In this document: positions 1 to 64,000 of the stretch, one piece after another
How positions within the stretch are numbered: position 1 is the first letter of the stretch
Layout of the letters: every line of letters begins with the position of its first letter
Assembly (NCBI GenBank): GCA_965232105.1
Contig: OZ246956.1
Span: 3,781,588 to 3,845,587 of the forward strand
Direction of reading: 5' to 3'
Source of the DNA: Thermoanaerobaculia bacterium
Lineage (GTDB): Bacteria; Acidobacteriota; Thermoanaerobaculia; Multivoradales; Multivoraceae
DNA: 64,000 nt
Notes under the pieces: generated by a model
What the model saw: only the letters and a program-made list of their open reading frames with translations
What the model was told of the DNA's origin: nothing
Database searches by the model: none
Program-made: the position numbers and the translations under genes

Positions 1-356
1 TCCGGAAGGGACGCGCACGAGGAAGGACCGGCCAGCCGCCGTGCAGCGCGGTGCGGCGTTGATTCTCTTGCGGTCTGGGCGGCCGGCGGTTCCGATCCGC
101 CTGCGTGTTCGCCCACCCGCTCTCGGCAAGACAGACTCTCTCGCGCGCCTTCCGCCGGAGGCCGTGCGCTTCACGATGAGCGTCGGCGACGAGGTCCATC
201 CATCAACGTTCGGCACCCACGGCAGCGAGCGCGAGAGGTCGCAGTCGGGATGCAAGATTCTGGAGCGGGCCTTGGGACTACCACCGGCCGATTGCCTGGA
301 TCCGTAGATGGCCGACTGGTAGGGTCCGACGTTGCTTGCAGGAGCCGCAGGGGAAG

Positions 357-605
357 ATGACGCGCGACGAAATCGAGGCCAAACTGAGGGACATCCTGGT
401 GGAGATGTACGAGCTCGAGCCGGGCCGGATCGCCCTTGACGCCCGCCTCTACGAGGATCTTGCCCTCGACAGCATCGACGCGGTGGATCTGATCGTCCGA
501 CTCAAGGAGTTCACTCAGGCCGACATCGCTCCGGAACGGGTCAAGGAGATTCGTACGGTCGAGGACGTGGTCGACCTCGTAGCCGAGTTGCTACAGGTCA
601 ATTGA
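357..605 (+). CDS. Acyl carrier protein (APE-cluster ACP). The ORF track starts at TTG 336; ATG 357 (MTRDEIEAKL) is the more likely start.
   Basis: Has the LALDSIDAVDLIV motif with the phosphopantetheine-attachment Ser in the DSID context. Size ~83 aa. Followed by FAS-like genes. Confidence 0.8.
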   Translation: MTRDEIEAKLRDILVEMYELEPGRIALDARLYEDLALDSIDAVDLIVRLKEFTQADIAPERVKEIRTVEDVVDLVAELLQVN

Positions 606-606
606 G

Positions 607-1191
607 GTGAGCCCTCTGGTCAGCGCAGTCGAACGCCTGGAGTCCGTCGAGAGCGCCCGGTTCGATGCTGGAGAACTTCTTGTCGTGCCGACCGAGGCTG
701 GTTGGGAGACCTTGGCGCACAAGGGCAAGAAGGCGCTGATTCGGGAACTGACCAACCTGGTTACGACCGCGGCGACCGCCGAACAGGCGCCGGGGCGATG
801 GCGGTTCGTGCGGCGTCTTCCCGCCACGGGAAGAGCCGGTCGCGATCGCCCCCTCCACCCGCGATGGGAGGAACTCGAGCGCACCGCCGTCAGGTGGCTC
901 GGCGAGGCTGCCGTGACGGCCGACCTGGCGGTCCTGGAGGGCCACTTTCCCAATGAGCCGATCGTTCCCGGCCTCGCCCAGTTGCTGTGGGCAGAGAAGC
1001 TCTCGCTCCGGGTCTTTGCGCGGCACACCGCGACCGCCGAGATCCGTAACCTGAAGTTCGCGCGGCTGATCGCGCCAGGCATCAGGCTTCGGGTCGCACT
1101 GGTCCACGAGCTCCACGCGCGCTCACGGGTCGCGTTCAGGTTCACCTCGGACGCCGGCACGCACAGCAGCGGCGTGCTCATCGGCGCGTAG
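607..1191 (+). CDS. FabA/FabZ-like hot-dog 3-hydroxyacyl-ACP dehydratase (APE cluster DH)
   Basis: LEGHFPNEPIVPGLAQLL matches the FabZ 'GHFP..P..PG' active-site region. GTG start overlaps the ACP stop. Confidence 0.55.
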   Translation: MSPLVSAVERLESVESARFDAGELLVVPTEAGWETLAHKGKKALIRELTNLVTTAATAEQAPGRWRFVRRLPATGRAGRDRPLHPRWEELERTAVRWLGEAAVTADLAVLEGHFPNEPIVPGLAQLLWAEKLSLRVFARHTATAEIRNLKFARLIAPGIRLRVALVHELHARSRVAFRFTSDAGTHSSGVLIGA

Positions 1192-1206
1192 CGCCGCGCG
1201 CGGTCC

Positions 1207-1659
1207 GTGTCAGATCGAGCCGCAACCGTCCCGGCGCCGAGCATCGAGGCGCTCCTGCCACATGCCGCACCGATGATCCTGATCGACTGCGCCGCGGCGC
1301 AAGGCTCCTCGGCGACCCGAAGCGTGGTCCGCATCGGCGAAGACTCGATGTTCTACGAGGCGCCGCACGGGGTTCCCGCCTACGTCGGTATCGAGTACAT
1401 CGCCCAGACCGTCGCGGCTCACGCCGGACTCCACGCCTTTCGGCGAGGGGAACCCGTGCGGGTCGGCTTCCTTCTTGGTACGCGGGAGTACAAGTGCGCC
1501 GAGACCTGGTTCCGTCTCGGCGCCCACCTGACCATCGACGTGTCTCCTGTCCTCGAAACGACCGATGTCTCCAAGTTCAGAGGCGTCATCACAGACCGGT
1601 TCAGGGGTAAACTGGCGGACTGCGCCGTTACCGTCTACCTGCGATCCGGAAGCGAGTGA
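1207..1659 (+). CDS. ApeP-like 3-hydroxyacyl-ACP dehydratase (hot-dog fold)
   Basis: N-terminal LLPHAAPMILID motif is typical of the FabA-like dehydratases found in aryl polyene clusters. Length ~150 aa. Confidence 0.6.
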   Translation: MSDRAATVPAPSIEALLPHAAPMILIDCAAAQGSSATRSVVRIGEDSMFYEAPHGVPAYVGIEYIAQTVAAHAGLHAFRRGEPVRVGFLLGTREYKCAETWFRLGAHLTIDVSPVLETTDVSKFRGVITDRFRGKLADCAVTVYLRSGSE

Positions 1660-1666
1660 ACACCTG

Positions 1667-2389
1667 ATGACCGGACCGCGCCGCGCGCTCGTGACCGGGG
1701 CGTCACGCGGCATAGGCCGCGCGGTCGCCCTGGCCTTGGCCGGGGACGGTTTCGACGTGGCCTGCAATGCCCGAGGCGACGTAGAGGCCATCGTGACCGA
1801 GATCCGCTCGCGAGGCGGTAGCGCCAGCGCGCTTCCCGGCGACGTCTCGGAGCGCGGCGCCATTCGTTCCGCCCTGGACCGGGACATGGCCGACCGGGGC
1901 GCGTTCTACGGCGTCGTCTGCAACGCGGGCACCCACGCCGACGCTGCGTTCCCCGCGCTGACGGAGGCGGAGTGGGACGATGTCCTGCGCACAAACCTGG
2001 ACTCTTTCTTCAACGTCGTTCAGCCGTGTGTGATGCCGATGATCCGCCTGCGCGACGGCGGCCGCATCGTGGCCATGTCGTCCATCTCCGGCATCGCCGG
2101 CAATCGCGGCCAGGTCAACTACAGCGCTGCCAAGGCGGGGCTGATCGGCGCCGTGAAGTCCCTGGCCGTCGAGCTCGGCAAACGGAAGATCACCGTGAAC
2201 TGCGTCGCTCCGGGTATCGTCGGGACCGACATGACCCAAAGCACCTCCGACGAGATCATCCAGCGGCTCGTGCCGCTGCGGCGGAAAGGAAGGCCCGAGG
2301 AGGTCGCCAGCCTTGTCCGGTATCTATTCTCCGACCTAGCCGCCTATGTGACCCGACAGGTCCTGTCGGTCAACGGGGGCATGATCTAG
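1667..2389 (+). CDS. fabG: 3-oxoacyl-ACP reductase FabG (SDR family)
   Basis: ALVTGASRGIGRAVALALA Rossmann motif, NAG motif, catalytic YSAAKAG. ~240 aa from ATG 1667. The longer 1565 ORF is an upstream frame extension. Confidence 0.85.
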   Translation: MTGPRRALVTGASRGIGRAVALALAGDGFDVACNARGDVEAIVTEIRSRGGSASALPGDVSERGAIRSALDRDMADRGAFYGVVCNAGTHADAAFPALTEAEWDDVLRTNLDSFFNVVQPCVMPMIRLRDGGRIVAMSSISGIAGNRGQVNYSAAKAGLIGAVKSLAVELGKRKITVNCVAPGIVGTDMTQSTSDEIIQRLVPLRRKGRPEEVASLVRYLFSDLAAYVTRQVLSVNGGMI

Positions 2390-2449
2390 CGGAGCCGACT
2401 CCGTGTTCCGCCACATCTCACATCTCTCTCACGCCCGGGCGCTTTCGGG

Positions 2450-3697
2450 ATGAGCAGGCGGGTCGTTGTGACCGGCGTCGCCGGCATTTCGCCCATCGGC
2501 ACGGATTGGCCTTCGGTCCGGTCCCGTCTGTTGGCGGGAGAGGGCGGCGTCGAACGGATGGACGAGTGGAGTCGCGTAAAGGGGTTGAGGTCCTGGCTGG
2601 GCGCTCCAGCCGAGTTCGAGACGCCCCTCCGCTGGCCGCGCAAAATGCGCCGGTCCATGGGCCGCGTGTCGGCCATGGCCGTCCGCGCGACCGAACTGGC
2701 CCTAGAGCAGGCGGGCCTGCGAGACGACCCTGTCCTTCGATCCGGTCGCGTCGGCGTGGCGTACGGATCCTCGATCGGATCCACTGACAGCCTGCGGGAG
2801 GTCGGCCGCTTTCTCGCGACCGGATCCACTGAGGGCGTCACCTCGAACGTCTACGTCAAGCTGATGCCGCATACGACCACGGCGGCAATCGGCATGTTCT
2901 TCGGCCTCACCGGCCGTCTCCTCCCCTCGTCCTCCGCCTGCACATCGGGGAGTCTGTCGCTCGGTATGGCCTACGAGTCGATCAAACACGGCTACCAGGA
3001 CGCGATGGTCGCCGGCGGCGCGGACGAACTCGACCTTCCGGCAGTAGCGACCTTCGATACGCTGTACGCCACGAGCCGCCGCAACCAGACGCCGTCGCGT
3101 ACGCCGAGACCTTTCGACTCTGACCGCGACGGCCTGGTGGTCGGAGAAGGCGCCGGCACGTTCGTGCTCGAAAGCCGGCGCCACGCTCTCGAACGCGGCG
3201 CGACGATCCTGGCCGAACTCGTCGGCTTCGGCGCCAACTCCGACGGCGCCCATCCAACCCAGCCCGCCCAACGAACCATGGCCGAAGCGATGCGTCTGGC
3301 TCTCGCCGACGCCGGTCTGGGCGCGGACCAGATCGCCTACGTGAACGCCCACGGCACCGCCACCGAACTGGGAGACATCGCGGAGAGCCGGGCCACCCTG
3401 GAGGTGTTCGGCCGTCCAGTACCGATCAGCTCGCTGAAGAGCTACATCGGTCACACCCTGGGCGCCTGTGGCAGTCTAGAGGCATGGATGAGCCTCGAGA
3501 TGCTCCGTGAGAGCTGGGCCGCTCCGACGATCAACCTGGAGAATCCCGATCCGCGCTGTGCCGCGCTCGGCTACGTCGTAGACGAGCCGATGCGCATCAA
3601 GGCGAACTACTTGATGACCAACAACTTCGCCTTCGGCGGCGTGAACACGTCGCTCGTGTTCAGGCTGCCCCCCCCAGGAAGGAACCACTCCTCGTGA
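2450..3697 (+). CDS. Beta-ketoacyl-ACP synthase (KAS I/II-like, APE cluster KS)
   Basis: Active-site Cys in ACTSGS, His motifs HGTAT and GHTLGACG, C-terminal NNFAFGGVN. Confidence 0.85.
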   Translation: MSRRVVVTGVAGISPIGTDWPSVRSRLLAGEGGVERMDEWSRVKGLRSWLGAPAEFETPLRWPRKMRRSMGRVSAMAVRATELALEQAGLRDDPVLRSGRVGVAYGSSIGSTDSLREVGRFLATGSTEGVTSNVYVKLMPHTTTAAIGMFFGLTGRLLPSSSACTSGSLSLGMAYESIKHGYQDAMVAGGADELDLPAVATFDTLYATSRRNQTPSRTPRPFDSDRDGLVVGEGAGTFVLESRRHALERGATILAELVGFGANSDGAHPTQPAQRTMAEAMRLALADAGLGADQIAYVNAHGTATELGDIAESRATLEVFGRPVPISSLKSYIGHTLGACGSLEAWMSLEMLRESWAAPTINLENPDPRCAALGYVVDEPMRIKANYLMTNNFAFGGVNTSLVFRLPPPGRNHSS

Positions 3698-3969
3698 ACC
3701 AGACGCCTGAGCAGAGCCGGATGGCCGTCCTCATCGTCGATGCGCTGAACCTGGAGGACATCGATCCTGCCGACATCGACCCGGACGAGTTGATGTTCGG
3801 CGACGAGGGTCTCGCTCTCGATTCCATCGACGCGCTGGAGATCGCCGTCGCGGTCGCGGAGGGTTTCGGGGTCCACTTCAGCGCCAAGGACGAAACGACG
3901 CGGGAAGCGTTCGCCACTCTCGGCAGCCTGACGGACTTCGTGATGAAGGAAGTAAGTGCGCGAACGTGA
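3694..3969 (+). CDS. Acyl carrier protein (second ACP of cluster)
   Basis: LALDSIDALEIAVAVAE motif. 91 aa. Start overlaps the KS stop. Confidence 0.8.
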   Translation: MNQTPEQSRMAVLIVDALNLEDIDPADIDPDELMFGDEGLALDSIDALEIAVAVAEGFGVHFSAKDETTREAFATLGSLTDFVMKEVSART

Positions 3970-5311
3970 GGCGCCGTCGACGACCCCTCTGATCGACCGG
4001 TCGGAAGAGGCGGCGCCGTGGGCGTACGCTGGCGACCGCCCGGTCGCCGTCTCGCAGTTCGCCCGGGACGCGCTGCTGTGCGCCGACAGTCTGCCCAACC
4101 GCCCCTGGCTGATCAACATCTGCTCCGACCGGTACCTCTTCGGGGTTGCGTTCTTCGCCGCGCTCCTCAGGGGAAGCGTCAACCTTCTGCCGTCTCAACG
4201 AAGTTCAGACGCCCTGAACGCGCTGCGCCGACGGTACCCGGACAGCGCGATCGTCGCCGACGACAAGGCGGTCGTCCCCGGGCCCTCGCCCGGCACAGCG
4301 GAACCGTCCGCCATTCTGCCCGCCATCGACACGGCCCAGCTCGCCGCGATCGTCTTCACCTCCGGCAGCACCGGCGCGCCGAGTCCGCATCCGAAGACCT
4401 GGGGGCTGCTCAGCGATTTCCGCGCCATCCACTGGCGTCGCCTGACCCGAGCTCTGGAGGAAACCGGGACTTCTACCGGCGAGCTGGCGATCGTGTCGAC
4501 CGTTCCGCCGTGGCACCTGTACGGGCTCGAGTGGACGCTGCTCCTGCCGAGCATCGCTCCCGTCTCGGTCCACTGCGAACGTGCCTTCTTTCCCAAGGAC
4601 GTGGTCGACACGCTCGGCTCCTCAAGCGCCCCCACCGTCCTGGTGACGACACCGACGCACCTGCGGGCGTTGCTCAAGGCGCCTCCTCCCGCTCGCTCGG
4701 TGAGCGTGACGATCTGCGCAACCGCCCCTCTCGATGCGAACCTCGCAGCCCAGGCGGAACGACACCTCGGCGCGCCGATTCTGGAACTCTACGGTTGCAG
4801 CGAAGTGGGAACGTTGGCCTCCCGCCGGCCTGCCGAAGGTCGTGGGTGGAGCTTCTTCGACTACTTCCAACTGGCTTTCTCCGAGAGCGGTCTGACGGTA
4901 AGCGCGCCCCGCCTGGAGGCGCCCGTCGACCTCGCGGACCGCTTCGAGCGCCTCGCGGATGGACGGTTCGAGTTTCTTGGACGGTCCACGGACATCGTGA
5001 AGATCGCCGGAAAGCGAGAGTCTCTCGCGAACCTGAATACTCTCCTTCTGGAACTCCCTGGAGTCCGGGACGGCGTGATCTTCCAGCCCCGGCGCGACGG
5101 CAGGCCTTCGGAACGGCTCGCGGCCCTCGTGGTAGCGCCGGACCTCGAGCCGCGAGACATCCGAAAGGCGATGGCGAATCGGCTGGATCCAGCCTTCGTG
5201 CCGCGACCGATCCGGATCGTGGATGCGGTTCCGCGCAATCGCACGGGCAAGACACCTCTCGGCAGCCTGACAAGCTTGCTGGGCGGTCGCGCCGTCGAGT
5301 TCAATGACTGA
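3956..5311 (+). CDS. AMP-dependent synthetase/ligase (aryl-acid:ACP ligase, ApeH/XanA2-like)
   Basis: FTSGSTGAPSPHPK matches the adenylate-forming core T-S-G-S-T-G-x-P-K, with a downstream YGCSE motif. ~450 aa. Confidence 0.75.
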   Translation: MREREAPSTTPLIDRSEEAAPWAYAGDRPVAVSQFARDALLCADSLPNRPWLINICSDRYLFGVAFFAALLRGSVNLLPSQRSSDALNALRRRYPDSAIVADDKAVVPGPSPGTAEPSAILPAIDTAQLAAIVFTSGSTGAPSPHPKTWGLLSDFRAIHWRRLTRALEETGTSTGELAIVSTVPPWHLYGLEWTLLLPSIAPVSVHCERAFFPKDVVDTLGSSSAPTVLVTTPTHLRALLKAPPPARSVSVTICATAPLDANLAAQAERHLGAPILELYGCSEVGTLASRRPAEGRGWSFFDYFQLAFSESGLTVSAPRLEAPVDLADRFERLADGRFEFLGRSTDIVKIAGKRESLANLNTLLLELPGVRDGVIFQPRRDGRPSERLAALVVAPDLEPRDIRKAMANRLDPAFVPRPIRIVDAVPRNRTGKTPLGSLTSLLGGRAVEFND

Positions 5312-6245
5312 TGCCGTCCACTGGCAGGAGCGATCCGAAGCAGGAAACCGGCTCGCCATCCGCACCACGGCGTGGATAGCTCGAAGGCTGGGTCGCAAGG
5401 CCGTCCATCTCCTGCTCTACCCGACGGTCCTGTACTTCTACCTGGCGCGGGCGCCGGAACGCAGAGCCTCCCGAGACTTCCTGAGACGAGCCCTGAAGCG
5501 GCCCGTACGGGAGACCGACGTGCTACGCCACTTTCTCAGTTTCGCTCGGGTCGCGGCGGACCGCTTCTTCGCTCTCAGCCGCAGTCCCGAAGCGAGAGAA
5601 GTCAGGTTCGTACGGGACGAGGGAGTCCAACAGGTGGTGGAAGAGAACAGCGCGGGTATCTTCGTGACCGCGCATTTCGGTTCGTTCGACGCGCCCAGAG
5701 TCGTCGACGCGGACCGCCGGGAGTTCGGGATTCGCATCGTCCTGGACAAGGGCGTCAACGCTCACTTCGTCCGGGTCATGGAGGAGATCGATCCAGCGAT
5801 GGCGGAACGGATAATCGACTCGGAGCAAAGCGCGGCGTCTCTGGGAATCTCGATCGCGGAAGCGCTCCGTGAAAACGAGTGGGTCGGGTTCATGGCGGAT
5901 CGCTGTCGACCGGGAGACCGGACCCTGTCGCTTCCCTTCCTCGGTGCCCCGGCGACTTTCCCGCTCGGCCCGTACCTCGTTGCCTGCGCCTTCAAGGCGC
6001 CGATCATCTGCGTGTTCTGCCGTCTGGACCCGCCCGGCTATGAGGTGCACTGCGAGGTTCTGTGGACCGGCGGCCAGGTGCCTCGATCCCAACGAGCGAG
6101 CACGGTCGCCGCGCTGGCTCGGGGATACGCGGAGAGACTGGAGCGCCATGTCCGCGCGGCGCCGCTTTCCTGGTTCAACTTCTTTGACTTCTGGGCGCAG
6201 CATGCGACCGAGGCGCAACCGCCCGGCAGTGGCAGGGCGCGCTGA
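5304..6245 (+). CDS. LpxL/HtrB-like lysophospholipid (lauroyl) acyltransferase
   Basis: ~313 aa. Predicted N-terminal membrane segment. Family assignment is by APE-cluster position plus general similarity. The HX4D region was not verified by eye. Confidence 0.55.
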   Translation: MTDAVHWQERSEAGNRLAIRTTAWIARRLGRKAVHLLLYPTVLYFYLARAPERRASRDFLRRALKRPVRETDVLRHFLSFARVAADRFFALSRSPEAREVRFVRDEGVQQVVEENSAGIFVTAHFGSFDAPRVVDADRREFGIRIVLDKGVNAHFVRVMEEIDPAMAERIIDSEQSAASLGISIAEALRENEWVGFMADRCRPGDRTLSLPFLGAPATFPLGPYLVACAFKAPIICVFCRLDPPGYEVHCEVLWTGGQVPRSQRASTVAALARGYAERLERHVRAAPLSWFNFFDFWAQHATEAQPPGSGRAR

Positions 6246-6900
6246 CGCGGCCCGCTTCGGGCGGGCGGCCGCCGCCGTTCTTGCCCTCCTGGCCGCAGTC
6301 CCGGTCGCCGCCGACGACGCTGCCTGGGAGCGGCTCGCGGGCCTGGAGTTCCCGCGGGAACAGCGCGTCACCTTCGTTGAGCGACACCTGAATCGACTGC
6401 TGCGCGCGCCGGCTGAACAGCGCGGCGAACTCTGGCTGACAAGCGACGGCGTCGCGGTCATGCGGGTGCACGCCCCACGCCTCGAGGAACGAAGAATCGA
6501 GGGCGACCGGCTCGTCCTGCGGCGCCCGCACCGGCGGCGAAGCGGTCCCGAGGAGCGGGACGCCGCACTCGACCAGGGCACTGAGCGGCGCCGCAAACTG
6601 AACCGCGAGCGGGGCGCTCACCTGGTGCTGGCGATCATCCTCGACGTGCTGTCCGGCGACGTTACGGAACTTCGGCAGACCTTCGACTCCACGTTGACCT
6701 CCTTCGGTGACTCTTCGGAAGGCCATGACTGGGAGATCGAGCTGGTTCCGCGGGACCCCCGATTGCGCGGCGAACTCGTCTCCGTGCGTCTTCGAGGCAC
6801 AGGCCGGCGCCTCGCCTTCCTCCACCTGAGCCGCGGCGGCCGGAACTGGCGGGAGATCCGGCTTCTCTCCCCATCCCGAAGCGACCAGAGCATCAACTGA
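6212..6900 (+). CDS. Secreted protein, probable LolA-like outer-membrane lipoprotein carrier-like protein of APE clusters
   Basis: ATG 6212 gives an Arg-rich n-region followed by AAAVLALLAAVPVAADD, a signal-peptide-like segment. Assigned mainly by synteny between the acyltransferase and the MMPL exporter. Confidence 0.4.
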
Positions 6901-6902
6901 TC

Positions 6903-9134
6903 TTGACTCTCGCCCAACGCACCGCCGTCCTCCTGATCCTTGCCGCGATGGTCGCCGGCGCAGCGACCCTCGATCTCTCGATCGGTTACGACCTGGCCTC
7001 CTTCCTGCCCAGGCCCACTACTCCCGGCCAGCGCCTGCTCGTGGAACGCCTGGGGCAGGTGTCCGGCGCCGACGCGATCTACGTGGTTCTGCCGGAGGCG
7101 TCGGAGTCAAGGGCCGAAGCCGTAGCGGAAGACCTGCGAGCGATGCCGAGGGCTCGCCGGGTTCTTCCAGAGGCGGAAATGCTCGACCCGGACTCGATCC
7201 CACTCCCGATCTGGCGTAAACGGTTGCTGCTCCACGACCTGCCCGCGGGAGAAGACGGCTGGCGCGAGGTCCTGGAAGCCCGGCTAGCGGACTCCACGCT
7301 GGCCGACTCGGACGAGGCCCTGGAACTGATCGCCGCTGACCCGTTGCTGGCGAGCGTCTCCGCGCTCGAACGGATGGCCTCCGCACCGCGCATGTTCGGA
7401 GACGGCGACGCACGGTACCTTCTGATTCTCCCGGCGGCAGCCATGTTCGACATCGGCGCGCATGCCGAGTTGATCACGGACGTGAGACGGACTCTCACCG
7501 GCCATGGTTTCGACGATGCCCGGCTCTACGGCACCGGCGTCTACAGCGTCGATCTGCAGGCCAGGACGCAGCAGGAAGCGAAGCTGTTCAGTGCGCTGGC
7601 CGCGGTCGCGCTGGCGCTCCTGCTGTTGTGGCACTTCCGCTCGCCCACCGCGGTCGTCGCCGCAGGAGCGCCCATGCTCGCCGGCGCGGCAGCGGGGCTC
7701 GGAGTCGCGGCGCTCCTCTACGACGAGGTTCACGGCATCGCTCTAGCCTTCGGCTTCACCCTTCTGGGCGTCGCGGTGGACTACCCCCTGCACGCGCTCA
7801 GCCACCGGTCGAACCCGGGCGCCGTCTGGGCAACCCTTCGCATGGGGGTGGGCAGCACGCTGATCGCCTACTCCGTGTTCCTCGTGGGCGGTGCCTCGGG
7901 TCTTCAGCAGCTCGGCGTGTTCGCTCTTTCGGGCATCGCCGCGGCCGCGCTGGCGACCGCCTGGTTGACGGCAGGAAGCGCGGGCGCGGCGTTACCAGCG
8001 ACGGCGGCGAAGCCAGCGCCCGCCTGCGGTACGGCACTGCGCCCCTGGCCGTGGATCGTCGTGGCCGCGGCTGCTGCCTTCCCGCTGACCACGCGCGGCC
8101 CGTTCCTGGACGACCTCGACGCGCTGACACCCGTGCCCAGAGAGACGCTGGCGGCCGACGCGGAAGTTCGCAGGCAAGTGGGGGCGAGCGACATGCGCCA
8201 TGTGGCGGCAAGCCGCGCCGCCAATCTCGAGGACGCCCTTCGACTCACGGAAGCCCTCGCCGCGCGTCTGGACGAGGCAGTACTGGCGGGCGAAGTTGAA
8301 GCCCACCGAAGCATCTCACCGCTGCTCCCCAGCCGATCGCGCCAGCGTGAGCGAATGGCCGAACTACGCCAGTTTCTTGTCCAGGGCGGCGTGTACTCGG
8401 GCGCCTTCGCTCACGCCGCAGCCGACCTGTCTTTCGCCGGGGATGCATTCCGACCCTTCCACGACGATGCGGTCGCCATCGAAGGAACTACGAACTGGCT
8501 CGTGATCGACGATCTGCGGGACCACCCGGACCTCGCAGCGCTGACCGGCCTTCACCTGCTGGAAACGACCGTTGGATGGACCAGCCTCACATTCCTGAGC
8601 GGCATGGCTGACACAGGTGCAGTGGCCACGCGGCTCGACGGCCTGGACGGGGTTCAGTTCGTCGACCTCGTCGAAGCTTCCAGCACTCTGGTGACGGACC
8701 TCCGACGCAGAATCGCTGTTCTGCTCCTGGCCGCGCTCCTGGCCGCCGGCGTGGTGCTTTCGCTGCTCACCCGAGACTTCCGCCGTTCGGTCTGGCTGCT
8801 CGGAAACGTCGCCGCCGCACTGGCGGTCGCGGCAAGTCTCGGGACATGGCTGCGGGGCGGCCTCTCGCCCTTCGACCTGATGGCGCTGGCGCTGGTGGCG
8901 GGGCTCGGCCTGGACTACGGCCTGTTTCACAGCCGAACGCCGGCCGACGCGGCGGACGCCAGCGAAACGGAAGCCGCTGTGCTGATCTGCGCACTTTCGA
9001 GTTTCGTCGTGTTCGCGCTCCTCGCCTTCTCCAGCATTCCGGTTCTCGCCGGAATCGGTCAGACTGTGGCAAGTGGAGTGGCCGCAGCGTACCTGCTGAC
9101 GCACTTCGGCCGCTATCCGAAACCTGGAACCTGA
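6903..9134 (+). CDS. MMPL/RND-superfamily exporter (APE pigment exporter-like)
   Basis: 743 aa polytopic membrane protein with two clusters of hydrophobic helices separated by soluble domains. Typical ApeM position. Confidence 0.6.
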   Translation: MTLAQRTAVLLILAAMVAGAATLDLSIGYDLASFLPRPTTPGQRLLVERLGQVSGADAIYVVLPEASESRAEAVAEDLRAMPRARRVLPEAEMLDPDSIPLPIWRKRLLLHDLPAGEDGWREVLEARLADSTLADSDEALELIAADPLLASVSALERMASAPRMFGDGDARYLLILPAAAMFDIGAHAELITDVRRTLTGHGFDDARLYGTGVYSVDLQARTQQEAKLFSALAAVALALLLLWHFRSPTAVVAAGAPMLAGAAAGLGVAALLYDEVHGIALAFGFTLLGVAVDYPLHALSHRSNPGAVWATLRMGVGSTLIAYSVFLVGGASGLQQLGVFALSGIAAAALATAWLTAGSAGAALPATAAKPAPACGTALRPWPWIVVAAAAAFPLTTRGPFLDDLDALTPVPRETLAADAEVRRQVGASDMRHVAASRAANLEDALRLTEALAARLDEAVLAGEVEAHRSISPLLPSRSRQRERMAELRQFLVQGGVYSGAFAHAAADLSFAGDAFRPFHDDAVAIEGTTNWLVIDDLRDHPDLAALTGLHLLETTVGWTSLTFLSGMADTGAVATRLDGLDGVQFVDLVEASSTLVTDLRRRIAVLLLAALLAAGVVLSLLTRDFRRSVWLLGNVAAALAVAASLGTWLRGGLSPFDLMALALVAGLGLDYGLFHSRTPADAADASETEAAVLICALSSFVVFALLAFSSIPVLAGIGQTVASGVAAAYLLTHFGRYPKPGT

Positions 9135-10663
9135 CCGAGCGACCGCCGCGCCAGGCCGCCTTCGTCATCTCCCAGGATGCACCGGATGCCGCTCGCCGCC
9201 GCCTTTAGGCGCTCGAGGTTACGCGTCAGCCGCGTTTGGTCACCGCCCGGGTCGCCTTCCAGCAGGTCGCCCTGCAGCTCGTGGAACAGAGGCACGGCGT
9301 GGTGGTCGAAAAAGCGGCCCTCGCCGCCAACCCGGCCGGCGCTCGCCGCGCGGCGGCGGAACAACTTCTGCACGCCTGAGTGCAGGGCCGCGGCCCGTAG
9401 CAACAGGTTCTCGTTGCGCCGCATGAACTCCAGATCGGTGAACCTGCCCGAGAAGAACAGCTTGGCCGGAATGGACCAGTAGAAGGCGTAGTCCCAAAGC
9501 GTCTTCGCGACGATCAGCGTACGGTCTCCGAAGCCCGGGTACTGTCCGCGGTACAGGAGCATCGTGTTACCGAAGAAGGCTTGGTAGTTCTGCTGGTAGT
9601 TCTGCACCCGCTCAGCCGGAAATCCGCGCGCGATCAAGTCGACGGCATAGATATTGGCCAGGGCGATGAAGTCGGCGCCCGGCGAGTAGAACGGGTCGGC
9701 AAACAGACTGGCATCGCCGGTCGCCGCCCAACCATCCTCCGAGAACACCTCGGAGTTGCCGACCGCGTAGTTGCTCAGGAAGGAGTGATCCAGGGCCTCC
9801 CGCCCCGCAAGTTCCGCCGCCACCAGCGGGTGCCGGCGCTCCAGCCAGCGGATCAGATCGGTACGACTGCGGACCTCCTCGAGGGCGACTCGCGCAGGGT
9901 CAAACACCAGACCCACACTGGTCATGCCGGACGCGAGCGGAATCAGCCAAAGCCAGTAGCCCGGGCCGGTGAAGTGGATCGTGCTGGCGCGACGCGGCAG
10001 TTCCCCGGAACACCGTGACAGCCAATCGCTGTCAGCGCTAAGGGATTCGACGTCGACCGGCCCCCGGATCCGGAACCAGACGGCATGCTGGCGGTGACGA
10101 GCCGAACGGGCGGTGCCCCGCAAGCGCCGCAGGAAACCGCGGCGACCGCTGGCGTCGATCAGGTATCTGCAACGAAGCGTCTTCTCCCTTCCCTCCCCCG
10201 CATCCCGAAGAACGACCCGATGCTCCCCACGTTCGATCTCAACCGACCGTACGGCTGTTCCCTCGCGAAGTTCTCCGACGTCCTTCCAGGTCCGGGCCAG
10301 GTGATTCTCGAAGCGGCCCCGGTCAAGCTGGTAGGTGGGGATCGGGAGCGCCGCGCTGGGCCCAATCTCGTCGTAGGCTGCCAGATCGCGCTCGATGGGG
10401 GTCTCGCCGCAGCAGAAAAGGCGCAAGCCGAACTTCCGAAGTTGTTCCCGCTCCAGATTCTCCTTCAGACCGAGCCCGTTGGCCAGGTAGTGAGAGGCAA
10501 TCTCGACCGTGGATTCGCCAACCTTGTGCGCCGCCTCCGGCACCGGGAAGCGCCTGCGCTCGACCACGGCAATGTCGAGCTCGGGCAGTCGTTGGCGGAG
10601 ATGGCGGGCGAGGGTCAGGCCCGCAAGCCCTCCACCGACGATACACACGTCACGGCGTTGCAC
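9113..10663 (-). CDS. Flavin-dependent halogenase (tryptophan-halogenase family)
   Basis: GxGxxG FAD motif (CIVGGGLAGLTLARHL) and the diagnostic halogenase motif WxWxIP (GPGYWLWLIPLASG). The ORF-track N-terminal ~68 aa overlaps the CLF and looks non-coding. Proposed GTG start at 10663, 4 nt after the CLF stop. Confidence 0.75.
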   Translation of the reverse strand: MQRRDVCIVGGGLAGLTLARHLRQRLPELDIAVVERRRFPVPEAAHKVGESTVEIASHYLANGLGLKENLEREQLRKFGLRLFCCGETPIERDLAAYDEIGPSAALPIPTYQLDRGRFENHLARTWKDVGELREGTAVRSVEIERGEHRVVLRDAGEGREKTLRCRYLIDASGRRGFLRRLRGTARSARHRQHAVWFRIRGPVDVESLSADSDWLSRCSGELPRRASTIHFTGPGYWLWLIPLASGMTSVGLVFDPARVALEEVRSRTDLIRWLERRHPLVAAELAGREALDHSFLSNYAVGNSEVFSEDGWAATGDASLFADPFYSPGADFIALANIYAVDLIARGFPAERVQNYQQNYQAFFGNTMLLYRGQYPGFGDRTLIVAKTLWDYAFYWSIPAKLFFSGRFTDLEFMRRNENLLLRAAALHSGVQKLFRRRAASAGRVGGEGRFFDHHAVPLFHELQGDLLEGDPGGDQTRLTRNLERLKAAASGIRCILGDDEGGLARRSLGQVPGFG

Positions 10664-10667
10664 GGAA

Positions 10668-11516
10668 TCAGGCGCGCCAGCCACGACCGCCCTCAAGGCG
10701 CAGCTCGACGCCGCAACGCGGCCCGGCTGCAAAGCAGAGCAACCCGTGCCGCGACGGATCCCCTTCCGGGGCTGCAAGGCGATCCGCGAGCGTGAGCGCG
10801 CATCCCATCGGATTCGCCTGCCCGAGCCAATCCAGGCCGGCTGGAGGCGGGGTCGTCCGGAGCCCACCCGTTCTGAACCGGATCTCCGCCCGCAGACAAG
10901 GACGGTCCCGGGCCACGACGCCCGCCGGTTCCAGAACGAAGGCTGCCCCGAGCGTCTGCCGAACGTCCGCTACCGCCGTAAGCGGCGGCTTCGTCGCGAT
11001 GTCGCAGGCAACGAAGAGCACAGGGCCGCGAGCCGCGACCGACTGGCTGGCGGTCTCCAGCAATCCGGCCCCGAAGCTCTCCAGGAAGGCGCCGACGAAC
11101 GTGCTCGGCGAACGATTGCGGGTGCTGATCGTCCAGTAGCCCGACGCCGCGTTGTGAACCGAGTTGTGGAACCTGGTCGGCGACAGCACCTTCGCAGGCT
11201 GCGCCAGCCGCCGGCACATGTACTCCGTAACCGCCGTGTCGCCGAGCGCGGACGCGAAGACCGACGGCACGGCGTCCTTCGGGACACCGGCAACCTCGCA
11301 GGCCTGGTGCGCGACCTCGACGCCCAGGCTGATCATCAAACCCGCCCTGCGCCGCTCCCGCGCCGGAAGCGAGGCGGGTCTCGGCACCTGGAACTCACTG
11401 GCGTCCAGATCCGCGAAACCGAGGCTTCTTGCCGCGCCGAACTCCGCGAAGCTGGTCAACCCCCGCGTCCAGAGGCCGACGCCGGTAATCGCCACTCGAA
11501 GCACCGGCCGAGTCAC
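10668..11516 (-). CDS. KS-beta / chain-length-factor-like partner of KS (lacks full KS length)
   Basis: 282 aa KS-N-like sequence (VAITGVGLWTRG...). Overlaps the upstream KS by 4 nt. Confidence 0.6.
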   Translation of the reverse strand: MTRPVLRVAITGVGLWTRGLTSFAEFGAARSLGFADLDASEFQVPRPASLPARERRRAGLMISLGVEVAHQACEVAGVPKDAVPSVFASALGDTAVTEYMCRRLAQPAKVLSPTRFHNSVHNAASGYWTISTRNRSPSTFVGAFLESFGAGLLETASQSVAARGPVLFVACDIATKPPLTAVADVRQTLGAAFVLEPAGVVARDRPCLRAEIRFRTGGLRTTPPPAGLDWLGQANPMGCALTLADRLAAPEGDPSRHGLLCFAAGPRCGVELRLEGGRGWRA

Positions 11517-12739
11517 CGGCCGAACGCCACCGAACAGTTGGCGCCGCCGAACCCGAAGGAGTTCGTGAGAGCTACATCGACGGAGCGCCTCACGCTCTCG
11601 AGCAGCAAGTTGAACGGCGCATCGGGAATCGTCGTGTTCCTGGTACCCGGCACGAAGCCGGTGGCGAGAACCTCAAGGCACAACACTGCCTCCACGATGC
11701 CGCTTGCCCCGAGCGCGTGACCCGTCCAGCCCTTCGTGGCACTGGCCAGAACGTCGCCTTCCATCATCGCCGCGCACACCTTTCCTTCGACCTCGTCATT
11801 GCCCTGGGTGCCGGTGCCGTGGAGATTCAGGTAGTCGACTTCGCTCATGGAGATACCGGCGTCGGCCAGCGCCCGCTCCATCGCAAGCCGGGCGCCCAGA
11901 CCTTCCGGGTGGCTGCTGGACATGTGGTACGCGTCGCAGCTCTCGCCCACCCCAAGCAACCGCAGATCCCCCGGCGCCGCTTCCCGGGACAACAGGACGA
12001 ACCCCGCAGCCTCGCCGAGACTGATGCCCATCCGATCTTCCGAGAAGGGTCGGCAGGGCTCGGGCGAAACGAGCTGCAGCGAATGGAAGCCGTGGATCAC
12101 GCTGAGGCAGAGGCTGTCGGCGCCTCCAACCACGACCGCATCGACGAGGTCCTGCTCCAGCCAGCGCTTCGCGGTGGCGAACACCTTGGCGCTGGAGGCG
12201 CAGGCGGCGCTCACCGTGATCCTCGGGCCCTCGATTCCCAACCGCTCGGCCGCGAAGGCGGTCGGGGCATGGGGACTATGCACCCCGGGCTGGCGGAACC
12301 GGGAAGGGAAACTGCCGTCGTCTTCGAGTTGCCGATACGCCTCCTCGGTCCGGTCGATAGCTGAAGTGCTTGTGCCCACGACAAGCCCGAGCCGGTCGTG
12401 CTCCACCTGGTCCCGCACTTCAGCGACAGCGTCGACGAAACCGTCCTGCTGCAGCCCGAGCTCGACGAGGCGCGTGTTGCGGCTCCATTGACTCGGCGGC
12501 ACTTCGACCGACTCGGGCAGATCGACCCGGCCGAGAAAGCACGGAACGTCACTGCCCCGCCACTCGCGGTCATCGAGGCCAGTTCGGTTCGTTCGCAGAG
12601 ATGTCCGCAACGCCCCGACACCCGCTCCCAACGCCGAAGTGAGGGTGTATGCCCTCACCCACACAGTCACAAGGCGACCTCCAATGTGACGTTGCGGGAC
12701 AGGGCGCGTTGCGCTCCATACAGCCACGGCCCAAACCAC
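11513..12739 (-). CDS. Beta-ketoacyl synthase (KS-alpha of convergent KS/CLF pair)
   Basis: VSAACASS active-site Cys, HGTGT and GHALGASG His motifs. 408 aa. Confidence 0.8.
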   Translation of the reverse strand: MVWAVAVWSATRPVPQRHIGGRLVTVWVRAYTLTSALGAGVGALRTSLRTNRTGLDDREWRGSDVPCFLGRVDLPESVEVPPSQWSRNTRLVELGLQQDGFVDAVAEVRDQVEHDRLGLVVGTSTSAIDRTEEAYRQLEDDGSFPSRFRQPGVHSPHAPTAFAAERLGIEGPRITVSAACASSAKVFATAKRWLEQDLVDAVVVGGADSLCLSVIHGFHSLQLVSPEPCRPFSEDRMGISLGEAAGFVLLSREAAPGDLRLLGVGESCDAYHMSSSHPEGLGARLAMERALADAGISMSEVDYLNLHGTGTQGNDEVEGKVCAAMMEGDVLASATKGWTGHALGASGIVEAVLCLEVLATGFVPGTRNTTIPDAPFNLLLESVRRSVDVALTNSFGFGGANCSVAFGR

Positions 12740-12835
12740 TGCTCTCCTGGACCTGGGCTCATGATCGGCGATATCCTAGCGGCCGTTCCGCGCAACAGAC
12801 AAAACCCCGAGAAACGCACCGAATCGGTCACTCAA

Positions 12836-13291
12836 ATGCGCTCAACCTCACTCGTCCCCCTGTGCTCGCTCTTTCTGGTGGTGCTGACCGGGTGCGCCAC
12901 CCCCATCAACCACATGCTCGGCTCTCCGCTGCCTCCAGACCAGAACGCCGACGAGATGACCTACTACGTCGTGCGCCACGACAGGGACGGACGCGACCTC
13001 GCCTCCAGCATCGCTGCTGCGCTCCGCCAACGCGGACTGGAGACATCCTCCGGACGCTCCGGCGCTACGCCCGAAGGAACCGACAGGCTGGTCACTTACG
13101 TCGACAACTGGAGTTGGGACGTGCGATTGTTCCTGCACACTCTGCGCATTGAAGTCCGGGACGCGGCCACAGAAGCGATTCTCGCCTGGGGAGAATCCGC
13201 TCAGTACACGTGGGCCGCGATGGGCAAGACGTTCTCCGACGTCATCGACCGTGCGCTGGCGGGCCTGTTCGGAGAGCCTGCACCCTGGTGA
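12836..13291 (+). CDS. Hypothetical lipoprotein
   Basis: ATG 12836. Signal peptide with lipobox LTGC (MRSTSLVPLCSLFLVVLTGC). Longer ORF 12398.. runs antisense into the KS gene. Confidence 0.5.
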   Translation: MRSTSLVPLCSLFLVVLTGCATPINHMLGSPLPPDQNADEMTYYVVRHDRDGRDLASSIAAALRQRGLETSSGRSGATPEGTDRLVTYVDNWSWDVRLFLHTLRIEVRDAATEAILAWGESAQYTWAAMGKTFSDVIDRALAGLFGEPAPW

Positions 13292-13380
13292 GGTCCCGAG
13301 GCTTGGCGGCGCTCCCCCGCACAACGCCCGTAAACGCCGTCACGGCGCTGGCGCTCCTTGCCTATCCTCTCCTGGTCTAC

Positions 13381-13914
13381 ATGCTGCTGGATCGCGTATC
13401 GCCTGCCTTGATGATTGTCGGCCTGGGCATCCTTGGCGCTGCGCGAATCGCGACCGGGAGCTCGATCCACCGGAAGCACCGGACTCTCCTTCTGGGCATG
13501 CTGGTCCTGTTCTGTACGGTGGCCTATCTGGATGCCCGCTGGGAGTGGGTGAAGCTCTACCCCGTTCTGGTCAATGTTGCGGGGGCTGCCTGGTTTGCGT
13601 GGACCCTGATTCGCCCGCCCTCGGCGGCGGAGCGTTTCGCGCGGCTTGCGAATCCCAGGGAGAGGTTCGACTGGCGCAAGTCCTCATACACGAAGCGCGT
13701 CACGCAAGTCTGGGTGGCCTTCTTCCTTCTCAACGGCGGCGCCGCAACGTACACGGCCCTTGCGGCGTCCACCGGTGTCTGGGCGATCTACAACGGACTG
13801 ATCAGCTACCTGCTGATCGGATTGCTGCTTGGCGGGGAGTACCTGTTCCGCCTCCGGTACCGGAAACGCCACTTCGCGGGCATGGAGGCATGCCGGAGCG
13901 CTACCATCTCCTGA
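13381..13914 (+). CDS. Hypothetical integral membrane protein (APE-cluster associated)
   Basis: Four or more hydrophobic segments. Start uncertain; ATG 13381 chosen. Confidence 0.4.
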   Translation: MLLDRVSPALMIVGLGILGAARIATGSSIHRKHRTLLLGMLVLFCTVAYLDARWEWVKLYPVLVNVAGAAWFAWTLIRPPSAAERFARLANPRERFDWRKSSYTKRVTQVWVAFFLLNGGAATYTALAASTGVWAIYNGLISYLLIGLLLGGEYLFRLRYRKRHFAGMEACRSATIS

Positions 13915-14639
13915 TTCCACACTACCGCCACGTCGACCAGCTCGCGGGGTTCCTCCCCCAGCTAGCGACAGCCGGCCTGCCGGCGCTCGTCGTCGACGAC
14001 GGCAGCGATTCCAAGACCCGCCAACGGCTGCGCCGGTTGATCGCGAGTCACTCTTGGGCGTCACTGCTCCAACGGAACCGCAACGGTGGCAAGGGCGCGG
14101 CGATGATCACCGGCATGAAGTACCTGTACGCTCAGGGTGTCACGCACGTCATCTCGGTGGATGCAGACGGCCAACACGACCCAGCGGAGATCACGCGACT
14201 TCGACTGGCCTCGCAGCGACACCCGGCGCGAGTGGTTTCCGGCAAGCCGGTCTTCGGAGACGACATGCCGAAGGTTCGCCTGCACGGCCGGAAGCTCACG
14301 AACGTGTTGGCTCGGTTGGCGGCGGGCGACGGCCAGGTCGAGGACGCGATGTGCGGGCTTCGGCTCTACCCACTGAACTCCGTGTTGCCTCTATTCGCGA
14401 CTCTCGGAAAGCGAGTCCGCATGGAGTTCGATGTCGAGATCCTCGTCAGGGCCTGCTGGGCCGGTCTTGAACTGGAGTTCATACCGACACGAGTCGTGTA
14501 TCCGCCGGACGGCCGTTCTCACTTCCGGCTGTTCGCGGACAACGCCAGGTTCTGTCGCATGCACACGGTTCTGATCTTGCAGGCACTTGGACGGCTGTTA
14601 ACTCCCGGGCATCGCTCCCGTCAACACCACGAGCCATGA
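13890..14639 (+). CDS. Glycosyltransferase family 2
   Basis: LVVDDGSDSKTRQ (DXD-type motif) and ISVDADGQHDP. GGAGG Shine-Dalgarno immediately upstream of ATG 13890. Confidence 0.75.
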   Translation: MPERYHLLIPHYRHVDQLAGFLPQLATAGLPALVVDDGSDSKTRQRLRRLIASHSWASLLQRNRNGGKGAAMITGMKYLYAQGVTHVISVDADGQHDPAEITRLRLASQRHPARVVSGKPVFGDDMPKVRLHGRKLTNVLARLAAGDGQVEDAMCGLRLYPLNSVLPLFATLGKRVRMEFDVEILVRACWAGLELEFIPTRVVYPPDGRSHFRLFADNARFCRMHTVLILQALGRLLTPGHRSRQHHEP

Positions 14640-15106
14640 ACTCGACTCTCACCCAAGGCCGTCGCGCTTTATGGAAAAAACGCTGGCCGGACCATCCGGC
14701 CCTGCGGGCGCGGGCTACCTTCAAAGTGCCCTTTCAGGACGCGGACCCGACCGGCGTCGTCTGGCATGGAAACTACTTTCGGTACTACGAAACGGCACGC
14801 TCAGCGCTACTCGACAAGCTCGGCTTCAGCTATCGCCACCTCGGCGCCAGGGGCCAACTCTGGCCCATCGTCGACACCCGGGTGCGTTTTCGCAGGAGCA
14901 TTCCTTACGGAGATCCAATCACTGTGTCAGCGCAACTCGTGGAGTGGGAGTTTCGGCTGAAGATCTACTACGAGCTCCGCAAGTTCGACGGAGAACTCGC
15001 GAATGAGGCCTTCACCGTGCAAGTGCCCGTTGATGCCGATTCGGAGAAGCTCATCGTTGGAATGCCCCCCTACCTTCGCGACAGAATCGCTGAGATAGTC
15101 GGATGA
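14636..15106 (+). CDS. Hot-dog acyl-CoA/ACP thioesterase (YbgC/4HBT family)
   Basis: FKVPFQDADPTGVVWHGNYFRYYETAR matches the 4HBT-family thioesterase N-terminus. Start overlaps the GT2 stop. Confidence 0.7.
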   Translation: MNSTLTQGRRALWKKRWPDHPALRARATFKVPFQDADPTGVVWHGNYFRYYETARSALLDKLGFSYRHLGARGQLWPIVDTRVRFRRSIPYGDPITVSAQLVEWEFRLKIYYELRKFDGELANEAFTVQVPVDADSEKLIVGMPPYLRDRIAEIVG

Positions 15107-15176
15107 GCACCGCACACGACGCAGCGTCCATCAGCCTCCAGAGCCACCCACACGACACTCCGCAAGAGGAGCCTCC

Positions 15177-16082
15177 ATGAAACTGACCCCATACCTCATT
15201 GCCGCGGCACTGCTCTTCGGTAGCTCGGCGACCCATGCCGCGGCCCCGATCGTCGACATCGAAAACGCACCCGTTCCTGCCGGCCTCACCATGGAGCAGA
15301 TTCAGCAACGACTGATTGCCGGCGTGTTGAGTCGGAGAGGCTGGACAGTGGAAGCAGTCGCGGCGGGCCACGTAGAGGCACGGCTGTCGGTGCGATCACA
15401 CTTGGCGTTCGTGGATATCACGTTCGACGAAGCCGCCTACTCCATCACCTACAAGGACAGCCACAACCTCGACTACAAGCCAAAGAAACGGAAGATCCAC
15501 GCCAACTACAACAAGTGGATCGGCAACCTGAACGCGGAGCTTCAGAAGAGCCTGTTCACGCCGACCGCGGACCCGGCTGTGGGGCCAGGCGCCACCCCGG
15601 CAACAGCAACGGGGCCTGGAGGCGCGGCCGAACCCGGGGCCAGGGGCTCCTACGGGGGCGGAGTCGTGACCATCCCGGCCACGATCGACCTGGCTCCGGG
15701 TGTGAACGCGCCGAAAGCAGTCTCCGAGTGTCGAATCGACGTGCTGCTCGCCCAATGGCTGGCCGACAGCTCGACCGCGATCCAGATCGGCGATGTCAAC
15801 AACGCCAGTCACTACATGGAACTCGCCATCACGGAGATCCACATGCCTGGCGGCGGCGGCTTTTCCGGTCCGAAGTGGATGGAACTGACGGGAGCGCTGC
15901 GAGAAGGCGACGGCGATGTCGTGTCGTCCTTCCGAGCCAAGCGCTTCAGCACCGTCGCCCTCAACCCCCTAAAGAGGCCTACCTGTCAAATGCTGCAACG
16001 GGCCGGCAAGGCCATCGCACGGGATGTCGGCCGGTGGCTCCAGCACCCCTCGGATGGGGCCGAACTCGGTAACGCGCGGTAA
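15177..16082 (+). CDS. Secreted hypothetical protein with Gly/Pro/Ala-rich linker
   Basis: Sec signal MKLTPYLIAAALLFGSSATHAAAP. Two globular halves joined by a PAVGPGATPATATGPGGAAEPGARG linker. Confidence 0.5.
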   Translation: MKLTPYLIAAALLFGSSATHAAAPIVDIENAPVPAGLTMEQIQQRLIAGVLSRRGWTVEAVAAGHVEARLSVRSHLAFVDITFDEAAYSITYKDSHNLDYKPKKRKIHANYNKWIGNLNAELQKSLFTPTADPAVGPGATPATATGPGGAAEPGARGSYGGGVVTIPATIDLAPGVNAPKAVSECRIDVLLAQWLADSSTAIQIGDVNNASHYMELAITEIHMPGGGGFSGPKWMELTGALREGDGDVVSSFRAKRFSTVALNPLKRPTCQMLQRAGKAIARDVGRWLQHPSDGAELGNAR

Positions 16083-16106
16083 TCGGGACAGAAGCGACAG
16101 TCCGGC

Positions 16107-18023
16107 TCAGCGCCGCTTGAAGCGACGCTCCAGGTCCCGGTCCGTCAGCTCCAGCACGACCGGCCTGCCGTGCGGGCAGGTGTAGGGATGCTCGCAGGCG
16201 AAGAGCTCCCCGATCAGGCTCTCCATCTTCTCCGCCGACAGGGCCTGATGCATCTTGACCGCGGCCCGGCAGGCGCGGCTTGCCGCCAACTGGGTCAGGA
16301 GGTACTCGGCCAGCGCCTCCTCCTCGCTCGGCAGCTCGTCGCCGCCGGCGACACGGGTCGCGATACGGAGCACCAGGCTCTCCGCTTCGGCGTCCGGAAG
16401 CACGGCCGGAATCGCGGTGATCGCGGCGCTGCCGCCGGAGAGGCTGCTGACCGAGTAGCCGCACCGCGCGAGACCCGCGGAGCATTCGGCCAGCGCCGCG
16501 CTTTCCGCCGCGGAGAGCTCCAGCACGCGGGGCACGAGCAGCGTCTGACTCCTGGACTCCTGCTCGGCAAGACTGAGGCGGAACCGCTCGTACAGGATGC
16601 GCTCGTGGGCCACGTGCTGGTCCACGACAAGCAACGACTCAGGTCCCTCGAGCAGGATCATCGTTCCCTTGTACTGCCCGATCAGCCGGAGCGACTCCCG
16701 GCCCTTCCCCGACAGGGGGACCGGAGAGGAGGGCTGCGGCCGGTAGGCGACCTCCGCCAGCTTCCCCGCCGGCCCGGTCTGGCTACCGCCGTAGCGCGCG
16801 GCAAGTTCGGCCGCCCAGGCGGGCGCCTCGGGCGCCGGATCGCCTTCTTCAGGGCGACCCTCTCCTGCCGCGCCGGCGCGGCGCCAGGACACCGCGCGTC
16901 CGGTCTCGCGGACCTGTCCTGCGCCGGTCCAGGCCGGGGGCGCCACCGGTCCGCCGAGCTCCCGCAGGGGCGCCGGCTCCTCGCCCTTTGCCGCCTCCAG
17001 CCCTCTGCGGAGCGCGCTGCCGATACGCCCGAGAATCGCCGCGTCGCGAAAGCGGACCTCCGCCTTCTGCGGGTGAACGTTCACGTCGACCGATTCCGGA
17101 GGCACGTCGAGGAACAGGAACAAGGCTGGTGCAGGGTCGCCCTTCATCAGGTCCCGGACCGCCTTGTAGTAGATGCCGAGCACGGCCCGGTCGCGCAACA
17201 GGCGACCGTTGACGAAGACGAACTGCCGCCTGCCCCTGGAAGTCTCCCGGTCGCCGACGAAACCGTCGACGCCCTGCCGCCTCCTGGCCTCGGGCAGCGG
17301 AATCAGGTGATTCGCCAGATCGGGGCCGAACAACTGGGCGATCCGTTCCAGCCGGCCGGCCGAGTCGTTTCCGGTCGCCTGGGTGCGCAGAACCTCTCGC
17401 AGGGAAGACGGCCCGTCGGGAGCGTGGCGCAGAACGAAGGTCACATCCGGACGCGCCAGGGCATATCCCTGGACCACCGTCGTCGCATGCCGCAGTTCGG
17501 TTGCCGGCCGCTTGAGGAACTGCTTGCGCGCCGGCACGTTGTAGAACAACGACTCCACCGTCACCGTGGTCCCGCGCGGCCGGCTCACCGGCTCATCGAT
17601 CGCGACCTTCCCGCCCTCGACCAGGAGCCTGTGGCCCTCGCCGGGGCTTCGCGCCGTGAGCAGTTCGCACTTCGAGACGGCGGCGATCGAAGACAACGCC
17701 TCGCCCCGGAAACCCAGGGTCGCGACCTCGAGCAGGTCCTCGAAAGAGCCGATCTTGCTCGTCGCGTGGCGCTCGACCGCCAGGATCGCTTCTTCGGCCG
17801 CGATGCCGCTGCCGTCGTCCGACACCACGATCAGGTCCTTGCCGCCGTTCACGAGATCGACCTCGAGCCGCGACGCACCGGCGTCGAGCGCATTCTCGAC
17901 GAGTTCCTTGACCACTGACGACGGTCGCTCGATGACCTCGCCCGCCGCGATCTTGGAGATCAGCGTGTCGGGCAGCCGCCGCAGCGGGCGGCGCGCCGGC
18001 GCGCTCTCGAAGTCGGCGCCCAT
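16107..18023 (-). CDS. mutL: DNA mismatch repair protein MutL
   Basis: ISKIAAGEVIERPSSVVKELVENALDAGA GHKL ATPase motif. ATG at 18023 overlaps the recO stop by 1 nt. The ORF-track 717-aa form carries an implausible N-extension. Confidence 0.85.
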   Translation of the reverse strand: MGADFESAPARRPLRRLPDTLISKIAAGEVIERPSSVVKELVENALDAGASRLEVDLVNGGKDLIVVSDDGSGIAAEEAILAVERHATSKIGSFEDLLEVATLGFRGEALSSIAAVSKCELLTARSPGEGHRLLVEGGKVAIDEPVSRPRGTTVTVESLFYNVPARKQFLKRPATELRHATTVVQGYALARPDVTFVLRHAPDGPSSLREVLRTQATGNDSAGRLERIAQLFGPDLANHLIPLPEARRRQGVDGFVGDRETSRGRRQFVFVNGRLLRDRAVLGIYYKAVRDLMKGDPAPALFLFLDVPPESVDVNVHPQKAEVRFRDAAILGRIGSALRRGLEAAKGEEPAPLRELGGPVAPPAWTGAGQVRETGRAVSWRRAGAAGEGRPEEGDPAPEAPAWAAELAARYGGSQTGPAGKLAEVAYRPQPSSPVPLSGKGRESLRLIGQYKGTMILLEGPESLLVVDQHVAHERILYERFRLSLAEQESRSQTLLVPRVLELSAAESAALAECSAGLARCGYSVSSLSGGSAAITAIPAVLPDAEAESLVLRIATRVAGGDELPSEEEALAEYLLTQLAASRACRAAVKMHQALSAEKMESLIGELFACEHPYTCPHGRPVVLELTDRDLERRFKRR

Positions 18024-18787
18024 CAGGGCGCGAGGTCCCGCAGCGTCCGCTGCATCACGCCGTAGCTGCGGAGTTCCTTGCCCAGGAAGGCACGCCGGAC
18101 CTCCCGCGCGATCGCCTCGACCGACTTGAGCGTCGACTCCTCGAACCCTCCGTTCTCCTGCAACCGGGAAAGATCGGCGCGGCCGATGCGGCGCAGGAAA
18201 GAAAGGGCCGTTTCGCCGACCCGGCGATTCGCGCCGGCGCCCGCTCCGCACGAAGGGCAAAGAAGGCCTTGCCCTTCGACCGCCAGCATCGCCTCGTCAC
18301 CGAGCTCGTTGCCGCAGGACGGGCACTGCCGGGGCGCCGGAAACACGCCGGAGAGCCGCAGGGTCCAGCATTCCAGATAGCGCGCCGCCAGGGAGCGATC
18401 GCAACCGGCGATCAGCGCCTGCACGGTCGAATCCAGGAGCCGGTAGAGGTGATTGTCCGGCTCGTCCTCCTGGGCGAACACCTGCATGTGCTCGGCGAGA
18501 TACGAAGAGACGAGAATCCCCTCGAGGTCGGTATGCAGGGCGCCGGGACTCCTGATCATCTCCGCGTCGCCGAGCCGGACCAGATCCCGGTTCGGCTTCT
18601 CGAACCAGGACAGGTGAACCTTCGCAAGCTGCTGCAACTCGCCGCCGAAGCGGCTGAAGCGCGCCCGGGCGCTGCGCGCGGCGCCTCGCTTCAGCCCCCA
18701 GTCACGGCTGAGAAAGACGACGATCCGGTCGCGCTCGTGGAGATCGATCGTCTGAAGCAGCAGTGCCTCGCCGCTTCGCCGCTTCAT
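18023..18787 (-). CDS. recO: DNA repair protein RecO
   Basis: N-terminal OB-fold region (LLLQTIDLHERDRIVVFLSRDWG) and C-terminal CxxC...CxxC zinc motif (CPSCG...CPSCG). Confidence 0.8.
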   Translation of the reverse strand: MKRRSGEALLLQTIDLHERDRIVVFLSRDWGLKRGAARSARARFSRFGGELQQLAKVHLSWFEKPNRDLVRLGDAEMIRSPGALHTDLEGILVSSYLAEHMQVFAQEDEPDNHLYRLLDSTVQALIAGCDRSLAARYLECWTLRLSGVFPAPRQCPSCGNELGDEAMLAVEGQGLLCPSCGAGAGANRRVGETALSFLRRIGRADLSRLQENGGFEESTLKSVEAIAREVRRAFLGKELRSYGVMQRTLRDLAP

Positions 18788-18802
18788 CGCGTCATCGCTC
18801 GT

Positions 18803-20173
18803 TCAGCGGACCAGCCAGTCGATCATCAGGGTGGCGAGACCGAAGTACACGAGGATGCCGGTGATGTCGCTGGACGTCGTGACCATGGGGCCGCTGGCCA
18901 CCGCCGGGTCGATGCCCATCCGCTCGAAGGCCATCGGCAGCAGCGAGCCGATCAGCGAGGCGAGCATGATCGCGAGAAAGAGCGAACTCGCAACCACCGC
19001 GCTGAAGGCCGGGTTCTGTTCGAGGAACGCAGCGACCCCCGCGGCGACCGTCGAGCAGACCAGGCCCACGACGAGACCGATCCGGATCTGCTGCATCAGG
19101 AAGCGCCGCATCCGGCCGCCGCCCTCCCCGATCCTGCCGGTGGCCAGGCCGCGCACGGTCAGCGTCATCGTCTGACTGCCGATGTTGCCGCCCATGCCCA
19201 TGACCACCGGTGCGAAGGCGAGCAGGAAGACCTCGTTCAGTCTCAACTGGAACTGCTTCATCAGGACGCCGGTCAGCGTCAGGCCGATCAGATTGACGAG
19301 CAGCCAGGGCAGCCGGATGCCGGCGACGCGCCAGGACCGTTCCCGGTACAGCAGCTCGTCGTCCGACGTCCCCACCATCTTGTAGAAGTCCTCTTCCGCC
19401 TCCTCCTGCACGATGTCGATCACGTCGTCGACCGTCACGAGGCCCAGCAGCCGGCGGCGGTCGTCGACGACCGGAATGGCGAGGAAGTCGTAGCGCGACG
19501 CGAGCCGCGCCACGTCCTCCTGGTCCGTATCCGTGTGCGCGGTGACGAGACCGCGGTTCATGATCTCGCCCAGGGTGCGGCTCGGCACCGAGAGCAGGAG
19601 CTCCCGCAGCGACAGGACACCGGCCAGGCGGCCCTCCGGATCGACGACGTAGAGGTAGAAGATCATCTCGACCTCGCCGTGCTCCCGAATCTTGGCGATC
19701 GCGTCGCCGACCGGCGTGTCCTCCGGCAGGGAGAAGAACTCCGTGTTCATGATCCGCCCGGCCGTGTCCTCCTCGTAGGCGAACTGGGTCTGGAGTTCGT
19801 CCCGGTCGGGCCGGTCGAGCAGAGCCAGGACGGACTCGCGCAGCTCGTCTTCGAGCCCGTCGACGATCTCGACACTGTCGTCGACCGCCAGCGGCGCGAG
19901 CAGCCCCGCGATCTCGGACGGCGCGAGCTCCTCGAGCAACGGCCGCCGCTCACCGGGCTCCAGTTCCAGCAATACCTCGCCGGCCGAGTCCGGGTAGTCC
20001 TCGAGTGCGAGGCGGACGACGAACAACTGCTCCGTGGGTACGAGTTTCCTCAGCGCGGCGGCGACGTCTCCGGGCCGCACCTTGCTCAGTACGCGCGACA
20101 GGTTCAGCCGCGCGCCGCGGCGTGCGAGCCGCCGCATCGTGTCGCCGAGAATCTCTACCCGCTGGGTGGACAT
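18803..20173 (-). CDS. mgtE: Magnesium transporter MgtE
   Basis: N-domain, tandem CBS domains and a 5-TM C-terminus ending in the MgtE-typical pattern. 456 aa. Confidence 0.85.
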   Translation of the reverse strand: MSTQRVEILGDTMRRLARRGARLNLSRVLSKVRPGDVAAALRKLVPTEQLFVVRLALEDYPDSAGEVLLELEPGERRPLLEELAPSEIAGLLAPLAVDDSVEIVDGLEDELRESVLALLDRPDRDELQTQFAYEEDTAGRIMNTEFFSLPEDTPVGDAIAKIREHGEVEMIFYLYVVDPEGRLAGVLSLRELLLSVPSRTLGEIMNRGLVTAHTDTDQEDVARLASRYDFLAIPVVDDRRRLLGLVTVDDVIDIVQEEAEEDFYKMVGTSDDELLYRERSWRVAGIRLPWLLVNLIGLTLTGVLMKQFQLRLNEVFLLAFAPVVMGMGGNIGSQTMTLTVRGLATGRIGEGGGRMRRFLMQQIRIGLVVGLVCSTVAAGVAAFLEQNPAFSAVVASSLFLAIMLASLIGSLLPMAFERMGIDPAVASGPMVTTSSDITGILVYFGLATLMIDWLVR

Positions 20174-20386
20174 GGCGGGCTGAATGGTACCAGCCGGGCG
20201 TGGCCCGTCGGCCCGGCCTGGACCCGCTACGAGCCGCTAAGCTTCGGCGCCTCAGGCATTTGGCGAACGGCTCTTGGCCCCGGCCGGCGCCGCTATCCGG
20301 CTCGGCCTCAGCCACCGGACGACCTGCCGGGGCATCGCCGCTTGGAACGACCCGCAACGCCCGGGCTGCCCCCGCCGCTGCGGCGC

Positions 20387-20854
20387 TCAGTCGACTTCGA
20401 AAACAGCGTCGATCTCGACCGGGACGTTGAACGGCAGCTCGTTCGCGCCGACCGCGAAGCGGGCGTGCCGCCCCCTGTCGCCGAAGACCTCCACCATCAG
20501 GTCCGAGGCTCCGTTGATCACCGCCGGATGGTTGTCGAAGTCGTCGCTGCAGTTGACGAAGCCGCCGAGCTTCACGCAACGGACGACGCGTTCCAGGTCG
20601 CCATCGCAGGCTGCCGCGACGACGGCCACGATGTTCACCCCGACCAGGCGGGCGGCCTCCCGCGCCTCCTCCAGCGAGTAGTCGACACCCACCTTGCCCC
20701 GGTACGCCAACCTCCCGTCCTTCACCGGCACCTGGCCGGAAACGAAGACGAGCGACCCGGTGCGCACGAAAGGCACGTAGTTCGCGGCGGGCGCCGCGGG
20801 TTCGGGGAGTTCCAGGCCGAGCGCTTCGAGACGCTCCTTGACTGTCTTCGTCAT
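20387..20854 (-). CDS. RidA/YjgF family reactive-intermediate deaminase
   Basis: ~155 aa. YjgF-like pattern (GSLVFVSGQVP...; GVNIVAVVAAAC). Confidence 0.7.
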   Translation of the reverse strand: MTKTVKERLEALGLELPEPAAPAANYVPFVRTGSLVFVSGQVPVKDGRLAYRGKVGVDYSLEEAREAARLVGVNIVAVVAAACDGDLERVVRCVKLGGFVNCSDDFDNHPAVINGASDLMVEVFGDRGRHARFAVGANELPFNVPVEIDAVFEVD

Positions 20855-20870
20855 CGAAACAGGCTCCTGC

Positions 20871-21791
20871 CTACGAGTAGGCGGCGAACAGCTCCTCGAA
20901 CGCCTTGATCTGGTTGCCGGCCGCCGACGACGGCACCAGGATCGGCGTGCCGATACCGGCGTCGAACCAGCGCTCGACCCCCTCGCGCACCTCCGCCGCG
21001 GTGCCGAACAGCGTGCAATCGGCCAGCCAGCGATCCGAGAGGAGGGCCGGAATGCGGTCCATCTCGCCCTGCTCGACGGCCTGCTCCACCGCCTCCATCT
21101 CCTCGACGTAGCCGGCTGCCTTCCAGTAGTTGCGGTAGTTCGGCAGCAGGACGTAGCGGGACAGCGTCTTCCGGTTGCGCGCCGCCGCCAGGTCGCGGTC
21201 GTCGGAGATGACCGTCGGGATCATGTTGCCGACGAAGAAGTCGGGATCGGCGACCCTTCCCCCCGTTGCCGCCAGGGAATGCGCCATGTGGGAGCGGGCG
21301 CCATTCGCGAACACCATGCCGTCGCCGATCTCCGCGGCGGTGGCGATCATCCGGTCGCGCAGCGTGGCGAGAACGATCGGCGGCAGTTCGCCGGCGCCAC
21401 GCACCGCCTTCAGTTCGTCGACGAAGGCGCGGATGTCGCCCAGCGGCTTGCCGACGGTGACGCCCAGGCGCTTGTGAGCCGGCGCGTGCCCGACGCCGAC
21501 GCCGAACCGGAAGCGGCCCCGGGACACCTCGTGGATGAAGGACGCCGTGTGGGCGAACTCCGTCACGTGGCGGGTGTAGATGTTCACGATCGAGGTGCCG
21601 AAGTGGATGCGCTCGGTGCGCAGCGCGATCGCCTCGCAGAGCGCCAGACCGTCGCCCATGCTCGGACAGTAGATGCCGCTGAAGCCGCGGCCTTCGGTCT
21701 CCGCCGCCAGGTCGAGGGTCATCCGGCGGCGGCCGGCCACGGCGGCCAGCGAAATCGCAGGGGCGCGTTCGCTTGAGGGTGTCGTCGTCAT
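20871..21791 (-). CDS. LLM-class (luciferase-like) flavin/F420-dependent oxidoreductase
   Basis: 306 aa TIM-barrel LLM pattern. F420 dependence is an inference from the F420 operon downstream. Confidence 0.7.
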   Translation of the reverse strand: MTTTPSSERAPAISLAAVAGRRRMTLDLAAETEGRGFSGIYCPSMGDGLALCEAIALRTERIHFGTSIVNIYTRHVTEFAHTASFIHEVSRGRFRFGVGVGHAPAHKRLGVTVGKPLGDIRAFVDELKAVRGAGELPPIVLATLRDRMIATAAEIGDGMVFANGARSHMAHSLAATGGRVADPDFFVGNMIPTVISDDRDLAAARNRKTLSRYVLLPNYRNYWKAAGYVEEMEAVEQAVEQGEMDRIPALLSDRWLADCTLFGTAAEVREGVERWFDAGIGTPILVPSSAAGNQIKAFEELFAAYS

Positions 21792-21865
21792 GGCCGCGGC
21801 AGGGTATCAGCGTCCCGGAACGAACAGGGAGTCCGTCGCAGCGTGCGGCTACGCTACGGGCCGCG

Positions 21866-23125
21866 ATGGAGAAACTCGCTCCCGAACAAGTCGGCGCGCT
21901 GCTCCGCCCCGGCATGAAGGTGGCCGTTCTGGGCGGCTGCAACGAACCTCGCGGCATTGCCGCCGCCCTGCACGCTCAGCCGGAAGCGACCGCCGGCGTG
22001 GAGTTCACGGTCACCCGCATCCCCGGCATCGCCTCACCAACGCTCGCACCCTGGGCCGGCTCGACGGTGCGGAGCTTCTTCGTCACGCCCGAGATGCGCG
22101 CCGGCTTCGAGGCCGGCTCGGTCCGTTTCGCGCCGATGCAGTACCGGCACGTCTGGGACGATCTCGTCGCGGCGCCCTTCGATCTGGCGATCGCGCAGTT
22201 CACGCCGCCGGACGAGAGCGGAGACTGTTCACTCGGCATCGGCGCCGGGTTTCTGCCGGCCCTGCTGAAGCGCTCGGAGATCCCCTTCGTCGCGGAGTGG
22301 AACCGCGCGCTGCCCCGGCTGCCGGGCGCACCGACGGTCAACGCCGACCGTTTCGACTACGTGGTCGAGACCGACATCGCACCGCCCACCCTTGCCAGCC
22401 GGAGCGGCCCCGTCGCCGAGCGCATCGGCGGCCTGGTCGCGGGCCTCGTTCGCGACGGCGACTGCATCGAAACCGGCGTCGGAGCGATCCCGGGCGCGGT
22501 GCTGGCCGCGCTCCACGGTCACCGCGACCTCGGCTTTCACTCGGGCCTGCTGTCGGACGGCGTGATGGACCTCGTGGAAGCCGGCGCCGTCACGGGCGCC
22601 CGAAAGACGCTCGACAAGGGACGTCTGGTCGCCGCCATGGTCCTCGGATCGCCGGCGCTGTACGACTGGGCGAGCCGCTGCGACCTGATCGACCTTCGTA
22701 CCGTCGACTACACCCACGACGTGCGGGTCATCGCAGCGCTCGGCAACTTCGTCGCGCTGAACTCCGCGGTCGAAGTGGACCTGTTCGGCCAGGTCAACTC
22801 GGAAATCGTCCGCGGACGCCAGATCAGCGGCACGGGCGGCGCTGTCGACTTCATGCGCGGCGCACGGATGTCACCCGGCGGGCGGTCGATCGTCGCCTTC
22901 GAGGCGACCGCCGGCGGAGACCGCTTCTCCCGCATCGTCCCGGCGCTGCCGCCCGAGCACGCCGCCACAGCGCTCCGCACCGACGCGGACGTCTTTGTCA
23001 CAGAGTACGGCGTCGCCGAGGTGCGCGGACTCGACACCCTCGAGCGGGCCCGCCGGCTCATCGCGATTGCGGCGCCGCAGTTCCGTGAAGAGTTGGAGAA
23101 GGAGGCAACGGCGCAGTTCCTCTAG
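21866..23125 (+). CDS. Acetyl-CoA hydrolase/transferase family protein (4-hydroxybutyrate CoA-transferase-like)
   Basis: ~419 aa. Family-typical N-terminus after ATG 21866 and Gly-rich CoA-binding segments. Divergent from the LLM gene. Confidence 0.7.
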   Translation: MEKLAPEQVGALLRPGMKVAVLGGCNEPRGIAAALHAQPEATAGVEFTVTRIPGIASPTLAPWAGSTVRSFFVTPEMRAGFEAGSVRFAPMQYRHVWDDLVAAPFDLAIAQFTPPDESGDCSLGIGAGFLPALLKRSEIPFVAEWNRALPRLPGAPTVNADRFDYVVETDIAPPTLASRSGPVAERIGGLVAGLVRDGDCIETGVGAIPGAVLAALHGHRDLGFHSGLLSDGVMDLVEAGAVTGARKTLDKGRLVAAMVLGSPALYDWASRCDLIDLRTVDYTHDVRVIAALGNFVALNSAVEVDLFGQVNSEIVRGRQISGTGGAVDFMRGARMSPGGRSIVAFEATAGGDRFSRIVPALPPEHAATALRTDADVFVTEYGVAEVRGLDTLERARRLIAIAAPQFREELEKEATAQFL

Positions 23126-23189
23126 CTCTCAGAGGCCCTCAGGCGCAGTCTTGCATCGGCGAACCGGTGTCCCAGACGGATCCGACACG

Positions 23190-23216
23190 TGTAGCTCTCG
23201 TGCTATACATGTAGCC
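23190..23216 (+). promoter_or_regulatory. Candidate vapBC operator: 8-bp perfect palindrome TACATGTA (23206-23213) plus a TGTAGC direct repeat spaced 20 bp, immediately upstream of the vapB ATG.
   Basis: Read directly. Type II TA operons are typically autoregulated through palindromes overlapping their promoter. Confidence 0.35.
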
Positions 23217-23471
23217 ATGGCTCTCAACATCAGGAACGCAGAAGCAGAGCGCCTGGCCACCGAACTGGTGCGCCTGACGGGGCAAACCAAGACCGACGCA
23301 GTCACGGAGGCCCTTCGTGAGCATCTGGAACGGCGTCGCCGAGAACAGTCCGGTCGAACGCTGGCAGGCGAACTCAACGAGATCGGTCTTCGGTGCGCGA
23401 AGCTGCCGGTACGAGACGGGCGGTCCGCAGACGAGATCCTCGGGTACGACGAGAACGGCCTTCCCCGCTGA
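23217..23471 (+). CDS. vapB: Type II antitoxin VapB (FitA/ribbon-helix-helix-like)
   Basis: MALNIRNAEAERLATEL..., 84 aa. Stop overlaps the vapC ATG by 1 nt (TGATG). Confidence 0.65.
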   Translation: MALNIRNAEAERLATELVRLTGQTKTDAVTEALREHLERRRREQSGRTLAGELNEIGLRCAKLPVRDGRSADEILGYDENGLPR

Positions 23472-23872
23472 TGGTCATCGATACGTCGGCGCTGATTGCG
23501 ATTCTGCAGGACGAACCGGAACGCGTCTCATTCAGCGAGGAGATCGCGGCTGCGGCCGTGTGCCGGACATCGGCGGCCACTTTCTTCGAGGCGTCGATGG
23601 TCCTCGAAGCGCGTCACGGGGCCGAAGGCGTTCGGTTGCTCGACCTGTTGCTCGAATCGGCGAGCGTTGAGGTGGTTGCCGTCGACTTCACTCAGGCCAG
23701 GATCGCGCGCCAGGCGTTCGCCAACTTCGGGAAAGGGCGGCACCCGGCCCGACTCAACTACGGCGACTGCTTTTCCTATGCACTCTCCCGTCATCTCGGG
23801 GAGCCGCTGCTCTGCAAGGGCAACGACTTCTCGCGGACGGATCTCCCGCTGGTCCCGACCCCAGGCCGCTGA
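23471..23872 (+). CDS. vapC: PIN-domain toxin VapC
   Basis: MVIDTSALIAILQDEPE... carries the first catalytic Asp. 133 aa. Confidence 0.8.
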   Translation: MVIDTSALIAILQDEPERVSFSEEIAAAAVCRTSAATFFEASMVLEARHGAEGVRLLDLLLESASVEVVAVDFTQARIARQAFANFGKGRHPARLNYGDCFSYALSRHLGEPLLCKGNDFSRTDLPLVPTPGR

Positions 23873-23905
23873 GAGCGGCAAGTGACGCCTCGGCTTGGGG
23901 CGTCC

Positions 23906-24517
23906 CTACGCCTTGGCGCTCGGCCGCGCCGACACGGCCTGGTGCCAGCGCAGCAGGTTCGGCGTCTCCTCGGTGACCTTGAACTTGGTCACCCGGCCGA
24001 AGTCGATCCCGATCTGGGCGGTGATGTCGGCGATCGAGTACTCGTCGCCCGCGACGAACTCGCGGTCCGCGAGTTCCTTGTCCAGCCACTCCAGACGCTT
24101 CGACGCCTGGCTGCGCTGGCCTTCCCCGTAGTCCGGGTACTGCTCGATGCGATCGGCGAAGTAGGGGTGGGTGTTGCGGAAGACCTGCATGATCGGCAGC
24201 GCGATCTCGAGCTCCATCCGCCGCTGCCACATCTCGATTCGGGCCGCCTGCTCCGGGTCGTTGCCGCCCATCAGGGCCGGTTCGGGCTGCGATTGCTCGA
24301 AGTAGCGGCAGATGGCGACCGACTCGGCGATGAACGTACCGTCGTCGAGCTCGAGCACCGGGACGCGGCCCATCGGGTTCTTCTTGCGGAAGGGCGCCTG
24401 CCTGTTCTCGGCGCTGCCCAGGTCGACCGGCACGATGGGAACCTCGATGCCCTTCTCGGCCAGGAAGATGCGGACGCGGCGGCAGTTGGGGGCGGTGGCG
24501 GCTTCGTGTAGCTTCAT
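23906..24517 (-). CDS. Glutathione S-transferase
   Basis: N-terminal thioredoxin-like GST domain (NCRRVRIFLAEKGIEVPIV...; PVLELDDGTFIAESVAICRY). 203 aa. Confidence 0.85.
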   Translation of the reverse strand: MKLHEAATAPNCRRVRIFLAEKGIEVPIVPVDLGSAENRQAPFRKKNPMGRVPVLELDDGTFIAESVAICRYFEQSQPEPALMGGNDPEQAARIEMWQRRMELEIALPIMQVFRNTHPYFADRIEQYPDYGEGQRSQASKRLEWLDKELADREFVAGDEYSIADITAQIGIDFGRVTKFKVTEETPNLLRWHQAVSARPSAKA

Positions 24518-24623
24518 GGCTCAGGACATCTCCTGGAGGTCGGCTGCTGATGGTCAAGGCTTGGAAAACGACGGGCGCGCAGTGTAACCGCATCCGGCGC
24601 GCGAATCACCGGGAGCCCCGCCG

Positions 24624-25421
24624 ATGATCGAGCTCATCGCCCAGCCCTCGTTCTGGGCCGCGCTCTTCTCCGTCACGCTGATCCAGATCGCGCTCGGCGC
24701 GGACAACCTGATCATCATCACGATCATCGCCAACAAGCTCCCCGAGACTCGGCGCAAGCAGGCGATCCAGCTCGGCCTGGTGCTGGCGATGACGCTCCGC
24801 ATCGTGCTGCTCCTGATCCTGAGCCTGGTGCTCGGGGCCGCGACGGCCGAACTCTGGACCTTCGACGGAGCGTTCCTCGGCGTCGAGATGGCCGGCAGCG
24901 TCGACGGCAAGTCGCTGGTGCTCGTGATCGGCGGACTGTTCCTGATCTGGAAGGGCGTCAAGGAGCTGCGCATCAAGCTGAAGGCGGTCGAGCACGAGGT
25001 CGCGAAGGCAAGCCGCTTCGCCGAGGTCGTCACCCTGATCGTGGGCATGAACCTGATCTTCTCCGTCGACTCGATCCTGACCGTCGTCGGCATGACGGAC
25101 ATCTTCGCGGTCATGGTCGGCTCGGTGCTCATCTCGGTCGCGCTGATGCTGGTCTTCGCCGGTCCGATCTCGCGCTTCCTCAGCTCCAACCCCGAGTTCG
25201 AGATCCTCGGCCTGTTCGTTCTCCTTCTGATCGGCTTCGTGCTGATCCTGGAAGGCGGCCACAGCGCCCACCTGACCGTGAACGGCTCCCCCACCCCGTA
25301 CATCCCGCAGTGGATCGTCATCTTCATCCTGCTGCTGATGTTCGCGCTCGACCTCTACCAGAACTGGTGGGAGCGAAAGCAGGAGGTCGACGCGGTGGCG
25401 CTCCACCGGCGACGAAAGTAG
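24624..25421 (+). CDS. TerC family integral membrane protein
   Basis: 265 aa, ~7 TM. Residues consistent with the TerC family. Confidence 0.75.
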   Translation: MIELIAQPSFWAALFSVTLIQIALGADNLIIITIIANKLPETRRKQAIQLGLVLAMTLRIVLLLILSLVLGAATAELWTFDGAFLGVEMAGSVDGKSLVLVIGGLFLIWKGVKELRIKLKAVEHEVAKASRFAEVVTLIVGMNLIFSVDSILTVVGMTDIFAVMVGSVLISVALMLVFAGPISRFLSSNPEFEILGLFVLLLIGFVLILEGGHSAHLTVNGSPTPYIPQWIVIFILLLMFALDLYQNWWERKQEVDAVALHRRRK

Positions 25422-25430
25422 AGCGTGCTG

Positions 25431-25817
25431 CTAGACCTTGCGGATCGGTCCGGGGTAGCGGGCCACAACCTTGTCGGCTGTAAGCAGCGTCAGGCCCTCC
25501 ACCTGAGCCTGCGCGACAAGCAGGCGGTCGAACGGATCACGGTGGATCGGTGGCAGCAGATCCACTGCCGCCGCATGAACGCCGGTCACCGGCAGTTCCG
25601 TGTAGCCGACCTCGAGCAGACCCCGGCGAAGCACCCGGGGGTCCAGCGGAAAGTCCCGGCGCCGCAGCCCGTGCTTGATCGCGACCTCCCAGATCGATGC
25701 CGCGCTGAAGATGAGCTCCGACTCCGGTTCCTGGAGCAACCGCCGCACCTCAAGCGGCAGCACGGGCGAGTCGACGGCCGACCAAACCAGGAGGTGGGTA
25801 TCGAGGAGCAACGTCAC
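25431..25817 (-). CDS. vapC: PIN-domain toxin VapC
   Basis: MTLLLDTHLLVW... with conserved Asp. 128 aa. 4-nt overlap with the upstream antitoxin. Confidence 0.8.
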   Translation of the reverse strand: MTLLLDTHLLVWSAVDSPVLPLEVRRLLQEPESELIFSAASIWEVAIKHGLRRRDFPLDPRVLRRGLLEVGYTELPVTGVHAAAVDLLPPIHRDPFDRLLVAQAQVEGLTLLTADKVVARYPGPIRKV

Positions 25818-26056
25818 TCGTCGCCGTGGAAGAGCTTCTCGATCTCCTCCGCCGCCATCCGATCGAAGTCATCCGGGATCGCCATCTCGCCCTTGATGAA
25901 GCCGATCCGGCTCTTGCGAAGCCCCGGTCGGTCCACCGGGACGACCTTGGCCACCGGCTTTCCGGCACGCGCGATGATGAAGGGATCTCCGTCGACGACT
26001 TCGCGCAAGAGGCGGGAGAGATGAGTCTTTGCTTGATGGATGTTGACGACTCGCAT
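25814..26056 (-). CDS. Phd/YefM-family antitoxin
   Basis: MRVVNIHQAKTHLSRLLREVVDGDPFIIARAGKPVAKVVPVD matches the Phd/YefM pattern. 80 aa. Confidence 0.7.
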   Translation of the reverse strand: MRVVNIHQAKTHLSRLLREVVDGDPFIIARAGKPVAKVVPVDRPGLRKSRIGFIKGEMAIPDDFDRMAAEEIEKLFHGDE

Positions 26057-26244
26057 CGTGAGGCTCCACGGAGTGGACTAACTCCGATTAGTTTACACCA
26101 GAGAACTCCGCTCACATGGCCGGCGCAGCTACCTGCGGCGAAGTTGACGAGTCGACACTCCGAGGCGGTGTACGATCGCCGCCCTCGCGTCCTGGCCCGA
26201 TGCTGCGAGGACGAAGAGTGCCACCGAAAGCCACTGGAACCGCC

Positions 26245-26949
26245 ATGTCAGACCATCAACCAGTCCACAACTCACTGCCCACTCTCGCCATGCTCGGCGC
26301 CACCGGCGACCTCGGCGGCGGCCTCGCCCGGCGCTGGGCGGCGGCCGGCTACTCGATCGTCATCGGCTCGCGCTCACGGGAAAAGGGCGCCGGCTCGGCC
26401 GAGGACGTGAACGAGCAGCTTCGCGCCCAGGGCCTGGCCCCCTCGGTCCGCGGCACGGACAACCTGAGCGCCGCCGAGGAAGGCGACCTCGTCGTGCTGA
26501 CCGTGCCCTACGCCTTCCAGCGCGGCACGCTGGAGGCCGTGCGCGACGCGCTTCAGGGCAAGATCCTGGTCGACTGCACCGTGCCGCTCGTCCCGCCGAA
26601 GGTCGCGCGGGTCCAGCTTCCCGACGAGGGCTGCGCCGCGGTCATCGCCCAGCAGGCCGTCGGCCCGGACGTGCGGGTCGTCTCCGCCTTCCAGAACGTC
26701 GGCGCCGCCCATCTGCGCGAGGACGACGCAGTGGACTGCGACGTACTGGTAACCGGTGACGACCCGGCGGCACGCGCCGAGGTCATCGAGCTGATCGAGG
26801 CGCTCGGGATGCGAGGCTGGCACGCCGGGCCGCTCGATAACGCCGCCGCGGCCGAGGCCCTGACATCGATCCTCATCCAGTTGAACCGGAAGTACGGCAT
26901 TGCCGGCGCGGGGATCCGGATCACCGGCGAGGTGACCCGGCAGGCCTGA
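26245..26949 (+). CDS. npdG: F420-dependent NADP oxidoreductase Fno/NpdG
   Basis: LAMLGATGDLGGGLARRWAAAGYSIVIGSRS matches the NpdG N-terminus (IAxLGGTGDxG...GSR). Start chosen at ATG 26245. Confidence 0.8.
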   Translation: MSDHQPVHNSLPTLAMLGATGDLGGGLARRWAAAGYSIVIGSRSREKGAGSAEDVNEQLRAQGLAPSVRGTDNLSAAEEGDLVVLTVPYAFQRGTLEAVRDALQGKILVDCTVPLVPPKVARVQLPDEGCAAVIAQQAVGPDVRVVSAFQNVGAAHLREDDAVDCDVLVTGDDPAARAEVIELIEALGMRGWHAGPLDNAAAAEALTSILIQLNRKYGIAGAGIRITGEVTRQA

Positions 26950-27073
26950 GGTCGTCCGCCTCGGCATCGTCAGGTGCGACCCGCTTACCGGCCGGCTATC
27001 CGCACGGTGCGGCGGCGACCGTCGCCGCGTGGCGGGTAGCCTTCCGTCTCCAAAGCTTCCTTCCCGCTCGATA

Positions 27074-27835
27074 ATGCTGAATCTCAAGTCGGTACCCGGC
27101 CTGCCCGACATCCAACCGGGCGACGATCTGGCCTCCCTGATCGCGGAAGCGATGCGTCAGGCGCGCCTGAAGTTGCGCGCCGGCGATGTACTCGTCGTCG
27201 CGCAGAAGATCGTCTCCAAAGCGGAGGGCCGAATCGTCGAACTGGCGACTGTCGAACCCCGTGCGGAAGCCGTGCGGCTGGCGGCGGAGTGCGACAAGGA
27301 TCCGCGGCTGGTCGAACTCGTGCTCCGGGAATCGACCGAAGTGCTCCGCACCGTGCCGGGAGTCATCATCGTCGAGCATCGGCTCGGTCTCGTGCTGGCG
27401 AACGCGGGGATCGACCAGTCGAACCTGCGGCCCGGCGACGACCACGGCTACGCCCTGCTCCTGCCGGAGGATCCGGACGCGTCGGCGGCGGCCCTGCGTG
27501 AAGCGCTCGCGGCCCGTTTCGGAATCGAGGACGTCGGCGTGATCATCAACGACAGCGTCGGCCGGGCCTGGCGTCTCGGCACCGTCGGGCTGGCGATCGG
27601 CGTCGCCGGCATGACCGCCCTGTGGGACCTGCGCGGCGACCGCGACCTGTTCGGTCGCGAACTCATGGTGTCTGAGACCGGCATCGCCGACCAGGTGGCG
27701 AGCGCCGCCCAGATCGTCCAGGGCGAGGGCAGCGAAGGAGCGCCCGTGGTCCGCGTCCGCGGTTTGAAGAAACTCGGGCCGGCCCAGACCGCCCGGGGCC
27801 TGCTGCGGCCCCGCAACCAGGACCTGTTCCGATGA
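27074..27835 (+). CDS. cofE: Coenzyme F420-0:L-glutamate ligase CofE (single-domain, no FbiB C-terminal nitroreductase-like domain)
   Basis: CofE-typical N-terminus (VPGLPDIQPGDDLASLIAE...). Only ~253 aa, and the next gene starts immediately, so no C-terminal extension exists. Confidence 0.75.
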   Translation: MLNLKSVPGLPDIQPGDDLASLIAEAMRQARLKLRAGDVLVVAQKIVSKAEGRIVELATVEPRAEAVRLAAECDKDPRLVELVLRESTEVLRTVPGVIIVEHRLGLVLANAGIDQSNLRPGDDHGYALLLPEDPDASAAALREALAARFGIEDVGVIINDSVGRAWRLGTVGLAIGVAGMTALWDLRGDRDLFGRELMVSETGIADQVASAAQIVQGEGSEGAPVVRVRGLKKLGPAQTARGLLRPRNQDLFR

Positions 27836-28812
27836 GCGAAGCCGCGGGCCGCTGTCTCGCGCTGTCCGGCGGTGTCGGCGGCGCCAAGCTGGCACTCGGG
27901 CTGTCTCGGGTGCTGCCGCCTGAAGCACTGACGATCGTCTGCAACACGGCGGACGACTTCGATCATCTCGGGCTCCGCGTCTGCCCCGATCTCGACACGG
28001 TGATGTACACGCTGGCCGGTGTCTCCAACCGCGTCACCGGATGGGGTCAGGCGCACGAAACGTGGTCCTTCCTCGAGGCGCTTTCCCAACTCGGCGGCGA
28101 GACCTGGTTCCGGCTCGGCGACCGGGATCTGGCGACGCACGTCGAGCGCACGCGGAGGCTCCGGAAGGGCGAGAGCCTGACCACGGTGACGGACGCGCTG
28201 TGCCGGGCACTCGGCGTCGAAGCGACCGTGCTGCCGATGAGCGACGACCCGGTGCGCACCGTCGTCGGCACGTCCGGCGGTGAACTGAGCTTCCAGCACT
28301 ACTTCGTGCGCGACCAGTGCGCCCCGGCGGTGACGGGCTTCCGGTTCGAGGGCGTCGATGCCGCGCGGCCGGCGCCGGACTTCCTCGCCGCCCTGGAAGA
28401 CGACGCGACGGCGGCGATCGTCGTCTGCCCCTCGAACCCGTTCGTCAGCGTGGATCCCGTGCTCGCCCTACCGGGAGTCGAGGCGGCGCTGCGGAGCACG
28501 CGGGCGCCCGTCATCGCGGTTTCCCCCATCGTCGGCGGCCAGGCCATCAAGGGTCCGGCGGCCAAGATGATGGTGGAACTGCAGATGCCCGTGACAGCCG
28601 CGGCCGTGGCCCGCCACTACCGGGAGCGCCACCTCCTCGATGGCTTCGTCGTCGACCATGCGGACGCCGGCGAAGCGGCGGAGATCGAGCGGGAGGGCCT
28701 GCCGACCCTGGTCACCGGCACGGTGATGGAGAGCCTGGCCGACCGGGAGCGTCTGGCGCGCGCGGTGCTCGACTTCGCTCGTAGCATCGCCGTACCGGAT
28801 CGCCGAACGTGA
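27832..28812 (+). CDS. cofD: 2-phospho-L-lactate transferase CofD
   Basis: LSGGVGGAKLALGL CofD signature. 326 aa. ATGA overlap with cofE. Confidence 0.85.
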   Translation: MSEAAGRCLALSGGVGGAKLALGLSRVLPPEALTIVCNTADDFDHLGLRVCPDLDTVMYTLAGVSNRVTGWGQAHETWSFLEALSQLGGETWFRLGDRDLATHVERTRRLRKGESLTTVTDALCRALGVEATVLPMSDDPVRTVVGTSGGELSFQHYFVRDQCAPAVTGFRFEGVDAARPAPDFLAALEDDATAAIVVCPSNPFVSVDPVLALPGVEAALRSTRAPVIAVSPIVGGQAIKGPAAKMMVELQMPVTAAAVARHYRERHLLDGFVVDHADAGEAAEIEREGLPTLVTGTVMESLADRERLARAVLDFARSIAVPDRRT

Positions 28813-29507
28813 GTGCGGGCGGTCTCTGGGCGGTCCTGCCGGTCAAGGCCTGGTCCGAGGCCAAGCGACGCCTGTCGCCGATCCTGAGCGGCGAAGAACG
28901 GCAGGAGCTGGCCCGCGCGATGCTGGACGACGTGCTCGGCGCGATCGCGGGCGCCTCACGGATCGCCGGAACACTTGCGGTCACCGCGGACAGGGTTGCT
29001 GCGAGCTACCTGGAAGGGGCCGGATGCGAGGTCCTGGCGGAGCCCAGGCGCGGCCTGAACCGGGCACTGGGCACCGCCGCGGACGAGCTGCGGCGCCGCG
29101 ACGCCTCGACGATGCTGGTGTTGCCCATCGACCTGCCGCTTGTCGTGGCCGACGATCTCGACCGGCTCTGCGGCCACCACCTGGAACAGGGGACCGGGCA
29201 AACCCGGAGCCCGGCTGGCCGGGCGACCGTCACCGTGGCGCCTGACCGATTCCGCTCCGGCACCAACGCCCTCGTCTGCTCGCCGCCTGGCTGCATTCCG
29301 TTCCGCTTCGGCGACGGCAGTTTCCATGCCCATCTCCGGGAAGCGGAACGGGCACAGGCCGCCCACGCGAGCGTCACCCTCAGGAACCTCAGCCTCGACG
29401 TTGACCATCCGGACGACCTGGCCGAACTGCTGCGGCTCAACCACGCCAGCCGCACCGGACGTCTTCTACGCCGACTCGGTGCTCCGTCACGGCTCGAAGG
29501 CCACTGA
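28809..29507 (+). CDS. cofC: CofC (2-phospho-L-lactate / phosphoenolpyruvate guanylyltransferase family)
   Basis: WAVLPVKAWSEAKRRLSP N-terminus typical of CofC/MobA-like nucleotidyltransferases. 232 aa. Overlaps the cofD stop. Confidence 0.75.
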   Translation: MSAGGLWAVLPVKAWSEAKRRLSPILSGEERQELARAMLDDVLGAIAGASRIAGTLAVTADRVAASYLEGAGCEVLAEPRRGLNRALGTAADELRRRDASTMLVLPIDLPLVVADDLDRLCGHHLEQGTGQTRSPAGRATVTVAPDRFRSGTNALVCSPPGCIPFRFGDGSFHAHLREAERAQAAHASVTLRNLSLDVDHPDDLAELLRLNHASRTGRLLRRLGAPSRLEGH

Positions 29508-29566
29508 ACCGGGACTGATACCGTTCGCTATCCGCCGTTGGCGCGTTCTTTCCCGCCGTCATAGCC

Positions 29567-32101
29567 ATGCCGCATCAGCTCAGCGCGTTCCTGGACCGTC
29601 GCCCGACCCCCGACGAAGCCCGTGCGCTTGCCCGCATCGAGCCAGGCGCCGGCCTCGACGAGTTGGTCGATGTCGCCGGTGAACTGCGTGACCGGGGCCA
29701 CGGCAACCTCGTCTCCTACTCGCGCAAGGTCTTCCTGCCGCTGACTCACCTGTGCCGGGACATCTGTCACTACTGCGTCTTCGCCCAGCCGCCGAAGAAG
29801 GGCGAGGCGGCGTACATGCCGCTGGACACGGTCCTGAGCCAGGCGCGCCTGGCCGCCCAGGCCGGCTGCAAAGAGGCGCTCTTCACCCTCGGGGACAAGC
29901 CTGAGCTGCGCTACAAGGCGGCCCGCGAGGGCCTGGCCGAGCTCGGCCACGAGTCGACCCTCTCCTACCTCCGCGAGGCCGCGGAACGGGTGTTTACCGA
30001 GACCGGGCTCCTGCCCCACCTCAACCCGGGCCTGATGACGGCGGAGGACATCGAGCGTCTGCGGCCCGTATCGCCGTCGATGGGCATCATGCTGGAGAGC
30101 GTGTCCATGCGGCTGCACGAGAAGGGCCAGGCCCACTACGGCTGCCCCGACAAGGTGCCGCACCGCAGGCTGGAGACCCTCCGGCTGGCCGGCGAGGCGC
30201 GGGTGCCCTTCACCTCGGGGATCCTGATCGGCATCGGCGAGACCCGCGAGGAACGGATCGACGCCCTGCTCGCGATGCGCGACCTGCACGACGAGTACGG
30301 CCACATCCAGGAAGTCATCGTCCAGAACTTCCGGGCCAAGCCCGAGACCCGGATGGCCGACGCGCCCGAGCCGACACTCGCGGACCTGCTGTGGACGATC
30401 GCCGCGGCGCGCCTCGTGCTCGGACCCGGGATGCACATCCAGGCGCCGCCCAACCTGAGCCCCGGCGTCCTGCCGCAGCTCATAGCGGCCGGCATCGACG
30501 ACTGGGGCGGCGTCTCGCCGGTCACTCCGGACTTCGTCAACCCCGAGGCCCCCTGGCCGCACCTCGAACGCCTGGCCGAGGAGACGGCCGCCGCCGGCAA
30601 GACCCTGGTCGAGCGTCTGACGGTCTATCCCGAGTGGGCGCTCGACGGGGAACGCTGGCTCGACGACGGCCGCGGCCAGAGCCGCGACATTCGCCGCCTG
30701 GGAGGCGTCCGCGCCGCGGTGCTGCAGCGGATCGACGCCACCGGGCTGCCGCGCACGGACGAGTGGTCGCCCGGCGAACAGACGCCGCCGCCACGCGCCG
30801 TCCTGGACGCGGTCACGGCGCCGGTCGCCCGAAACGGCAACGGCAGTGGCCACAGCGCCGTCGACGCGGTCTCAGCGCCTGTCCAGGCCATCCTCGATCG
30901 GGGCCGCTCGGGCTCGGATCTGACCGAGGAGCAGATCGCCACCCTGTTCCGCGCCCGCGGCGCCGACTTCACCGCCGTCTGTTCCGCTGCCGACGCGATC
31001 CGCCGCGAGGTGAACGGCGACACGGTGAGCTACGTCGTCAACCGGAACATCAACTACACGAACGTCTGCTACTTCAAGTGCCAGTTCTGCGCCTTCTCGA
31101 AGGGCAAGCTGAGCGAGAACCTGCGCGGCAAGCCCTACGACCTCGAACTGGAAGAGGTCATGCGCCGCACGGTCGAGGCCTGGCAGCGCGGCGCGACGGA
31201 AGTCTGCATGCAGGGCGGCATCCACCCGGACTACACGGGCGAGACGTATCTCGGAATCTGCCGCGCGGTGAAGGAGGCCGTGCCCGAAATCCACGTCCAC
31301 GCCTTCTCGCCGCTCGAGGTCTGGCAGGGCGCCGCGACCCTCGACATGCCGCTCCGCGACTACCTGCTGCTCCTCAAGGAGGCCGGCCTGGGCACCCTGC
31401 CCGGCACCGCCGCCGAGATCCTCGACGACGAGATTCGCGCAATCATCTGCCCCGACAAGCTGAACACGGACCAGTGGCTCGAGGTGATGGAGACCGCCCA
31501 CGGGGTCGGCTACCGCACGACGGCGACGATCATGTACGGCCACGTCGACGGCCCGCGAAACTGGGCCCGCCACCTGCTACGCCTGCGCGACCTGCAGAAG
31601 CGCACCCGCGGCTTCACCGAGTTCGTGCCCCTTCCCTTCGTCCACATGGAGGCGCCGCTCTACCTCAAGGGCCGCGCCCGCAAGGGGCCGACCTTCCGCG
31701 AGGCCGTGCTGATGCACGCGGTGGCCCGGCTGGCGCTCCACCCCTGGTTCGAAAACGTCCAGGCCTCCTGGGTCAAGATGGGGCCGGAAGGCGTCGCGGC
31801 CTGCCTCAACGCCGGCGTGAACGACCTCGGCGGCACGTTGATGAACGAGAGCATCACCCGCGCCGCCGGTTCCGAGCATGGCCAGGAACTGTCACCGTCC
31901 GAGATGGAGGCGCTGATCCAAAGCGCCGGCCGCGTTCCGAGACAGCGCACGACGCCCTATGGCACGCCGCCGCCGGAACGGGTCGAGACGTCCTTCCAGG
32001 CCGCGGAACTGGCCGCCGTGCTGAACACGCCGGCCCACCGCTATGAGCGCACTGGCCCCTTGCGACTGGTGCGCCCGGGCCTGGAAGCGGACGGCAGCTA
32101 A
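29567..32101 (+). CDS. fbiC: FO synthase FbiC (fused CofG+CofH, two radical-SAM domains)
   Basis: Two CxxxCxxC radical-SAM motifs (CRDICHYCVF; CYFKCQFCAF) in two homologous halves. 844 aa. Confidence 0.9.
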   Translation: MPHQLSAFLDRRPTPDEARALARIEPGAGLDELVDVAGELRDRGHGNLVSYSRKVFLPLTHLCRDICHYCVFAQPPKKGEAAYMPLDTVLSQARLAAQAGCKEALFTLGDKPELRYKAAREGLAELGHESTLSYLREAAERVFTETGLLPHLNPGLMTAEDIERLRPVSPSMGIMLESVSMRLHEKGQAHYGCPDKVPHRRLETLRLAGEARVPFTSGILIGIGETREERIDALLAMRDLHDEYGHIQEVIVQNFRAKPETRMADAPEPTLADLLWTIAAARLVLGPGMHIQAPPNLSPGVLPQLIAAGIDDWGGVSPVTPDFVNPEAPWPHLERLAEETAAAGKTLVERLTVYPEWALDGERWLDDGRGQSRDIRRLGGVRAAVLQRIDATGLPRTDEWSPGEQTPPPRAVLDAVTAPVARNGNGSGHSAVDAVSAPVQAILDRGRSGSDLTEEQIATLFRARGADFTAVCSAADAIRREVNGDTVSYVVNRNINYTNVCYFKCQFCAFSKGKLSENLRGKPYDLELEEVMRRTVEAWQRGATEVCMQGGIHPDYTGETYLGICRAVKEAVPEIHVHAFSPLEVWQGAATLDMPLRDYLLLLKEAGLGTLPGTAAEILDDEIRAIICPDKLNTDQWLEVMETAHGVGYRTTATIMYGHVDGPRNWARHLLRLRDLQKRTRGFTEFVPLPFVHMEAPLYLKGRARKGPTFREAVLMHAVARLALHPWFENVQASWVKMGPEGVAACLNAGVNDLGGTLMNESITRAAGSEHGQELSPSEMEALIQSAGRVPRQRTTPYGTPPPERVETSFQAAELAAVLNTPAHRYERTGPLRLVRPGLEADGS

Positions 32102-32278
32102 GACTGGGTGCGCCGGCCCGCCATCCGTGCGCCCGCTGACGGACGCACGGACTGGTTCACGGGTGGCGCGGACCGCGCCACCCGGGTTCTGGCCGGCATC
32201 CGGCGCGGAGCACCGGCTCCGAAGATTCGGCCACAGAAAGGGGGCCTCCGGTACCATGCACGACGCAGGAGGTCATCG

Positions 32279-32557
32279 ATGGAACTCGCGATCACCAAGG
32301 CCAAGGCCCGCCTCTCCGAACTTGTCGCCGCCGCGCAAGACGGCGAGCGCGTCGTCATCACGAAGAACGGCGAACCCGCCGTCGAGCTGGTTCGTTGCAA
32401 GCAGCGTAAGCGCAAGGGCGGCTTCGACTTCGACAAGTGGGAAGCCACCCGGCGCCGGATGGGGATCAAGGACGCGCCGCCGGAAGAGGCCAAGGCGATG
32501 CGCGAAGCGTTCCACGACGCAGCGCTGAGCCGGCGGGTCCTCGGCCTCGACGACTAG
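32279..32557 (+). CDS. Phd/YefM-family antitoxin
   Basis: MELAITKAKARLSELVAAAQDGERVVITKNGEPAVELV. AGGAGG Shine-Dalgarno 8 nt upstream. Confidence 0.7.
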   Translation: MELAITKAKARLSELVAAAQDGERVVITKNGEPAVELVRCKQRKRKGGFDFDKWEATRRRMGIKDAPPEEAKAMREAFHDAALSRRVLGLDD

Positions 32558-32983
32558 CTCCGGCCGTTCGACGATTCGGAAGCGCCGAAGCGCATCCTGC
32601 TGGACGCGTCCTACATCTACAGGCTGATGGAGTTGTACGGGCGATTCCCGGAAGATGCCCGTGCCTTGATTGAGGAGAACGACGCGGAACTCTACGTGAG
32701 CGCGGTGTCCATCTGGGAGATGCGCCTGAAGTACCGCGCTCTTCATCCCTCGGGCGATCGCAAGAGCCCCCACAACCCCAGCGATGTCCTCAAAACACTG
32801 GAGGGCCACGACGTCACGTTCCTGCCAATCGATGCCCATCACGCGGCCCGCGATCTGAACGTGCCGCTCGGGCACAAGGATCCGTTCGATGAGTTATTGC
32901 TCGTTCAGGCCCAGGAAGAGAGGCTCAGATTCCTGACGGCGGACCGGCAGCTCGACGGACATCCCCTGGCCATCACCGTGTAG
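32558..32983 (+). CDS. PIN-domain (VapC-like) toxin. Coding continues in the same frame directly after the antitoxin TAG, with no ATG/GTG/TTG before the catalytic N-terminal Asp (possible pseudogene, non-canonical start or readthrough).
   Basis: In-frame region ...KRILLDASYIYRLMELYG... contains the PIN N-terminal LLDxS Asp. The first ATG (32627) lies downstream of it. The C-terminal region is also PIN-like (VSAVSIWEM..., HKDPFDELLLVQA..., FLTADRQL). Confidence 0.5.
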   Translation, partial: LRPFDDSEAPKRILLDASYIYRLMELYGRFPEDARALIEENDAELYVSAVSIWEMRLKYRALHPSGDRKSPHNPSDVLKTLEGHDVTFLPIDAHHAARDLNVPLGHKDPFDELLLVQAQEERLRFLTADRQLDGHPLAITV

Positions 32984-33436
32984 CTAGCTGTTGGATCGAG
33001 GGATGGTCGCTGAAGCCACAACTGCTGGGCGTTCCGTGCTACACCTTGCCTCCAACGCCGCCAGGAGCTCGTCGTCGCGGAGGAACGCGTAGGACTGCGG
33101 CGGGTGAAACGCCGGTGTCTCGCTCCGCGCGCAGAGAGGCACCTCAAGTTCGGTTATCTCGGTCAGAGTCAGCGCGGCTACGAGTGCGGCATCTCCGACG
33201 TAGGCGTCAAACTCCCAGCGGTCGATGCCGACTCGGTCGCCGAACGCATGCCAGATTTCGTCTGGCGCTTCCAGGGCCACTCCTTGAAGCCGGGCGAATG
33301 CCACCACCTGCCGGCGCGGACTCGTTGCGTAGATCCAGATTCTTGCTCCGGCGGGCGCTCGGACTGCTCGTTTGCGGATCTCGACCGTCTTGCAACCCGA
33401 GATGAGCATGTCGACGTACGGCGGCTTAACCGACAT
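32984..33436 (-). CDS. ASCH-domain (PUA-like fold) protein
   Basis: MSVKPPYVDMLISGCKTVEIRKR matches the ASCH N-terminal GxKT.E.R motif. ~150 aa beta-barrel-sized. Start is 12 nt downstream of the 752-aa gene's stop. Confidence 0.65.
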   Translation of the reverse strand: MSVKPPYVDMLISGCKTVEIRKRAVRAPAGARIWIYATSPRRQVVAFARLQGVALEAPDEIWHAFGDRVGIDRWEFDAYVGDAALVAALTLTEITELEVPLCARSETPAFHPPQSYAFLRDDELLAALEARCSTERPAVVASATIPRSNS

Positions 33437-33447
33437 GAGGATGTCGG

Positions 33448-35706
33448 TCACGAGTCCACTTCTCCGAATCCCGCCGACACGATCCTCAGGAGTTGGTCGT
33501 GTGAAATCGCTTCCGCCGCGACGTAGTTCGCGGGACCGACGCAATCGAGCGTCTTGAGTTCGCTGTAGGAGACTGGCCGGGGGATGCCCGTCAGGCAGTC
33601 GAAGGTGAACGCCGTTACTCGACCTTCAGCGTCGGCGCGGGCTTCGATGTCGGCGGACGTCAGGACACCTTGGCGGCTGAGTGTTGCGACGGCCTCCTCC
33701 TTCGAGAGTGTGGCGGAGAAGGTCGCGCGAGCCACAGCAGCCACTTCCATCCTCGGCTCACTGAGATAGAAGACAACGATCGTCCCGCGTGGTAGGAGCC
33801 CGTGCCGGCCGGCCCGAAAGAAGTAGGCCCGTTCAAGCCGGAGAGCTGCCTCCCGGCCCGGCAGCAGCGACGACTGTGTGACTGTGGGTGGCAGGAGCTG
33901 CTCCGCATAGCTTGGCCGAACCGGCACCACCACGCTCGTGCGGCCGACGGGGAGTAGAAGGCCCGGAGAGATGAGAGTCTCGAAGTCGAAGAGAGGGATG
34001 CGATTCTCGACGGCCTCTGCTTGCCTGATCTCGATGCCCTTGTCGCTTGCTTCGCTCCAGGCGGGCATAGTCGGTGCCAACCGAAGCCCGGTTTGCTCCC
34101 TGAAGTCAGCGGAGAAACTCCGCCAACCGTCTGGCAGCAAGAAGCCGCCGTAGACCAGCTTCGAGAGTGTCGCGCTCGGCCCGCCATTGCCTGTTCGTAC
34201 CCGACGAAAGCCGCAATCGAGCGCGACCTGTTTCGTCGTGAACTTCCCAGCTGCGGAATGGAGGTCAATTCGATAGAGCTTGCCAAAGCTACGGGGCCTT
34301 AGTAGCCAATCGAACAGATGCTCGGCCGTAACCAGCGACTCGGCGCGCGATTCCTCAACGTACACATGGGCAGTCCACGGCTGGCCGAGGATGGTCGGAG
34401 GTGCCAACGCGGCGACCCCGAGGATCCGGTCGGCTGCCCTAACCACGCGCTGTTCGGTGGGTTGCTGGGTCGTGCCCGGATTCAGGACGGCATCCCTGCG
34501 GTCAGCCGGTAGGCCGAGGCGTTCAAGGAAGTTCGCTAGGGCTGCGCGATCGCTGTCCTTCAGCGGACCTCCAGACAGGAGGCTATGGTCGACCTCGGCG
34601 GTGACCCGTGAAGCGCCGTGTCCGGCTGCGGTGGGGAGCGGCGGAGCCAGATCCGCCGGTGCGGCGACCCTGAGGCCGTATTGATCCCGTAGTAGTTCGG
34701 CGTGCGAAAGGATCCGACCGTCTCGCGAGACAAAGCCGTAGGCGCGATGGTAGATGCAGGCTGCGAGATGGCGTAGGTCGGAAGTGTCCGTGATGCCACG
34801 CTTGCTGGTGACATCGGAGGTCAGCCCCATCGAGTCTCGCAGTGCGCTCGTCAGCCGAGCAACCTGGTCTACCGGGGGCTCTGGAAGGCGGGGGAGACTG
34901 CGGGCTGCTTGCAGGAACTCGTCGTTCGGTTCGACGGACGTCCTCTCCAACTCACGTATCAGTTCAGCGGTGACGACGATGGGGACTGCTCCAAGCAGCC
35001 ACAACGATTGCCCCCGGTCGCGCTGCCTCAGGGCGTCGAACACGACATTCAAGTCGAGCACCCAGCGACGTGCCGGAAGTCGTGGCCTGTCGCGGAACGT
35101 GATCGCCTCGGCGGCGGGCGGTGGGCTTTCGTCCCGCGGCGACGGCTTGCGGAAGAGCGACGGAACATCGAGTTCCCTAAGGTAGACGTTGATCTCCCGG
35201 TTGGTCGTCCTGCCGCCGAGTTCCGTGCGGTGGAGCGCAAAGCCGTGGCGCACCCAGAACTGGTTCGCCGGGAGATCTGCGGCCACGCGGGCCGTGATGC
35301 CGAGGACGGAGTGCTGTTCGCCGTAGCGCACAAGCTCGTTGAGCAGCCCTCCCGCCACACCTTGTCGTCGTGCGGTTTCAAGCGTGAAGATCTGAAACAC
35401 CTTCAACTGCTGGTGAGTGCCTCCGAAGCGGAGGAATCCGGCCACTTCCCCACTGCTCGGCCGAGTCGCGACCCAGAGCCGACGCCTGCGCGCTGACTGC
35501 CGATAGACCGCTGGCGTGAAGAACCCGAGTTCCCTCGTGTGGACGTCGGCCGTGGCGACTATCTGGTCGACGTAGGGGAGTACGTCGCTCGGCTGCTTGA
35601 GAATCGTGATTCGGGTCAAACGGGTTTCTCGCATGTGGTCAGGGAATCCTCCTGGGTAAACGCGACGTTGCGCACCGAGTCCTTCATGGACCAAGACGGA
35701 TTCCAT
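33448..35706 (-). CDS. Large multidomain protein with N-terminal GNAT acetyltransferase domain and uncharacterised middle/C-terminal regions. Likely true start is ATG 35635 (MRETRLTRIT).
   Basis: GNAT motif A (RRQGVAGGLLNELVRYGEQHSVLGITARV...NQFWVRHGF). Middle segment has PIN-like strings (RWVLDLNVVFDAL...VTAELIREL). AGGAGG lies ~12 nt upstream of ATG 35635. Confidence 0.55.
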   Translation of the reverse strand: MESVLVHEGLGAQRRVYPGGFPDHMRETRLTRITILKQPSDVLPYVDQIVATADVHTRELGFFTPAVYRQSARRRRLWVATRPSSGEVAGFLRFGGTHQQLKVFQIFTLETARRQGVAGGLLNELVRYGEQHSVLGITARVAADLPANQFWVRHGFALHRTELGGRTTNREINVYLRELDVPSLFRKPSPRDESPPPAAEAITFRDRPRLPARRWVLDLNVVFDALRQRDRGQSLWLLGAVPIVVTAELIRELERTSVEPNDEFLQAARSLPRLPEPPVDQVARLTSALRDSMGLTSDVTSKRGITDTSDLRHLAACIYHRAYGFVSRDGRILSHAELLRDQYGLRVAAPADLAPPLPTAAGHGASRVTAEVDHSLLSGGPLKDSDRAALANFLERLGLPADRRDAVLNPGTTQQPTEQRVVRAADRILGVAALAPPTILGQPWTAHVYVEESRAESLVTAEHLFDWLLRPRSFGKLYRIDLHSAAGKFTTKQVALDCGFRRVRTGNGGPSATLSKLVYGGFLLPDGWRSFSADFREQTGLRLAPTMPAWSEASDKGIEIRQAEAVENRIPLFDFETLISPGLLLPVGRTSVVVPVRPSYAEQLLPPTVTQSSLLPGREAALRLERAYFFRAGRHGLLPRGTIVVFYLSEPRMEVAAVARATFSATLSKEEAVATLSRQGVLTSADIEARADAEGRVTAFTFDCLTGIPRPVSYSELKTLDCVGPANYVAAEAISHDQLLRIVSAGFGEVDS

Positions 35707-35847
35707 CTGACAATCTTATGCCTATGTTGCTATGGCCTCTCTGAGAGAGCGAGCGGACGAACCTTGACGAGCCGCAACTGCCCCATTTCTCGGCCCGACT
35801 CGCTCCAAGTGGAGCTCGAGGAGGCGAACCAGAACCGCGCTGGGCAC

Positions 35848-38670
35848 CTACCGCCTCGGAGGTAGCCGCCTCCGAGGCCGTTTCCTAGTTCCGCGAACCG
35901 CCTCGACTGAGATCGGCGCCTGCATCCGTTCGTAGAGTCCGAGAAGGTGTTCCAGACGGTCACTCTCGCTCTTGAAGCGCTCAGGTCGATAGAGCCTGTC
36001 AACGGCCCGATCGAGGTTCTGATGGGCTCTCCTCAGAGCGGCGGGCATAAGGTCGGGGTCGTAGAGATCGGCCAGGGTCGCGTCCAAGTGTTCCGAACGA
36101 GCGTCGAGGACCGCCTGCGCCAGCGGACTCAGCCCCGACCTCCCTGACTCTGCCGGTTCGGAGAAACCCGCCGGGGTCGGAAAGGTGTTGTAGACGACGC
36201 CGACGGAGTACATGTAGTCGCTCTTCATCCGTCCCGTGACAGTTCGCACCCACGCCATGTGCATGGCGGACGTCAGTAAAGCGAACTCCGGCAGAGTCGC
36301 CTCCGGCAGGATCCGGAGCTTCTGATTCGCCACGACCTCAGGCGTAAGCCAGCCGATTGGAATGTAATGTCGTCGCTCCGAGCTCGTGTTGGGCAACACC
36401 AGGAACGGCTCCGCGAGCCTGTGGTCGACGCCAACCTGGGTCGGAAAGCTCGCCATCCTCACCGTGCTCTCCCGCGAACGGGACGCTCGATAGCGCCTCA
36501 CCGCGGCCACCCGCTCCGCCACCTGCGGAAGCCGCCGGAGTTCGGTCGGTGACGCGTCCGCCAAGTACAGAATCCACCGATGAAAGCCGTTGATGTACTC
36601 GTCGCCTCCGATATAGCGCCGAAAGAACTTCGCCGCGCCGGGTTCATGGGCGAGAAACTCCTCGCGTTCATCTCCGGTGAAGGTCAGGAGTCCGTTGTCG
36701 ATCATCTGAACACCGGTCTTGAGGCGACGAAGCCCGTTGATGGGGTGGCTGACCTTTCTGACCGTCAGATGTGGGTCCGTCATTCTGGTGGCGTCGAACA
36801 GATACGGCGAGAGAGCCCGACAACGCTGCTCGTCGGGCTCGCCATTCACGTCCGCGTAGCTGAACAGGCGCTTGACCGGACGCTCGTCCTGGCGCCGGTC
36901 AACACCCACGATCACGACATGCACATGGGCCTTCCCACGGGCGTCCGACCCCCAGGCAAAGGTCCGATGCGCGAAGGCAAGGTCAAGGTCATACCTGTCG
37001 AAGAGAACTGGCCACAGGAGGCCGACCTGCTCGCCCTGCGTCACGGAGTTGGTCGCAACAAGGCCGATGCGGACAGGCTTGCCAGCTTGGCTGACGTAAG
37101 CTCCTGCCTTGATGAACCAGGCGGCCACGTAGTCAAGAGTGCCCCCTTGCTTGCCGAGTTGGGCGACTCGGCGCACTTGGGCGGCCTGCTCCTTGCTCTG
37201 CTGACTCTTACCCCGAAACGGCGGATTGCCGAAGACATAGTCGCAGTTCCCGGGTGGCAGGACATCAGCCCAGTCCATCTCCAACGCATCCCCGTGCACG
37301 ATGTCCGGGGTCGTCCGAAGCGGAATCCGCGTGTAGGTTGCACCGAACTCCAGGCTCAGGCGGTTGTTCATCATGTGGTCCATCATCCACAGCGCGGTCT
37401 CTGCGATGCGGGCGGGGAACTCCCCCAGCTCGATGCCGTGGAACTGGTCGACATCGATCATCGACATCCGATCGGCAAGGCTCTCCAGCACGGGCCCCGT
37501 ATACAGTTCCTTCAGCACCTCGAGTTCGAGAACGCGAAGCTCCCGGTAGGCGATGATCAGGAAATTGCCGCAGCCGCAGGCCGGGTCGAAGAAGGTCACT
37601 TCGCCGAGGCGTCTCTGGAACCTCAACAGCTCGGCCCGGCGCCGGCCGTCCTTGCGGGCCTGAAGCCGTTTGAATTCGGCCCGAAGATCGTCGAGAAACA
37701 ACGGCTCGATCACCTTCAGGATGTTCTTCTCGGTCGTGTAGTGCGCCCCTTGCGCGCGCCGCTCCGCGGGTGCCATGACGGACTGGAACAGGGCACCGAA
37801 GATCGCGGGCGAGATCGTAGACCAGTCGAAGCTGCACGCATCAAGGACGGCCCTGCGCATCAAGGCGTCGAAGGACGGGATCGTCAGAGGCCCGTCGAAC
37901 AGGTCGCCGTTGACGTAAGGGAAACGGGCGAGATCCTCGTCCAACGTCGCCTGACGGGTCTCCGCAGGAGTGTTCAGAACCTGAAACAACTGCGACAGCC
38001 AAAGTCCGAAGTCCGCACCGTCCTCGCCGGTTCGACTCTCGAGAAGGTCGAAAAGGATGTCGCGAGGCTCGAAGATGCCCGTATCGTCCGCGAAAAGACA
38101 GAACACGAGCCGGACCAGGAAGCGCTCCAGATCAGGCCCAGCGTAGCCGGCTGCCGCGAGGGCGTCGTGGACCTTGCCAACCAGTTCGGCCGCCTCGATG
38201 TTCGCCGGGTCCTGGTCGCGAAACACCCGGCGCTCGACGCCAAGAATGAAGCCGAAGCTCTCGACATTCTCCGGCAGGTCCTGGAGAGCGAAGCTGGTGA
38301 CCGCCCGCTCTCCAAGATCGTGTAGTTCGAAGGTCTGGAAGTCGCTGACCAGGATGTACCGGGGTCGCTCCCGGTCCGCAAGAGCATCCGAGTACTCTCC
38401 CGCCTGACCGTACGCTTTGTCTAGATCGCGCCCGGCGCTCTTCTGCTCCACGATGAGCACGCCAGGCCAGAAGAGGTCGATGAAGCCGCTCCTGTCGTCC
38501 AGCTTCCGAACGTGTTCCTCGTAGCGCGCGACCGTGCGGCGACGGACCCCGAAGACTTCGAAGAACTCGTTGTAGAAGCTATGCGTCTCTCCCTTCTCGT
38601 ACTCCGCGTCCCGCCATTCCTTGGCGAACGCCGCGGCGCGAACCCTTACCTCGTTCCAGGAGAGACGCAC
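35848..38670 (-). CDS. MmeI-family type IIL restriction-modification enzyme (fused PD-ExK endonuclease + N6-adenine methyltransferase + target-recognition domain)
   Basis: N-terminus LSWNEVRVRAAAFAKEWRDAE...FIDLFWPGVLIVEQKS carries the D-x-E-x-K nuclease motif. MTase motif I FFDPACGCGNFLI and motif IV FGNPPFRGKS. C-terminal TRD contains the family-typical ...MKSDYMYSVGVVYNTFP. The ORF-track first ~105 aa are an Ala/Ser/Arg-rich frame artefact, so a GTG start at 38670 is proposed. Confidence 0.8.
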   Translation of the reverse strand: MRLSWNEVRVRAAAFAKEWRDAEYEKGETHSFYNEFFEVFGVRRRTVARYEEHVRKLDDRSGFIDLFWPGVLIVEQKSAGRDLDKAYGQAGEYSDALADRERPRYILVSDFQTFELHDLGERAVTSFALQDLPENVESFGFILGVERRVFRDQDPANIEAAELVGKVHDALAAAGYAGPDLERFLVRLVFCLFADDTGIFEPRDILFDLLESRTGEDGADFGLWLSQLFQVLNTPAETRQATLDEDLARFPYVNGDLFDGPLTIPSFDALMRRAVLDACSFDWSTISPAIFGALFQSVMAPAERRAQGAHYTTEKNILKVIEPLFLDDLRAEFKRLQARKDGRRRAELLRFQRRLGEVTFFDPACGCGNFLIIAYRELRVLELEVLKELYTGPVLESLADRMSMIDVDQFHGIELGEFPARIAETALWMMDHMMNNRLSLEFGATYTRIPLRTTPDIVHGDALEMDWADVLPPGNCDYVFGNPPFRGKSQQSKEQAAQVRRVAQLGKQGGTLDYVAAWFIKAGAYVSQAGKPVRIGLVATNSVTQGEQVGLLWPVLFDRYDLDLAFAHRTFAWGSDARGKAHVHVVIVGVDRRQDERPVKRLFSYADVNGEPDEQRCRALSPYLFDATRMTDPHLTVRKVSHPINGLRRLKTGVQMIDNGLLTFTGDEREEFLAHEPGAAKFFRRYIGGDEYINGFHRWILYLADASPTELRRLPQVAERVAAVRRYRASRSRESTVRMASFPTQVGVDHRLAEPFLVLPNTSSERRHYIPIGWLTPEVVANQKLRILPEATLPEFALLTSAMHMAWVRTVTGRMKSDYMYSVGVVYNTFPTPAGFSEPAESGRSGLSPLAQAVLDARSEHLDATLADLYDPDLMPAALRRAHQNLDRAVDRLYRPERFKSESDRLEHLLGLYERMQAPISVEAVRGTRKRPRRRLPPRR

Positions 38671-38677
38671 TTCCGAC

Positions 38678-39718
38678 CTACAGCACCGCCTCCGCGATCG
38701 CGTCGAGCGCCTCCGGCTGCTGGCAGCCCAACAGCATCGAAGCGACCTGGCCGTTGCGGCCGGCTTCCTTCCAGGCCGCGAGACGGTCGACGATCCGCTC
38801 CTTCGGGCCGACCAGGGCGAGATCGTCGACCAGGGCATCCGGCACGGCGCCGATGGCCTCGCTTTTCTTGCCGCCGAGGAAGTTGTCCTGGATGACCTTG
38901 GCCGCGTCAGGGTAGCCGAGGCGCCTGGCGTAGTCGTTGTAGAAGTTCTTGTCGCGCGCGCCCATGCCGCCGATGTACAGGGCAAGATTCATCTTGACCG
39001 GAGTGCGGCACTGTTCCACGTCGTCGCCCATCACGACGGTGACGAAGGGCATGACCTTGAAGTCGTCCAGGCTCTTGCCGCCGCCGGCCTTGGCGAAGCC
39101 CCGTCCCAGCGCATCTTCGAACAGATCGAAGCGCTCCGGGTTCATCCACACCGGGAACACGCCGTCAGCGACCTCGGCACTGCACTCGACGCCCTTCGGG
39201 CTGATCGACGCGGTGTAGATCGGGATCGATGTGTCGGCGGCGAGAATGCTCCGGAGCGGCTTGCCGAGACCCGTCCCGTCATCGCCGCGGTACGGCAATT
39301 GGTAGTGATAGCCGTCGTAGGTCGCGGGCTCCTCGCGAGCGAAGATCTGACGCACGATGTCGATGTACTCCTTCGTGCGCGTCAGCGGCCGGCCATAGGC
39401 GACGCCGTGCCAGCCCTCGATCACCTGCGGTCCTGACGGCCCCAGGCCAAGCAGGAAGCGGCCCCCGGAGAGCTGATTCAGGGTCAAGGCGGTCATCGCG
39501 GTCATCGCCGGGCTGCGCGCCGGCATCTGCATGATCGCGGTGCCGACCTTGATCTTCTCGGTCTGAGCGAGGATCCACGCCGCGGGCGTCACCGCGTCGT
39601 TGCCGTAGGCCTCGGCCGTCCAAACCGAAGTAAAGCCGGCGCTCTCCGCCTGCCGGATGCGGTCGATCGGAATGTTGATCTGGCTGCCGAAGCCGCCCGA
39701 GAGCAGTCCTAGTTCCAT
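38678..39718 (-). CDS. LLM-class F420-dependent oxidoreductase (luciferase-like monooxygenase family)
   Basis: 346 aa LLM TIM-barrel pattern (GFTSVWTAEAYG...; GRFLLGLGPSG...). Ends 8 nt upstream of the MmeI-like gene's proposed start. Confidence 0.7.
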   Translation of the reverse strand: MELGLLSGGFGSQINIPIDRIRQAESAGFTSVWTAEAYGNDAVTPAAWILAQTEKIKVGTAIMQMPARSPAMTAMTALTLNQLSGGRFLLGLGPSGPQVIEGWHGVAYGRPLTRTKEYIDIVRQIFAREEPATYDGYHYQLPYRGDDGTGLGKPLRSILAADTSIPIYTASISPKGVECSAEVADGVFPVWMNPERFDLFEDALGRGFAKAGGGKSLDDFKVMPFVTVVMGDDVEQCRTPVKMNLALYIGGMGARDKNFYNDYARRLGYPDAAKVIQDNFLGGKKSEAIGAVPDALVDDLALVGPKERIVDRLAAWKEAGRNGQVASMLLGCQQPEALDAIAEAVL

Positions 39719-39807
39719 GGTCCGGTCTCTCCTCGTTCAGAGTCTTTTTCGGGGTTCTTCCAGCGAAACGCGCGCGAGGCTAGCAGGTCGGACATAGACT
39801 GCGCTCC

Positions 39808-40632
39808 ATGGCCGAGACACCGGCACCGGAGCGCGGTTCCAGCCCCGGCTCGCGGAAGCCCCGCAGCCAGGTGCTCTGGCCGCTCGCGTTCGTCACTCTG
39901 ACCCTGGGGATGGTCGTCGTGATCGTGATCGGCTTCGTCATCATCCGACTGACCCAGGTCCCCGGCGACGTGGTGGAGGGCGGCCGCGAACTCGCCCGCG
40001 ACGCCGCCCTTGCCGTCGAACGGATCGCGGAGGCGTTCCACACGGGCACCGTGCAGACATCCTTCGTGAGCTACGCCACCGAGATCTCCGGCAGCGCCTT
40101 CCTCCAGTTCGCGTCTCTCGACCAGACCGAGGTGATCGAGCGCAGGGACTCGGCGAGCCTGCTGTGGGGCCGACTCAGGCTGCCGGACGTGATGGTCGAA
40201 GCGCGGGTCCCGGTGCGCTACACCTACTACCTCGACCTCGAGGACGAGTGGTCACTCACCCTCGAGGGAACGACGGTCCACGTGTTGGCGCCTGGTGTCC
40301 GCGCGAACCGGCCCGCCGTGGACGCCTCAGCGATCGAGTACAGGGTCCAGGCGGACTCCGTGCTCCGCGACGAGGAAGCGGTGTTGGAGCAACTCCGCCT
40401 CCGCATCACGGACCAGTTGGCGTCCCGCGCGGGCGAGAACATCGCCCTCGTGCGGGAACTCGGGCGCCGCAGGACGGCCGACTTCGTGCGCACGTTCCTG
40501 CTGTCGCAGTTCGGAGAAGACGTGGACGGGTATCGAATCGAGGTCCGCTTCCGCGATGAAGTCGACCTTGAGGCCTCGCCCGAACCCGCGCCTGGACGCT
40601 CGCCGGCGGTAACCGAGGAAGAGCGGAATTGA
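39808..40632 (+). CDS. Membrane-anchored hypothetical protein (DUF4230-like architecture)
   Basis: Single N-terminal TM (VLWPLAFVTLTLGMVVVIVIGFVIIRL) followed by a ~220-aa soluble domain. Confidence 0.4.
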   Translation: MAETPAPERGSSPGSRKPRSQVLWPLAFVTLTLGMVVVIVIGFVIIRLTQVPGDVVEGGRELARDAALAVERIAEAFHTGTVQTSFVSYATEISGSAFLQFASLDQTEVIERRDSASLLWGRLRLPDVMVEARVPVRYTYYLDLEDEWSLTLEGTTVHVLAPGVRANRPAVDASAIEYRVQADSVLRDEEAVLEQLRLRITDQLASRAGENIALVRELGRRRTADFVRTFLLSQFGEDVDGYRIEVRFRDEVDLEASPEPAPGRSPAVTEEERN

Positions 40633-41933
40633 CCGACCGCCTGGCGCGCCGGCGCCAGCGACTCCGCGCGCGACAGGCGGACCGCTTCGGCCGCATGGCG
40701 GAGCAGGTCCACGTTCACAACCCGTTCTACCGGGCGAAGTGGCAAGCCGCCGGCTTCGACTCCCCGCCGACCCTGGACGACCTGACCGGTCTTCCCTTCA
40801 CGACCAAGGCCGAGCTCGCCGCCGACCAGGACGCGAACCCGCCCCGGGGCAGCAACCTGACCTTCCCGTTCGACCGCTACGTCCGCGTCCACCGCACCTC
40901 GGGGACGACCGGCAAGCCGCTGCGCTGGTTCGACACCCCGGCAAGCTGGCAGTGGTTCCTCGACTGCTGGCTCGAGACCTACAAGGGAGCCGGCGTCGGT
41001 CCCGACGACCGAGTCTTCGTCGCCTTCGGCTTCGGCCCCTTCGTGGGCTTCTGGACCGCCTTCGAGGCGGCGCAGCAGCTCGGCTGCCTGGTCATGCCCG
41101 GCGGGCACCTGAGCACCGAGCAGCGCCTCAACGTGATCCGCGAGGAAGGCGCCACGGTCCTGGTGGCGACGCCGACCTATGGCCTGCGCCTCCTCGAGGT
41201 CGCACGCCAACTCGGCGTCGATCTCGCCGTCAGTTCGATCGAGCGGACGATCCATGGCGGCGAGCCGGGCGCCGGTGTACCGGCGGTCAAACGTCAGCTC
41301 GCGGAGGGGTTCGGAGCTCGTGTCTTCGACCACGCCGGCGCGACGGAGGTCGGCGCCTGGGGCTACCCCTGCGGCGTCGGCGAACACCTTCATGTCTTCG
41401 AGGAGGAGTTCATCGTCGAGTGGCTCGACCGGACGACCGGAGAGCTGCTCCGGCCGCTCGACCCAGGCGCCAGGGAGTCCGACCCGCCCCTCGGCGAACT
41501 CGTGCTGACCAACCTCGGACGGATCGGCAGCCCGGTCGTCCGCTATCGCACCGGCGACGTCGGACGGCTTTGCGCCGCCGGCTGTTCCTGCGGCCGGCCG
41601 ACCGTCTACCTCGATGGCGGTGTTCGCGCCCGCGCCGACGACATGTTCATCGTCCGCGGCGTAAACGTCTACCCGAGCTCGATCGACGCGATGATCCGGG
41701 AAGCCGGCGGAGTCGCCGAGTACCGCGCGACGGTACGCGAACGCCGGCAGATGGTCGAAGTCGAACTGGAGGTCGAGCCGGAGCCCGGCCGCGAGGCCGA
41801 GGTTCTCCGGACCCGACTCCAGGATCTGTTCCAGAAGCGCCTCAGTCTCCGGATACCGGTACGCATCGCGGCGACCGGTTCCCTGCCCCGCTATGAACTC
41901 AAGGCGAACCGCTTCACGCTCGACCGACCGTAG
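40629..41933 (+). CDS. PaaK-like adenylate-forming enzyme (phenylacetate-CoA ligase / coenzyme F390 synthetase family)
   Basis: RVHRTSGTTGKPLRWFDT P-loop-like adenylation motif characteristic of the PaaK/F390-synthetase clade. 434 aa. Confidence 0.7.
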   Translation: MTDRLARRRQRLRARQADRFGRMAEQVHVHNPFYRAKWQAAGFDSPPTLDDLTGLPFTTKAELAADQDANPPRGSNLTFPFDRYVRVHRTSGTTGKPLRWFDTPASWQWFLDCWLETYKGAGVGPDDRVFVAFGFGPFVGFWTAFEAAQQLGCLVMPGGHLSTEQRLNVIREEGATVLVATPTYGLRLLEVARQLGVDLAVSSIERTIHGGEPGAGVPAVKRQLAEGFGARVFDHAGATEVGAWGYPCGVGEHLHVFEEEFIVEWLDRTTGELLRPLDPGARESDPPLGELVLTNLGRIGSPVVRYRTGDVGRLCAAGCSCGRPTVYLDGGVRARADDMFIVRGVNVYPSSIDAMIREAGGVAEYRATVRERRQMVEVELEVEPEPGREAEVLRTRLQDLFQKRLSLRIPVRIAATGSLPRYELKANRFTLDRP

Positions 41934-42033
41934 CTGAACCGGACTCGACGGCCCGTCGTGGGTGGGCTGGCATACCAGCAGGACGAAGTCACGTCTCTTG
42001 GTTCCGACCCGGTTCTCGACGCATAATCAGCCG

Positions 42034-42714
42034 ATGCCGCAAATGAAGCGCATTCTCTGCTTGGCCAACTCCCGGAAACTGAGCGGGCGCTGTCTCGCTG
42101 GCCGGGAGTTCGACGGGCTCAAGGCTGGACCCTGGATACGGCCGGTTAGCGACCGGGAGCACGAGGAGGTCTCCGAACGCGAACGGCAGTACGAGGACGG
42201 TAGCGATCCGCGGGTCCTCGATGTGATCGACGTGCCACTCCGCGAACCGCGTCCAAGCGGGTACCAGGTGGAGAACTGGCTGCTCGATCCGAAGTACTAC
42301 TGGCAGAAAGCGGGGAGACTGCCCCACACCGAGTTGCCGAGATTCAGCGAGCCGAACCGGACTCTCTGGATCGACGGGCACAGCACCAGGACCGGCAGGA
42401 ACGACAAGATCCCGCTGGATCTCCTGCCTTCGGTCAAGAGTTCTCTTCGTTTGATCCATGTCGAGGCCCTGACTCTCGCCGTGTTCGCGCCAAGCGAGGC
42501 GTTCGGCAATCCGAAGCGCCGGGTGCAGGGCCGGTTCGCCTATGCCGGCTGCGACTACGCTTTCTGGGTCACTGATCCGAGTCTTGAGAAGCAGTACCTG
42601 GTACGGCCCGACGGCGACTACGAGATGGGCGAGTGCTACCTGACCGTCAGCCTGGGCGAGCCCTACGGCGATGCCTGCTACAAGCTGATCGCAGCCGTGA
42701 TCGAGCTCGACTAG
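42034..42714 (+). CDS. Hypothetical protein with N-terminal Cys pair (CLANSRKLSGRCLAG) and W.RPV motif. First gene of a 3-gene cassette.
   Basis: ORF only; no family recognised. Lower G+C than flanking genes. Confidence 0.45.
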   Translation: MPQMKRILCLANSRKLSGRCLAGREFDGLKAGPWIRPVSDREHEEVSERERQYEDGSDPRVLDVIDVPLREPRPSGYQVENWLLDPKYYWQKAGRLPHTELPRFSEPNRTLWIDGHSTRTGRNDKIPLDLLPSVKSSLRLIHVEALTLAVFAPSEAFGNPKRRVQGRFAYAGCDYAFWVTDPSLEKQYLVRPDGDYEMGECYLTVSLGEPYGDACYKLIAAVIELD

Positions 42715-42720
42715 AGAACC

Positions 42721-43368
42721 GTGAGGCGCACCCGCAGTTCGACCGTCTTGACCGTCGGCCATTCGAATCACTCGATCGAGCGGCTCAAGGAACTGCTGCA
42801 CACGTATCGAGTCACAGCCGTCGCCGACATTCGCTCGGCACCCTACAGCCGCTTTAGCCCTCAGTTCAACAAGGAAAGCCTCGCGGCATGGTTGCACAAC
42901 ACGGGTATCGCCTATGTGTTCCTGGGACGCGAACTGGGCGGCCGCTCCCAGGATCCGTCCGACTACGAGAATGGGCACGTCTGCTACGACCGGCTGGCGG
43001 CGAAACCGACCTTCGAGTCCGGCATCGAACGTATCCTGCTGGGAGCGTTGAAGGAGAGGATTGCCCTGCTCTGCGCCGAGAGGGAACCCCTCGACTGCCA
43101 CCGCACCTTGCTCGTAGGCCGAGCCTTGGCCGAGCGGGGGGTCCAGGTCGAGCATATTCTCGCCGACGGAGGATTGGAGAACCACGCCCAGACGATGGAC
43201 CGCTTACTGGACATGACCGGGCTAAGGCAGGCGGACCTGTTCAACCGGGCCGACAACGGTTCCCGCAGAGCCGTTGACGCAATCTCTGAAGCAATCGACC
43301 TGCGGGCGGCCCAAGTGGGTCACACCCGGACCGATCAGCCCACCAAGGACGAATCGAGGAACCGATGA
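42721..43368 (+). CDS. DUF488-family protein
   Basis: N-terminus LTVGHSNHSIERLKELL...VADIRSAPYSRFSPQF matches the DUF488 pattern (TiGHSn.s.e.F...L.....vvDVRs.P.S). GTG 42721 or TTG ~42748 start. Confidence 0.6.
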   Translation: MRRTRSSTVLTVGHSNHSIERLKELLHTYRVTAVADIRSAPYSRFSPQFNKESLAAWLHNTGIAYVFLGRELGGRSQDPSDYENGHVCYDRLAAKPTFESGIERILLGALKERIALLCAEREPLDCHRTLLVGRALAERGVQVEHILADGGLENHAQTMDRLLDMTGLRQADLFNRADNGSRRAVDAISEAIDLRAAQVGHTRTDQPTKDESRNR

Positions 43369-43802
43369 AACTGTCAACGATCGGCTTCACGAAGAAGCCG
43401 GCTTCCCGCTTCTTCAGCCTCTTGCGGATCTCCGGCGCCAAGAGGGTCGTTGACGTTCGGCTCCATAACGTGTCCCAACTCGCCGGCTTCGCCAAGCGAG
43501 ATGACCTTGCCTACTTCCTGCGCGAGATCTGCGGCATCGAGTACATCCACGTCCCGGAACTCGCCCCCACCAAGGACATCCTCGACGACTACAAGAAGCG
43601 TAGAGGCGACTGGGAGACCTACGAGGTCCGCTTCCGCGAGCTAATGCGTGAACGTCGCATCGAAGAAACCGTCACAAGAGAGATCATCTCCGACGGTTGC
43701 CTCCTGTGCAGCGAGCACGAACCCCATCACTGTCACCGCCGCCTAGTCGCTGAGTACCTGAATGAACACTGGGGCGACATCGAAGTAGCCCACCTGCAGT
43801 AG
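43365..43802 (+). CDS. DUF488-family paralog (N-terminal HS.HS motif degenerate: TIGFTKKPASRFF)
   Basis: MKLSTIGFTKK...VVDVRLHNVSQLAGFAK...GIEYIHVPELAP follows the DUF488 pattern but with the His/Ser positions substituted. ATGA overlap with the upstream paralog. Confidence 0.6.
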   Translation: MKLSTIGFTKKPASRFFSLLRISGAKRVVDVRLHNVSQLAGFAKRDDLAYFLREICGIEYIHVPELAPTKDILDDYKKRRGDWETYEVRFRELMRERRIEETVTREIISDGCLLCSEHEPHHCHRRLVAEYLNEHWGDIEVAHLQ

Positions 43803-43856
43803 ACCCTCCCGACCTGAGGCTGAGCCTCAACCCAGTGCGTGCGACCTGCGGGCCCG

Positions 43857-46247
43857 TCAGGCCCGAGCAACCGCCGGCCGGTTCAGGACCGCGAGCGCCA
43901 CGAACAGGACCGCTCCCACCCCGTTCACCGCGACGCCCAGAGCCGGACCGCCCAGGTCGGGAACGAGCAGCAGGGCCGCCGAAACCAGCATCAGGACCCG
44001 CAGAGGCCTGCTCAACTCGGAGCGCAGGTAGCCGCTGACCCCCGCGGCCAGAGCCAGGATCCCGACGACCGCCGCGCCCAGGGCGAGCAACAGCGGCGGC
44101 AGGCCGGCGGCCCCGGCCGCGAAGAGGCTCCCACCGTCCTCGTCCATCAACAGCAGCGCCGGCCGGTAGACGAACATGTAGGGCAGCGTGAAGCCGACGA
44201 GGGCGAAGCGGAACGCCGCCAGCGCCGTGCGCATGACTGGCGCCTGCGCCAGGCTGGCTGCCGCGTAGGCCGCCAGCGCTACCGGCGGCGTAACCATGGA
44301 CATCATCCCGAAGTAGAAGATGAACAGGTGCGCGGCGAGCGGAATCACGCCGAGTTCCGACAGCAGCGACCCCATCAGCGTCGCCATGAGCAGGTAGCAG
44401 ACGACGGACGGCACGCCCATCCCGAGGGCGAGCGACGTGACCATGATCCCGAGCAGGGCCAGGAACAGGTTGGTCGCCACGACCGACTTGATCGCGGCGC
44501 TGAAGTCAACCGCGATGCCGGTCTGCTGGACGATGCCGATGATCGTGCCGACGCAGGCGCTCGCGGCGACCAGCGGAATCCCGTTGCGGGCCGCCTTGGT
44601 CAGGGCGCCGAGGATGTGCGGGCGCCACGCGTGGTGAATCAGCCCGAAGACCATCAGCCCGAGCATCGCCACGATCCCCGAGGAGAGCCAGGACTCGAAG
44701 ACCTGCCGGAAAGACGGGTCGGCCGGCGTGTCCGCCCACACGAGCTGATGGACGATCGCAACCGCGCCGAAGCAGCCCAATGTCAGGTAGCGCAGCCTCT
44801 TCGGCAGGTCGAACTCCTTGCGCACCACCGCGAGGAGCAGGATCACGATCAACGACCCGGTGACCGCTCGGAACGGCGAGAACCGCAGCAGCAACAACAG
44901 GATCAGAGCCCCGAGCGCGGAAACGAAGACGATCGCGTCGAAGCGCCGCACCGGCAGCGGCTCGCCTTCCCGCTCCGGCGTCCCGACCCGTCTAGCGTAG
45001 AAGTGGACGATCAGGAAGATCGACAGGTAGAAGAGCACCGCCGGCAACAGGGCCGCCTGCACGATCTGCAGGAAGGTCACCTGGGGCTCGACGATCTCGA
45101 GCATCATGTAGGCGCCGGCGCCCATGACCGGCGGCACCAGCGCACCGCCGGACGCAGCCGCCGCCTCGACCGCCGCCGCCACGTGCCGCCTGAAGCCGTT
45201 GCTGCGCATCATCGGGATGGTGAAGGCGCCGGTCGTCACCGCGTTCGCGACCGCGCTGCCGGACAGCGAGCCCAGAAGGCCGCTGCTGAGTACCGCGACC
45301 TTTGCCGGGCCGCCGGGCTTGGTGCCGAACACCCGTTCGGCGAACCGCATGATGAACTGCGTCGCGCCGGACATCTCGAGGAAGGCCCCGAACACGACGA
45401 ACAGGAAAACGTAGCGGAACATGACCGAGGCCGCCGGGCCGAACACGCCCAGGCTCTGCAGGAAGGTGGTGCCGACCACGTCGCGGGGGTTCTGGCCGGC
45501 ATGCGGGAAGAGCCAGTCCGGCAGGATCGGCCACCCGTTGCGGAGGCTGTAGTAGCAGTACAGCGTGTGCGCGACGAAGACCAGCGCCAGCGCCGGCACG
45601 ATCCAGCCGATGCTGCGCCGGGCCGCCTCGAGGACGAGCACCAGGCCGATCAGCCCGAGCACGATGTCGGCGCCGGTTTCGATTCCGGCCCGGTTGCCGA
45701 GCGATCGGCCTCCCGACCAGAGATGCTCGAAGGCGGGCTCCGTCTGCACGACGACGTACGCGCAGGCCGCCGCCGCCGCGAGGCCCAGCACCAGGTCCAG
45801 ACCGCGCAGCCAACGGTTCGAAGCCAGCCTCGCGTGAACGGGAAAGGCGAGAAAACAGAGCAGCAGGCCGCCGCCGACGAACACCGCCAGCGACGACTGC
45901 GGCAGCAGGACGCCGTAGTTGACCTCGAACAGGACGAAGAAGCACAGACCGACGCCGAGCGCCGCGATCAGGAAGCGGCGGAACCGTTCAAGGCTCGCCG
46001 GACCTGAGCTCGATTCCTCGGCTCCGGCGGATGCGGGCGAGACGCCCGCGTTCCCGGAAGGCACGGCGACTGGCGTGGGCGACTGGTCTGGCGCGCTCAA
46101 CCGGCGGCTTCGGGCCAGACGCCGATCTCGCGGTAGAAGCGTTCCGCGCCCGGATGGAAGGGGGTGCCGGTGTAGCGCGCCACGTTCGCCTCGTTGATCG
46201 CGCGCCCGGCGGGATGCTTGTCGGCCACCGACTGGCGATTGTCCCAA
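43857..46247 (-). CDS. TRAP transporter fused permease (4TM/12TM DctQM-like fusion). True start probably internal, since the ORF-track start overlaps the TAXI gene by 150 nt.
   Basis: ~16+ TM segments. TRAP DctM-like helices. Adjacent to a TAXI receptor. Confidence 0.75.
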   Translation of the reverse strand: MGQSPVGGRQASRRARDQRGERGALHRHPLPSGRGTLLPRDRRLARSRRLSAPDQSPTPVAVPSGNAGVSPASAGAEESSSGPASLERFRRFLIAALGVGLCFFVLFEVNYGVLLPQSSLAVFVGGGLLLCFLAFPVHARLASNRWLRGLDLVLGLAAAAACAYVVVQTEPAFEHLWSGGRSLGNRAGIETGADIVLGLIGLVLVLEAARRSIGWIVPALALVFVAHTLYCYYSLRNGWPILPDWLFPHAGQNPRDVVGTTFLQSLGVFGPAASVMFRYVFLFVVFGAFLEMSGATQFIMRFAERVFGTKPGGPAKVAVLSSGLLGSLSGSAVANAVTTGAFTIPMMRSNGFRRHVAAAVEAAAASGGALVPPVMGAGAYMMLEIVEPQVTFLQIVQAALLPAVLFYLSIFLIVHFYARRVGTPEREGEPLPVRRFDAIVFVSALGALILLLLLRFSPFRAVTGSLIVILLLAVVRKEFDLPKRLRYLTLGCFGAVAIVHQLVWADTPADPSFRQVFESWLSSGIVAMLGLMVFGLIHHAWRPHILGALTKAARNGIPLVAASACVGTIIGIVQQTGIAVDFSAAIKSVVATNLFLALLGIMVTSLALGMGVPSVVCYLLMATLMGSLLSELGVIPLAAHLFIFYFGMMSMVTPPVALAAYAAASLAQAPVMRTALAAFRFALVGFTLPYMFVYRPALLLMDEDGGSLFAAGAAGLPPLLLALGAAVVGILALAAGVSGYLRSELSRPLRVLMLVSAALLLVPDLGGPALGVAVNGVGAVLFVALAVLNRPAVARA

Positions 46248-47092
46248 AGCGTCTTCGTGATCCGGTAGACCAGCTCCTCGTCCGCGTCGGCCGAGGCAAT
46301 CAGGTGCATCGAGCCGACGTTGAGCCCCGGATAGTCCTCGCTCAGGTCCGAGTAGGCGTCGGCCGGAATCGTCGCGAGCTGGAAGAAGGGATAATCGGCG
46401 GCCAGGCGCTGCCGCGTCTCCTCGTCGAATGGCACGAAGCGGATGTCGTAGGTGCTGCTCGCCTGGGTTACCGCGCCGGTGGGCACCGCACCACCCAGGA
46501 ACGCGGCGTCGATCGCACCATCACCCAGCATGTCGACCGCGCCGCTCTGGGTGCCGTACACCTGGGTGAAGTCGTCGTAGGTCACGCCGTGGGCGGCCAG
46601 CAACGGCTCGACGAACATCTCGAAGCCGGCGCCGGCGACGCCGACCATCGCCCGCCGGCCCGCCAGATCGCCCATCCTCGTCACGCCCGAATCCGTCTTC
46701 GTCACGAAGGTCGCGATGTTCGGCGCCAGGGTGGCCACGGCGCGGATGTCGTAGCTCTGCTCCCAACCGGACTCGCCGAGGACCGCGAAGTAGCTGATCG
46801 CCGAGTTGGAGAGTGCGAGTTGCAGTTCGCCCCGCACCAGCCGCCGGATGTTCTCCTGCGATCCCTTGGTGCCCCGCGGTTGCACGCGCCACTCGTTCTC
46901 GCCCCGGTTCTCGTTCAGCACCTCGGCGATCGCGCCGCCGACGACCGGAAAGGCGCCGCCGACCGGCGCGGTTCCCATGCTGAGGAACTGCGGACCGCCG
47001 GACGCTGCGTCGCCGGCGTCGCCGCCACCGCCACCGCCGCAGGCGAGGAAGAAGACGAGCAGAGGGAGCGAAGCGAGGGGTCGAATCTTCAT
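46097..47092 (-). CDS. TRAP transporter solute receptor, TAXI family (lipoprotein)
   Basis: ATG 47092. MKIRPLASLPLLVFFLACGGGGGG lipoprotein signal. TAXI-like body. Confidence 0.75.
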   Translation of the reverse strand: MKIRPLASLPLLVFFLACGGGGGGDAGDAASGGPQFLSMGTAPVGGAFPVVGGAIAEVLNENRGENEWRVQPRGTKGSQENIRRLVRGELQLALSNSAISYFAVLGESGWEQSYDIRAVATLAPNIATFVTKTDSGVTRMGDLAGRRAMVGVAGAGFEMFVEPLLAAHGVTYDDFTQVYGTQSGAVDMLGDGAIDAAFLGGAVPTGAVTQASSTYDIRFVPFDEETRQRLAADYPFFQLATIPADAYSDLSEDYPGLNVGSMHLIASADADEELVYRITKTLWDNRQSVADKHPAGRAINEANVARYTGTPFHPGAERFYREIGVWPEAAG

Positions 47093-47172
47093 GCGGGGAT
47101 TCCTCTCGAACCGCGAAAACGCCAGAACCGGCAAAGCGGGAGCGCGAGATCCTAGCAGGCTGCCGACCGCCC

Positions 47173-48501
47173 TCAGCCGCCCGGCTCGGCGATGCAGTAG
47201 AGGAAGCTCGCGGTGCGCAGATAGAGCCTGCCGGGCGCCACCCCCAGCGACGACAGCGTGAAGCCCTGGACCTCGTTCCTGGACAGGATCTCGAACTCGG
47301 GACCGTCGCGGACGACCGTGGTCACCCCGTCCTCGTTCGTCGCGTAGACCTTGCCGTCGGCAACCAGCAGGGAGGCGCTGTAGGTGCCCGGGGCCAGCCG
47401 CTGGTTCTCCCAGACCGGCTCCCCGGTAGCCGCGTCCAGCCGCGACAGCAAACCGTTGTCTCTCAGGAGATAGAGGGTCTCCCCGTCGGTCGCCGGCGTC
47501 GGCACGTCCGGTCCGCGGTCGGTCTCCCAGAGGATTTCGGGATCGCCGCCGTCGCCAAGTCGCAGCGCCTTCATCGGACTGACGCGGGTGGGCACGAAGA
47601 CCAGGTCGCCCGAAGCGACCGGCGACGCAACGACCCGGTACATCGGGCTGTCCCTCGGGTTGAAGCCCTCCACCCGCCACAGTTCGCGGCCGCTGCCGGG
47701 ATCGTGGCCGGTCGCGACGTCGCCTCCGTTCAAGACGAGAACGTGTCGTTCGCCGCTCTCGACCAGGGCCGGCGTGATGTAGGCGTCCGGCGACTCCATC
47801 CGCGCGCTGGTGGGCCGCTCCTGCCGCCAGATCGTCTCCCCCGAGTCGGCGTCGATTGCCAGCAGGTAGGACGGATCGTCCGTCTTCATGCCGTGCAGTA
47901 CCGGCACGAAGAGCACGTTCCGCCACAGCAGCGCGGAGGAGCCGTAGCCGTGGTTCAGCCCGAAGGCGCCGTAGTCCTGCTCGAGTTCGCGCGCCCAGAG
48001 CTGGTTGCCCTCGAAATCGTAGGCCTGCAGGACGCCGGTGCCGGTCAGCACCCAGACCCGCTCGCCGTCCGTGACCGGCGACGGCGACGACATGTTGTGC
48101 TTGCGCTGGAACCGGTTGCCGCCTGCCACTTTCCGCCGCCAAACGACTTCGCCGGAGTCGGCGTCGACCAGCCACAGGAAGAGGTCGTCCCCTTCCGCCA
48201 CGTTCAGGAAGAGGCGCTTGCCGACGACGATCGGGGTCGAGCCCGAGCGATCCGGAAGGGGCAGTTTCCAGACGATGTTCCGCTCCGTTTCGCCGTCGTG
48301 GGACCACTCTGTTGGCAGACCGGTGTGGGCGCTGTAGCCGTTGCGGTCGGGGCCTCGCCAGTTCGGCCACTCCGAGGCCCAGGTTGCCGTGGCCGCGGCG
48401 CAGCCGGCGAGGACCACGCCGCAGAGCGCCGACCGCCGGCGAGCCCGCCAGCTTTGCCGTCCCGGCTTGACGGGCCCCAATTCCACTGCCGCTCCGTTCA
48501 C
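47173..48501 (-). CDS. PQQ-like beta-propeller repeat protein (BamB-like fold)
   Basis: N-terminal signal followed by WPNWRGPDRNGYS, plus multiple repeats of the PQQ-propeller pattern (...LYAxxxDGxL..LDAxTGExxW). Confidence 0.7.
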   Translation of the reverse strand: MNGAAVELGPVKPGRQSWRARRRSALCGVVLAGCAAATATWASEWPNWRGPDRNGYSAHTGLPTEWSHDGETERNIVWKLPLPDRSGSTPIVVGKRLFLNVAEGDDLFLWLVDADSGEVVWRRKVAGGNRFQRKHNMSSPSPVTDGERVWVLTGTGVLQAYDFEGNQLWARELEQDYGAFGLNHGYGSSALLWRNVLFVPVLHGMKTDDPSYLLAIDADSGETIWRQERPTSARMESPDAYITPALVESGERHVLVLNGGDVATGHDPGSGRELWRVEGFNPRDSPMYRVVASPVASGDLVFVPTRVSPMKALRLGDGGDPEILWETDRGPDVPTPATDGETLYLLRDNGLLSRLDAATGEPVWENQRLAPGTYSASLLVADGKVYATNEDGVTTVVRDGPEFEILSRNEVQGFTLSSLGVAPGRLYLRTASFLYCIAEPGG

Positions 48502-51467
48502 GCCGCCTCCCTTGCCGCGGCCGGCTCGTCCTTTTCTCCCTCTCCGCCGGCCTCATCGCCGGCGGCGTCCGAAGCCTCCGGCATCAGCAGAACCTGGATC
48601 AGGTTGTCGCCGCCGAGGTAGTCTCGGGCCGCGCCCTGGATCATCTCCGCGTCGAGCCGGTCGAACAACTCCTCGTACTCCAGGATGCTCAAGGGATCGT
48701 CCCCGAACTGGTAGACCGACTGCAGCACGCCCAGCCAGAAGCCGTTCGTCTCCTTCGCCGTCTCCCGTCCCCGCCGCTGCTGTTCGCTGACCTGGCCGAC
48801 TTCGTCGTCCGTCGCCGGTTCCTCGCGGATGCGGGCGATCTCCTCGTCGACGGCCTGGAGCATCTCCTCAACCCGGTCCGGATCGCAGCCGAAGCTGATC
48901 TGGACGGCGAACGCCGACACCGGGACGCGCTCGGCGCCGCCGCCGACATTGACGCCGTAGGTCCCGCCGAGTTCCTCCCTCAGACGCTCGCGCAGGCGTT
49001 CCCGCAGCAGCGAAGCCATCGAGTTCAGCCGATAGCGGTTCAACTGGCTCTGCTCGAACGGCCCCGTGTACACCAGGGCGACCTGGCTCTTGTCCTCCAG
49101 CCCCTTGTAGACCGTCCGCTCGATCTGGCCTTCCGGCGTGCGCACGCCCACGTCGCGCCACGTCTCCTCGCGGCCGGAGGACGGGAGGCCGCCAAGCCAT
49201 GTAGCGACCAGCGGTTCTATCGCCTCCAGCTCGAAGCTGCCGGCAAAGAAGAAGATGAAGTCGGAGAAGTCACGAAACCGATCCTCGTAGACGGCGAAGA
49301 TCCGGTCCTCGTCCAGATCCGCCAGCATGTCCTCGGTGAGGATGCGGCGCCGAGGATGCTCCTGGGTGACGACCTCCTGCAGCGTCTTGATCCATGCGTA
49401 CGTCGGCATCGCGCTCTGGTTCCGCAACAGAGCCCCCTGCCGGGTCAGGAAGGACTCGTACGCCTCCGCGTCGCGGCGGGGCGACGTTCCGTTCAGGTAG
49501 ATCAACTCGAACAGCGTCTCCAGGTCCTTGGGCGAGCCACGCCCGCTGATGCCCTCGAAGAGGGGGCCGATGACCGCACCGACCCGCGCGACCTTGCCGG
49601 TCAGCGCCTTGTTCAACTGGGTGAGGCTGAAGTTCCCCAACCCGGAAAGCTGAACCACCGAGGTCGCCAGATTGGCCTCCAGCCAGTCCTCGTCCGAAAC
49701 CAGTGAGGCGCCCCCCGGGCTGAAGGAGGCGACCAGGATCTCGTCGTTCTTGAAGTCGCTCGGGCGTAGCACGACCCGGACGCCGTTCGAGAGCCGCCAT
49801 TCGGTGACCCCGAGTTCCTCGATCGTCGACCGTTCGACGATCCGGCCCGGCGACGGTCGAACGGGCACCAGCGCGCCCTCGCCGACATCGTCCTCGTAGG
49901 CCGCGACCTCGACCTGTTCGACCCGGTCGAAGGCGGCCAGCAGTTCCTCTTCCCGTGGCTGCTCGAGCCCCTCCTTCTCCGGGCCGCTGGCAAGAATCAC
50001 GCGATCGTGGTCGTGGATCCAGGAATCGGCGATCGCGTTGACTTCGGCCAACTCGATGTCCGGCACGTACCGCCGCGCCAGCTCCCGTTCGTAGGCGACC
50101 TCCGGAAACGGCTCATCGGTCAGGAAGTTGCGCTGGTACTCGCCGGTGTAGGCGGCGGAGTGGGTCTTGTCCCGCTCGTCGTAGGCCCGGTCCATCGACC
50201 GCAGCGTGTTGACCTTCGCCCGCTCCAGCTCGCTCTCTTCGAAACCATGCCTGCGGGCTCGCTCCGACTCCGTCAGCACCGCTTCAAGCGCCCGCACGGC
50301 GCCACCCTCGCGAGCACCGGCCGCGAGCACATAGAGGCTGCGCCTGCGAGCGAGGGTTCCCCTGCTACTGATGGCGCCGAGGAACGGCGGGTCGGCCTCC
50401 TCGGCCCGCTCCGCCAACCGGTTGTTCAGTATCCCGTTGTAGAGGCCGCGGACCAGCCGCGCGCGGTAGTCGGCCACGGTGACGAACGGATCCGCCGGCC
50501 CCTTGTACGCAACCGAGACCGAGGAGCGCGGCAACTCGCGGTCGCTGAACACGGACACCAGCGTCTCTTCGTGTGGAGGTATCTCGGCTTCGAACCGCTC
50601 ACGCGGCTCGTCCGGCCCCTCGAGCCTGCCGAATCGGTCCCGGATCTCCGACTCCACTTCCTCCGCGTCGAAATCGCCGACGGCGACCACCGCCATCAGA
50701 TCGGGCCGGTACCAGTCGCGGTAGAAGTCCCGGAGCCGCTCGGGCGGCGCTTCCCGCAGCATCTCCGGATCGCCGATCGGCAACCGCTCGGCGTAGCGCG
50801 AGCCGTGGAAGCGGTACGGAATCTCGGCATCCAGGAGGCGCGCTCCGGCGCCCCGGTCGCCCCTCCACTCCTCGATGACCACGCCCCGCTCGCGCTCGAT
50901 CTCCTCGTCCTCCAGGCTGACGCCGGACGCCCAGTCCTCAAGCACCAGAAGCGCCGTGTCGAGAATCTCAGGGTCGTCGGTCGGCACTTCCAGCATGTAG
51001 ACCGTTTCGTCGAAGCCCGTGTAGGCGTTGATGTCGGGCCCGAAGCGCATCCCGATGCCTTGCAGGTAGTCGAGCAACTCCGACTTCTCGAAGTTCCTCG
51101 TGCCCTTGAACGCCATGTGCTCGACGAAGTGCGCCAGACCGCGCTGGTCGTCGTCCTCGAGCACGGAGCCCGCACGCACGATGAGCCGCAGGAAGGCCCG
51201 GTTCTCCGGCCGGCCATTGGCGCGCACGTAGTACCGAAGACCGTTGTCCAGTTCTCCGGTCAGCACGGCAGGATCCTGGGGCAGGACCTCGGTCAGCTCC
51301 CAGGTCCAGTCGCCGCCAACCTCCGCCGTTTCGCCGGCGGCTTCCTCCTGCGCGACGGCGGCGGTGACGCCGGCGACGAAGACAGACAGCGAGACGATTC
51401 CAACCAGGACACCGCGTTTCACCCTCAGCCCCGAAGGGCAACTCCACTCGATCATCGTTCCTCCCAA
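48498..51467 (-). CDS. PqqL-like periplasmic zinc metallopeptidase with two M16 (pitrilysin) units
   Basis: Inverted zinc-binding motif HFVEHMAFKG (HxxEH) and downstream E residues. 989 aa. N-terminal signal peptide. Confidence 0.85.
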   Translation of the reverse strand: MGGTMIEWSCPSGLRVKRGVLVGIVSLSVFVAGVTAAVAQEEAAGETAEVGGDWTWELTEVLPQDPAVLTGELDNGLRYYVRANGRPENRAFLRLIVRAGSVLEDDDQRGLAHFVEHMAFKGTRNFEKSELLDYLQGIGMRFGPDINAYTGFDETVYMLEVPTDDPEILDTALLVLEDWASGVSLEDEEIERERGVVIEEWRGDRGAGARLLDAEIPYRFHGSRYAERLPIGDPEMLREAPPERLRDFYRDWYRPDLMAVVAVGDFDAEEVESEIRDRFGRLEGPDEPRERFEAEIPPHEETLVSVFSDRELPRSSVSVAYKGPADPFVTVADYRARLVRGLYNGILNNRLAERAEEADPPFLGAISSRGTLARRRSLYVLAAGAREGGAVRALEAVLTESERARRHGFEESELERAKVNTLRSMDRAYDERDKTHSAAYTGEYQRNFLTDEPFPEVAYERELARRYVPDIELAEVNAIADSWIHDHDRVILASGPEKEGLEQPREEELLAAFDRVEQVEVAAYEDDVGEGALVPVRPSPGRIVERSTIEELGVTEWRLSNGVRVVLRPSDFKNDEILVASFSPGGASLVSDEDWLEANLATSVVQLSGLGNFSLTQLNKALTGKVARVGAVIGPLFEGISGRGSPKDLETLFELIYLNGTSPRRDAEAYESFLTRQGALLRNQSAMPTYAWIKTLQEVVTQEHPRRRILTEDMLADLDEDRIFAVYEDRFRDFSDFIFFFAGSFELEAIEPLVATWLGGLPSSGREETWRDVGVRTPEGQIERTVYKGLEDKSQVALVYTGPFEQSQLNRYRLNSMASLLRERLRERLREELGGTYGVNVGGGAERVPVSAFAVQISFGCDPDRVEEMLQAVDEEIARIREEPATDDEVGQVSEQQRRGRETAKETNGFWLGVLQSVYQFGDDPLSILEYEELFDRLDAEMIQGAARDYLGGDNLIQVLLMPEASDAAGDEAGGEGEKDEPAAAREAA

Positions 51468-51479
51468 TAGTCCGAGGCG

Positions 51480-52232
51480 TCAGCGCCCGCCTGCGGCAGC
51501 CGCCCCGCCTTCCACTCGCACCACCGCGCCGGCGGGGAGCGCCTCGACCAGCGCCGCGAGCGCCAGGTCCGCGGCGCCGCGGCTACGGCTGTCCACCGTC
51601 AGTTTGACCCGATAGTCGCCGTCCATCACCGGATAGCTCCCGATCTCCACCTCGGCGTGGGCCGCAACGACAAGATCGAGCATCTCGGCGATGTCCGTTT
51701 CGCGGCACATCGTGTACACCGCCCGGCTGTAGAAACGGCGACCGGCCGCCAACCGGTCCCGCAGCAGGGGCAGCTTCATGCGGAAGATCCGCGGCACCCC
51801 CGGCAGGACGTATACGTTGTCCATCACGACGGAAGGCCAGGGCACGTCCGGCGTGCTGACCAGGTCGGCGCCTTCCGGCACGTCGGCCATTCGCAGGTGG
51901 CCCTCCGTGCAGCGCTCCCCCACCATCTCGCGGATCCTGGTCACCAGTTCCGGCGAGCGCACCAGGGGCCGGTCAAAGGCGGCAGCCACCGCCTTCAGGG
52001 TGACGTCGTCGTGCGTCGGACCGACGCCGCCCGAAGTGATCACGTAGTCGAAGCGGTCTCTGAGCCGCTCGATGTCGCCCGCGATGCCGGCGATGTCGTC
52101 GGGGCAGACGACCACTCGGCGCAGCTCGATTCCCAGGCCGAACAACTCGCGCGCAAGCAGCGTCAGGTTCGCCTCCTCGACCTTGCCGGTGAGGATTTCG
52201 TTCCCGATGATCAACGCCGCCGCCGTGGGCAT
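51480..52232 (-). CDS. CinA-like / MoCF-biosynthesis (MoaB/MogA-fold) domain protein
   Basis: MPTAAALIIGNEILTGKVEEANLTLLARELFGLGIELRRVVVCPDD...YVITSGGVGPTHDDVT matches the CinA N-terminal molybdopterin-binding-like domain. Confidence 0.65.
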   Translation of the reverse strand: MPTAAALIIGNEILTGKVEEANLTLLARELFGLGIELRRVVVCPDDIAGIAGDIERLRDRFDYVITSGGVGPTHDDVTLKAVAAAFDRPLVRSPELVTRIREMVGERCTEGHLRMADVPEGADLVSTPDVPWPSVVMDNVYVLPGVPRIFRMKLPLLRDRLAAGRRFYSRAVYTMCRETDIAEMLDLVVAAHAEVEIGSYPVMDGDYRVKLTVDSRSRGAADLALAALVEALPAGAVVRVEGGAAAAGGR

Positions 52233-52241
52233 CGGCGTAGC

Positions 52242-53033
52242 TTACCGGCCCACGAAACGGGGCGGCCGGCGCTCGGTCAATGCCTGCACCCCCTCGCGCG
52301 CATCGGCCGTGCGGAAGGTGACCTCCTGCTCCGTGCTCTCCAGTTCGAGGGCCTCGTCGATCGACCGCTCGAAGGCGCCGCGCACGGTCCGCTTGGTCGC
52401 CTTCACCGCCACCGGGCCCGAGGCCGCGATCTCCATCGCCAGGTCTTCGACGACCTGGTCGAAGTCGTCGTCCGCCTCGCGACTGGCGATGCCCCAGTCG
52501 ACCGCCGTCGCCGCATCGATCAGCCGGCCGCTGTACAGGAGTTCGGCGGCGCGTGCGGGACCGATCAGGCGCGGGAGCGTCCAGGTCGCCGCCATGCCGG
52601 GGTGGATACCGAGACGCACGAAGGTCATCCCCACCCGCGCGCCCGTCCTGATCACCCGCATGTCGCACCCGAGCGCGAAGCACAGGCCGGCGCCGATCGC
52701 ATGGCCGTTGATCGCCGCTATCGACGGCGCCTCAAGGTCGCGGACGGAGAGGTAGAGACGGTAGAAGTTCGCGCCGCCGCCAAGGCCGGGGCCCGAATCC
52801 GGATCTTCGCTGACCTCCTCCTGGATGCTCTTCAGGCTGCCGCCGGCGCTGAACGCGCGGCCGGCGCCGCGGACGATGACCACCCGGGTGTCGTCCCGTT
52901 CGTTGATCAGCGGCACGGCCTCCCGGATCTCGGCGCCCATCGCGGACGTCATCGCGTTCAACTGCGACGGCACGTTCAGGGTCAACCGCGTGATCGGGCC
53001 CTGGTGGTCCAGCAGGATGTGTTCGAAGCTCAT
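52242..53033 (-). CDS. Enoyl-CoA hydratase/isomerase (crotonase) family
   Basis: Crotonase-fold motifs (VIVRGAGRAFSAGGSL; AAINGHAIGAGLCFALGCDMRV). Confidence 0.8.
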   Translation of the reverse strand: MSFEHILLDHQGPITRLTLNVPSQLNAMTSAMGAEIREAVPLINERDDTRVVIVRGAGRAFSAGGSLKSIQEEVSEDPDSGPGLGGGANFYRLYLSVRDLEAPSIAAINGHAIGAGLCFALGCDMRVIRTGARVGMTFVRLGIHPGMAATWTLPRLIGPARAAELLYSGRLIDAATAVDWGIASREADDDFDQVVEDLAMEIAASGPVAVKATKRTVRGAFERSIDEALELESTEQEVTFRTADAREGVQALTERRPPRFVGR

Positions 53034-53074
53034 GGCGTGCGTACTCCTTCGACTATGAGGATTCCGGGGCTAGA

Positions 53075-53650
53075 ATGCGGCGCATGCTAACGATCACCGA
53101 GCTGGCACAGAAGAAGGTCGCCGAAGCGATGAAGGACGAGGAGCGCGACGACCTCGCTCTTCGCATCGCGATCACCGGCCGCGGCGGTGGCGGTTTCCGC
53201 TACCAGATGGACCTGGTGGGAACAGACGAGACCCGGCCCGGCGACGAGGTGGTGGACACCGACGCGTTCAAGGTCTTCATCGACCCGGAGAGCGCCCCGG
53301 ACCTCGAGGGCGCCACGATCGACTTCATCACCCGACTCTCCGAGAGCGGCTTCAAGTTCGACAACCCGAACTCCGTCTGGGGCGAGGGCGCCGCCGCCGA
53401 CGTACAGCGCGTCCTCGACGACCAGATCAATCCTCAGATCGCCGCCCATGGCGGCTTCGTCACCCTGCTCGAGGTCAAGGACGAGACGGCGTTCATCACG
53501 ATGGGCGGCGGCTGCCAGGGCTGCGGCATGGCCGACCAAACCCTGAAGCAGGGCGTCGAACAGGCCATTCTCGAGGCGGTGCCGACCGTGCGTCGCGTGC
53601 TCGACACGACGGACCACGCCGCCGGCACGAACCCGTACTACGCGCCGTAG
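53075..53650 (+). CDS. nfuA: Fe/S biogenesis protein NfuA (A-type-like N-domain + Nfu C-domain)
   Basis: 191 aa. C-terminal Nfu CxxC (GGGCQGCGMAD). Confidence 0.8.
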   Translation: MRRMLTITELAQKKVAEAMKDEERDDLALRIAITGRGGGGFRYQMDLVGTDETRPGDEVVDTDAFKVFIDPESAPDLEGATIDFITRLSESGFKFDNPNSVWGEGAAADVQRVLDDQINPQIAAHGGFVTLLEVKDETAFITMGGGCQGCGMADQTLKQGVEQAILEAVPTVRRVLDTTDHAAGTNPYYAP

Positions 53651-53758
53651 GGCCGGGTACCAGGGGGGAGCCGGCTGTCCTCCTTGCGTGTTGCCGATCC
53701 CCCACCGTTGTGGAATAGTCCCTCACTGGTTGAGCGACGCGTTCCGATTCGCCCTCGC

Positions 53759-53792
53759 TCGCCGGAATAGAGCTCGATCGCCGGAATAGAGC
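53759..53792 (+). promoter_or_regulatory. Two direct copies of TCGCCGGAATAGAGC, 19 bp apart centre-to-centre, ~15 nt upstream of the nqrA start. Candidate regulator-binding site.
   Basis: Read directly. A third partial copy, GGAATAG, sits at ~53712. Confidence 0.35.
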
Positions 53793-53804
53793 ACGTCTCG
53801 ATCG

Positions 53805-55211
53805 ATGGGCACACACCGTTTCAGACGGGGATTGCGCGTGCCCATTTCGGGAGCTCCCGAGCAGACGCTGGACGACGCGGCCGCTCCCGGCGCCGTCGCG
53901 GTCGTCGCGGCCGACTATCCCGGCATGAAGCCGGCGATGCATGTCTCGCCGGGGGACGCAGTGCGGCGCGGGCAGCTCCTGTTCGAGGACCGCAAGCAGC
54001 TTGGCGTCCGATTCACGTCGCCTGCGGCGGGCACCGTCACGGCGGTGAACCGGGGTGCCAAGCGGGCCCTGATCTCGGTCGTCGTTCGTGTGGACGCCTC
54101 CGACCGCGCGAGCGGCGGCGCCCAGGTCGGCTTCGCGAGCTACACCGGACGTCACCCCGGCGCCCTCTCCCGCGAGGAAGTCGAGGCGCTGCTCGTCGAG
54201 TCCGGCGACTGGGCCGCCCTCCGGGCCCGCCCGTTCGGCCGCACCGCGGCGCCGGGATCGACGCCGAAGTCGATCTTCGTGACCGGGATGAACAGCGAGC
54301 CCTTCGCGCCCGAAGCCGACCGGATCGTGGCAGGTCGAACCGGCGACCTGGAACGGGGCCTCGCGGCTCTCGCCAGGCTGACCGAAGGGCCGGTCTACGT
54401 CTGCCGTGCTCCCGGAACCCTGGCCGGCCTCGAGGCCAGCGGCCGGATACAAATCGAGGAGTTCGTCGGCCCCCACCCCGCCGGCGCGCCGGGACTGCAC
54501 ATCCACACCCTGGACCCGGTCGATCGCAGCAAGCTCATCTGGCAGATCGGGCTCCAGGACACATTGGCGATCGGTCGCCTGTTCGCGTCCGGCGAGCCGG
54601 ACGTTTCGCGGATCGTCGCCCTCGCCGGGCCCCCGGTCCGCAGGCCACGGCTGCTTCGCACGCGGCTTGGCGCCTCGCTCGCCGACGTGACCCGGGGCGA
54701 GCTCGGCGACGGCGCGGTAGTGATCCCCGACGATGCCGTGCGAGTCGTCACCGGCTCGCCGCTCAGCGGGCGAACCGCGATCGGCGAGGGTGCACCGGCC
54801 GACCTGCACGGCTACCTGGGCCGCTTCCACGACACGGTCAGCGTGCTGGAGGACGACCACGACCGCCGCTTCCTGGGCTGGCTGCAGCCGGGCTTCGGCG
54901 CGTTCTCGCGAGCCCGCGCCTTCGCCTCCTCCTTGCTGCCGCGCAAGTCGTTCGCGATGACGACGACTACCTACGGATCGCCGCGCGCGATCGTTCCTGT
55001 CGGCCTCTACGAGAGCGTCTTTCCCTGGGATCTGCAGCCGACCTTCCTGCTCAAGTCGCTGGTTGCCGGCGACATCGAGCGCGCCGAGGAACTCGGGTGC
55101 CTCGAACTGCTCGAGGAGGATCTGGCGCTCTGCACCTTCGTTTGCCCCGGCAAGACGGAGTACGGCCCTTACCTGCGCGACGCGCTCGAACTGATCGAGA
55201 AGGAAGGCTAG
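53805..55211 (+). CDS. nqrA: Na+-translocating NADH:quinone oxidoreductase subunit A
   Basis: N-terminus [14 protein letters not shown] matches NqrA (KKGLDLPIAG.P). 468 aa. Followed by nqrBCDEF. Confidence 0.85.
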
Positions 55212-55227
55212 ACGCCGCCTGCCGACA

Positions 55228-56487
55228 ATGAAGTTCCTGCGCAGAATCCTCGACCGTCAAGCCCGCCACTTCGAGCGGGGCGGCAGGTTCGAGCGCTTCT
55301 ATCCCCTGTACGAAGCGCCGGACACCTTCCTGTACACGCCCGGCAAGACGACCGCCGGCGCCGCCCACGTGCGCGACGCGCTCGATCTGAAGCGGTTGAT
55401 GATGACGGTCGTCGTCGCGCTCGTGCCCTGCGTCCTGATGGCGATGTGGAATACCGGCCGGCAGATCCACGTGGCGATCGCCGGCGGCGCCGGCGCGCTG
55501 CCCAACTGGCGGACCGACGCGATGGAGATGCTTGGGCTGCCCTTCGACGCCACCAGCCTGCTCGCGAACTCGGTCCACGGCGCGCTCTACTACCTGCCGG
55601 TCCTGATCGTGACCTTCGCCGTCGGCGGACTCTGGGAGGGCCTGTTCGCGGTCGTCCGCCGCCACGACGTGAACGAGGGCTTCCTGGTTACCGGCATGCT
55701 CTTTCCGCTCGTGCTGCCGCCGACCATCCCGCTGTGGCAGGTCGCGATCGGCATCACGTTCGGCGTCGTCGTCGGCAAGGAGATCTTCGGCGGCACGGGC
55801 TTCAACGTCCTGAACCCCGCGCTCACCGCGCGCGTGTTTCTCTTCTTCGCCTATCCGGCCCAGATTTCAGGCGACGCGGTGTGGATCGCGGCAGGCACTT
55901 CGGCCCCGCCCGACGGATACAGCGGCGCCACCGCGCTCGGCGACATCGCGGTGCACGAGGCGGAATCCGGTTCGACCGCCCGGCTCAACGGCCTGGACGC
56001 CATCGAGGGCTCCGTGACCTGGATGCAGGCCTTCCTGGGCGACATTCCGGGTTCGATGGGCGAAACCTCGACCCTGGCCTGCCTGATCGGCGCCGCGATC
56101 CTGATCGCCACGGGCATCGGCTCCTGGCGCATCATGGTCGCCGCCACCGCCGGGTCCTTCGCCATCTCCATGCTGCTCAACCTGATCGCGTCGACGACGA
56201 ATCCGATGCTCTCCGTGCCCTTCGGCTGGCATGTCGTGCTCGGCGGCTGGGCCTTCGGCATCGTCTTCATGGCCACCGATCCGGTCAGCGCGGCACAGAC
56301 GAACCGTGGCCGCTACATCTACGGTTTCCTGGTCGGCGTGCTGGCGATTCTCATTCGCACCGTGAATCCCGCCTTCCCGGAAGGCGTGATGCTCGGCATC
56401 CTGTTCATGAATCTGTTCGCACCCCTGATCGACCACTACGTGTTGAAGGCGAACATCAAGCGCCGGAAGGCGCGTTACGCTCAGTAG
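55228..56487 (+). CDS. nqrB: Na+-NQR subunit B
   Basis: Polytopic membrane protein, 419 aa, in canonical operon position. Confidence 0.9.
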
Positions 56488-56619
56488 AGCCGCCAAACCT
56501 GTCGCAGACTCCATGTTTGGCCCCAGCCCCCACCTCACCAGGAGCTTACGCCGCAGCACTCGCTTCGCTGCATTCTGCGGCGTAAGCTCCTAGTCAGGAA
56601 CGAGACCGGCAACACCCTC

Positions 56620-57402
56620 ATGGCAAACCGACAGGCCACCGGCTACATCCTCCTGTTCGCGACGGCGATCTGCATCGTCTGCGGCATTCTCGTCTCCTCC
56701 TTCGCGGTCAGCCTGGAGCCGCTCCAGGATGAGAACGCGGCACTCGACAAGCAGAGGCGGGTGCTCGAGGCTGTGGATCTTCTCCAACCGGGCGAGCGAG
56801 TCACGCCGGAAGAGGTAGCCGCGCGCTTCGAACCGATCAAACCGGTGATCATCGACCTCGCGACGGGCGAAGCGCAGGCCGACGCCGACACGGCAACGTT
56901 CGACCAGCAGCGGCGGGCTCGCAATCCCTCGACCAGCGTCGAGTTGCCGAAGAACAGGGCGAGCGTCAAGCGCCTTCCGGATCAGGCGCTGCTCTACGAG
57001 ATGCGCGGCGACGACGGCGAACTCGAGATGGTCGTGCTGCCGATCGAGGGCCTCGGGCTTTGGGGCACCCTCTACGGCTTCCTGGCGCTCGACGCGGACA
57101 CGACGACCGTGCGCGGCATCACCTACTACCTCCACAAGGAGACGCCCGGCCTCGGCGGCGAGGTGGACAACCCGAGCTGGAAGGCGAAGTGGCCGGGGCG
57201 CCGCGCGTTCGACGAGGACGGCGAGTTCCAGTTGGCGGTGATCAAGGGCCAGGCCGGCGTCGCGGCAGAGGACCCCTTCCGCGTCGACGGTCTGAGCGGC
57301 GCGACGATCACGAGCAACGGAGTGACGAACATGCTCGATTTCTGGCTCGGCGAGCGAGGTTTCGAGCCGTATCTCGCCCGAATCCGGGGGGAGGCGAACT
57401 GA
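56620..57402 (+). CDS. nqrC: Na+-NQR subunit C
   Basis: Single N-terminal TM. FMN-attachment threonine context ...[14 protein letters not shown]. 260 aa. Confidence 0.85.
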
Positions 57403-58028
57403 TGGCAGTCAAGAAGAGCGAAGCGGCGCTCGATCCGCTCTGGAACAACAACCCGATCGCGCTCCAGGTGCTCGGCATCTGCTCGGCGCTCGCGGTGACC
57501 ACGAAGATGGAGACCTCGCTCGTCATGTGCGTGGCCGTCATCTGCGTGCTCACCCTCTCCAACCTCACGATCAGCCTGCTGCGCCACCAGATCCCGAACA
57601 GCATCCGGATCATCGTCCAGTTGACGGTGATCGCCTCGCTGGTCATCGTCACCGACCAGATCCTGAAGGCCTACGTATACGAGATCAGCAAGCAGCTCTC
57701 CGTGTTCGTGGGGCTGATCATCACGAACTGCATCATCATGGGGCGGGCCGAGGCGTTCGCGATGCAGAACCCGCCGTCGCTGGCGATGCTCGACGGCATC
57801 GGCAACGGTCTCGGCTACAGCGCGATCCTGATGGCCACCGCCGTGCTGCGCGAACTGTTCGGCTCCGGGAAGCTGTACGGCTACTCGATCCTGCCTACGG
57901 TCTCCGAGGGCGGCTGGTACCTCCCGAACGGCCTGATGCTGCTGTCGCCGGCCGCTTTCTTCATCATCGGGGGATTGATCTGGGCCATCCGGGTCTGGAA
58001 GCCCGCACAAGTCGAAATGGACGGCTAG
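57402..58028 (+). CDS. nqrD: Na+-NQR subunit D
   Basis: ATG 57402 overlaps the nqrC TGA. ~208 aa, 6-TM. Confidence 0.85.
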
Positions 58029-58044
58029 AGGGGGATCAGGGACG

Positions 58045-58662
58045 ATGTTCGAGGAATACCTCAACCTCGCGGTCAAGGCCATCTTCGTCGAGAACATGGC
58101 CCTGACCTTCTTTCTGGGCATGTGCTCGTTCCTCGCCGTGTCGAAGAAGGTGGAGACGGCGGTCGGCCTCGGCCTGGCGGTCATCTTCGTGCTCACCGTC
58201 ACCGTGCCGGCCAACAACCTGATTCAGACCCACCTCCTCAGCGAGGGAGCGCTTACCTGGATCAGCCCTGAGTTCGCCGACGTCGATCTCACCTTCCTGA
58301 ACCTGCTGTGCTTCATCGGCACGATCGCCGCGATGGTTCAGCTCGTCGAGATGACGACCGACCGCTTCTTCCCGGCGCTTCACGCCAACCTGGGGATCTT
58401 TCTGCCCCTGATCGCGGTGAACTGCGCGATCCTGGGCGGCTCCCTGTTCATGGTCGAACGTGACTACGACTTCGGCGAAAGCGTGGTCTTCGGTCTGGGC
58501 TCCGGCATCGGCTGGTTCCTGGCGATCGTCGCCCTCGCGTCGATCCGCGAGCGCCTGCGCTACAGCAACGTGCCCCACGGGCTGCGCGGCCTGGGCATGA
58601 CCTTCGTCATCACCGGCCTGATGGCGTTCGGTTTCATGGCCTTCGGAGGCATCCAACTGTGA
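58045..58662 (+). CDS. nqrE: Na+-NQR subunit E
   Basis: 205 aa, 6-TM, homologous to NqrD. Confidence 0.9.
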
Positions 58663-59876
58663 TCACCGTCGCCCTCGGGGTGGCGATGTTCACCATCGTC
58701 ATCCTCGCCCTGGTCACGATCCTGATGCAGGCCAAGACCCGGCTCGTCGCCGGCGGCGAGGTGTCGATCCTGATCAACAACGAGAAGACGCTGACCGCTA
58801 CGACCGGCGGCACCCTGCTCGGCACCCTGGCCGAGCACCAGATCTTCATCCCCTCCGCCTGCGGTGGCCAGGGCACCTGCGGCGTCTGCACCGTCGACGT
58901 GCTCGACGGCGGCGGCGCGATGCTGCCGACCGAGAAGACCCACATCAGCCGCCGCGAGGCCCGTGAGGGCTGCCGCCTGAGCTGCCAGGTGAAGATCAAG
59001 GAGGACTTGAAGATCGGCATCCCGGCCGAGGTCTTCGGGGTCAAGAAGTGGCAGTGCAAGGTGCGCTCGAACGAGAACGTCGCCACCTTCATCAAGGAAC
59101 TCATCCTGGAGCTTCCGGCCGACGAGGAGGTGCCCTTCCGCGCCGGCGGCTACATCCAGATCGAGTGCCCGCCCCACGTCGTGAACTACAGCGACTTCCA
59201 GGTGGAGGACGAGTACCACGAGGACTGGGACCGCTTCAAGCTCTGGAGCCTGGTTTCCAAGGTCGACGAAACGGTGGTTCGCGCCTACTCGATGGCGAAC
59301 TACCCGGAGGAGAAGGGCATCATCATGCTGAACGTCCGCGTGGCGACGCCGCCGCCTCGCGAGATGGATCTTCCGCCCGGCCAGATGTCCTCATACATCT
59401 TCGACCTGAAGCCAGGCGACGACGTAACGATCGCCGGCCCCTTCGGCGAGTTCTTCGCCAAGGACACGGACGCCGAGATGATCTTCATCGGCGGCGGCGC
59501 CGGCATGGCGCCGATGCGCTCCCACATCTTCGATCAGTTCCAGCGCATCCACACGGACCGGAAGGTGTCCTTCTGGTACGGCGCCCGCTCCTACCGCGAG
59601 GCCTTCTACATCGACCACTTCGACAAGATCGCGGAAGAGAACCCGAACTTCACCTGGCACCTGGCGCTCTCCGATCCCCTCGAAGAGGACAACTGGGACG
59701 GCTACACCGGCTTCATCCACCAGGTCCTGTACGACAACTACCTGAAGGACCACCCCTGTCCGGAAGACGTCGAGTACTACCTCTGCGGACCGCCCCTGAT
59801 GCTCCAGGCCTGCATGAAAATGCTCGACGACCTGGGAGTCGAGCCTGAGAACATCGCCTTCGACGACTTCGGCTAG
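58659..59876 (+). CDS. nqrF: Na+-NQR subunit F (2Fe-2S ferredoxin + FAD/NADH domains)
   Basis: N-terminal TM, ferredoxin Cys cluster ([10 protein letters not shown]...C) and FAD/NAD-binding motifs. 405 aa. Confidence 0.9.
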
Positions 59877-59940
59877 GTCGCGGCCACACCCACCTGGCGG
59901 GGCTCCGCGAGCGGCTGCATGCTGCGATGGGTCGGCTGCG

Positions 59941-61002
59941 ATGCGGTGCCGGAGGTGGAGGCGGCCGCTGTTCCTGGTCCTTGCCTGTCTGGCCCTGGGC
60001 TGTACCCCGACAGCGAATGAGGTCGTGCTCCAGGGACCCACGATGGGGACCTACTACCGAGTTCGTGCGATCGCGGAGACTGGTGATCACGAGGCGATCC
60101 AAGGCCTTGTCGAGGAACGGCTGGACGCGGTCGACCGGGCGATGTCGACCTACCGAGACGACTCGGAGATCTCGCGATTCAACCGGCTTGCGGCCGGCGA
60201 ATCGTTGGTCTTCTCCGAGGAAACCTGGGCGGTTCTGGAGCTTGCGTGGCGAGTCCGCGAGGAGAGCGGCGGTGCGTTCGATCCGACGGTAGGGCCATTG
60301 GTCGACGCCTGGGGATTCGGCGCTCCGGGACGAGGCGCCGAACCGATGCCTCCCGGCGAGGACGAACGCACCTGGTTGCGGCAGGGCGTTGGCGCGATCG
60401 AACTGTCGCCGGAGGATCGACGAGTACTCAAGCTTGGCGACGGCGCGGCGCTTGACCTTTCAGCCATCGCCAAGGGATGGGCCGTGGACCGGGTCTCCGA
60501 GGATCTGACCAACACCGGTTATTCGAACCACCTGGTCGAGATCGGCGGCGAACTGCGAACCGCCGGTCACAGCAGCACCGGTGATCCGTGGCGCATCGCG
60601 ATCGAGCGCCCCCCGGCGCAATCCGACACGTCCGATGCGGAAGGATCGGAGGACACGCTGCCGCCCGGCCTGCAACAGGTCCTGGAGTTCACCGACGGAG
60701 CCCTGGCAACCTCGGGCGACTACCGTAACTATTGGGAACGGGACGGCACCCGTTACTCCCACACGATCGATCCCCGCACCGGCCGGCCCGTGGAACACGC
60801 CCTCGCCTCGGCCAGCGTGGTCCACGAAACCTGCGCCCTCGCCGACGCCTACGCGACCGCCCTGATGGTCCTGGGCCCTGAAGACGGCCTCCATTGGGCG
60901 AACCAGAATGACATTGCGGCCTTGCTCCTGGTCTACCGTGAAGACTCGCTGGTAGCACTCCCCAGCACCGCCTTCCGCGACCGCTTCCAGACCACCGACT
61001 AG
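59941..61002 (+). CDS. apbE: FAD:protein FMN transferase ApbE (lipoprotein)
   Basis: Lipoprotein signal LVLACLALGCTP. ApbE family body. Immediately follows nqrF. Confidence 0.8.
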   Translation: MRCRRWRRPLFLVLACLALGCTPTANEVVLQGPTMGTYYRVRAIAETGDHEAIQGLVEERLDAVDRAMSTYRDDSEISRFNRLAAGESLVFSEETWAVLELAWRVREESGGAFDPTVGPLVDAWGFGAPGRGAEPMPPGEDERTWLRQGVGAIELSPEDRRVLKLGDGAALDLSAIAKGWAVDRVSEDLTNTGYSNHLVEIGGELRTAGHSSTGDPWRIAIERPPAQSDTSDAEGSEDTLPPGLQQVLEFTDGALATSGDYRNYWERDGTRYSHTIDPRTGRPVEHALASASVVHETCALADAYATALMVLGPEDGLHWANQNDIAALLLVYREDSLVALPSTAFRDRFQTTD

Positions 61003-61179
61003 CGAGGCTTCGCGTCAGACCGACGAGCGTGCAGGCCGGAGCAGATGCCGGCCAGAAGGCCGGCGCACCCAGTGGGGGGAACTTGCCTCAACTGGAAAGG
61101 GCAGACCTGTTCAAGGAGTCGTGGAACACTGACCTCAAGGGGCAGAGTGGCCGCATGAGACCGTGGGCTTGACAGTGCG

Positions 61180-62937
61180 CTAGCCCGCATGTTTCACGGG
61201 GTGATTTGAGATCGGGCCTCTTCCCGCGGATAATTCAAGTGTTACGAAGCATTTGGACCATCCGCAGGAGTGAGACCCGTGATCACAGAGTGTACTCGGT
61301 CGCAGCTTGAGTTCGGGTTCCACGGTCGTCGCCAGGTGACGGCCTGTTTCGACGGCGGCCGTTTGACGACGGAGGGCGGCGGGCTGCTGCTTCGGGAGAC
61401 GGACGCTCGCATCGGTCTGCTGGAGCGCATGGCGTCGTGTTTTCGGGACTACCGGAATCCATCGGCGGTGGAGCACACGGTTCAGGACCTGGTGTCTCAG
61501 CGGGTCTACGGTCTGGCTCTGGGCTACGAGGACCTGAATGATCACAATCAGCTTCGCCTTGACGCGTTCATGGCGCTGCTGGTGGGCAAGTCGGACATCA
61601 CGGGCGCCGATCGTCGTCGGGCGCGGGACAAGGGTCGCCCTCTGGCGAGCGCTTCCGGGTTGAATCGTCTGGAGCTGTCCCTGCCGGAGAAGGCTTCAGT
61701 GGACCGCTACAAGCGGATTCCCGCGGACAGTGCGGCCCTGGACCGTCTGTTGGTGGACCTGTTCCTGGAGGCTCATGATGAGGCGCCGGCGGAGATCGTG
61801 CTGGACCTCGACGCGACGGACGATCCTCTGCACGGGACCCAGGAGGGTCGGTTCTTCCACGGCTACTACCGGTGCTACTGCTACATGCCGCTGTACGCGT
61901 TCTGCGGCGAGCACCTGCTGCTGGCGCGTCTGCAGCGGTCGAATCAGGATGCCAGCGTCGGCACGATCCGCGAGTTGGCGCCGATCGTGGCCCGGATTCG
62001 GGAGGCGTGGCCGGACACGCGGATCGTTCTGCGCGGCGACTCGGGCTTCTGCCGGGAGCGGATCATGGCCTGGTGCGAGGCGCAGGGGCTCTTCTATGTG
62101 GTCGGCGTGGCGAAGAATCGGCGCCTTGCGAGGCGGCTCGCGAAGGCGCTTGCGAAGTCGCGGCGCCGATTTCATGCGACCGAAAAGGCCTCGCGGCGGT
62201 ATCGGGAGTTCCGCTACCGGACCCGCTCCACCTGGTCCCGCAAGAGGCGAGTGGTGGGCAAGGCGGAATGGCTCGAAAAGGGCTCGAATCCTCGCTTCAT
62301 CGTCTCCAATCTGCCGAGAAGCCGAGCCGGCAAGCAGCCGCTCTACGAGCAGCTCTACTGCGCCCGCGGAGACATGGAAAACCGCATCAAGGAGCAGCAA
62401 CTCGACCTCTTCGCCGACCGCACCTCCACCGCCACCATGGCCGCCAATCAACTCCGACTCTACTTCTCCTCCTTCGCCTACGTCCTGCTTGCCGCCGTCC
62501 GACGGCTCGCTCTCGCAGGCACCAGCAAAGCCCGACTCCAGTGCGGCACCCTGCGCCTCCGCTTCCTCAAGATCGCCGCCCGAGTACGCATCACCCACCG
62601 CCGCATCTGGATCCACCTGTCAAACGCCTTCCCCTGGCAGAACGACTTCGCCCAAGCCCTCGCAAACCTCCAACGAAAACCCCTCTACCACCCGCCGGCC
62701 TGAGACCGGACGAGAAACCCGACACCACAACACGCCGCCTCGCATCGACTCCACGCCGGAGTGCGCCCGAAGACCGACCGGACGCGCTGACTCAACCTCC
62801 TCCGACGCCTCGATCCGCCAACTCCAACCCCACAGGCCTCCTGCCGAGCCTCCGACAGACCGAGGAACCGCCATCAAGAGGGCTTCCCGGCTTTAAGACC
62901 CCCCACTGATGCAGCGTCGGTGAAACATGCGGGCTAG
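61180..62937. mobile_element. IS1380-family insertion sequence (minimum extent defined by 18-bp perfect terminal inverted repeats CTAGCCCGCATGTTTCAC)
   Basis: IRL 61180-61197 and IRR 62920-62937 (reverse complement identical). Single transposase ORF between them. Confidence 0.7.
61270..62703 (+). CDS. IS1380-family DDE transposase
   Basis: N-terminal ...CFDGGRLTTEGGGLLLRETDARIGLL... is typical of IS1380/ISAzo-like transposases. DDE candidates: LDLDATDDP, RGDSGF, and an acidic residue near YCARGDMEN. 477 aa. Confidence 0.7.
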   Translation: MRPVITECTRSQLEFGFHGRRQVTACFDGGRLTTEGGGLLLRETDARIGLLERMASCFRDYRNPSAVEHTVQDLVSQRVYGLALGYEDLNDHNQLRLDAFMALLVGKSDITGADRRRARDKGRPLASASGLNRLELSLPEKASVDRYKRIPADSAALDRLLVDLFLEAHDEAPAEIVLDLDATDDPLHGTQEGRFFHGYYRCYCYMPLYAFCGEHLLLARLQRSNQDASVGTIRELAPIVARIREAWPDTRIVLRGDSGFCRERIMAWCEAQGLFYVVGVAKNRRLARRLAKALAKSRRRFHATEKASRRYREFRYRTRSTWSRKRRVVGKAEWLEKGSNPRFIVSNLPRSRAGKQPLYEQLYCARGDMENRIKEQQLDLFADRTSTATMAANQLRLYFSSFAYVLLAAVRRLALAGTSKARLQCGTLRLRFLKIAARVRITHRRIWIHLSNAFPWQNDFAQALANLQRKPLYHPPA

Positions 62938-62963
62938 GCCCGTCTGATAATCTGCCGCCACCC

Positions 62964-62997
62964 ACAACAGGAGGTCCTCCACAACAGGAGGTCCTCC
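62964..62997 (+). repeat. Perfect 2x17-bp tandem repeat (ACAACAGGAGGTCCTCC), each unit containing a GGAGG/CCTCC inverted repeat. The second unit supplies the Shine-Dalgarno sequence of the downstream gene.
   Basis: Read directly: ...cccACAACAGGAGGTCCTCCACAACAGGAGGTCCTCCatg. Confidence 0.8.
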
Positions 62998-63357
62998 ATG
63001 AGGAAAGAAACTTGGTTCCGTGGCCCGCTGCTGAGCGTGCTGTTCTTCGCAGTTCTGATCGGCGGCGCGCCGGCTACGGCGGCCGCTTCGAGCGAGAAGC
63101 CCCAGTCCACCAGCCAGCATCTGATGATCGGCGGCTGGATGATCACCGGAGCGTGCAACTTGTTTGGGGCTGGCCACAACATCACAAACTTCGGCACGGC
63201 GCTGATGACCGTTGTTGGGATTCTCAGCGGCAACGGCGGCGTAGCTGCTGCCGGCGCTGGCGGATGGGCGTACAACCGAATGATTGACTCGGCGTGTGCA
63301 CAGATGGGATTGGGTCGCCATGCCGACGACGGTGATGACGACGATGGTGACGACTAG
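62998..63357 (+). CDS. Small secreted glycine-zipper protein with C-terminal poly-Asp tail (possible membrane-active peptide / bacteriocin-like)
   Basis: Sec signal (LLSVLFFAVLIGGAPATAAAS). Gly-rich core GGWMITGACNLFGAGH...GILSGNGGVAAAGAGGW with 2 Cys. Tail HADDGDDDDGDD. Strong Shine-Dalgarno upstream. Confidence 0.5.
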   Translation: MRKETWFRGPLLSVLFFAVLIGGAPATAAASSEKPQSTSQHLMIGGWMITGACNLFGAGHNITNFGTALMTVVGILSGNGGVAAAGAGGWAYNRMIDSACAQMGLGRHADDGDDDDGDD

Positions 63358-63596
63358 CCCGACCAGTTCACCGCGACAGGCAAAGCCGCTGCCCGAGGTT
63401 GACCTCACGCAGTCGAACACCCGGATAGTGTGTGTCTGGGTGGAGTGGTTCAACAGGTTCCTTCGGCGAACGGCGCTACAGCGGTTCAAGGAGAACGGCA
63501 CGAACCCGGGTTGGTTCTGAAGCCTGAGCTGCTCTTGCTAGCTCTTTCTGCCTCGACCATGCGCTGAGCTGTAGCCGAAGATCGATCATCTACTCC

Positions 63597-63626
63597 CCGC
63601 CGCCTCCAGGAAACTGGAGGCGGCGG
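63597..63626 (+). terminator. Perfect 13-bp stem / GAAA-loop hairpin (CCGCCGCCTCCAG-GAAA-CTGGAGGCGGCGG) followed by a pyrimidine-rich tract. Candidate intrinsic terminator.
   Basis: Read directly from the sequence. The downstream tract CTCTCACTTCATCTCC is only moderately U-rich. Confidence 0.4.
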
Positions 63627-64000
63627 CTCTCACTTCATCTCCCGCATCCGCCGATCAGGAGTGGTTGCGGTCGATTAGCGTGCCCGGGCAGCCCGACGCC
63701 GTCCAGCCGTTCCGGGGTTCCGCCCACTGCCGCCCGCTGCCACGCGCCGCCGCAGCGCGACCGTTAGACTCTGGTTCGAGTCATGGCGATTCTGTTTCTG
63801 AGCATCACCGTCATCGCTGTTTGCGTCGTCCTCATGTCGGTCGGCGTGCTGCTGAGTGGCCGCTGCCTGCGCGGTTCCTGCGGTGGTCCGGATGTTCTCG
63901 GACCCGACGGCGAGTCCCTCAGTTGCGCCAGCTGTCCGCTGCGACGGGCACGGGAGGACACCTGATCGCCACCGGTGGTGGTCCGGAGCGCCCGATCCAG

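Follow-up and report, generated by a model that had tools for sequence, protein, structure and literature searches.

A probable xanthomonadin-type aryl-polyene gene cluster with a predicted halogenase in an uncultured acidobacterium

In Xanthomonas and Variovorax, a halogenase gene adjoins a ketosynthase (KS)/CLF pair (PMC3691225). Xanthomonas carries the equivalent halogenase gene and makes a brominated pigment, whereas Lysobacter enzymogenes lacks the gene and makes a non-brominated one (PMC3691225). Deleting the xanB2 homologue of L. enzymogenes lowers pigment by ~90%, with ~10% kept, and the mutant is fully rescued by external 3-HBA (PMC3691225). We analyzed a locus from an uncultured genome of the Ca. 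Multivorans group (Acidobacteriota, Thermoanaerobaculia) in which a halogenase gene also lies beside a KS/CLF pair. Because this arrangement has been described for Xanthomonas and Variovorax, the locus adds a new example to an established cluster type, here in an acidobacterial host.

The window, meaning the whole 64,000-nucleotide stretch of DNA analyzed, contains most of a 19-gene locus that spans window positions -424 to 16082 and is laid out as three transcription units. We put the probability that this locus is an aryl-polyene (APE) cluster of the xanthomonadin type at roughly 80%, judging from sequence. A first-pass annotation had placed the cluster at 336-15106. Pfam and NCBIfam calls recovered every gene it named, in the order and orientation claimed, and each has a counterpart among the E. 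coli CFT073 ape genes or in an APE-specific Pfam or PDB family, but the true span is wider, and ApeD-like, small lipoprotein, ApeG-like, and ApeA-like genes had been omitted.

The left arm, on the plus strand, begins with a PlsC/ApeD-like lysophospholipid acyltransferase (-424..307, with 1..307 inside the window). The window start cuts this gene, leaving its C-terminus as ORF 41-307, and window 2-304 matches residues 143-243 of the ApeD-like protein; the whole gene (L011 7127-7858) carries PF01553, and its product shares 37% identity with ApeD of E. coli (1e-34). An ApeF-like acyl carrier protein follows (336-605; in the public annotation the gene begins at 357), with an LDSID serine motif, PP-binding (7.8e-11) and NF003757 (4e-28) matches, and 56% identity to ApeF. 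Two hot-dog dehydratases come next. The ApeI-like one (607-1191) matches PF22818 (3.6e-7), PDB 6qsr_A and 3esi, and ApeI by BLASTP (8e-6); its ~95-residue N-terminal extension is kept across the genus, and all 194 residues are conserved in L001-L003. The ApeP-like one (1207-1659) matches PF22817 (2.4e-9), PDB 6qsr_B (1.6e-8), and ApeP (9e-14). A FabG2/ApeQ-like 3-ketoacyl-ACP reductase (1667-2389) scores 9e-52 for adh_short_C2 and 343.9 bits for TIGR01831 FabG2, above the cutoff of that model, with 54% identity to ApeQ. The ApeR-like KS (2450-3697) has both the N- and C-terminal Pfam KS domains, a 617-bit match to NF006587, 55.5% identity to ApeR, and a Cys-His-His triad seen as ACTSG, AH, and HGT in the alignment. 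A second, ApeE-like carrier protein (3694-3969; PP-binding 1e-4, NF006617 1e-22, 46% identity to ApeE) precedes an ApeH/XanA2-like aryl-acid AMP-ligase (3956-5311) predicted to load the starter onto an ACP. The ligase has AMP-binding (2e-17) and AMP-binding_C domains, is 27% identical to ApeH (2e-31), and retains its motifs (TSGSTG, YGCSE, GRSTDIVKIAGKR, and the A10 lysine).

The last three genes of this arm encode a lipid-A-type acyltransferase and a candidate transport pair. The LpxL-like (Lip_A) acyltransferase (5304-6245) is the counterpart of E. coli ApeJ's C-terminal half (PF03279 2.8e-11; ApeJ 1e-38) and is 37% identical to its Lysobacter xanthus homologue. A LolA-like putative periplasmic carrier (6202-6900) occupies the ApeL position; BLASTP against E. 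coli ApeL gave no match, and its LolA_3 score (1.2e-4) is slightly below the Pfam cutoff, but it is 28% identical to the LolA_3 gene product of the L. xanthus cluster and is kept between the acyltransferase and RND genes in all loci. The ApeM-like RND/MMPL exporter (6903-9134) matches MMPL weakly, HAE3 at 4e-8, and ApeM at 2e-14, and is 34% identical over 764 residues to the L. xanthus MMPL gene product. Weak Pfam scores and synteny together suggest the LolA and RND assignments.

The right arm, also on the plus strand, starts with a small lipoprotein with an LTGC lipobox (12836-13291), whose role in the cluster is uncertain. It has a weak match to the Sbal_3080 family (3e-9, under the cutoff) and is complete in this genome alone, with L001-L003 matching only its C-terminal 20-42 codons. 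The adjacent ApeG-like integral membrane protein (13303-13914), which like the lipoprotein lies between the KS and glycosyltransferase genes, is 38% identical to E. coli ApeG (1.6e-24) and is found in all related loci. Next are a family-2 glycosyltransferase (GT2; 13890-14639; PF00535 1e-11) that corresponds to E. coli ApeJ's N-terminal half (42% identity, 3e-61) and an ApeK-like 4HBT-fold thioesterase (14636-15106; 4HBT_2 1.3e-15; 41% identity to ApeK, 1e-36). The last cluster gene in this genome encodes a secreted ApeA-like protein (15177-16082) with a visible signal peptide, an N-terminal ApeA-like domain (37% identity to E. coli ApeA over 113 residues, 1.4e-17), and a ~170-residue C-terminal domain matching no named function. 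Homologues occur in L003, L008, L009, and L010, with a truncated copy in L001, and members of the genus vary at this right-hand end of the cluster.

Between the two arms, on the minus strand, lies the KS-CLF-halogenase operon. The ApeO-like KS (11513-12670), the partner of the CLF, has KS domains (NF006618 431 bits), an ACASS cysteine, and both histidines, matches PDB 6qsp_A (2e-67), and is 39% identical to ApeO; the two coding sequences overlap by 4 nt where the KS ends and the CLF begins. The CLF-like partner (10668-11516), of the Ketoacyl-synt_2 and ApeC/Lysobacter ORF16 type, lacks the active-site cysteine, with SVHNAASG aligned to SVHNSSVG of ApeC, and matches PF13723 (9e-22), PDB 7f28_A and 6qsp_B, and ApeC (6e-6). 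The flavin-dependent halogenase, last in the operon, occupies 9113-10663 (516 aa) or 9113-10684 (523 aa). The GTG at 10663 does place it 4 nt downstream of the CLF, as first described; the alternative GTG at 10684, used by the public gene call, has a GAGGG Shine-Dalgarno sequence 5 nt upstream and would extend the gene 17 nt into the CLF. With either start, the two genes share one operon. The halogenase and RND genes are convergent, their 3' ends overlapping by 22 nt.

The FabG, KS, ACP, and FabZ-like components resemble fab genes, and one could read the locus as ordinary type II fatty-acid synthesis or as another FAS-like lipid pathway, for example a hybrid of the flexirubin or dialkylresorcinol type. 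We consider this extremely improbable. The locus encodes a cysteine-less CLF, ApeI and ApeP family dehydratases, an aryl AMP-ligase, and a LolA/RND module, and it corresponds one-to-one with the ape cluster; enoyl reductase, FabD, and FabH are all absent, and the 71.5 kb examined holds no DarA/DarB or ammonia-lyase genes. The APE class first proposed finds support in BLASTP matches of 15 cluster genes to E. coli CFT073 Ape proteins, in the presence of APE-specific Pfam families (ApeI-like, ApeP-like, and Ketoacyl-synt_2), and in APE enzymes being the closest solved structures. The genes are identifiable, their catalytic motifs are conserved, and the locus is syntenic with characterized clusters and under purifying selection, with dN/dS of 0.06-0.36 across all cluster genes and similar values for mutL and recO, although such pairwise values are blind to recent relaxation of selection.

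The identification of the flavoenzyme 3' of the KS/CLF genes as a halogenase held up by motif, invariant residues, and fold. In its sequence, GGGLAG spans residues 10-15 and WLWLIP residues 237-242; it matches the Trp_halogenase family PF04820 (8e-17) and the PDB entries for CmlS, CndH, Bmp2, and PltA, and has a dN/dS of 0.16. K77, which aligns with CmlS K71, is invariant in 32 homologues, as are WxWxIP and GDAxxFxDPxxSPG, and the halogenase of the xanthomonadin-type cluster of L. xanthus is 40% identical. Compared with CmlS, CndH, PltA, Bmp2, Mpy16, PltM, and CtcP, it has the same GxGxxG, WxWxIP, lysine, GDAxxFxDP, and fold, but differs in a ~170-residue helical C-terminal region and in sequence, at 16-21% identity. 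That identity, the most to any halogenase of known structure, would also fit a hydroxylase or an inactive homologue, with a non-halogenated product as in L. enzymogenes. No NCBIfam equivalog matches (CmlS comes closest, with 68.6 bits where the cutoff is 900), and a 40%-identical homologue sits in a type I PKS setting on a Janthinobacterium plasmid. No halogenase from a xanthomonadin cluster is known to have been studied biochemically, and a literature search made with other questions in view found no such work. In the AlphaFold model (pLDDT 91.6), the top 45 Foldseek matches comprise 39 chains named as halogenases and six chains of 3nix, a closely matching but uncharacterized flavoprotein; the characterized proteins among them are thus all halogenases, and monooxygenases appear only from rank 46. 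Together with the family-wide invariance of WxWxIP and the lysine, and with the tracking of brominated pigment with the gene between Xanthomonas and L. enzymogenes (PMC3691225), this makes a non-halogenating enzyme quite unlikely. Its fold neighbors act on free (PltM, CtcP) and carrier-bound (PltA, Bmp2, CndH) substrates, and either form may be the one halogenated here.

A KS-CLF-halogenase operon convergent with the RND gene also occurs in three Ca. Multivorans loci, seven loci from Pseudomonadales MAGs, and L016, a single genome without taxonomic assignment. Genes for a XanB2-type chorismatase occur in L001, L003, and L016 and, among the seven Pseudomonadales loci, in six (L004, L005, L007-L010); in L006 and L002, the latter ending at the thioesterase, its position falls outside the available sequence. 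L008 and L010 have a second halogenase-like gene; in Xanthomonas, genes of this kind are annotated XanB1 (PMC3838355). With XanB2 in related clusters and this second gene in some, the likeness to xanthomonadin drawn earlier is apt. Separately, the Janthinobacterium plasmid homologue lies in a context unrelated to these loci.

The source of the starter differs from what was first supposed. Neither an ammonia-lyase nor a methyltransferase was found in the 71.5 kb examined, in agreement with the first-pass annotation, but the suggestion that they lie upstream fails, the DNA there encoding RNase III, Asp/Asn-tRNA synthetase, and an IS3 transposase. The same 71.5 kb shows no flavin reductase, phosphopantetheinyl transferase, or starter-forming enzyme. 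The other suggestion, a starter made elsewhere, is nearer the truth: in sister genomes xanB2 marks the right-hand limit of the cluster, and here it is deleted. Those genomes have ~1.25 kb encoding XanB2 between the ApeA-like gene and mutL, and tblastn finds an intact XanB2-type chorismatase (3-/4-hydroxybenzoate synthase) at L003 3979-4926 and L001 4358-5290, with no match in the window or L011. In this genome, a 24-nt scar (16083-16106) separates the ApeA-like stop from the mutL stop, and blastn break points and junction sequences show a clean deletion. Among the best 120 XanB2 matches, none lies on this genome's 4.97-Mb contig, whereas a XanB2 is found on almost all other contigs that carry a close homologue of the halogenase. 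These comparisons indicate that xanB2 has been lost from this genome by deletion, so hydroxybenzoate would have to be supplied by another enzyme or taken up from the surroundings for the pathway to run.

This loss may leave the cluster silent in this strain. It could be a recently inactivated relic, in which loss of the starter supply ended pigment production and the other genes have not yet decayed. The clean deletion at a site where L001 and L003 retain an intact copy, the contig's lack of a XanB2 among those 120 matches, the variable right end with its truncated ApeA-like gene in L001, and the ~90% pigment loss in the L. enzymogenes mutant all fit such a history. We nonetheless regard it as rather unlikely. 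The 19 genes that remain are all intact and keep their catalytic residues, and a different source of 4-hydroxybenzoate (a UbiC-type lyase, for example) could be encoded beyond the 71.5 kb of the genome examined. Moreover, the residual pigment and 3-HBA rescue of the L. enzymogenes mutant (PMC3691225) mean that loss of xanB2 alone does not silence the pathway.

For a functional xanthomonadin-type cluster, we infer from gene content the chemistry, when and where halogenation would take place, the export route, and glycosylation/acylation. The AMP-ligase would adenylate hydroxybenzoate and load it onto a carrier protein. The ApeO-like KS and cysteine-less CLF, aided by the ApeR-like KS, would elongate this starter with malonyl units, and the FabG-type reductase and ApeI/ApeP dehydratase pair would act after every extension to give a conjugated polyene. 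The halogenase, co-transcribed and probably translationally coupled with the KS-CLF genes, would place chlorine or bromine on the phenolic head group, possibly on a carrier-bound substrate. The thioesterase, two acyltransferases, and GT2 would anchor the polyene acid on a (glyco)lipid, and the ApeG-like, RND, LolA-like, and ApeA-like proteins would carry the product to the outer membrane. The expected pigment would be a yellow, membrane-bound aryl polyene of the xanthomonadin type.

Compared with apeA-apeR of E. coli CFT073, the locus has homologues of ApeA, C, D, E, F, G, H, I, J, K, M, O, P, Q, and R at 24-56% identity (BLASTP) and, by Pfam and position, an ApeL-like protein. It differs in lacking the ApeB methyltransferase and ApeN (DUF3261), in the splitting of ApeJ into two distant genes, in its extra halogenase, and in having three transcription units rather than one. 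The closest solved structures, along with 7f28, are those of the Xenorhabdus doucetiae APE synthase (6qsp, KS:CLF; 6qsr, dehydratase pair). With L. xanthus (L014), it shares LipA-type and PlsC-type acyltransferases, LolA_3, an MMPL exporter, ApeI/ApeP dehydratases, and a KR; the 21 kb of L014, cut at the halogenase end, has no match to the ApeR-like KS or the ApeG-, ApeK-, and ApeA-like proteins. Like the xanthomonadin (pig) clusters, the locus encodes a type II PKS with a KS, a cysteine-less CLF, and an adjoining halogenase, and its sister clusters carry XanB2; it differs from them in its deleted xanB2, its gene order, and its host, an acidobacterium rather than a gammaproteobacterium.

Combining the ORF listing with Pfam/NCBIfam scans and G+C by codon position, we found every gene that the first-pass annotation had named, in the order it had described. 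We compared the encoded proteins with the 18 proteins of the E. coli CFT073 aryl-polyene (ape) cluster from RefSeq, and matches were one-to-one, with ApeJ split into two genes here. The plus strand carries an ACP (336-605; ApeF, 56% identity), an ApeI-like dehydratase (607-1191; 33%), an ApeP-like dehydratase (1207-1659; 30%), FabG (1667-2389; ApeQ, 54%), a ketosynthase (KS; 2450-3697; ApeR, 55.5%), a second ACP (3694-3969; ApeE, 46%), an AMP-ligase (3956-5311; ApeH, 27%), a lipid-A-type acyltransferase (5304-6245; one part of ApeJ, 28%), a LolA_3-like protein (6202-6900) and an RND/MMPL exporter (6903-9134; ApeM, 24%). Convergent with this series, which ends in the exporter, are three minus-strand genes, encoding a KS (11513-12670; ApeO, 39%), a cysteine-less, chain-length-factor-like KS partner (CLF; 10668-11516; ApeC, 39%) and a Trp_halogenase-family flavoprotein (9113-10663). 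Further right, a GT2 (13890-14639; the other part of ApeJ, 42%) and a 4HBT thioesterase (14636-15106; ApeK, 41%) return to the plus strand.

Gene identities and order thus stood, but the borders first given to the cluster (336-15106) did not, and four genes were added. Two had been missed in the stretch that runs from the minus-strand KS to the GT2: a 151-aa lipoprotein (12836-13291) with an LTGC lipobox and weak Sbal_3080-family similarity, and an ApeG-like membrane protein (13303-13914; 38%). After the thioesterase comes a 301-aa secreted protein (15177-16082), whose N-terminal domain matches ApeA (37%), and the next genes beyond it are mutL, recO and mgtE. At the left end, the window ORF at 41-307 encodes the C-terminal end of a PlsC-type acyltransferase (-424 to 307; ApeD, 37%) that is cut by the window start and begins 424 nt before it on the same contig, which we fetched with the KS protein (ENA ERZ21861969, ctg21647c, 4,969,223 bp; genome 67% G+C). 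Starter or tailoring genes, an ammonia-lyase or a methyltransferase, had been proposed to lie upstream of the window; only RNase III, Asp/Asn-tRNA synthetase and an IS3 transposase are found 5' of the acyltransferase, and these fix the left border of the cluster. The lipoprotein gene sits in the promoter region from which the KS operon and the ApeG-like gene diverge, and in the three sister loci from Ca. Multivorans (L001-L003) its last 20-42 codons alone are recognisable. The ApeI-like dehydratase has an N-terminal extension of ~95 residues that is kept in these three loci; neither E. coli ApeI (117 aa) nor the Pseudomonadales homologues have it.

Several features identify the locus as an aryl-polyene cluster. 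The minus-strand KS matches 6qsp_A at 2e-67, with 7f28_B also among its closest PDB entries, and the CLF (PF13723), whose gene overlaps that of the KS by 4 nt, is closest to 7f28_A and 6qsp_B and lacks the active-site cysteine. The dehydratases (PF22818 and PF22817) have 6qsr_A and 6qsr_B as nearest structures. We take 6qsp and 6qsr to be aryl-polyene synthase components of Xenorhabdus doucetiae, and 7f28 to be one believed to come from Acinetobacter baumannii. Both KSs retain Cys-His-His, the FabG-type KR scores above the TIGR01831 cutoff, and the serine motif is intact in both PP-binding proteins. The predicted aryl-acid AMP-ligase has AMP-binding domains, intact adenylation core motifs and an ApeH match at 2e-31. 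The attachment and export module comprises, by BLASTP, homologues of ApeD, ApeJ (split), ApeK, ApeG and ApeM; the LolA-like (ApeL) assignment combines a Pfam match below threshold with synteny. By tblastn, ApeN (DUF3261) and the methyltransferase ApeB matched nothing in the window or across all related loci. The one-to-one correspondence with the ape cluster, the aryl-polyene enzymes among the PDB relatives, the intact KS triads and the cysteine-less CLF together argue against a locus for primary fatty-acid synthesis. A flexirubin-type cluster was rejected as well, as tyrosine ammonia-lyase and DarA/DarB were not found in the window or 7.5 kb upstream. Our results support the initial observation and its interpretation as a xanthomonadin-type, halogenase-bearing aryl-polyene cluster.

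The flavoenzyme gene lies directly 3' of the CLF gene. The first-pass annotation had placed it 4 nt past the CLF stop, which is true for the GTG at 10663; the public gene call instead starts at a GTG at 10684, whose GAGGG is better positioned. The GxGxxG and WxWxIP motifs it had reported are present as GGGLAG (residues 10-15) and WLWLIP (237-242). Nearest by sequence in the PDB are CmlS, CndH, the uncharacterised Cytophaga flavoprotein 3nix, Bmp2 and PltA, and K77, the lysine of LRKFG, aligns with the active-site lysine of CmlS, presumably K71. Across an alignment of 32 homologues (43-88% identity), K77, W237, W239, I241 and P242 are invariant, the GxGxxG glycines are nearly invariant (90% or more), and the GDAxxFxDPxxSPG segment is invariant or nearly so. 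With a confident AlphaFold model (pLDDT 91.6, pTM 0.92), the top 45 Foldseek PDB matches (E 1e-23 to 2e-17) consisted of 39 chains named as flavin-dependent halogenases (CtcP, PltM, CmlS, PltA, ChlB4, CndH, Bmp2, Mpy16, MalA', RadH and FasV) and 6 chains of 3nix, with monooxygenases ranking below. The gene is under purifying selection (dN/dS 0.16), like mutL and recO. Flavin-dependent halogenase is the best-supported predicted function of this protein; to our knowledge, no halogenase of a xanthomonadin-type cluster has been characterised biochemically.

At their 3' ends, the genes for the halogenase and the RND exporter share 22 nt here (9113-9134) and 13-16 nt in the sister genomes; in the Pseudomonadales loci they are 9-120 nt apart. 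A plasmid search returned a single match, a 40%-identical homologue in Janthinobacterium lividum (NZ_CP139977.1, 213068-214666) whose neighbours are a type I PKS, an Asp/Asn beta-hydroxylase and a PPTase. This plasmid locus is not an aryl-polyene cluster, so the halogenase clade is not confined to such clusters.

Scanning species-representative genomes, we found ten related loci. Three come from Ca. Multivorans or 'Holophagales' MAGs (Acidobacteriota, Thermoanaerobaculia), with halogenases 83-88% identical to that of the window, and seven from Pseudomonadales or Pseudomonadota MAGs (54-57%); a further unassigned genome (L016), found beyond the ten, has a halogenase of 63% identity. The three Ca. 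Multivorans loci are syntenic with the window cluster, and those of L001 and L003 likewise adjoin mutL/recO. The 92% identity of mutL between the window and L001 places the window in the Ca. Multivorans genus-level group. The KS-CLF-halogenase arrangement is kept in 11 related loci; as an operon it is common to all seven gammaproteobacterial loci and L016, where the remaining cluster genes are rearranged. A convergent RND gene follows this operon in L016 and in every gammaproteobacterial locus long enough, L006 ending just past the halogenase.

These comparisons also bear on XanB2, the chorismatase (3-/4-hydroxybenzoate synthase) that makes the aromatic starter. A XanB2-type chorismatase (FkbO_Hyg5-like_N) is present in L016 and in six of the seven gammaproteobacterial loci, L006 ending before that position; the protein in L009 is named 'pteridine-dependent deoxygenase like protein' by NCBI, which is the old annotation of Xanthomonas XanB2. 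With the sister loci and the Lysobacter xanthus comparator (L014) included, the carriers are L001, L003, L004, L005, L007-L010, L014 and L016. By tblastn, intact xanB2 lies between the ApeA-like gene and mutL in L003 (3979-4926) and L001 (4358-5290), whereas XanB2 proteins found no match in the window or 7.5 kb upstream. In the DNA alignment, window positions 16090 and 16109 correspond to L003 positions 4962 and 3703, and ~1.25 kb of L003 (3704-4961; L001 4119-5375) is replaced in the window by 18 unaligned bases. Only 24 nt (16083-16106) separate the ApeA-like stop from the mutL stop. The right end thus takes three forms, with a full ApeA-like gene and xanB2 in L003, a truncated ApeA-like gene and xanB2 in L001, and a full ApeA-like gene from which xanB2 has been cleanly deleted in this genome.

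A homologue search with the L001 XanB2 gave matches on contigs that agree in length with almost all of those bearing a close homologue of the halogenase. The best 120 matches, reaching down to 37% identity, included none on the 4,969,223-bp contig of the window, and the one sequence cluster able to conceal a copy from this contig held no such copy. Together, the tblastn, alignment and homologue-search results indicate that this genome lost xanB2. It probably has no other copy, although a highly divergent chorismatase or UbiC-type lyase is conceivable. Pfam scans of genes at 16-63 kb, called by codon-position G+C, detected no chorismatase, chorismate lyase, ammonia-lyase, SAM methyltransferase or flavin reductase. 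A stand-alone RidA/YjgF protein (155 aa, 20387-20854) is encoded 4 kb away from the cluster. It falls in the same superfamily as the C-domain of chorismatases but has no FkbO/Hyg5 N-domain, and we therefore did not take it as a substitute for XanB2.

In L. enzymogenes, deletion of the xanB2 homologue lowers pigment by ~90%, and feeding 3-hydroxybenzoate restores it (PMC3691225). With xanB2 lost here, the pathway would accordingly need hydroxybenzoate from outside or from an alternative source, or be silent. All remaining cluster genes are intact and conserved, which slightly favors dependency over decay, though the data do not separate the two. We hypothesize that this strain is a natural xanB2 null in which selection maintains an otherwise intact route to a halogenated aryl polyene, and that it makes pigment only from 3- or 4-hydroxybenzoate supplied by neighbors, a reading to which we give a probability of about one in five. 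Such neighbors would be relatives that carry XanB2, or gammaproteobacterial symbionts, living in the same community, and the starter would be shared as a public good within a host-associated consortium. The strain would then be a natural counterpart of the Lysobacter xanB2-homologue mutant rescued by fed 3-hydroxybenzoate (PMC3691225).

Third-position G+C is 0.78-0.83 in the cluster genes versus 0.84-0.95 in the flanking genes, and an IS3 element is found upstream, ~3 kb from the left border; its transposase pair (HTH_Tnp_1 and rve) is at 2710-4193 of the fetched contig segment (L011), 3.4-4.8 kb before the window start. The lower third-position G+C, the nearby IS3 element and the gammaproteobacterial affinities suggest, on these grounds rather than from a tree, that the cluster is an old horizontal acquisition. 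That the nearest named relatives outside the genus are Pseudomonadales MAGs hints at transfer between phyla.

Elsewhere in the window, 26116-32101 is a coenzyme F420 biosynthesis operon (an F420_oxidored-family protein, CofE, CofD, CofC and a fused CofG/CofH, or FbiC, of 844 aa), and luciferase-like, possibly F420-dependent oxidoreductases are encoded at 20871-21791 and 38678-39718. A low-G+C3 island (32108-38985) contains a Phd/YefM-PIN toxin-antitoxin pair, an ASCH-domain protein, a 752-aa GNAT-domain protein and a 1045-aa MmeI-type (type IIL) restriction-modification fusion. A PaaK-like AMP-ligase (40629-41933) comes just before genes for a DuOB (dual OB-fold) protein and two DUF488 proteins (41962-43802). 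An operon for Na+-translocating NADH:quinone oxidoreductase with ApbE spans 53805-61002 (subunits scanned: NqrA, NqrB, a Rnf-Nqr-family membrane subunit and NqrF) and is followed by an IS with DDE_Tnp_1_4 (61270-62703); this oxidoreductase is a common trait of marine bacteria.

A protective role against light and peroxide has been reported for aryl-polyene pigments (PMC3691225), and antiSMASH surveys had already listed arylpolyene clusters in animal-associated Acidobacteria and sponge MAGs. Our analysis extends the halogenase-bearing, xanthomonadin-type cluster to an uncultured Acidobacteriota lineage. The conserved KS-CLF-halogenase operon provides a defined candidate and a testable idea on timing, and the strain-specific loss of the starter gene offers a concrete test of metabolic dependency. 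That deletion is the new detail, and none of these findings changes how the pathway is understood. Wang et al. 2013 (PMC3691225) described a halogenase gene flanking the CLF/KS pair (ORF16/17) in Xanthomonas and Variovorax, and none at this place in Xylella or L. enzymogenes; since this arrangement was already reported, the one found here is a feature of a known kind. Xanthomonas pigments are brominated and the Lysobacter pigment is not (PMC3691225). Two of the related loci contain a second halogenase-like gene, as does Xanthomonas (xanB1). The Lysobacter xanthus locus, our xanthomonadin-type comparator, carries XanB2 and the classical pig-cluster gene set, with a halogenase 40% identical to that of the window.

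Follow-up and report, generated by a model that had tools for sequence, protein, structure and literature searches.

A predicted Gram-negative-type operon for F420 biosynthesis and reduction in the core genome of uncultured Acidobacteriota of the genus Candidatus Multivorans

We analysed a stretch of 64,000 nucleotides (64 kb), referred to below as the window. At positions 26245-32101 of its forward strand, the genes fno/npdG, cofE, cofD, cofC and a fused fbiC (cofGH) adjoin one another in that order (Table 1). All five ORFs scored above the curated cut-off of their own NCBIfam equivalog model and the Pfam assignments were concordant, which bears out the original prediction of a complete F420 biosynthesis operon including Fno. 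The same prediction had described the genes as tightly coupled. As read from the sequence, an ATGA at 27832-27835 forms the cofE stop/cofD start overlap and a GTGA at 28809-28812 joins the cofD stop to the GTG start of cofC, whereas 124 nt separate fno from cofE and 59 nt separate cofC from fbiC. Thus, only cofE, cofD and cofC are truly tightly coupled. The start of fno at 26245, which the automatic gene call had placed at 26290, was backed by an upstream ATG and an LPTLA peptide that are kept in 13 congeners. The solved structure nearest to Fno was that of Thermobifida fusca Fno (5N2I, 146 bits). FbiC proved to be the fused two-radical-SAM form, as had been proposed: it was matched by the CofG and CofH domain models alike, and its two CxxxCxxC motifs of the radical-SAM type are intact, at residues 63 and 501. 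Comparison with five congeners yielded dN/dS values of 0.03-0.24 across all five genes (fno, 0.03-0.12; fbiC, 0.10-0.14), indicating purifying selection. The operon is real, intact and conserved, and its predicted role is to make and reduce F420.

Table 1. Positions of the operon genes and neighbouring features in the window
Feature	Coordinates	Strand	Description
fno/npdG	26245..26949	+	NADPH-dependent F420 reductase, 234 aa; TIGR01915 202 bits, cut-off 150
cofE	27074..27835	+	F420-0:gamma-glutamyl ligase, 253 aa, single-domain; TIGR01916 274 bits, cut-off 181
cofD	27832..28812	+	transferase joining activated C3 acid to FO; TIGR01819 306 bits, cut-off 257
cofC	28809..29507	+	guanylyltransferase activating C3 acid; TIGR03552 152 bits, cut-off 105
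fbiC	29567..32101	+	fused CofG+CofH FO synthase, 844 aa; NF006687 1150 bits, cut-off 1018
luciferase-like oxidoreductase, Rv3520c type	38678..39718	-	TIGR03559 388 bits, cut-off 335
second luciferase-like oxidoreductase	20871..21791	-	best NCBIfam match 87 bits, cut-off 220
membrane-anchored 274-aa protein and PaaK-family adenylating ligase	39808..41933	+	gene pair, 4-nt overlap
strain-variable island	32279..38670		insertion separating fbiC from the 38678-39718 gene

CofE, read from the ATG at 27074, matched the single-domain profile over its whole length. Its match to PRK13294, the model of two-domain FbiB, was confined to the N-terminal half (positions 12-243 of 449), and no nitroreductase-type C-terminal domain was matched, in agreement with the earlier view that this protein lacks the FbiB reductase domain. 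That view had further treated the "archaeal-style" CofE as unusual, a reading that did not hold. The best 120 of 8000 CofE homologues (E<=1e-10) were all single-domain proteins of ~250-260 aa carrying PF01996 only, and 33 loci in MAGs of alpha- and gammaproteobacteria, 27 of them compact, had the order fno-cofE-cofD-cofC-fbiC. This arrangement is therefore the norm among Gram-negative bacteria rather than a specifically archaeal one. Judged by gene content and order, the operon is the ordinary cassette that many Gram-negative bacteria carry.

The host had been thought to resemble Gammaproteobacteria on account of the flanking genes. The aryl-polyene cluster, the NfuA-like gene and the Na+-NQR genes are indeed all present, but FbiC was 87-96% identical to that of MAGs from the Acidobacteriota that bear the names Ca. 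Multivorans or "Holophagales", with which the window also shares 22 kb of flanking synteny, and in one Acidobacteria MAG a single scaffold carries relatives of NqrA, FbiC and CofD. A taxonomy lookup placed the genus Ca. Multivorans in the Thermoanaerobaculia; the host is an uncultured member of the genus Candidatus Multivorans, in the class Thermoanaerobaculia of the Acidobacteriota. To judge from their isolate names, many relatives of this lineage are presumably marine-sponge MAGs. In a neighbour-joining tree, built from the 80 best matches only and without support values, FbiC grouped with other Acidobacteriota and one Gemmatimonadetes sequence. Synteny of the operon and its flanks held in every one of the 13 genomes recovered from the Ca. 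Multivorans clade, and the operon belongs to the core genome of this lineage. F420 genes in Acidobacteria genomes were already noted in a 2021 review, and no member of the Acidobacteriota has yet been shown to produce F420 (PMC8498797).

Recent transfer of a proteobacterial island, in a gammaproteobacterial-like host, would fit two observations. Beyond the Acidobacteriota and the Gemmatimonadetes MAG (70%), the sequences most similar to FbiC, Fno, CofE and CofD are alpha- and gammaproteobacterial, with 50-69% identity and an identical gene order. The operon is also flanked by toxin-antitoxin genes and a restriction-modification island. We nevertheless consider such a transfer most improbable, since the host itself is an acidobacterium, the neighbours of FbiC in the tree are Acidobacteriota, the chromosomal context is identical in 13 of 13 congeners, and the GC content of the operon (0.69-0.71) is near that of the whole window (0.63-0.71). 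The insertions that carry the toxin-antitoxin and restriction-modification genes vary between strains and do not delimit the operon. The island that holds them comprises, by Pfam, a Phd/PIN toxin-antitoxin pair, an ASCH-domain gene, a 728-aa GNAT-domain gene and an MmeI-family restriction-modification gene; it has a lower GC content, is mostly absent or different in most congeners, and stands outside the F420 system. In a near-identical contig, a nonsense codon interrupts the MmeI-family gene, which is intact in the window.

Two luciferase-like oxidoreductases and a PaaK/F390-synthetase-like ligase had been proposed as nearby users of F420, and they fared differently. The most credible candidate is the Rv3520c-type gene at 38678-39718, which exceeded the cut-off of an F420-dependent family (TIGR03559) and whose closest solved structures are F420-dependent Mer enzymes. 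It was syntenic in 13/13 congeners, lying 1-2 kb downstream of fbiC in those without the inserted island, and homologues with 61-68% identity occur near fbiC in four other lineages (loci L015, L058, L062 and L080). For the 20871-21791 product, which is present as proposed, the best NCBIfam matches were all F420-type luciferase-like families, all under cut-off, and its eight PDB matches were all F420-dependent enzymes, each weak (E about 1e-6); its dependence on F420 is possible. This gene was syntenic in 12 of 13 congeners, with no close match at L008 and too short a contig there at L016. The ligase (40629-41933) reached 212 bits against PaaK, with a cut-off of 700, and its assignment as an F390 synthetase was rejected (80 bits vs a 459-bit cut-off). 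It forms a pair with the 274-aa protein, for which no Pfam or NCBIfam family was matched. The pair is divergent from the 38678-39718 gene and syntenic in 12/13 congeners, the L016 contig ending too soon to tell; it was not found beside the 38678-39718 homologues outside the genus, and there is no evidence that ties it to F420.

We then considered which three-carbon acid CofC may activate. The catalytic and binding residues are kept (K20, K26, R28, D116, T147, N148, S165, D191 and D193, M. rhizoxinica numbering), and the specificity positions 91/95/145/162 read L/L/S/G, compared to M/C/H/S in 3-phosphoglycerate (3-PG) enzymes. Gly162 and Leu91/Leu95 are found in the window and in every congener. 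In Mrhiz-CofC, S162 is crucial for 3-PG activation, with most activity retained only in the S162T variant, and M91L and C95L lowered this activation (PMC8764529). These residues argue against 3PG-F420, leaving 2-phospholactate (2-PL) or phosphoenolpyruvate (PEP) as substrate; they indicate that the acid would be one of these two and not 3-PG, which the original prediction had also allowed. Prediction of CofC substrates from residues is imperfect, since CofD also filters intermediates (PMC8764529). A 3-PG route yielding 3PG-F420, as in Mycetohabitans, would be in keeping with the single-domain CofE and the lack of a linked reductase, the proposed background for the evolution of 3PG-F420, and the best PDB match of CofC is a 3-PG enzyme (7P97, 83 bits). 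This match reflects overall bacterial relatedness and not active-site identity, and with all four specificity positions unlike those of 3-PG enzymes we regard the route as very unlikely.

The original prediction had called for either a substrate other than PEP or a separate reductase, which is the question already posed for side-chain saturation in Gram-negative F420 producers (PMC8498797, PMC8764529, bioRxiv 10.1101/670455). One answer, whose chances we judge to be nearly even, is that CofC and CofD make dehydro-F420-0 from PEP and that an FbiE-like nitroreductase-superfamily enzyme or another flavoenzyme, encoded elsewhere in the ~5-Mb genome, reduces it as in Thermomicrobium. PEP is ubiquitous while no bacterial source of 2-PL is known (10.1101/670455), several predicted producers have stand-alone FbiE homologues (PMC8498797), and CofC and CofD of the sponge symbiont Ca. 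Entotheonella, when paired with each other, shift towards PEP (PMC8764529). Gly162 of CofC, moreover, matches the PEP-using M. tuberculosis FbiD. Against the PEP route, no FbiB-C/FbiE reductase homologue was found in the window or, in 13 congeners, within 10 kb of fbiC. Only one of 80 Gram-negative-type loci (L032) had a nearby FbiB-C-like ORF, at 55 bits vs the 250-bit cut-off of the FbiB C-terminal model. CofD was also slightly closer to archaeal CofD (M. mazei, 3C3D, 206 bits) than to mycobacterial FbiA (M. smegmatis, 6UVX, 188 bits), which is weak evidence. This small difference would suit an archaeal-type route instead, in which some kinase supplies 2-phospho-L-lactate for activation by CofC, so that F420-0 forms directly and a reductase is unneeded. 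The single-domain CofE and the absence of an operon-linked reductase fit such a route, and 2-PL was the best in vitro substrate for CofC enzymes from two Gram-negative bacteria, Paracoccus and Oligotropha, although the authors consider this preference a possible artefact of the M. jannaschii CofD (PMC8764529). The enzyme making 2-PL is unknown in every organism and none is supplied by E. coli (10.1101/670455); the conserved neighbourhood, too, contains no lactate kinase-like gene. We therefore rate the 2-PL route as possible but rather unlikely. That the end product is unreduced dehydro-F420 seems improbable.

Taken together, the locus very probably represents a functional operon for making and reducing F420, of the type common in Gram-negative bacteria and part of the core genome in this uncultured Acidobacteriota lineage. 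With steps assigned from family membership, FbiC would convert tyrosine and a riboflavin precursor into the deazaflavin FO, CofC would activate a three-carbon phospho-acid in a GTP-dependent manner, and CofD would transfer the activated acid onto FO. The single-domain CofE would then add the gamma-glutamyl tail and Fno would pass hydride from NADPH to the cofactor. Reduced F420 may be used by the nearby Rv3520c-type luciferase-like enzyme and probably by others encoded elsewhere in the genome.

Among known systems, the archaeal 2-phospho-L-lactate pathway (CofG/CofH, CofC, CofD, CofE) shares the single-domain CofE, A. fulgidus CofE (2G9I/2PHN) aligning over the full length with 164 bits, as well as the marginally closest CofD. 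It differs in its split FO synthase, fused here, and in that the genes described here form one operon including fno; CofE also scored 255 bits against PRK13293, a second CofE equivalog model, under its 274-bit cut-off. With the actinobacterial FbiC/FbiD/FbiA/FbiB pathway and its Thermomicrobium variant with stand-alone FbiE, our system shares the fused FbiC, the chemistry up to F420-0 or dehydro-F420-0, and Gly162 and Leu91 of CofC as in M. tuberculosis FbiD. In contrast, CofE is not fused to a nitroreductase-type domain, neither the window nor the neighbouring DNA of congeners contains an FbiE-like gene, and the operon is linked to Fno and not to Fgd. The 3PG-F420 cluster of Mycetohabitans (Paraburkholderia) rhizoxinica, also from a Gram-negative symbiont, resembles it in the single-domain CofE, in lacking a dehydro-F420 reductase and in the top-ranking CofC structure; the four CofC specificity residues here are all of the 2-PL/PEP type, so that a glyceryl cofactor is not predicted. 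The closest likeness is to the Gram-negative cassette: fused FbiC, single-domain CofE, separate CofC and CofD, Fno as linked reductant supply, and often an adjoining luciferase-like oxidoreductase, with 31-69% amino-acid identity to the 33 proteobacterial loci. Ney et al. 2017, as cited in PMC8498797, reported that Paracoccus denitrificans and Oligotropha carboxidovorans produce F420; among alphaproteobacteria, the reported producers yield only traces of it. What sets the present cassette apart is its Acidobacteriota host, with FbiC branching among other Acidobacteriota, and Gly162 of CofC where most Pseudomonadales-type relatives have Asp.

Five adjacent genes of the forward strand were assigned to F420 biosynthesis with the curated cut-offs of the NCBIfam equivalog models (see table). 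Each product scored above its cut-off, and the Pfam assignments were concordant for all five open reading frames (ORFs), so that the original prediction of five neighboring F420 genes was borne out. FbiC passed the cut-offs of both TIGR03550 and TIGR03551, corresponding to the CofG and CofH radical-SAM domains, and contained two intact CxxxCxxC iron-sulfur motifs (residues 63 and 501), in agreement with its description as the fused two-radical-SAM form. For fno, the proposed start at 26245 was preferred over the automatic call at 26290, because the upstream start codon and the LPTLA peptide are kept in 13 relatives. The 4-nt overlaps noted earlier were present between cofE and cofD (ATGA, 27832 to 27835) and between cofD and cofC (GTGA, 28809 to 28812). 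However, since gaps of 124 nt and 59 nt separate fno from cofE and cofC from fbiC, respectively, the tight coupling ascribed to the whole operon is strictly confined to cofE-cofD-cofC. The intergenic gaps yielded no Rfam match at gathering score, and promoter and terminator scans of these gaps were no higher than the shuffled expectation; no tRNAs were found anywhere in the window.

Pairwise Nei-Gojobori comparison of the window genes with those of five congeners (related genomes of the Candidatus Multivorans clade) indicated purifying selection on all five operon genes, with dN/dS values between 0.03 and 0.24. Moreover, CofC kept the metal- and substrate-binding residues K20, K26, R28, D116, T147, N148, S165, D191 and D193 (numbering of M. 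rhizoxinica CofC). Judged from these low ratios, the intact catalytic residues of CofC and the intact iron-sulfur motifs of FbiC, the operon is very probably functional.

Coordinates of the features discussed, with model scores and dN/dS values of the operon genes
Location	Feature	Position	Strand	Model, score vs cut-off (bits)	dN/dS
Window	F420 operon	26245-32101	+		
Window	npdG/Fno	26245-26949	+	TIGR01915, 202 vs 150	0.03-0.12
Window	CofE	27074-27835	+	TIGR01916, 274 vs 181	0.09-0.17
Window	CofD	27832-28812	+	TIGR01819, 306 vs 257	0.14-0.19
Window	CofC	28809-29507	+	TIGR03552, 152 vs 105	0.19-0.24
Window	Fused CofGH/FbiC	29567-32101	+	NF006687, 1150 vs 1018	0.10-0.14
Window	FAD-dependent halogenase-like gene	9113-10867	-		
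Window	Luciferase-like gene 1	20871-21791	-		
Window	Toxin-antitoxin pair	23217-23872	+		
Window	Toxin-antitoxin pair	25431-26056	-		
Window	Toxin-antitoxin pair	32279-32983	+		
Window	ASCH- and GNAT-domain genes	32984-35634	-		
Window	MmeI-family gene	35848-38670	-		
Window	Luciferase-like gene 2	38678-39718	-		
Window	PaaK-like ligase	40629-41933			
Window	DuOB-domain gene and two DUF488 genes	41962-43802	+		
Window	Fused TRAP transporter gene	43857-46247	-		
Window	DDE transposase	61270-62703	+		
L015	PNPOx-like	12448-12915	+		
L080	PNPOx-like	12615-13091			
L036	PNPOx-like	1388-1846			
L054	PNPOx-like	6276-6737			
L067	PNPOx-like	6322-6765			
L069	PNPOx-like	6325-6777			
L071	PNPOx-like	6321-6764			

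The host of this operon had been thought to be Gammaproteobacteria-like. When one genome of each GTDB species was scanned, FbiC was 87 to 96% identical in 13 metagenome-assembled genomes (MAGs) named as Acidobacteria/Acidobacteriota bacterium, Holophagales bacterium or Candidatus Multivorans, the last of which is placed by the NCBI taxonomy in Acidobacteriota; Thermoanaerobaculia; Ca. Multivoradales. The gene order of the window over about 22 kb (MgtE, RidA, luciferase-like 1, CoA-transferase, GST, TerC, the five F420 genes, luciferase-like 2, a 274-aa protein and a PaaK-like ligase) was common to all 13 congeners, with identities typically of 75 to 99%. An identical FbiC protein was encoded on a 4.97-Mb ENA metagenome contig, which differed from the window by 6 SNPs across 22.3 kb and lost identity after position 41866. 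Furthermore, clustering at 90% identity placed NqrA, FbiC and CofD each with a protein from one 175,593-bp scaffold of the Acidobacteria MAG 277c_1, and PGAP names among the orthologues in this MAG are CofGH and 2-phospho-L-lactate transferase. Thus, the Na+-NQR genes, which had pointed to a gammaproteobacterium, belong to the Acidobacteriota lineage too. Given the FbiC matches, the taxonomy, the synteny and this scaffold, we rejected a gammaproteobacterial host. The isolate names of several relatives (COS, RHO and SB bins) are those of marine-sponge MAG sets, and, to judge by these names, many relatives appear to be sponge-associated.

In a neighbor-joining tree of FbiC, drawn without support values, the Multivorans clade grouped with other Acidobacteriota (the fbiC-containing loci L015, L017, L062 and L080) and one Gemmatimonadetes sequence, and this group was sister to a gammaproteobacterial clade. 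Taken with the fixed chromosomal setting of the operon, this grouping favors its inheritance within Acidobacteriota over a recent transfer. A recent horizontal island bounded by toxin-antitoxin genes was likewise rejected, because the operon keeps a fixed context, in contrast to the toxin-antitoxin and restriction-modification genes, which are strain-variable. The three toxin-antitoxin pairs flanking the operon (one VapBC-like and two Phd/PIN) each occur in only some congeners, which makes the neighboring intergenic sites look like hot-spots of insertion. Between fbiC and luciferase-like gene 2 lies an island of 6.4 kb, also restricted to some congeners, with a Phd/PIN pair and genes for ASCH-domain, GNAT-domain and MmeI-family proteins. 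The toxin-antitoxin pairs and this island are insertions around the operon and not its borders.

Several further features of the window were observed. The ASCH-domain gene (155 aa) precedes a gene for a 728-aa protein in which the GNAT domain is confined to the N terminus; both adjoin the MmeI-family restriction-modification gene (940 aa) in a region of lower GC content, which may represent a defence or DNA-modification module. In the ENA contig, which is 99.97% identical, a SNP at window position 37999 turns Trp224 of the MmeI-family gene into a nonsense codon that splits the gene; in the window the gene is intact. After the PaaK-like ligase, the window contains the DuOB-domain gene and two DUF488 genes; in the contig these are absent and a TRAP transporter (DctM) gene comes directly next. 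The halogenase-like gene lies within an aryl-polyene cluster, and it may vary between strains, since the same cluster on the related Logan contig L083 is about 1.3 kb shorter at this gene. A DDE transposase (DDE_Tnp_1_4, 504 bits) is located downstream of the Na+-NQR/ApbE genes. Finally, AT skew reached 0.32 in the 2-kb bin at 44001 to 46000, which coincides with the fused TRAP transporter gene (DctM domain); a check of this bin for tandem repeats gave none, and the skew likely comes from the codon bias of a membrane protein.

CofE comprises 253 aa with PF01996 as its sole Pfam domain, aligns end to end with the single-domain Archaeoglobus CofE and covers only positions 12 to 243, i.e., the N-terminal half, of the 449-position two-domain FbiB model. 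As predicted, it thus lacks the C-terminal reductase domain of FbiB. This "archaeal-style" form had been regarded as unusual, which did not hold up: a protein search yielded 8000 CofE candidates at an E value of ≤1e-10, and the best 120 of these 8000 were all single-domain, nearly all of them with 251 to 263 aa. The order fno-cofE-cofD-cofC-fbiC, in the same orientation, was found in 33 non-Multivorans loci among the 80 best FbiC loci. These are alpha- and gammaproteobacterial MAGs by name, and 27 of the 33 match the window in compactness; 8 further loci of the 80 contained cofE-cofD-cofC-fbiC without a detected fno. The five-gene arrangement is therefore very ordinary. Fused FbiC in proteobacteria and sets of F420 genes in Acidobacteria genomes are already known (PMC8498797).

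We searched for the dehydro-F420-0 reductase, using the C-domain of M. tuberculosis FbiB (100% identical to PDB 4XOM) as a phmmer --max query against all six-frame ORFs of at least 70 aa in 1.6 Mb of sequence, made up of the window and 83 loci. No match below E = 0.1 was obtained in the 64-kb window or in any congener's 22-kb locus, and the Pfam annotation of the window contained no nitroreductase domain. Thus, in the window and the congener loci, no reductase is fused to CofE or linked to the operon. The sole significant match among the window and the 83 loci was an ORF of locus L032 (E = 2e-9). Since this nitroreductase ORF scored 55 bits against the 250-bit cut-off of the FbiB C-terminal model and fitted BluB better, it was rejected as an FbiE orthologue. 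We also dismissed, as candidates for the missing enzyme, ORFs inserted between cofC and fbiC (L044, L050 and L055) or lying beside cofC-fbiC (L015 and L017): they encode an antiporter, an AAA-ATPase/nuclease, a TonB receptor, a MaoC dehydratase, a molybdopterin oxidoreductase, a GST and a TPR protein, and the PNPOx-like gene of L015 was the only plausible reductase or kinase among them. This PNPOx-like protein (155 aa) directly adjoins the F420 cassette in seven Acidobacteriota or Gammaproteobacteria loci, with 52 to 59% identity; its gene follows fbiC in two of the seven, precedes fno in the other five and is absent from the window and the Multivorans loci. It matches the F420-dependent PPOX family TIGR03618 weakly, below threshold; it may depend on F420 or else qualify as a candidate for the dehydro-F420 reductase that is missing here.

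The original prediction had correctly seen that a CofE of this kind leaves 2-phospholactate, 3-phosphoglycerate (3-PG), or PEP with a separate reductase as options, a side-chain question already framed for Gram-negative bacteria (10.1101/670455; PMC8764529). Mutagenesis and a crystal structure by Hasan et al. identified Ser/Thr162 of CofC as diagnostic of 3-PG acceptance, with contributions of Met91, Cys95 and His145 (PMC8764529). We aligned the window CofC with 7P97 (a 3-PG-using CofC), 6BWG, 2I5E and CofC from 65 related loci. None of the residues associated with 3-PG was present in the window CofC: these positions were Leu91, Leu95, Ser145 and Gly162, as in all 13 congeners, and Gly162 and Leu91 are the states of M. 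tuberculosis FbiD. These residues argue strongly against the 3-PG route, and synthesis of 3PG-F420 would be very improbable in the Ca. Multivorans lineage. CofD scored 206 bits against archaeal CofD and 188 bits against mycobacterial FbiA, which was counted as weak evidence. Position 162 is Asp in most gammaproteobacterial relatives (about 30 Pseudomonadales-type loci, e.g., L023, L025, L033, L045 and L050); in characterized CofC enzymes this residue is Gly, Ser or Thr, and the mutagenesis results cited above do not describe Asp at this position.

Among the remaining readings, use of PEP together with a reductase unlinked to the operon is the one that we favor, at slightly less than an even chance. 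Direct use of 2-phospholactate is possible but doubtful, and dehydro-F420 as the end product of the pathway seems rather unlikely. Tentatively, and against our leaning, Ca. Multivorans and the wider Gram-negative cassette might have no FbiE/FbiB-type reductase at all and obtain a saturated side chain by an undescribed route. Such a route could involve an unrelated dehydro-F420 reductase, for which a luciferase-like enzyme and the PNPOx-like protein would be candidates. It could also draw on 2-phospholactate from a bacterial source, or use dehydro-F420 itself as the working cofactor.

Both luciferase-like genes had been proposed as F420 users, and the proposal is supported for the second. Its product scored 388 bits with TIGR03559 (the F420-specific Rv3520c subfamily; cut-off, 335), and the solved structures closest to it are those of F420-dependent Mer enzymes. 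Homologues with 61 to 68% identity occur near fbiC in four other lineages, and the gene lies 1 to 2 kb downstream of fbiC in island-free congeners. The first gene had its best match, TIGR03620, at 87 bits, below the cut-off of 220, and its PDB matches were all F420 enzymes but weak (E of about 1e-6), leaving the F420 dependence of its product ambiguous. The PaaK-like ligase could not be upheld as an F390 synthetase, since it scored 80 bits with TIGR03335 against a cut-off of 459; PaaK models, at 212 bits, were likewise below cut-off. This ligase and the 274-aa protein, which is membrane anchored and matches no Pfam or NCBIfam family, form a genus-specific gene pair, for which no link to F420 was found.

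Biochemical confirmation of F420 in bacteria is limited to Actinobacteria, Chloroflexi and Proteobacteria; in Acidobacteriota, F420 genes have been noted and the cofactor has never been demonstrated (PMC8498797). F420 has also been suspected to act in the specialized metabolism of the sponge symbiont Ca. Entotheonella (PMC8498797). In the literature covered, no relevant paper on F420 in Thermoanaerobaculia or sponge Acidobacteriota was found. With the present locus, Acidobacteriota gain a well-supported F420 operon that is genus-wide, and the residue analysis of CofC narrows the choice of C3 acid. It also illustrates a recognized gap, namely, the origin of the reduced side chain in Gram-negative producers with a single-domain CofE; cultured proteobacteria that share the cassette are better suited to experiments on this gap.

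Compared with known systems, the locus differs from the actinobacterial FbiB type, in which the reductase domain is fused to CofE, from the linked-FbiE type, in which an FbiE-like gene lies near the operon (none was found in the window), and from the Mycetohabitans 3PG type, whose CofC carries Ser or Thr at position 162 in place of the Gly seen here. In contrast, it agrees with the Gram-negative F420 cassette in all five equivalog models and in gene order. At the sequence level, it passed every test of membership in that cassette and would work like it. We thus consider it a known Gram-negative cassette type in a corrected host, an acidobacteriote, with the 3-PG alternative made unlikely.

Follow-up and report, generated by a model that had tools for sequence, protein, structure and literature searches.

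The window, that is the whole stretch of 64,000 nucleotides analysed here, harbours a two-gene module in which a large protein with the domain order GNAT1, PIN, degenerate GNAT2 and ASCH-like barrel (gene A) is followed by a small stand-alone ASCH protein (gene B). Judged from its domains, A-B is a four-domain variant of a candidate defence or toxin system that has been predicted computationally since 2013, and the window holds a clean, intact example of this PIN-GNAT-PUA/ASCH class. The pairing of A with B in related loci was far beyond chance. With high confidence, these two genes form a horizontally mobile module that belongs to the "PIN-GNAT-PUA plus ASCH" class, and their translation is tightly coupled. 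The module was found preferentially beside, and often in one operon with, large N6-adenine methyltransferase defence genes. The features in the window are listed in Table 1.

Table 1. Features of the A-B module and its immediate surroundings, in positions of the window.
Feature	Position	Strand	Basis
Gene A, 728-aa form	33448..35634	-	Matches cluster P0001 and public gene calls
Gene A, 752-aa form, upstream ATG at 35706	33448..35706	-	ORF
GNAT1, residues 1-157 (728-aa form)	35164..35634	-	Pfam Acetyltransf_1/7/10
PIN nuclease domain (VapC-like, PIN_3), residues 189-330	34645..35070	-	Pfam and conserved residues
GNAT2, GNAT fold without motif A (degenerate), residues 341-497	34144..34614	-	
Small alpha/beta linker subdomain of A, residues 498-560	33955..34143	-	
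C-terminal ASCH/PUA-like beta-barrel of A, residues ~561-728	33451..33954	-	
Gene B, stand-alone ASCH protein, 150 aa from ATG	32984..33436	-	Pfam ASCH E 3e-5
MmeI-type (type IIL/IIG) RM gene, intact	35848..38670	-	Five MmeI Pfam domains
PhdYeFM antitoxin / PIN (VapC-like) toxin pair	32279..32983	+	Pfam PIN E 5e-11; L057 gene calls

Domains of the two proteins

Both open reading frames of the initial annotation, a 752-aa gene A and then the ASCH gene, were recovered at the positions it gave. Gene A more likely starts at M25 (35634) than at 35706, since the shorter form fits cluster P0001 and the alignments of homologues. Its product is labelled merely "GNAT family N-acetyltransferase" in public databases. 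A homologue search with A gave 75 clusters, and a search with the part from PIN to the end gave 720 representatives at 50% identity. The sub-family of A itself comprised more than 200 representatives (50% identity, E 1e-30 or better). The full-length AF2 model of A had a pLDDT of 79 and a pTM of 0.68.

The N-terminal GNAT with an acetyl-CoA motif, the PIN-like stretch and the possible beta-barrel at the C-terminus, all noted at first from the letters, were each substantiated. Pfam Acetyltransf_1 matched residues 73-158 of the 752-aa form (E 8e-7). The acetyl-CoA motif A of GNAT1 reads R89-R-Q-G92-V-A94, and among 49 homologues R89 was conserved in at least 90% and G92 and A94 in at least 70%. 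In motif B, a conserved Trp (F126-W127) replaces the Tyr usual in GNATs. GNAT1 is followed in the AF2 model by a low-confidence linker of about 30 residues. Searched against PDB sequences, GNAT1 found generic GNATs as best matches (E 0.005). A particular likeness to TmcA, TacT or AtaT, the enzymes brought up in the initial annotation, was not supported.

PIN_3 matched the window's own A below threshold (E 0.001-0.002); PF13470 was matched by 17 of 19 members of the A family (best 1.6e-10) and PF01850 by 12 of 19. D194, E224, E228 and D286 of the PIN domain were invariant in 49 sequences with identities down to 24%, and in the T303-x-D305 motif T303 was conserved in at least 90% and D305 in at least 70%. 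N196, D200 and H289 were invariant as well. PIN is located N-terminal to GNAT2 in AF2 models. GNAT2 is devoid of motif A (R/Q-x-x-G-x-G/A), although the GNAT topology is kept. The C-terminus of A aligned with the gene B family in hhalign with a probability of 94-95% (E 5e-8), whereas controls with other domains stayed below 0.3%. As a whole, A did not model as a known metabolic enzyme, the reading that the initial annotation had set against its own proposal. The internal GNAT2 is by its predicted motifs dead, and the motif-A GNAT1 is newly added in a large sub-family (>200 representatives), which argues that acetyl transfer matters.

The downstream protein of about 150 aa is an ASCH protein, as first annotated. 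The ATG of gene B lies 11 nt past the stop of gene A, and an alternative GTG start at 33451, which is used by public gene calls and gives 155 aa, overlaps this stop as GTGA. Residues 1-123 of B aligned to positions 5-126 of the 132-position PADLOC profile PDC-M11B (E 1.2e-25), and residues 2-125 to ZmASCH (5gus/5guq; phmmer, E 9e-14). The octapeptide of B, SGCKTVEIR, belongs to the GKER class, one of the ASCH octapeptide classes (GKER, GK[T/S]R) defined in 10.64898/2026.02.27.708502. The residues Tyr47/Lys53/Ser128 of ZmASCH correspond to Y/R/S in B, with Y and S kept and K changed to R. We therefore assign B with high confidence to the predicted ZmASCH-type (GKER) proteins. A YqfB-type N4-acylcytidine amidohydrolase, the parallel first drawn for B, was rejected on length and octapeptide (150 aa and GKER in B versus about 100 aa and GK[T/S]R).

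ZmASCH is a nucleic-acid binder and a weak, Mg-dependent, ssRNA-specific RNase, and its Tyr47/Lys53/Ser128 cleft is needed for RNA binding and cleavage (PMC5615036). A 2026 preprint reported that ASCH proteins including ZmASCH, the nearest characterised relative of B, take ac4C off tRNA in vitro (10.64898/2026.02.27.708502), but free ac4C was not hydrolysed by ZmASCH and the effect on ac4C in vivo was not significant. The placement of B in a subfamily with a crystal structure, reported ssRNA cleavage and reported tRNA-ac4C removal opens the way to concrete assays.

Genomic context in the window and in related loci

The MmeI-type gene upstream of A carries MmeI_N, MmeI_hel, MmeI_Mtase, MmeI_TRD and MmeI_C in one chain (E 5e-25 to 4e-81), was recognised by PADLOC as REase_MTase_IIG (E 0) and has an uninterrupted reading frame in the window. 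It is co-oriented with A and B, as the initial annotation described, and its end is separated from the start of A by 141-213 nt. It is a possible functional partner of A-B. A strain 99.93% identical carries a nonsense codon in the MmeI gene, with A and B unchanged. The region is A/T-richer as was first noted, with a G+C content of 62.7-64.2% at 33-39 kb and of approximately 68-73% in the flanks at 26-32 kb and 40-42 kb. The initial statement that it is bracketed by toxin-antitoxin (TA) pairs applies to one side only. There, the PhdYeFM/PIN pair stands tail-to-tail with gene B (VapC stop at 32983, end of the ASCH ORF at 32984), and more TA pairs are found 7-9 kb away. On the opposite side lies a gene for a luciferase-like monooxygenase and no TA pair.

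Co-conservation of the two genes, presumed in the initial annotation, was evident in 51 of 55 related loci, where A is directly followed by B with both on one strand. This number of loci is a lower bound, obtained with one peptide pattern in GTDB contigs with one genome per species. The gap between A and B was 7-35 nt in 47 of the 48 loci measured, the loci span at least five phyla (Acidobacteriota, Latescibacterota, Spirochaetota, Pseudomonadota and Desulfobacterota), and the divergence of A tracks that of B (Spearman 0.78). In approximately eight loci A was disrupted while B was kept, which may reflect MAG assembly errors. A survey of 72,556 plasmids gave only one match. About 30 of the 51 loci have heterogeneous neighbours and no adjacent methyltransferase; the module is autonomous, since it is also present away from other defence genes.

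Defence genes were found within 8 kb in at least 22 of the 51 A-B loci, a raw count without a background rate, and approximately 20 of these have A-B set directly against a large N6-adenine methyltransferase system, in agreement with the placement beside RM, BREX and DISARM-type genes anticipated earlier. The adjoining methyltransferases were all of the large single-chain N6-adenine type (MmeI, DrmMI, PglX and type ISP). In about 16 loci the gene immediately before A encodes an MmeI-like or DrmMI methyltransferase, which in 13 is itself preceded by DrmD (PADLOC E 0), giving a recurrent cassette DrmD-DrmMI-A-B in one orientation. In L008, L010, L013, L028, L039 and L043, only a few nt separate the co-oriented DrmMI and A (end of the DrmMI ORF to start of the match). 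Among ten large ORFs within 8 kb downstream in seven loci no DrmA, DrmB or DrmC was found, nor was any found upstream in a 10-kb view of one locus, L056, in which a VapBC is lodged between DrmD and DrmMI. Further upstream neighbours of A-B were PglX-PglZ-BrxL (L037), DrmA-DrmB (L040), a Septu-like pair (L032) and PLD-SNF2 with a PglX-like gene (L012). A type ISP-like methyltransferase lies downstream of A-B in L003 and L005, and HEC-01 and DarG are close by in some loci.

Proposed mechanism and alternative explanations

The best explanation of the whole, to which we give an even chance, is that A-B is a toxin/antidote-like effector which acts on nucleic acid as a back-up to methylation-based immunity. 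The mechanism, in which A is the effector and B its restraint, is put forward with moderate-to-low confidence and may be depicted as follows. A rigid unit of GNAT2 and the ASCH-like barrel would bind a single-stranded nucleic acid in which a base is flipped or modified; RNA, for instance tRNA, is the most plausible candidate. The bound target would be cut by the PIN domain, and GNAT1 on its flexible linker would perform acetyl-CoA-dependent acetylation of a target. B would bind the same type of ligand, or A itself, and in the uninfected cell would keep A harmless by competition or by reversal of the acetylation. When the cell is infected, or when the methylation-based system next to A-B fails, A would be released and would cause cell arrest or destruction of invader RNA. 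A-B would thereby act as a second line beside the methyltransferase defence genes.

Several observations touch on this explanation. The domain assignments, the conserved residues of PIN and GNAT1, the inheritance of A and B as a unit, the defence context together with the autonomous occurrence, the activities of ZmASCH and the published predictions for the class were counted for it, as were the lower-G+C island and the approximately eight loci with A disrupted and B retained. Against it, type II TA systems do not usually place a large "toxin" before a small "antidote" or do without a DNA-binding antitoxin, motif B of GNAT1 has Trp for the usual Tyr, and the RNase activity of ZmASCH is weak and its ac4C activity in vivo not significant. 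With respect to the RNA target, the operonic coupling to DNA methyltransferases and the predicted reading of m6A in DNA (PMC4738411) favour DNA.

A tentative alternative is that the ASCH parts of A and/or B read the N6-methyladenine mark of the adjacent enzyme, or its absence, and that PIN and GNAT are thereby directed to unmarked or invader nucleic acid. DrmD-DrmMI-A-B would then be a four-gene DISARM-like system with A-B replacing DrmABC. The close, co-oriented spacing behind DrmMI in six loci, the DrmA/B/C genes not found in the loci inspected and the fact that every adjacent methyltransferase is of the large single-chain N6-adenine family are in line with such reading, as is the predicted role of ASCH as an m6A reader linked to N6A methyltransferases (PMC4738411). 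This prediction, however, has never been demonstrated (PMC11037411), PIN_3/VapC-type domains are usually RNases, and with no adjacent methyltransferase in about 30 of the 51 loci A-B can work alone. The window itself also argues against it, by the gap of 141-213 nt to an MmeI enzyme that brings its own nuclease, and by the nearly identical strain in which the MmeI gene is broken and A-B unchanged. It is unlikely, in our estimate, that GNAT1 instead writes an N-acetyl mark (ac4C on tRNA, RNA or DNA, or N-acetyl-aminoacyl-tRNA) which B removes, as a reversible toxic or marking modification; on sequence grounds this writer/eraser idea of the initial annotation is one hypothesis among several. The acetyl-CoA motif kept in GNAT1, the GKER of B together with the reported in vitro removal of tRNA ac4C by its homologue ZmASCH (10.64898/2026.02.27.708502) and the nucleic-acid acetylation proposed for the class by Iyer et al. 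2013 (as cited in PMC7641849 and PMC5499597) point in this direction. The ancestral PIN-GNAT*-PUA core, however, is without an active GNAT (PMC5499597), yet always has its ASCH partner, and the role of B therefore cannot depend on acetylation in general. Nor would a writer and eraser explain the invariant PIN active site, and both the generic nature of GNAT1, without specific similarity to TmcA, TacT or AtaT, and the failure of ZmASCH on free ac4C and in vivo weigh against it.

Quite unlikely, too, is a selfish addiction module without any anti-phage role, which would accumulate in and stabilise variable islands that also gather defence genes. Its autonomous occurrence in heterogeneous contexts, the adjoining TA pairs in the window, the VapBC between DrmD and DrmMI in L056 and the grouping of the class among extended TA operons by Matelska et al. 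(PMC5499597) speak for such a module. Addiction modules are usually common on plasmids, however, and only one in 72,556 carried a match; moreover, several loci have A-B overlapping or adjoining DrmMI within a single operon, which hints at more than a shared location. Abortive infection has proved to be the role of many TA-like modules, and addiction therefore overlaps with the best explanation, the toxin/antidote-like effector. A housekeeping or metabolic acetyltransferase that modifies antibiotics, peptides or tRNA and has RNA-binding domains as accessories is already disfavoured and highly improbable. The public label and the resemblance of GNAT1 to generic GNATs fit it, whereas the sporadic distribution (at least 55 loci in GTDB contigs with one genome per species), the low-G+C island, the invariant PIN site, the obligate ASCH partner, the defence neighbours and some disrupted copies do not.

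The repeated presence of A-B in DrmD-DrmMI operons in which DrmABC was not found hints at a new DISARM-like effector arm. It is conceivable, if rather doubtful, that DrmD-DrmMI-A-B, and by extension also MmeI-A-B and PglX...A-B, make up an unrecognised methylation-based immune system, in which two ASCH-type domains read adenine methylation or another base modification, and PIN and an active acetyltransferase stand in for DrmABC as the effector. It would be the first case of immunity in which an enzyme acetylates nucleic acid or tRNA under the control of a modified-base reader. Immunity based on acetylation or on ASCH readers, if shown, would be a new biochemical principle in phage defence and would give bacterial ASCH readers beside adenine methyltransferases their first function.

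Comparison with known systems

No named system of this architecture was known to the initial annotation, but PIN-GNAT-PUA/EVE + ASCH operons were published in 2013, 2017 and 2020, by Iyer et al. 2013 (as cited in PMC7641849 and PMC5499597), by Matelska et al. 2017 as families PIN_15/PIN_17 (PMC5499597) and by Bell, Wolf & Koonin 2020 (PMC7641849), and PADLOC lists the pair as candidate PDC-M11. The TA-like or defence role predicted for the class (PMC5499597, PMC7641849) agrees with the toxin/antidote or nucleic-acid-acylation idea that was first put forward for the window. A-B shares with the class the order of PIN, a GNAT-like domain without motif A and a PUA-like barrel, the constant presence of another PUA/ASCH protein in the operon, and the sporadic distribution with a link to RM and other defence loci; the kinship of A to PIN_15/PIN_17 rests on these domain features and on the PDC-M11A profile as a proxy. 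A differs in the added N-terminal GNAT with motif A before PIN. Gene B lacks an HTH fusion, no AAA_17 ATPase gene is present, and the neighbours are single-chain methyltransferases of the MmeI/DrmMI/PglX/ISP type in contrast to the type I HsdRMS of the published class. Neither the extra motif-A GNAT nor the DrmD-DrmMI coupling was found in the accessible literature on the class.

The closest PADLOC entry, by profile matches and with high confidence, is PDC-M11, a phage defence candidate from guilt-by-embedding (Payne et al. 2024, 10.1101/2024.01.29.577857). It has the same context, next to BREX, DISARM and RM-type genes. PDC-M11A matched only the C-terminal approximately 150 residues of A (profile positions 313-460 of 486, E 5e-11), and these profiles cover 376-501 aa versus the 728 aa of A. 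In single-profile matches, 47 of 49 A-family members matched PDC-M11A (best 4.6e-19) and no other PADLOC family. ZmASCH (ZMO0922, PDB 5guq/5gus) of Zymomonas mobilis likewise matches PDC-M11B (E 3e-29) and has the GKER of B. The 375-aa gene upstream of it has no kinship with A, at 0.1% in hhalign and without a PADLOC match, which makes ZmASCH an orphan, and its activities in vitro may therefore not reflect the role of B in the pair.

TacT, AtaT, ItaT and KacT are single-domain GNAT toxins of approximately 170 aa with an RHH antitoxin upstream. A-B has in common with them an acetyl-CoA GNAT in a two-gene toxin/antidote-like operon, and a tRNA-directed mechanism is plausible, but A has four domains and the partner is a downstream ASCH protein. 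A GNAT/RHH type II TA was rejected, as there is no RHH gene in the pair and GNAT1 showed no sequence similarity to TacT or AtaT in the PDB search. Class 1 DISARM shares with 13 related loci the DrmD and DrmMI homologues directly before A-B; its core DrmABC was not found at the loci checked (seven downstream, one upstream). The window was rejected as class 1 DISARM, having an MmeI-type enzyme and neither DrmD nor DrmMI. Accessory modules in BREX and RM loci are thought to provide complementary or back-up protection. Their domains are unrelated to those of A-B, and the back-up logic is an analogy. The BrxU/GmrSD type IV enzymes and the PARIS/HEC-01 ABC ATPase-nuclease pairs are likewise small autonomous modules beside methylation-based systems, and HEC-01-like pairs share islands with A-B.

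The low-G+C island

The G+C content of the window is about 68%, dropping to 62.7-64.2% in the stretch between 33 and 39 kb, where three co-oriented genes were found on the minus strand: an MmeI-type gene, gene A encoding a multidomain protein, and gene B encoding a stand-alone ASCH protein. The initial annotation had described these genes and the lower G+C content correctly in almost every detail, as judged by ORFs, Pfam matches and base composition.

Genes of the island and domains of protein A (residues numbered for the 728-aa form; add 24 for the 752-aa form)
Feature	Position	Strand	Remarks
MmeI-type gene	35848..38670	-	all five MmeI Pfam domains, single uninterrupted frame
Gene A	33448..35706	-	752 aa from upstream start
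Gene B	32984..33436	-	ATG 11 nt past A stop
GNAT1	A residues 1-157		AlphaFold models
Disordered linker	A residues 158-188		AlphaFold models
PIN	A residues 189-330		AlphaFold models
Second alpha/beta domain (GNAT2)	A residues 341-497		AlphaFold models
Small linker subdomain	A residues 498-560		AlphaFold models
Beta-barrel	A residues about 561-728		AlphaFold models

Gene A more probably begins at M25 (35634), which gives a protein of 728 aa, based on public gene calls, the fit of the homologue alignment and an AGGAGG upstream. In public gene calls B starts at a GTG overlapping the A stop as GTGA. The claim that the genes were bracketed by toxin-antitoxin pairs held on the B side, where a PhdYeFM/PIN pair adjoins B tail-to-tail, but not on the far side of the MmeI-type gene, where a luciferase-like monooxygenase gene ends a few nt from the MmeI start. 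The island (toxin-antitoxin pair, B, A and MmeI) is located between an F420-biosynthesis cluster (26116-32101; CofH/G-like radical SAM, CofC, CofD and F420 ligase) and the monooxygenase gene (38678-39718). A scan of 32.2-39.9 kb for promoter and terminator signals gave none above shuffled expectation. The relative L001 has kept the AMP-binding and MmeI neighbourhood.

A contig 99.93% identical to the window (L057, ENA ERZ21861969) carried identical A and B genes. At window position 37999 a C to T change turns MmeI codon 223 from TGG (Trp223) into TGA in this contig, separating the N-terminal nuclease and spacer from an ORF with the methyltransferase, TRD and C-terminal domains; the stop codon may represent a natural inactivation of the restriction half of MmeI. 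An insertion of about 1.9 kb in the window (41935-43872; G+C about 63%) is missing from this otherwise collinear contig. It holds several ORFs, such as 41989..43185 (-) of 398 aa, and neither terminal repeats nor a PDB sequence relative was found for it. The stretch 44001-46000 (69% G+C) has an unusually strong AT skew (+0.32), and a long ORF overlaps it on each strand, 43839..46007 (+) of 722 aa and 43857..46247 (-) of 796 aa.

Domain organisation of A and B

Pfam gave a single match in A, to the N-terminal GNAT. The remainder was resolved by AlphaFold models, one of the full protein with 49 homologues as input (pLDDT 79) and one of residues 338-728 (pLDDT 89, pTM 0.89), and the domain order of A is GNAT with motif A kept, PIN, degenerate GNAT and ASCH-like barrel. 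Motif A of GNAT1 reads R89-R-Q-G92-V-A94, with R89 conserved in at least 90% and G92 and A94 in at least 70% of the family. The PIN-like stretch and the possible C-terminal beta-barrel of the initial annotation were both confirmed. The PIN assignment is based on Pfam matches across 19 family members (PIN_3 in 17, PIN in 12) and on conserved residues, of which D194, N196, D200, E224, E228, D286 and H289 are invariant and those of the T303-x-D305 motif are conserved in at least 90% (T303) and at least 70% (D305). The PIN-segment profile found no match among PDB sequences. Motif A was absent from GNAT2, and the hhalign comparison with GNAT1 was in register without being significant (E 0.005, probability 7%), so that the assignment of this third domain as a GNAT rests on structure. 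The barrel aligned with the protein B family at 94-95% probability (E 5e-8), compared to below 0.3% for the PIN and GNAT2 segments. A Foldseek search of viral structures with the full A model returned single-domain GNAT or ASCH matches only.

Protein B matched Pfam ASCH, the full length of PDC-M11B (E 1e-25), a profile of the PADLOC phage-defence candidate PDC-M11, and the solved Zymomonas mobilis protein ZmASCH (phmmer E 9e-14, residues 2-125). YqfB has the octapeptide class GK[T/S]R, whereas B belongs to the 'GKER' class (SGCKTVEIR), and the ZmASCH cleft residues Tyr47, Lys53 and Ser128 are Y, R and S in B. ZmASCH, which itself matched PDC-M11B (E 3e-29), is a nucleic-acid binder and a weak, Mg-dependent, ssRNA-specific RNase (PMC5615036). 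An A-like upstream neighbour in Z. mobilis would have joined this biochemistry to the A-B pair, and was rejected (hhalign 0.1%, no PADLOC match). The neighbour (L060, 4825-5952) encodes a 375-aa protein, co-oriented and 48 nt upstream of the crystallised ZmASCH (ZMO0922). This protein, which has no Pfam match and does not resemble A, may be a partner, so far overlooked, of an orphan ASCH of the PDC-M11B type.

Distribution and neighbourhood of the A-B pair

A word-indexed search identified 75 homologue clusters of A, most of them full length (about 720-740 aa). By exhaustive phmmer with the PIN-to-end part, 720 representatives at 50% identity were found at E <=1e-3 and 217 at E <=1e-30. Among the top 150, nearly all have a length of 700-745 aa and a match beginning near residue 180, showing that the N-terminal GNAT is the rule in the family; the few short matches among the representatives that could be three-domain relatives lacking GNAT1 were fragments or had doubtful starts.

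Scanning one genome per species gave 55 loci, from Acidobacteriota (Thermoanaerobaculia, Ca. Multivorans, Holophagales, Vicinamibacterales and Terriglobia) and from Latescibacterota, Spirochaetia, Alpha- and Gammaproteobacteria and Desulfobacterota. The suspected co-conservation of the two genes was evident, as a same-strand B directly followed A in 51 loci and the four exceptions were truncated matches. The distance from the A stop to the first conserved B residue was 7-35 nt in 47 of 48 loci (median 16), and the divergence of A and B was correlated (Spearman 0.78). Decay of A with retention of B was considered for L013, L028 and L039 and rejected, the A frames being intact. In about eight others (L011, L014, L027, L042, L044, L053, L054 and L055) A is interrupted by in-frame TGA/TAG, one or two frameshifts, insertion or truncation with B present; this may reflect the loss of a costly effector or errors in MAG assembly.

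No relative was found by tblastn in 50,697 phage records, and one was found in 72,556 plasmids. This copy, on Caulobacter rhizosphaerae plasmid NZ_CP048816 (L062, 3262-8885), has the same arrangement. Co-oriented upstream are genes for a class I SAM methyltransferase, two hypothetical proteins and an 815-aa 'NTP pyrophosphohydrolase'; further downstream is an HNH endonuclease gene. The ASCH ORF (11159-11512) is not in the PLSDB gene table.

Neighbours were surveyed by ORF clustering around the loci followed by Pfam and PADLOC scans, and the pair is frequently in operonic linkage with large N6-adenine methyltransferase defence genes. An MmeI-like or DrmMI methyltransferase is directly upstream and co-oriented in about 16 loci, 13 of which have the SNF2 helicase DrmD (PADLOC E 0) further upstream, forming a DrmD-DrmMI-A-B cassette; in several of these the DrmMI stop is within a few nt of the A start. 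None of the other class 1 DISARM components, DrmA/B/C, was found in 8 kb downstream (ten ORFs, seven DrmD-DrmMI loci) or upstream in the single locus extended to 10 kb. Single loci have PLD-SNF2 and a PglX-like methyltransferase (L012), PglX-PglZ-BrxL (L037), DrmA-DrmB (L040) or a Septu-like pair (L032) upstream, and a type ISP-like methyltransferase is directly downstream in L003 and L005. HEC-01 and DarG genes are nearby in some loci. In a Vicinamibacterales MAG (L056, 5199-5877) an RHH/PIN (VapBC-like) toxin-antitoxin pair separates a DrmD-like helicase from DrmMI a short way upstream of A-B. The heterogeneous neighbours of the remaining loci, about 30, include integrases, HNH, ABC ATPases, SecA and metabolic genes, indicating that the pair is autonomous and mobile.

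Possible function and relation to known systems

A role in defence is predicted for the pair and appears probable, and a housekeeping enzyme is very improbable. A would be the effector, its GNAT2 and ASCH-like unit binding a flipped or modified base of single-stranded nucleic acid, and GNAT1 would acetylate a target. The PIN of A may cleave the target, most likely RNA; both VapC-type PINs and ZmASCH act on ssRNA. B would keep A in check through competition or reversal, and infection or a failing neighbouring system would end this restraint. By analogy with other modules found within BREX and RM loci, the pair might be a back-up of methylation-based immunity. Such a toxin/antidote mode is a tentative reading; a purely selfish addiction module is rather improbable.

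A different reading makes the pair an integrated m6A-reader and effector arm of a methyltransferase system, which is unlikely although still credible. Iyer et al. 2016 noted ASCH domains that share a polypeptide or an operon with N6-adenine methyltransferases and predicted that they read m6A (PMC4738411), a prediction still unconfirmed (PMC11037411). A true pair of acetyl writer and eraser is unlikely. Nucleic-acid acetylation by such proteins is a proposal of Iyer et al. 2013, as credited in PMC7641849, and in a 2026 preprint 19 ASCH proteins including ZmASCH strip ac4C from tRNA in vitro, ZmASCH having no activity on free ac4C and no significant in vivo effect (10.64898/2026.02.27.708502). 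The reading is weakened, however, by the ancestral core, in which the ASCH partner is present and an active GNAT absent.

The initial annotation knew of no system of such architecture, which was wrong in view of a published PIN-GNAT-PUA/EVE + ASCH class (PMC5499597, PMC7641849) and of PDC-M11, the closest PADLOC entry. PDC-M11A is matched by A and 47 of 49 relatives through the C-terminal barrel only. Matelska et al. 2017 described PIN_15 and PIN_17 as fusions of PIN, a GNAT-like domain without motif A and a PUA-like domain, always with a second PUA/ASCH gene in the operon, and read them as extended toxin-antitoxin systems (PMC5499597). In the operons of the '(PIN)-GNAT-EVE' proteins described by Bell, Wolf and Koonin 2020, an ASCH gene is almost always present, and defence systems, type I RM among them, are often found next to these operons; none of the proteins is characterised (PMC7641849). 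A literature search found no mention of DrmD or DrmMI together with ASCH, PUA or acetyltransferase. The interest of A-B is mainly as a well-defined experimental target. The pair very probably belongs to this known, uncharacterised class; it is a real and strongly conserved feature and a new variant within it, set apart from the published descriptions consulted (that of Iyer et al. 2013 as represented in later papers) by an extra motif-A GNAT before the PIN-GNAT*-PUA core and by a DrmD-DrmMI-A-B cassette that recurs among the loci and for which no DrmABC was found.
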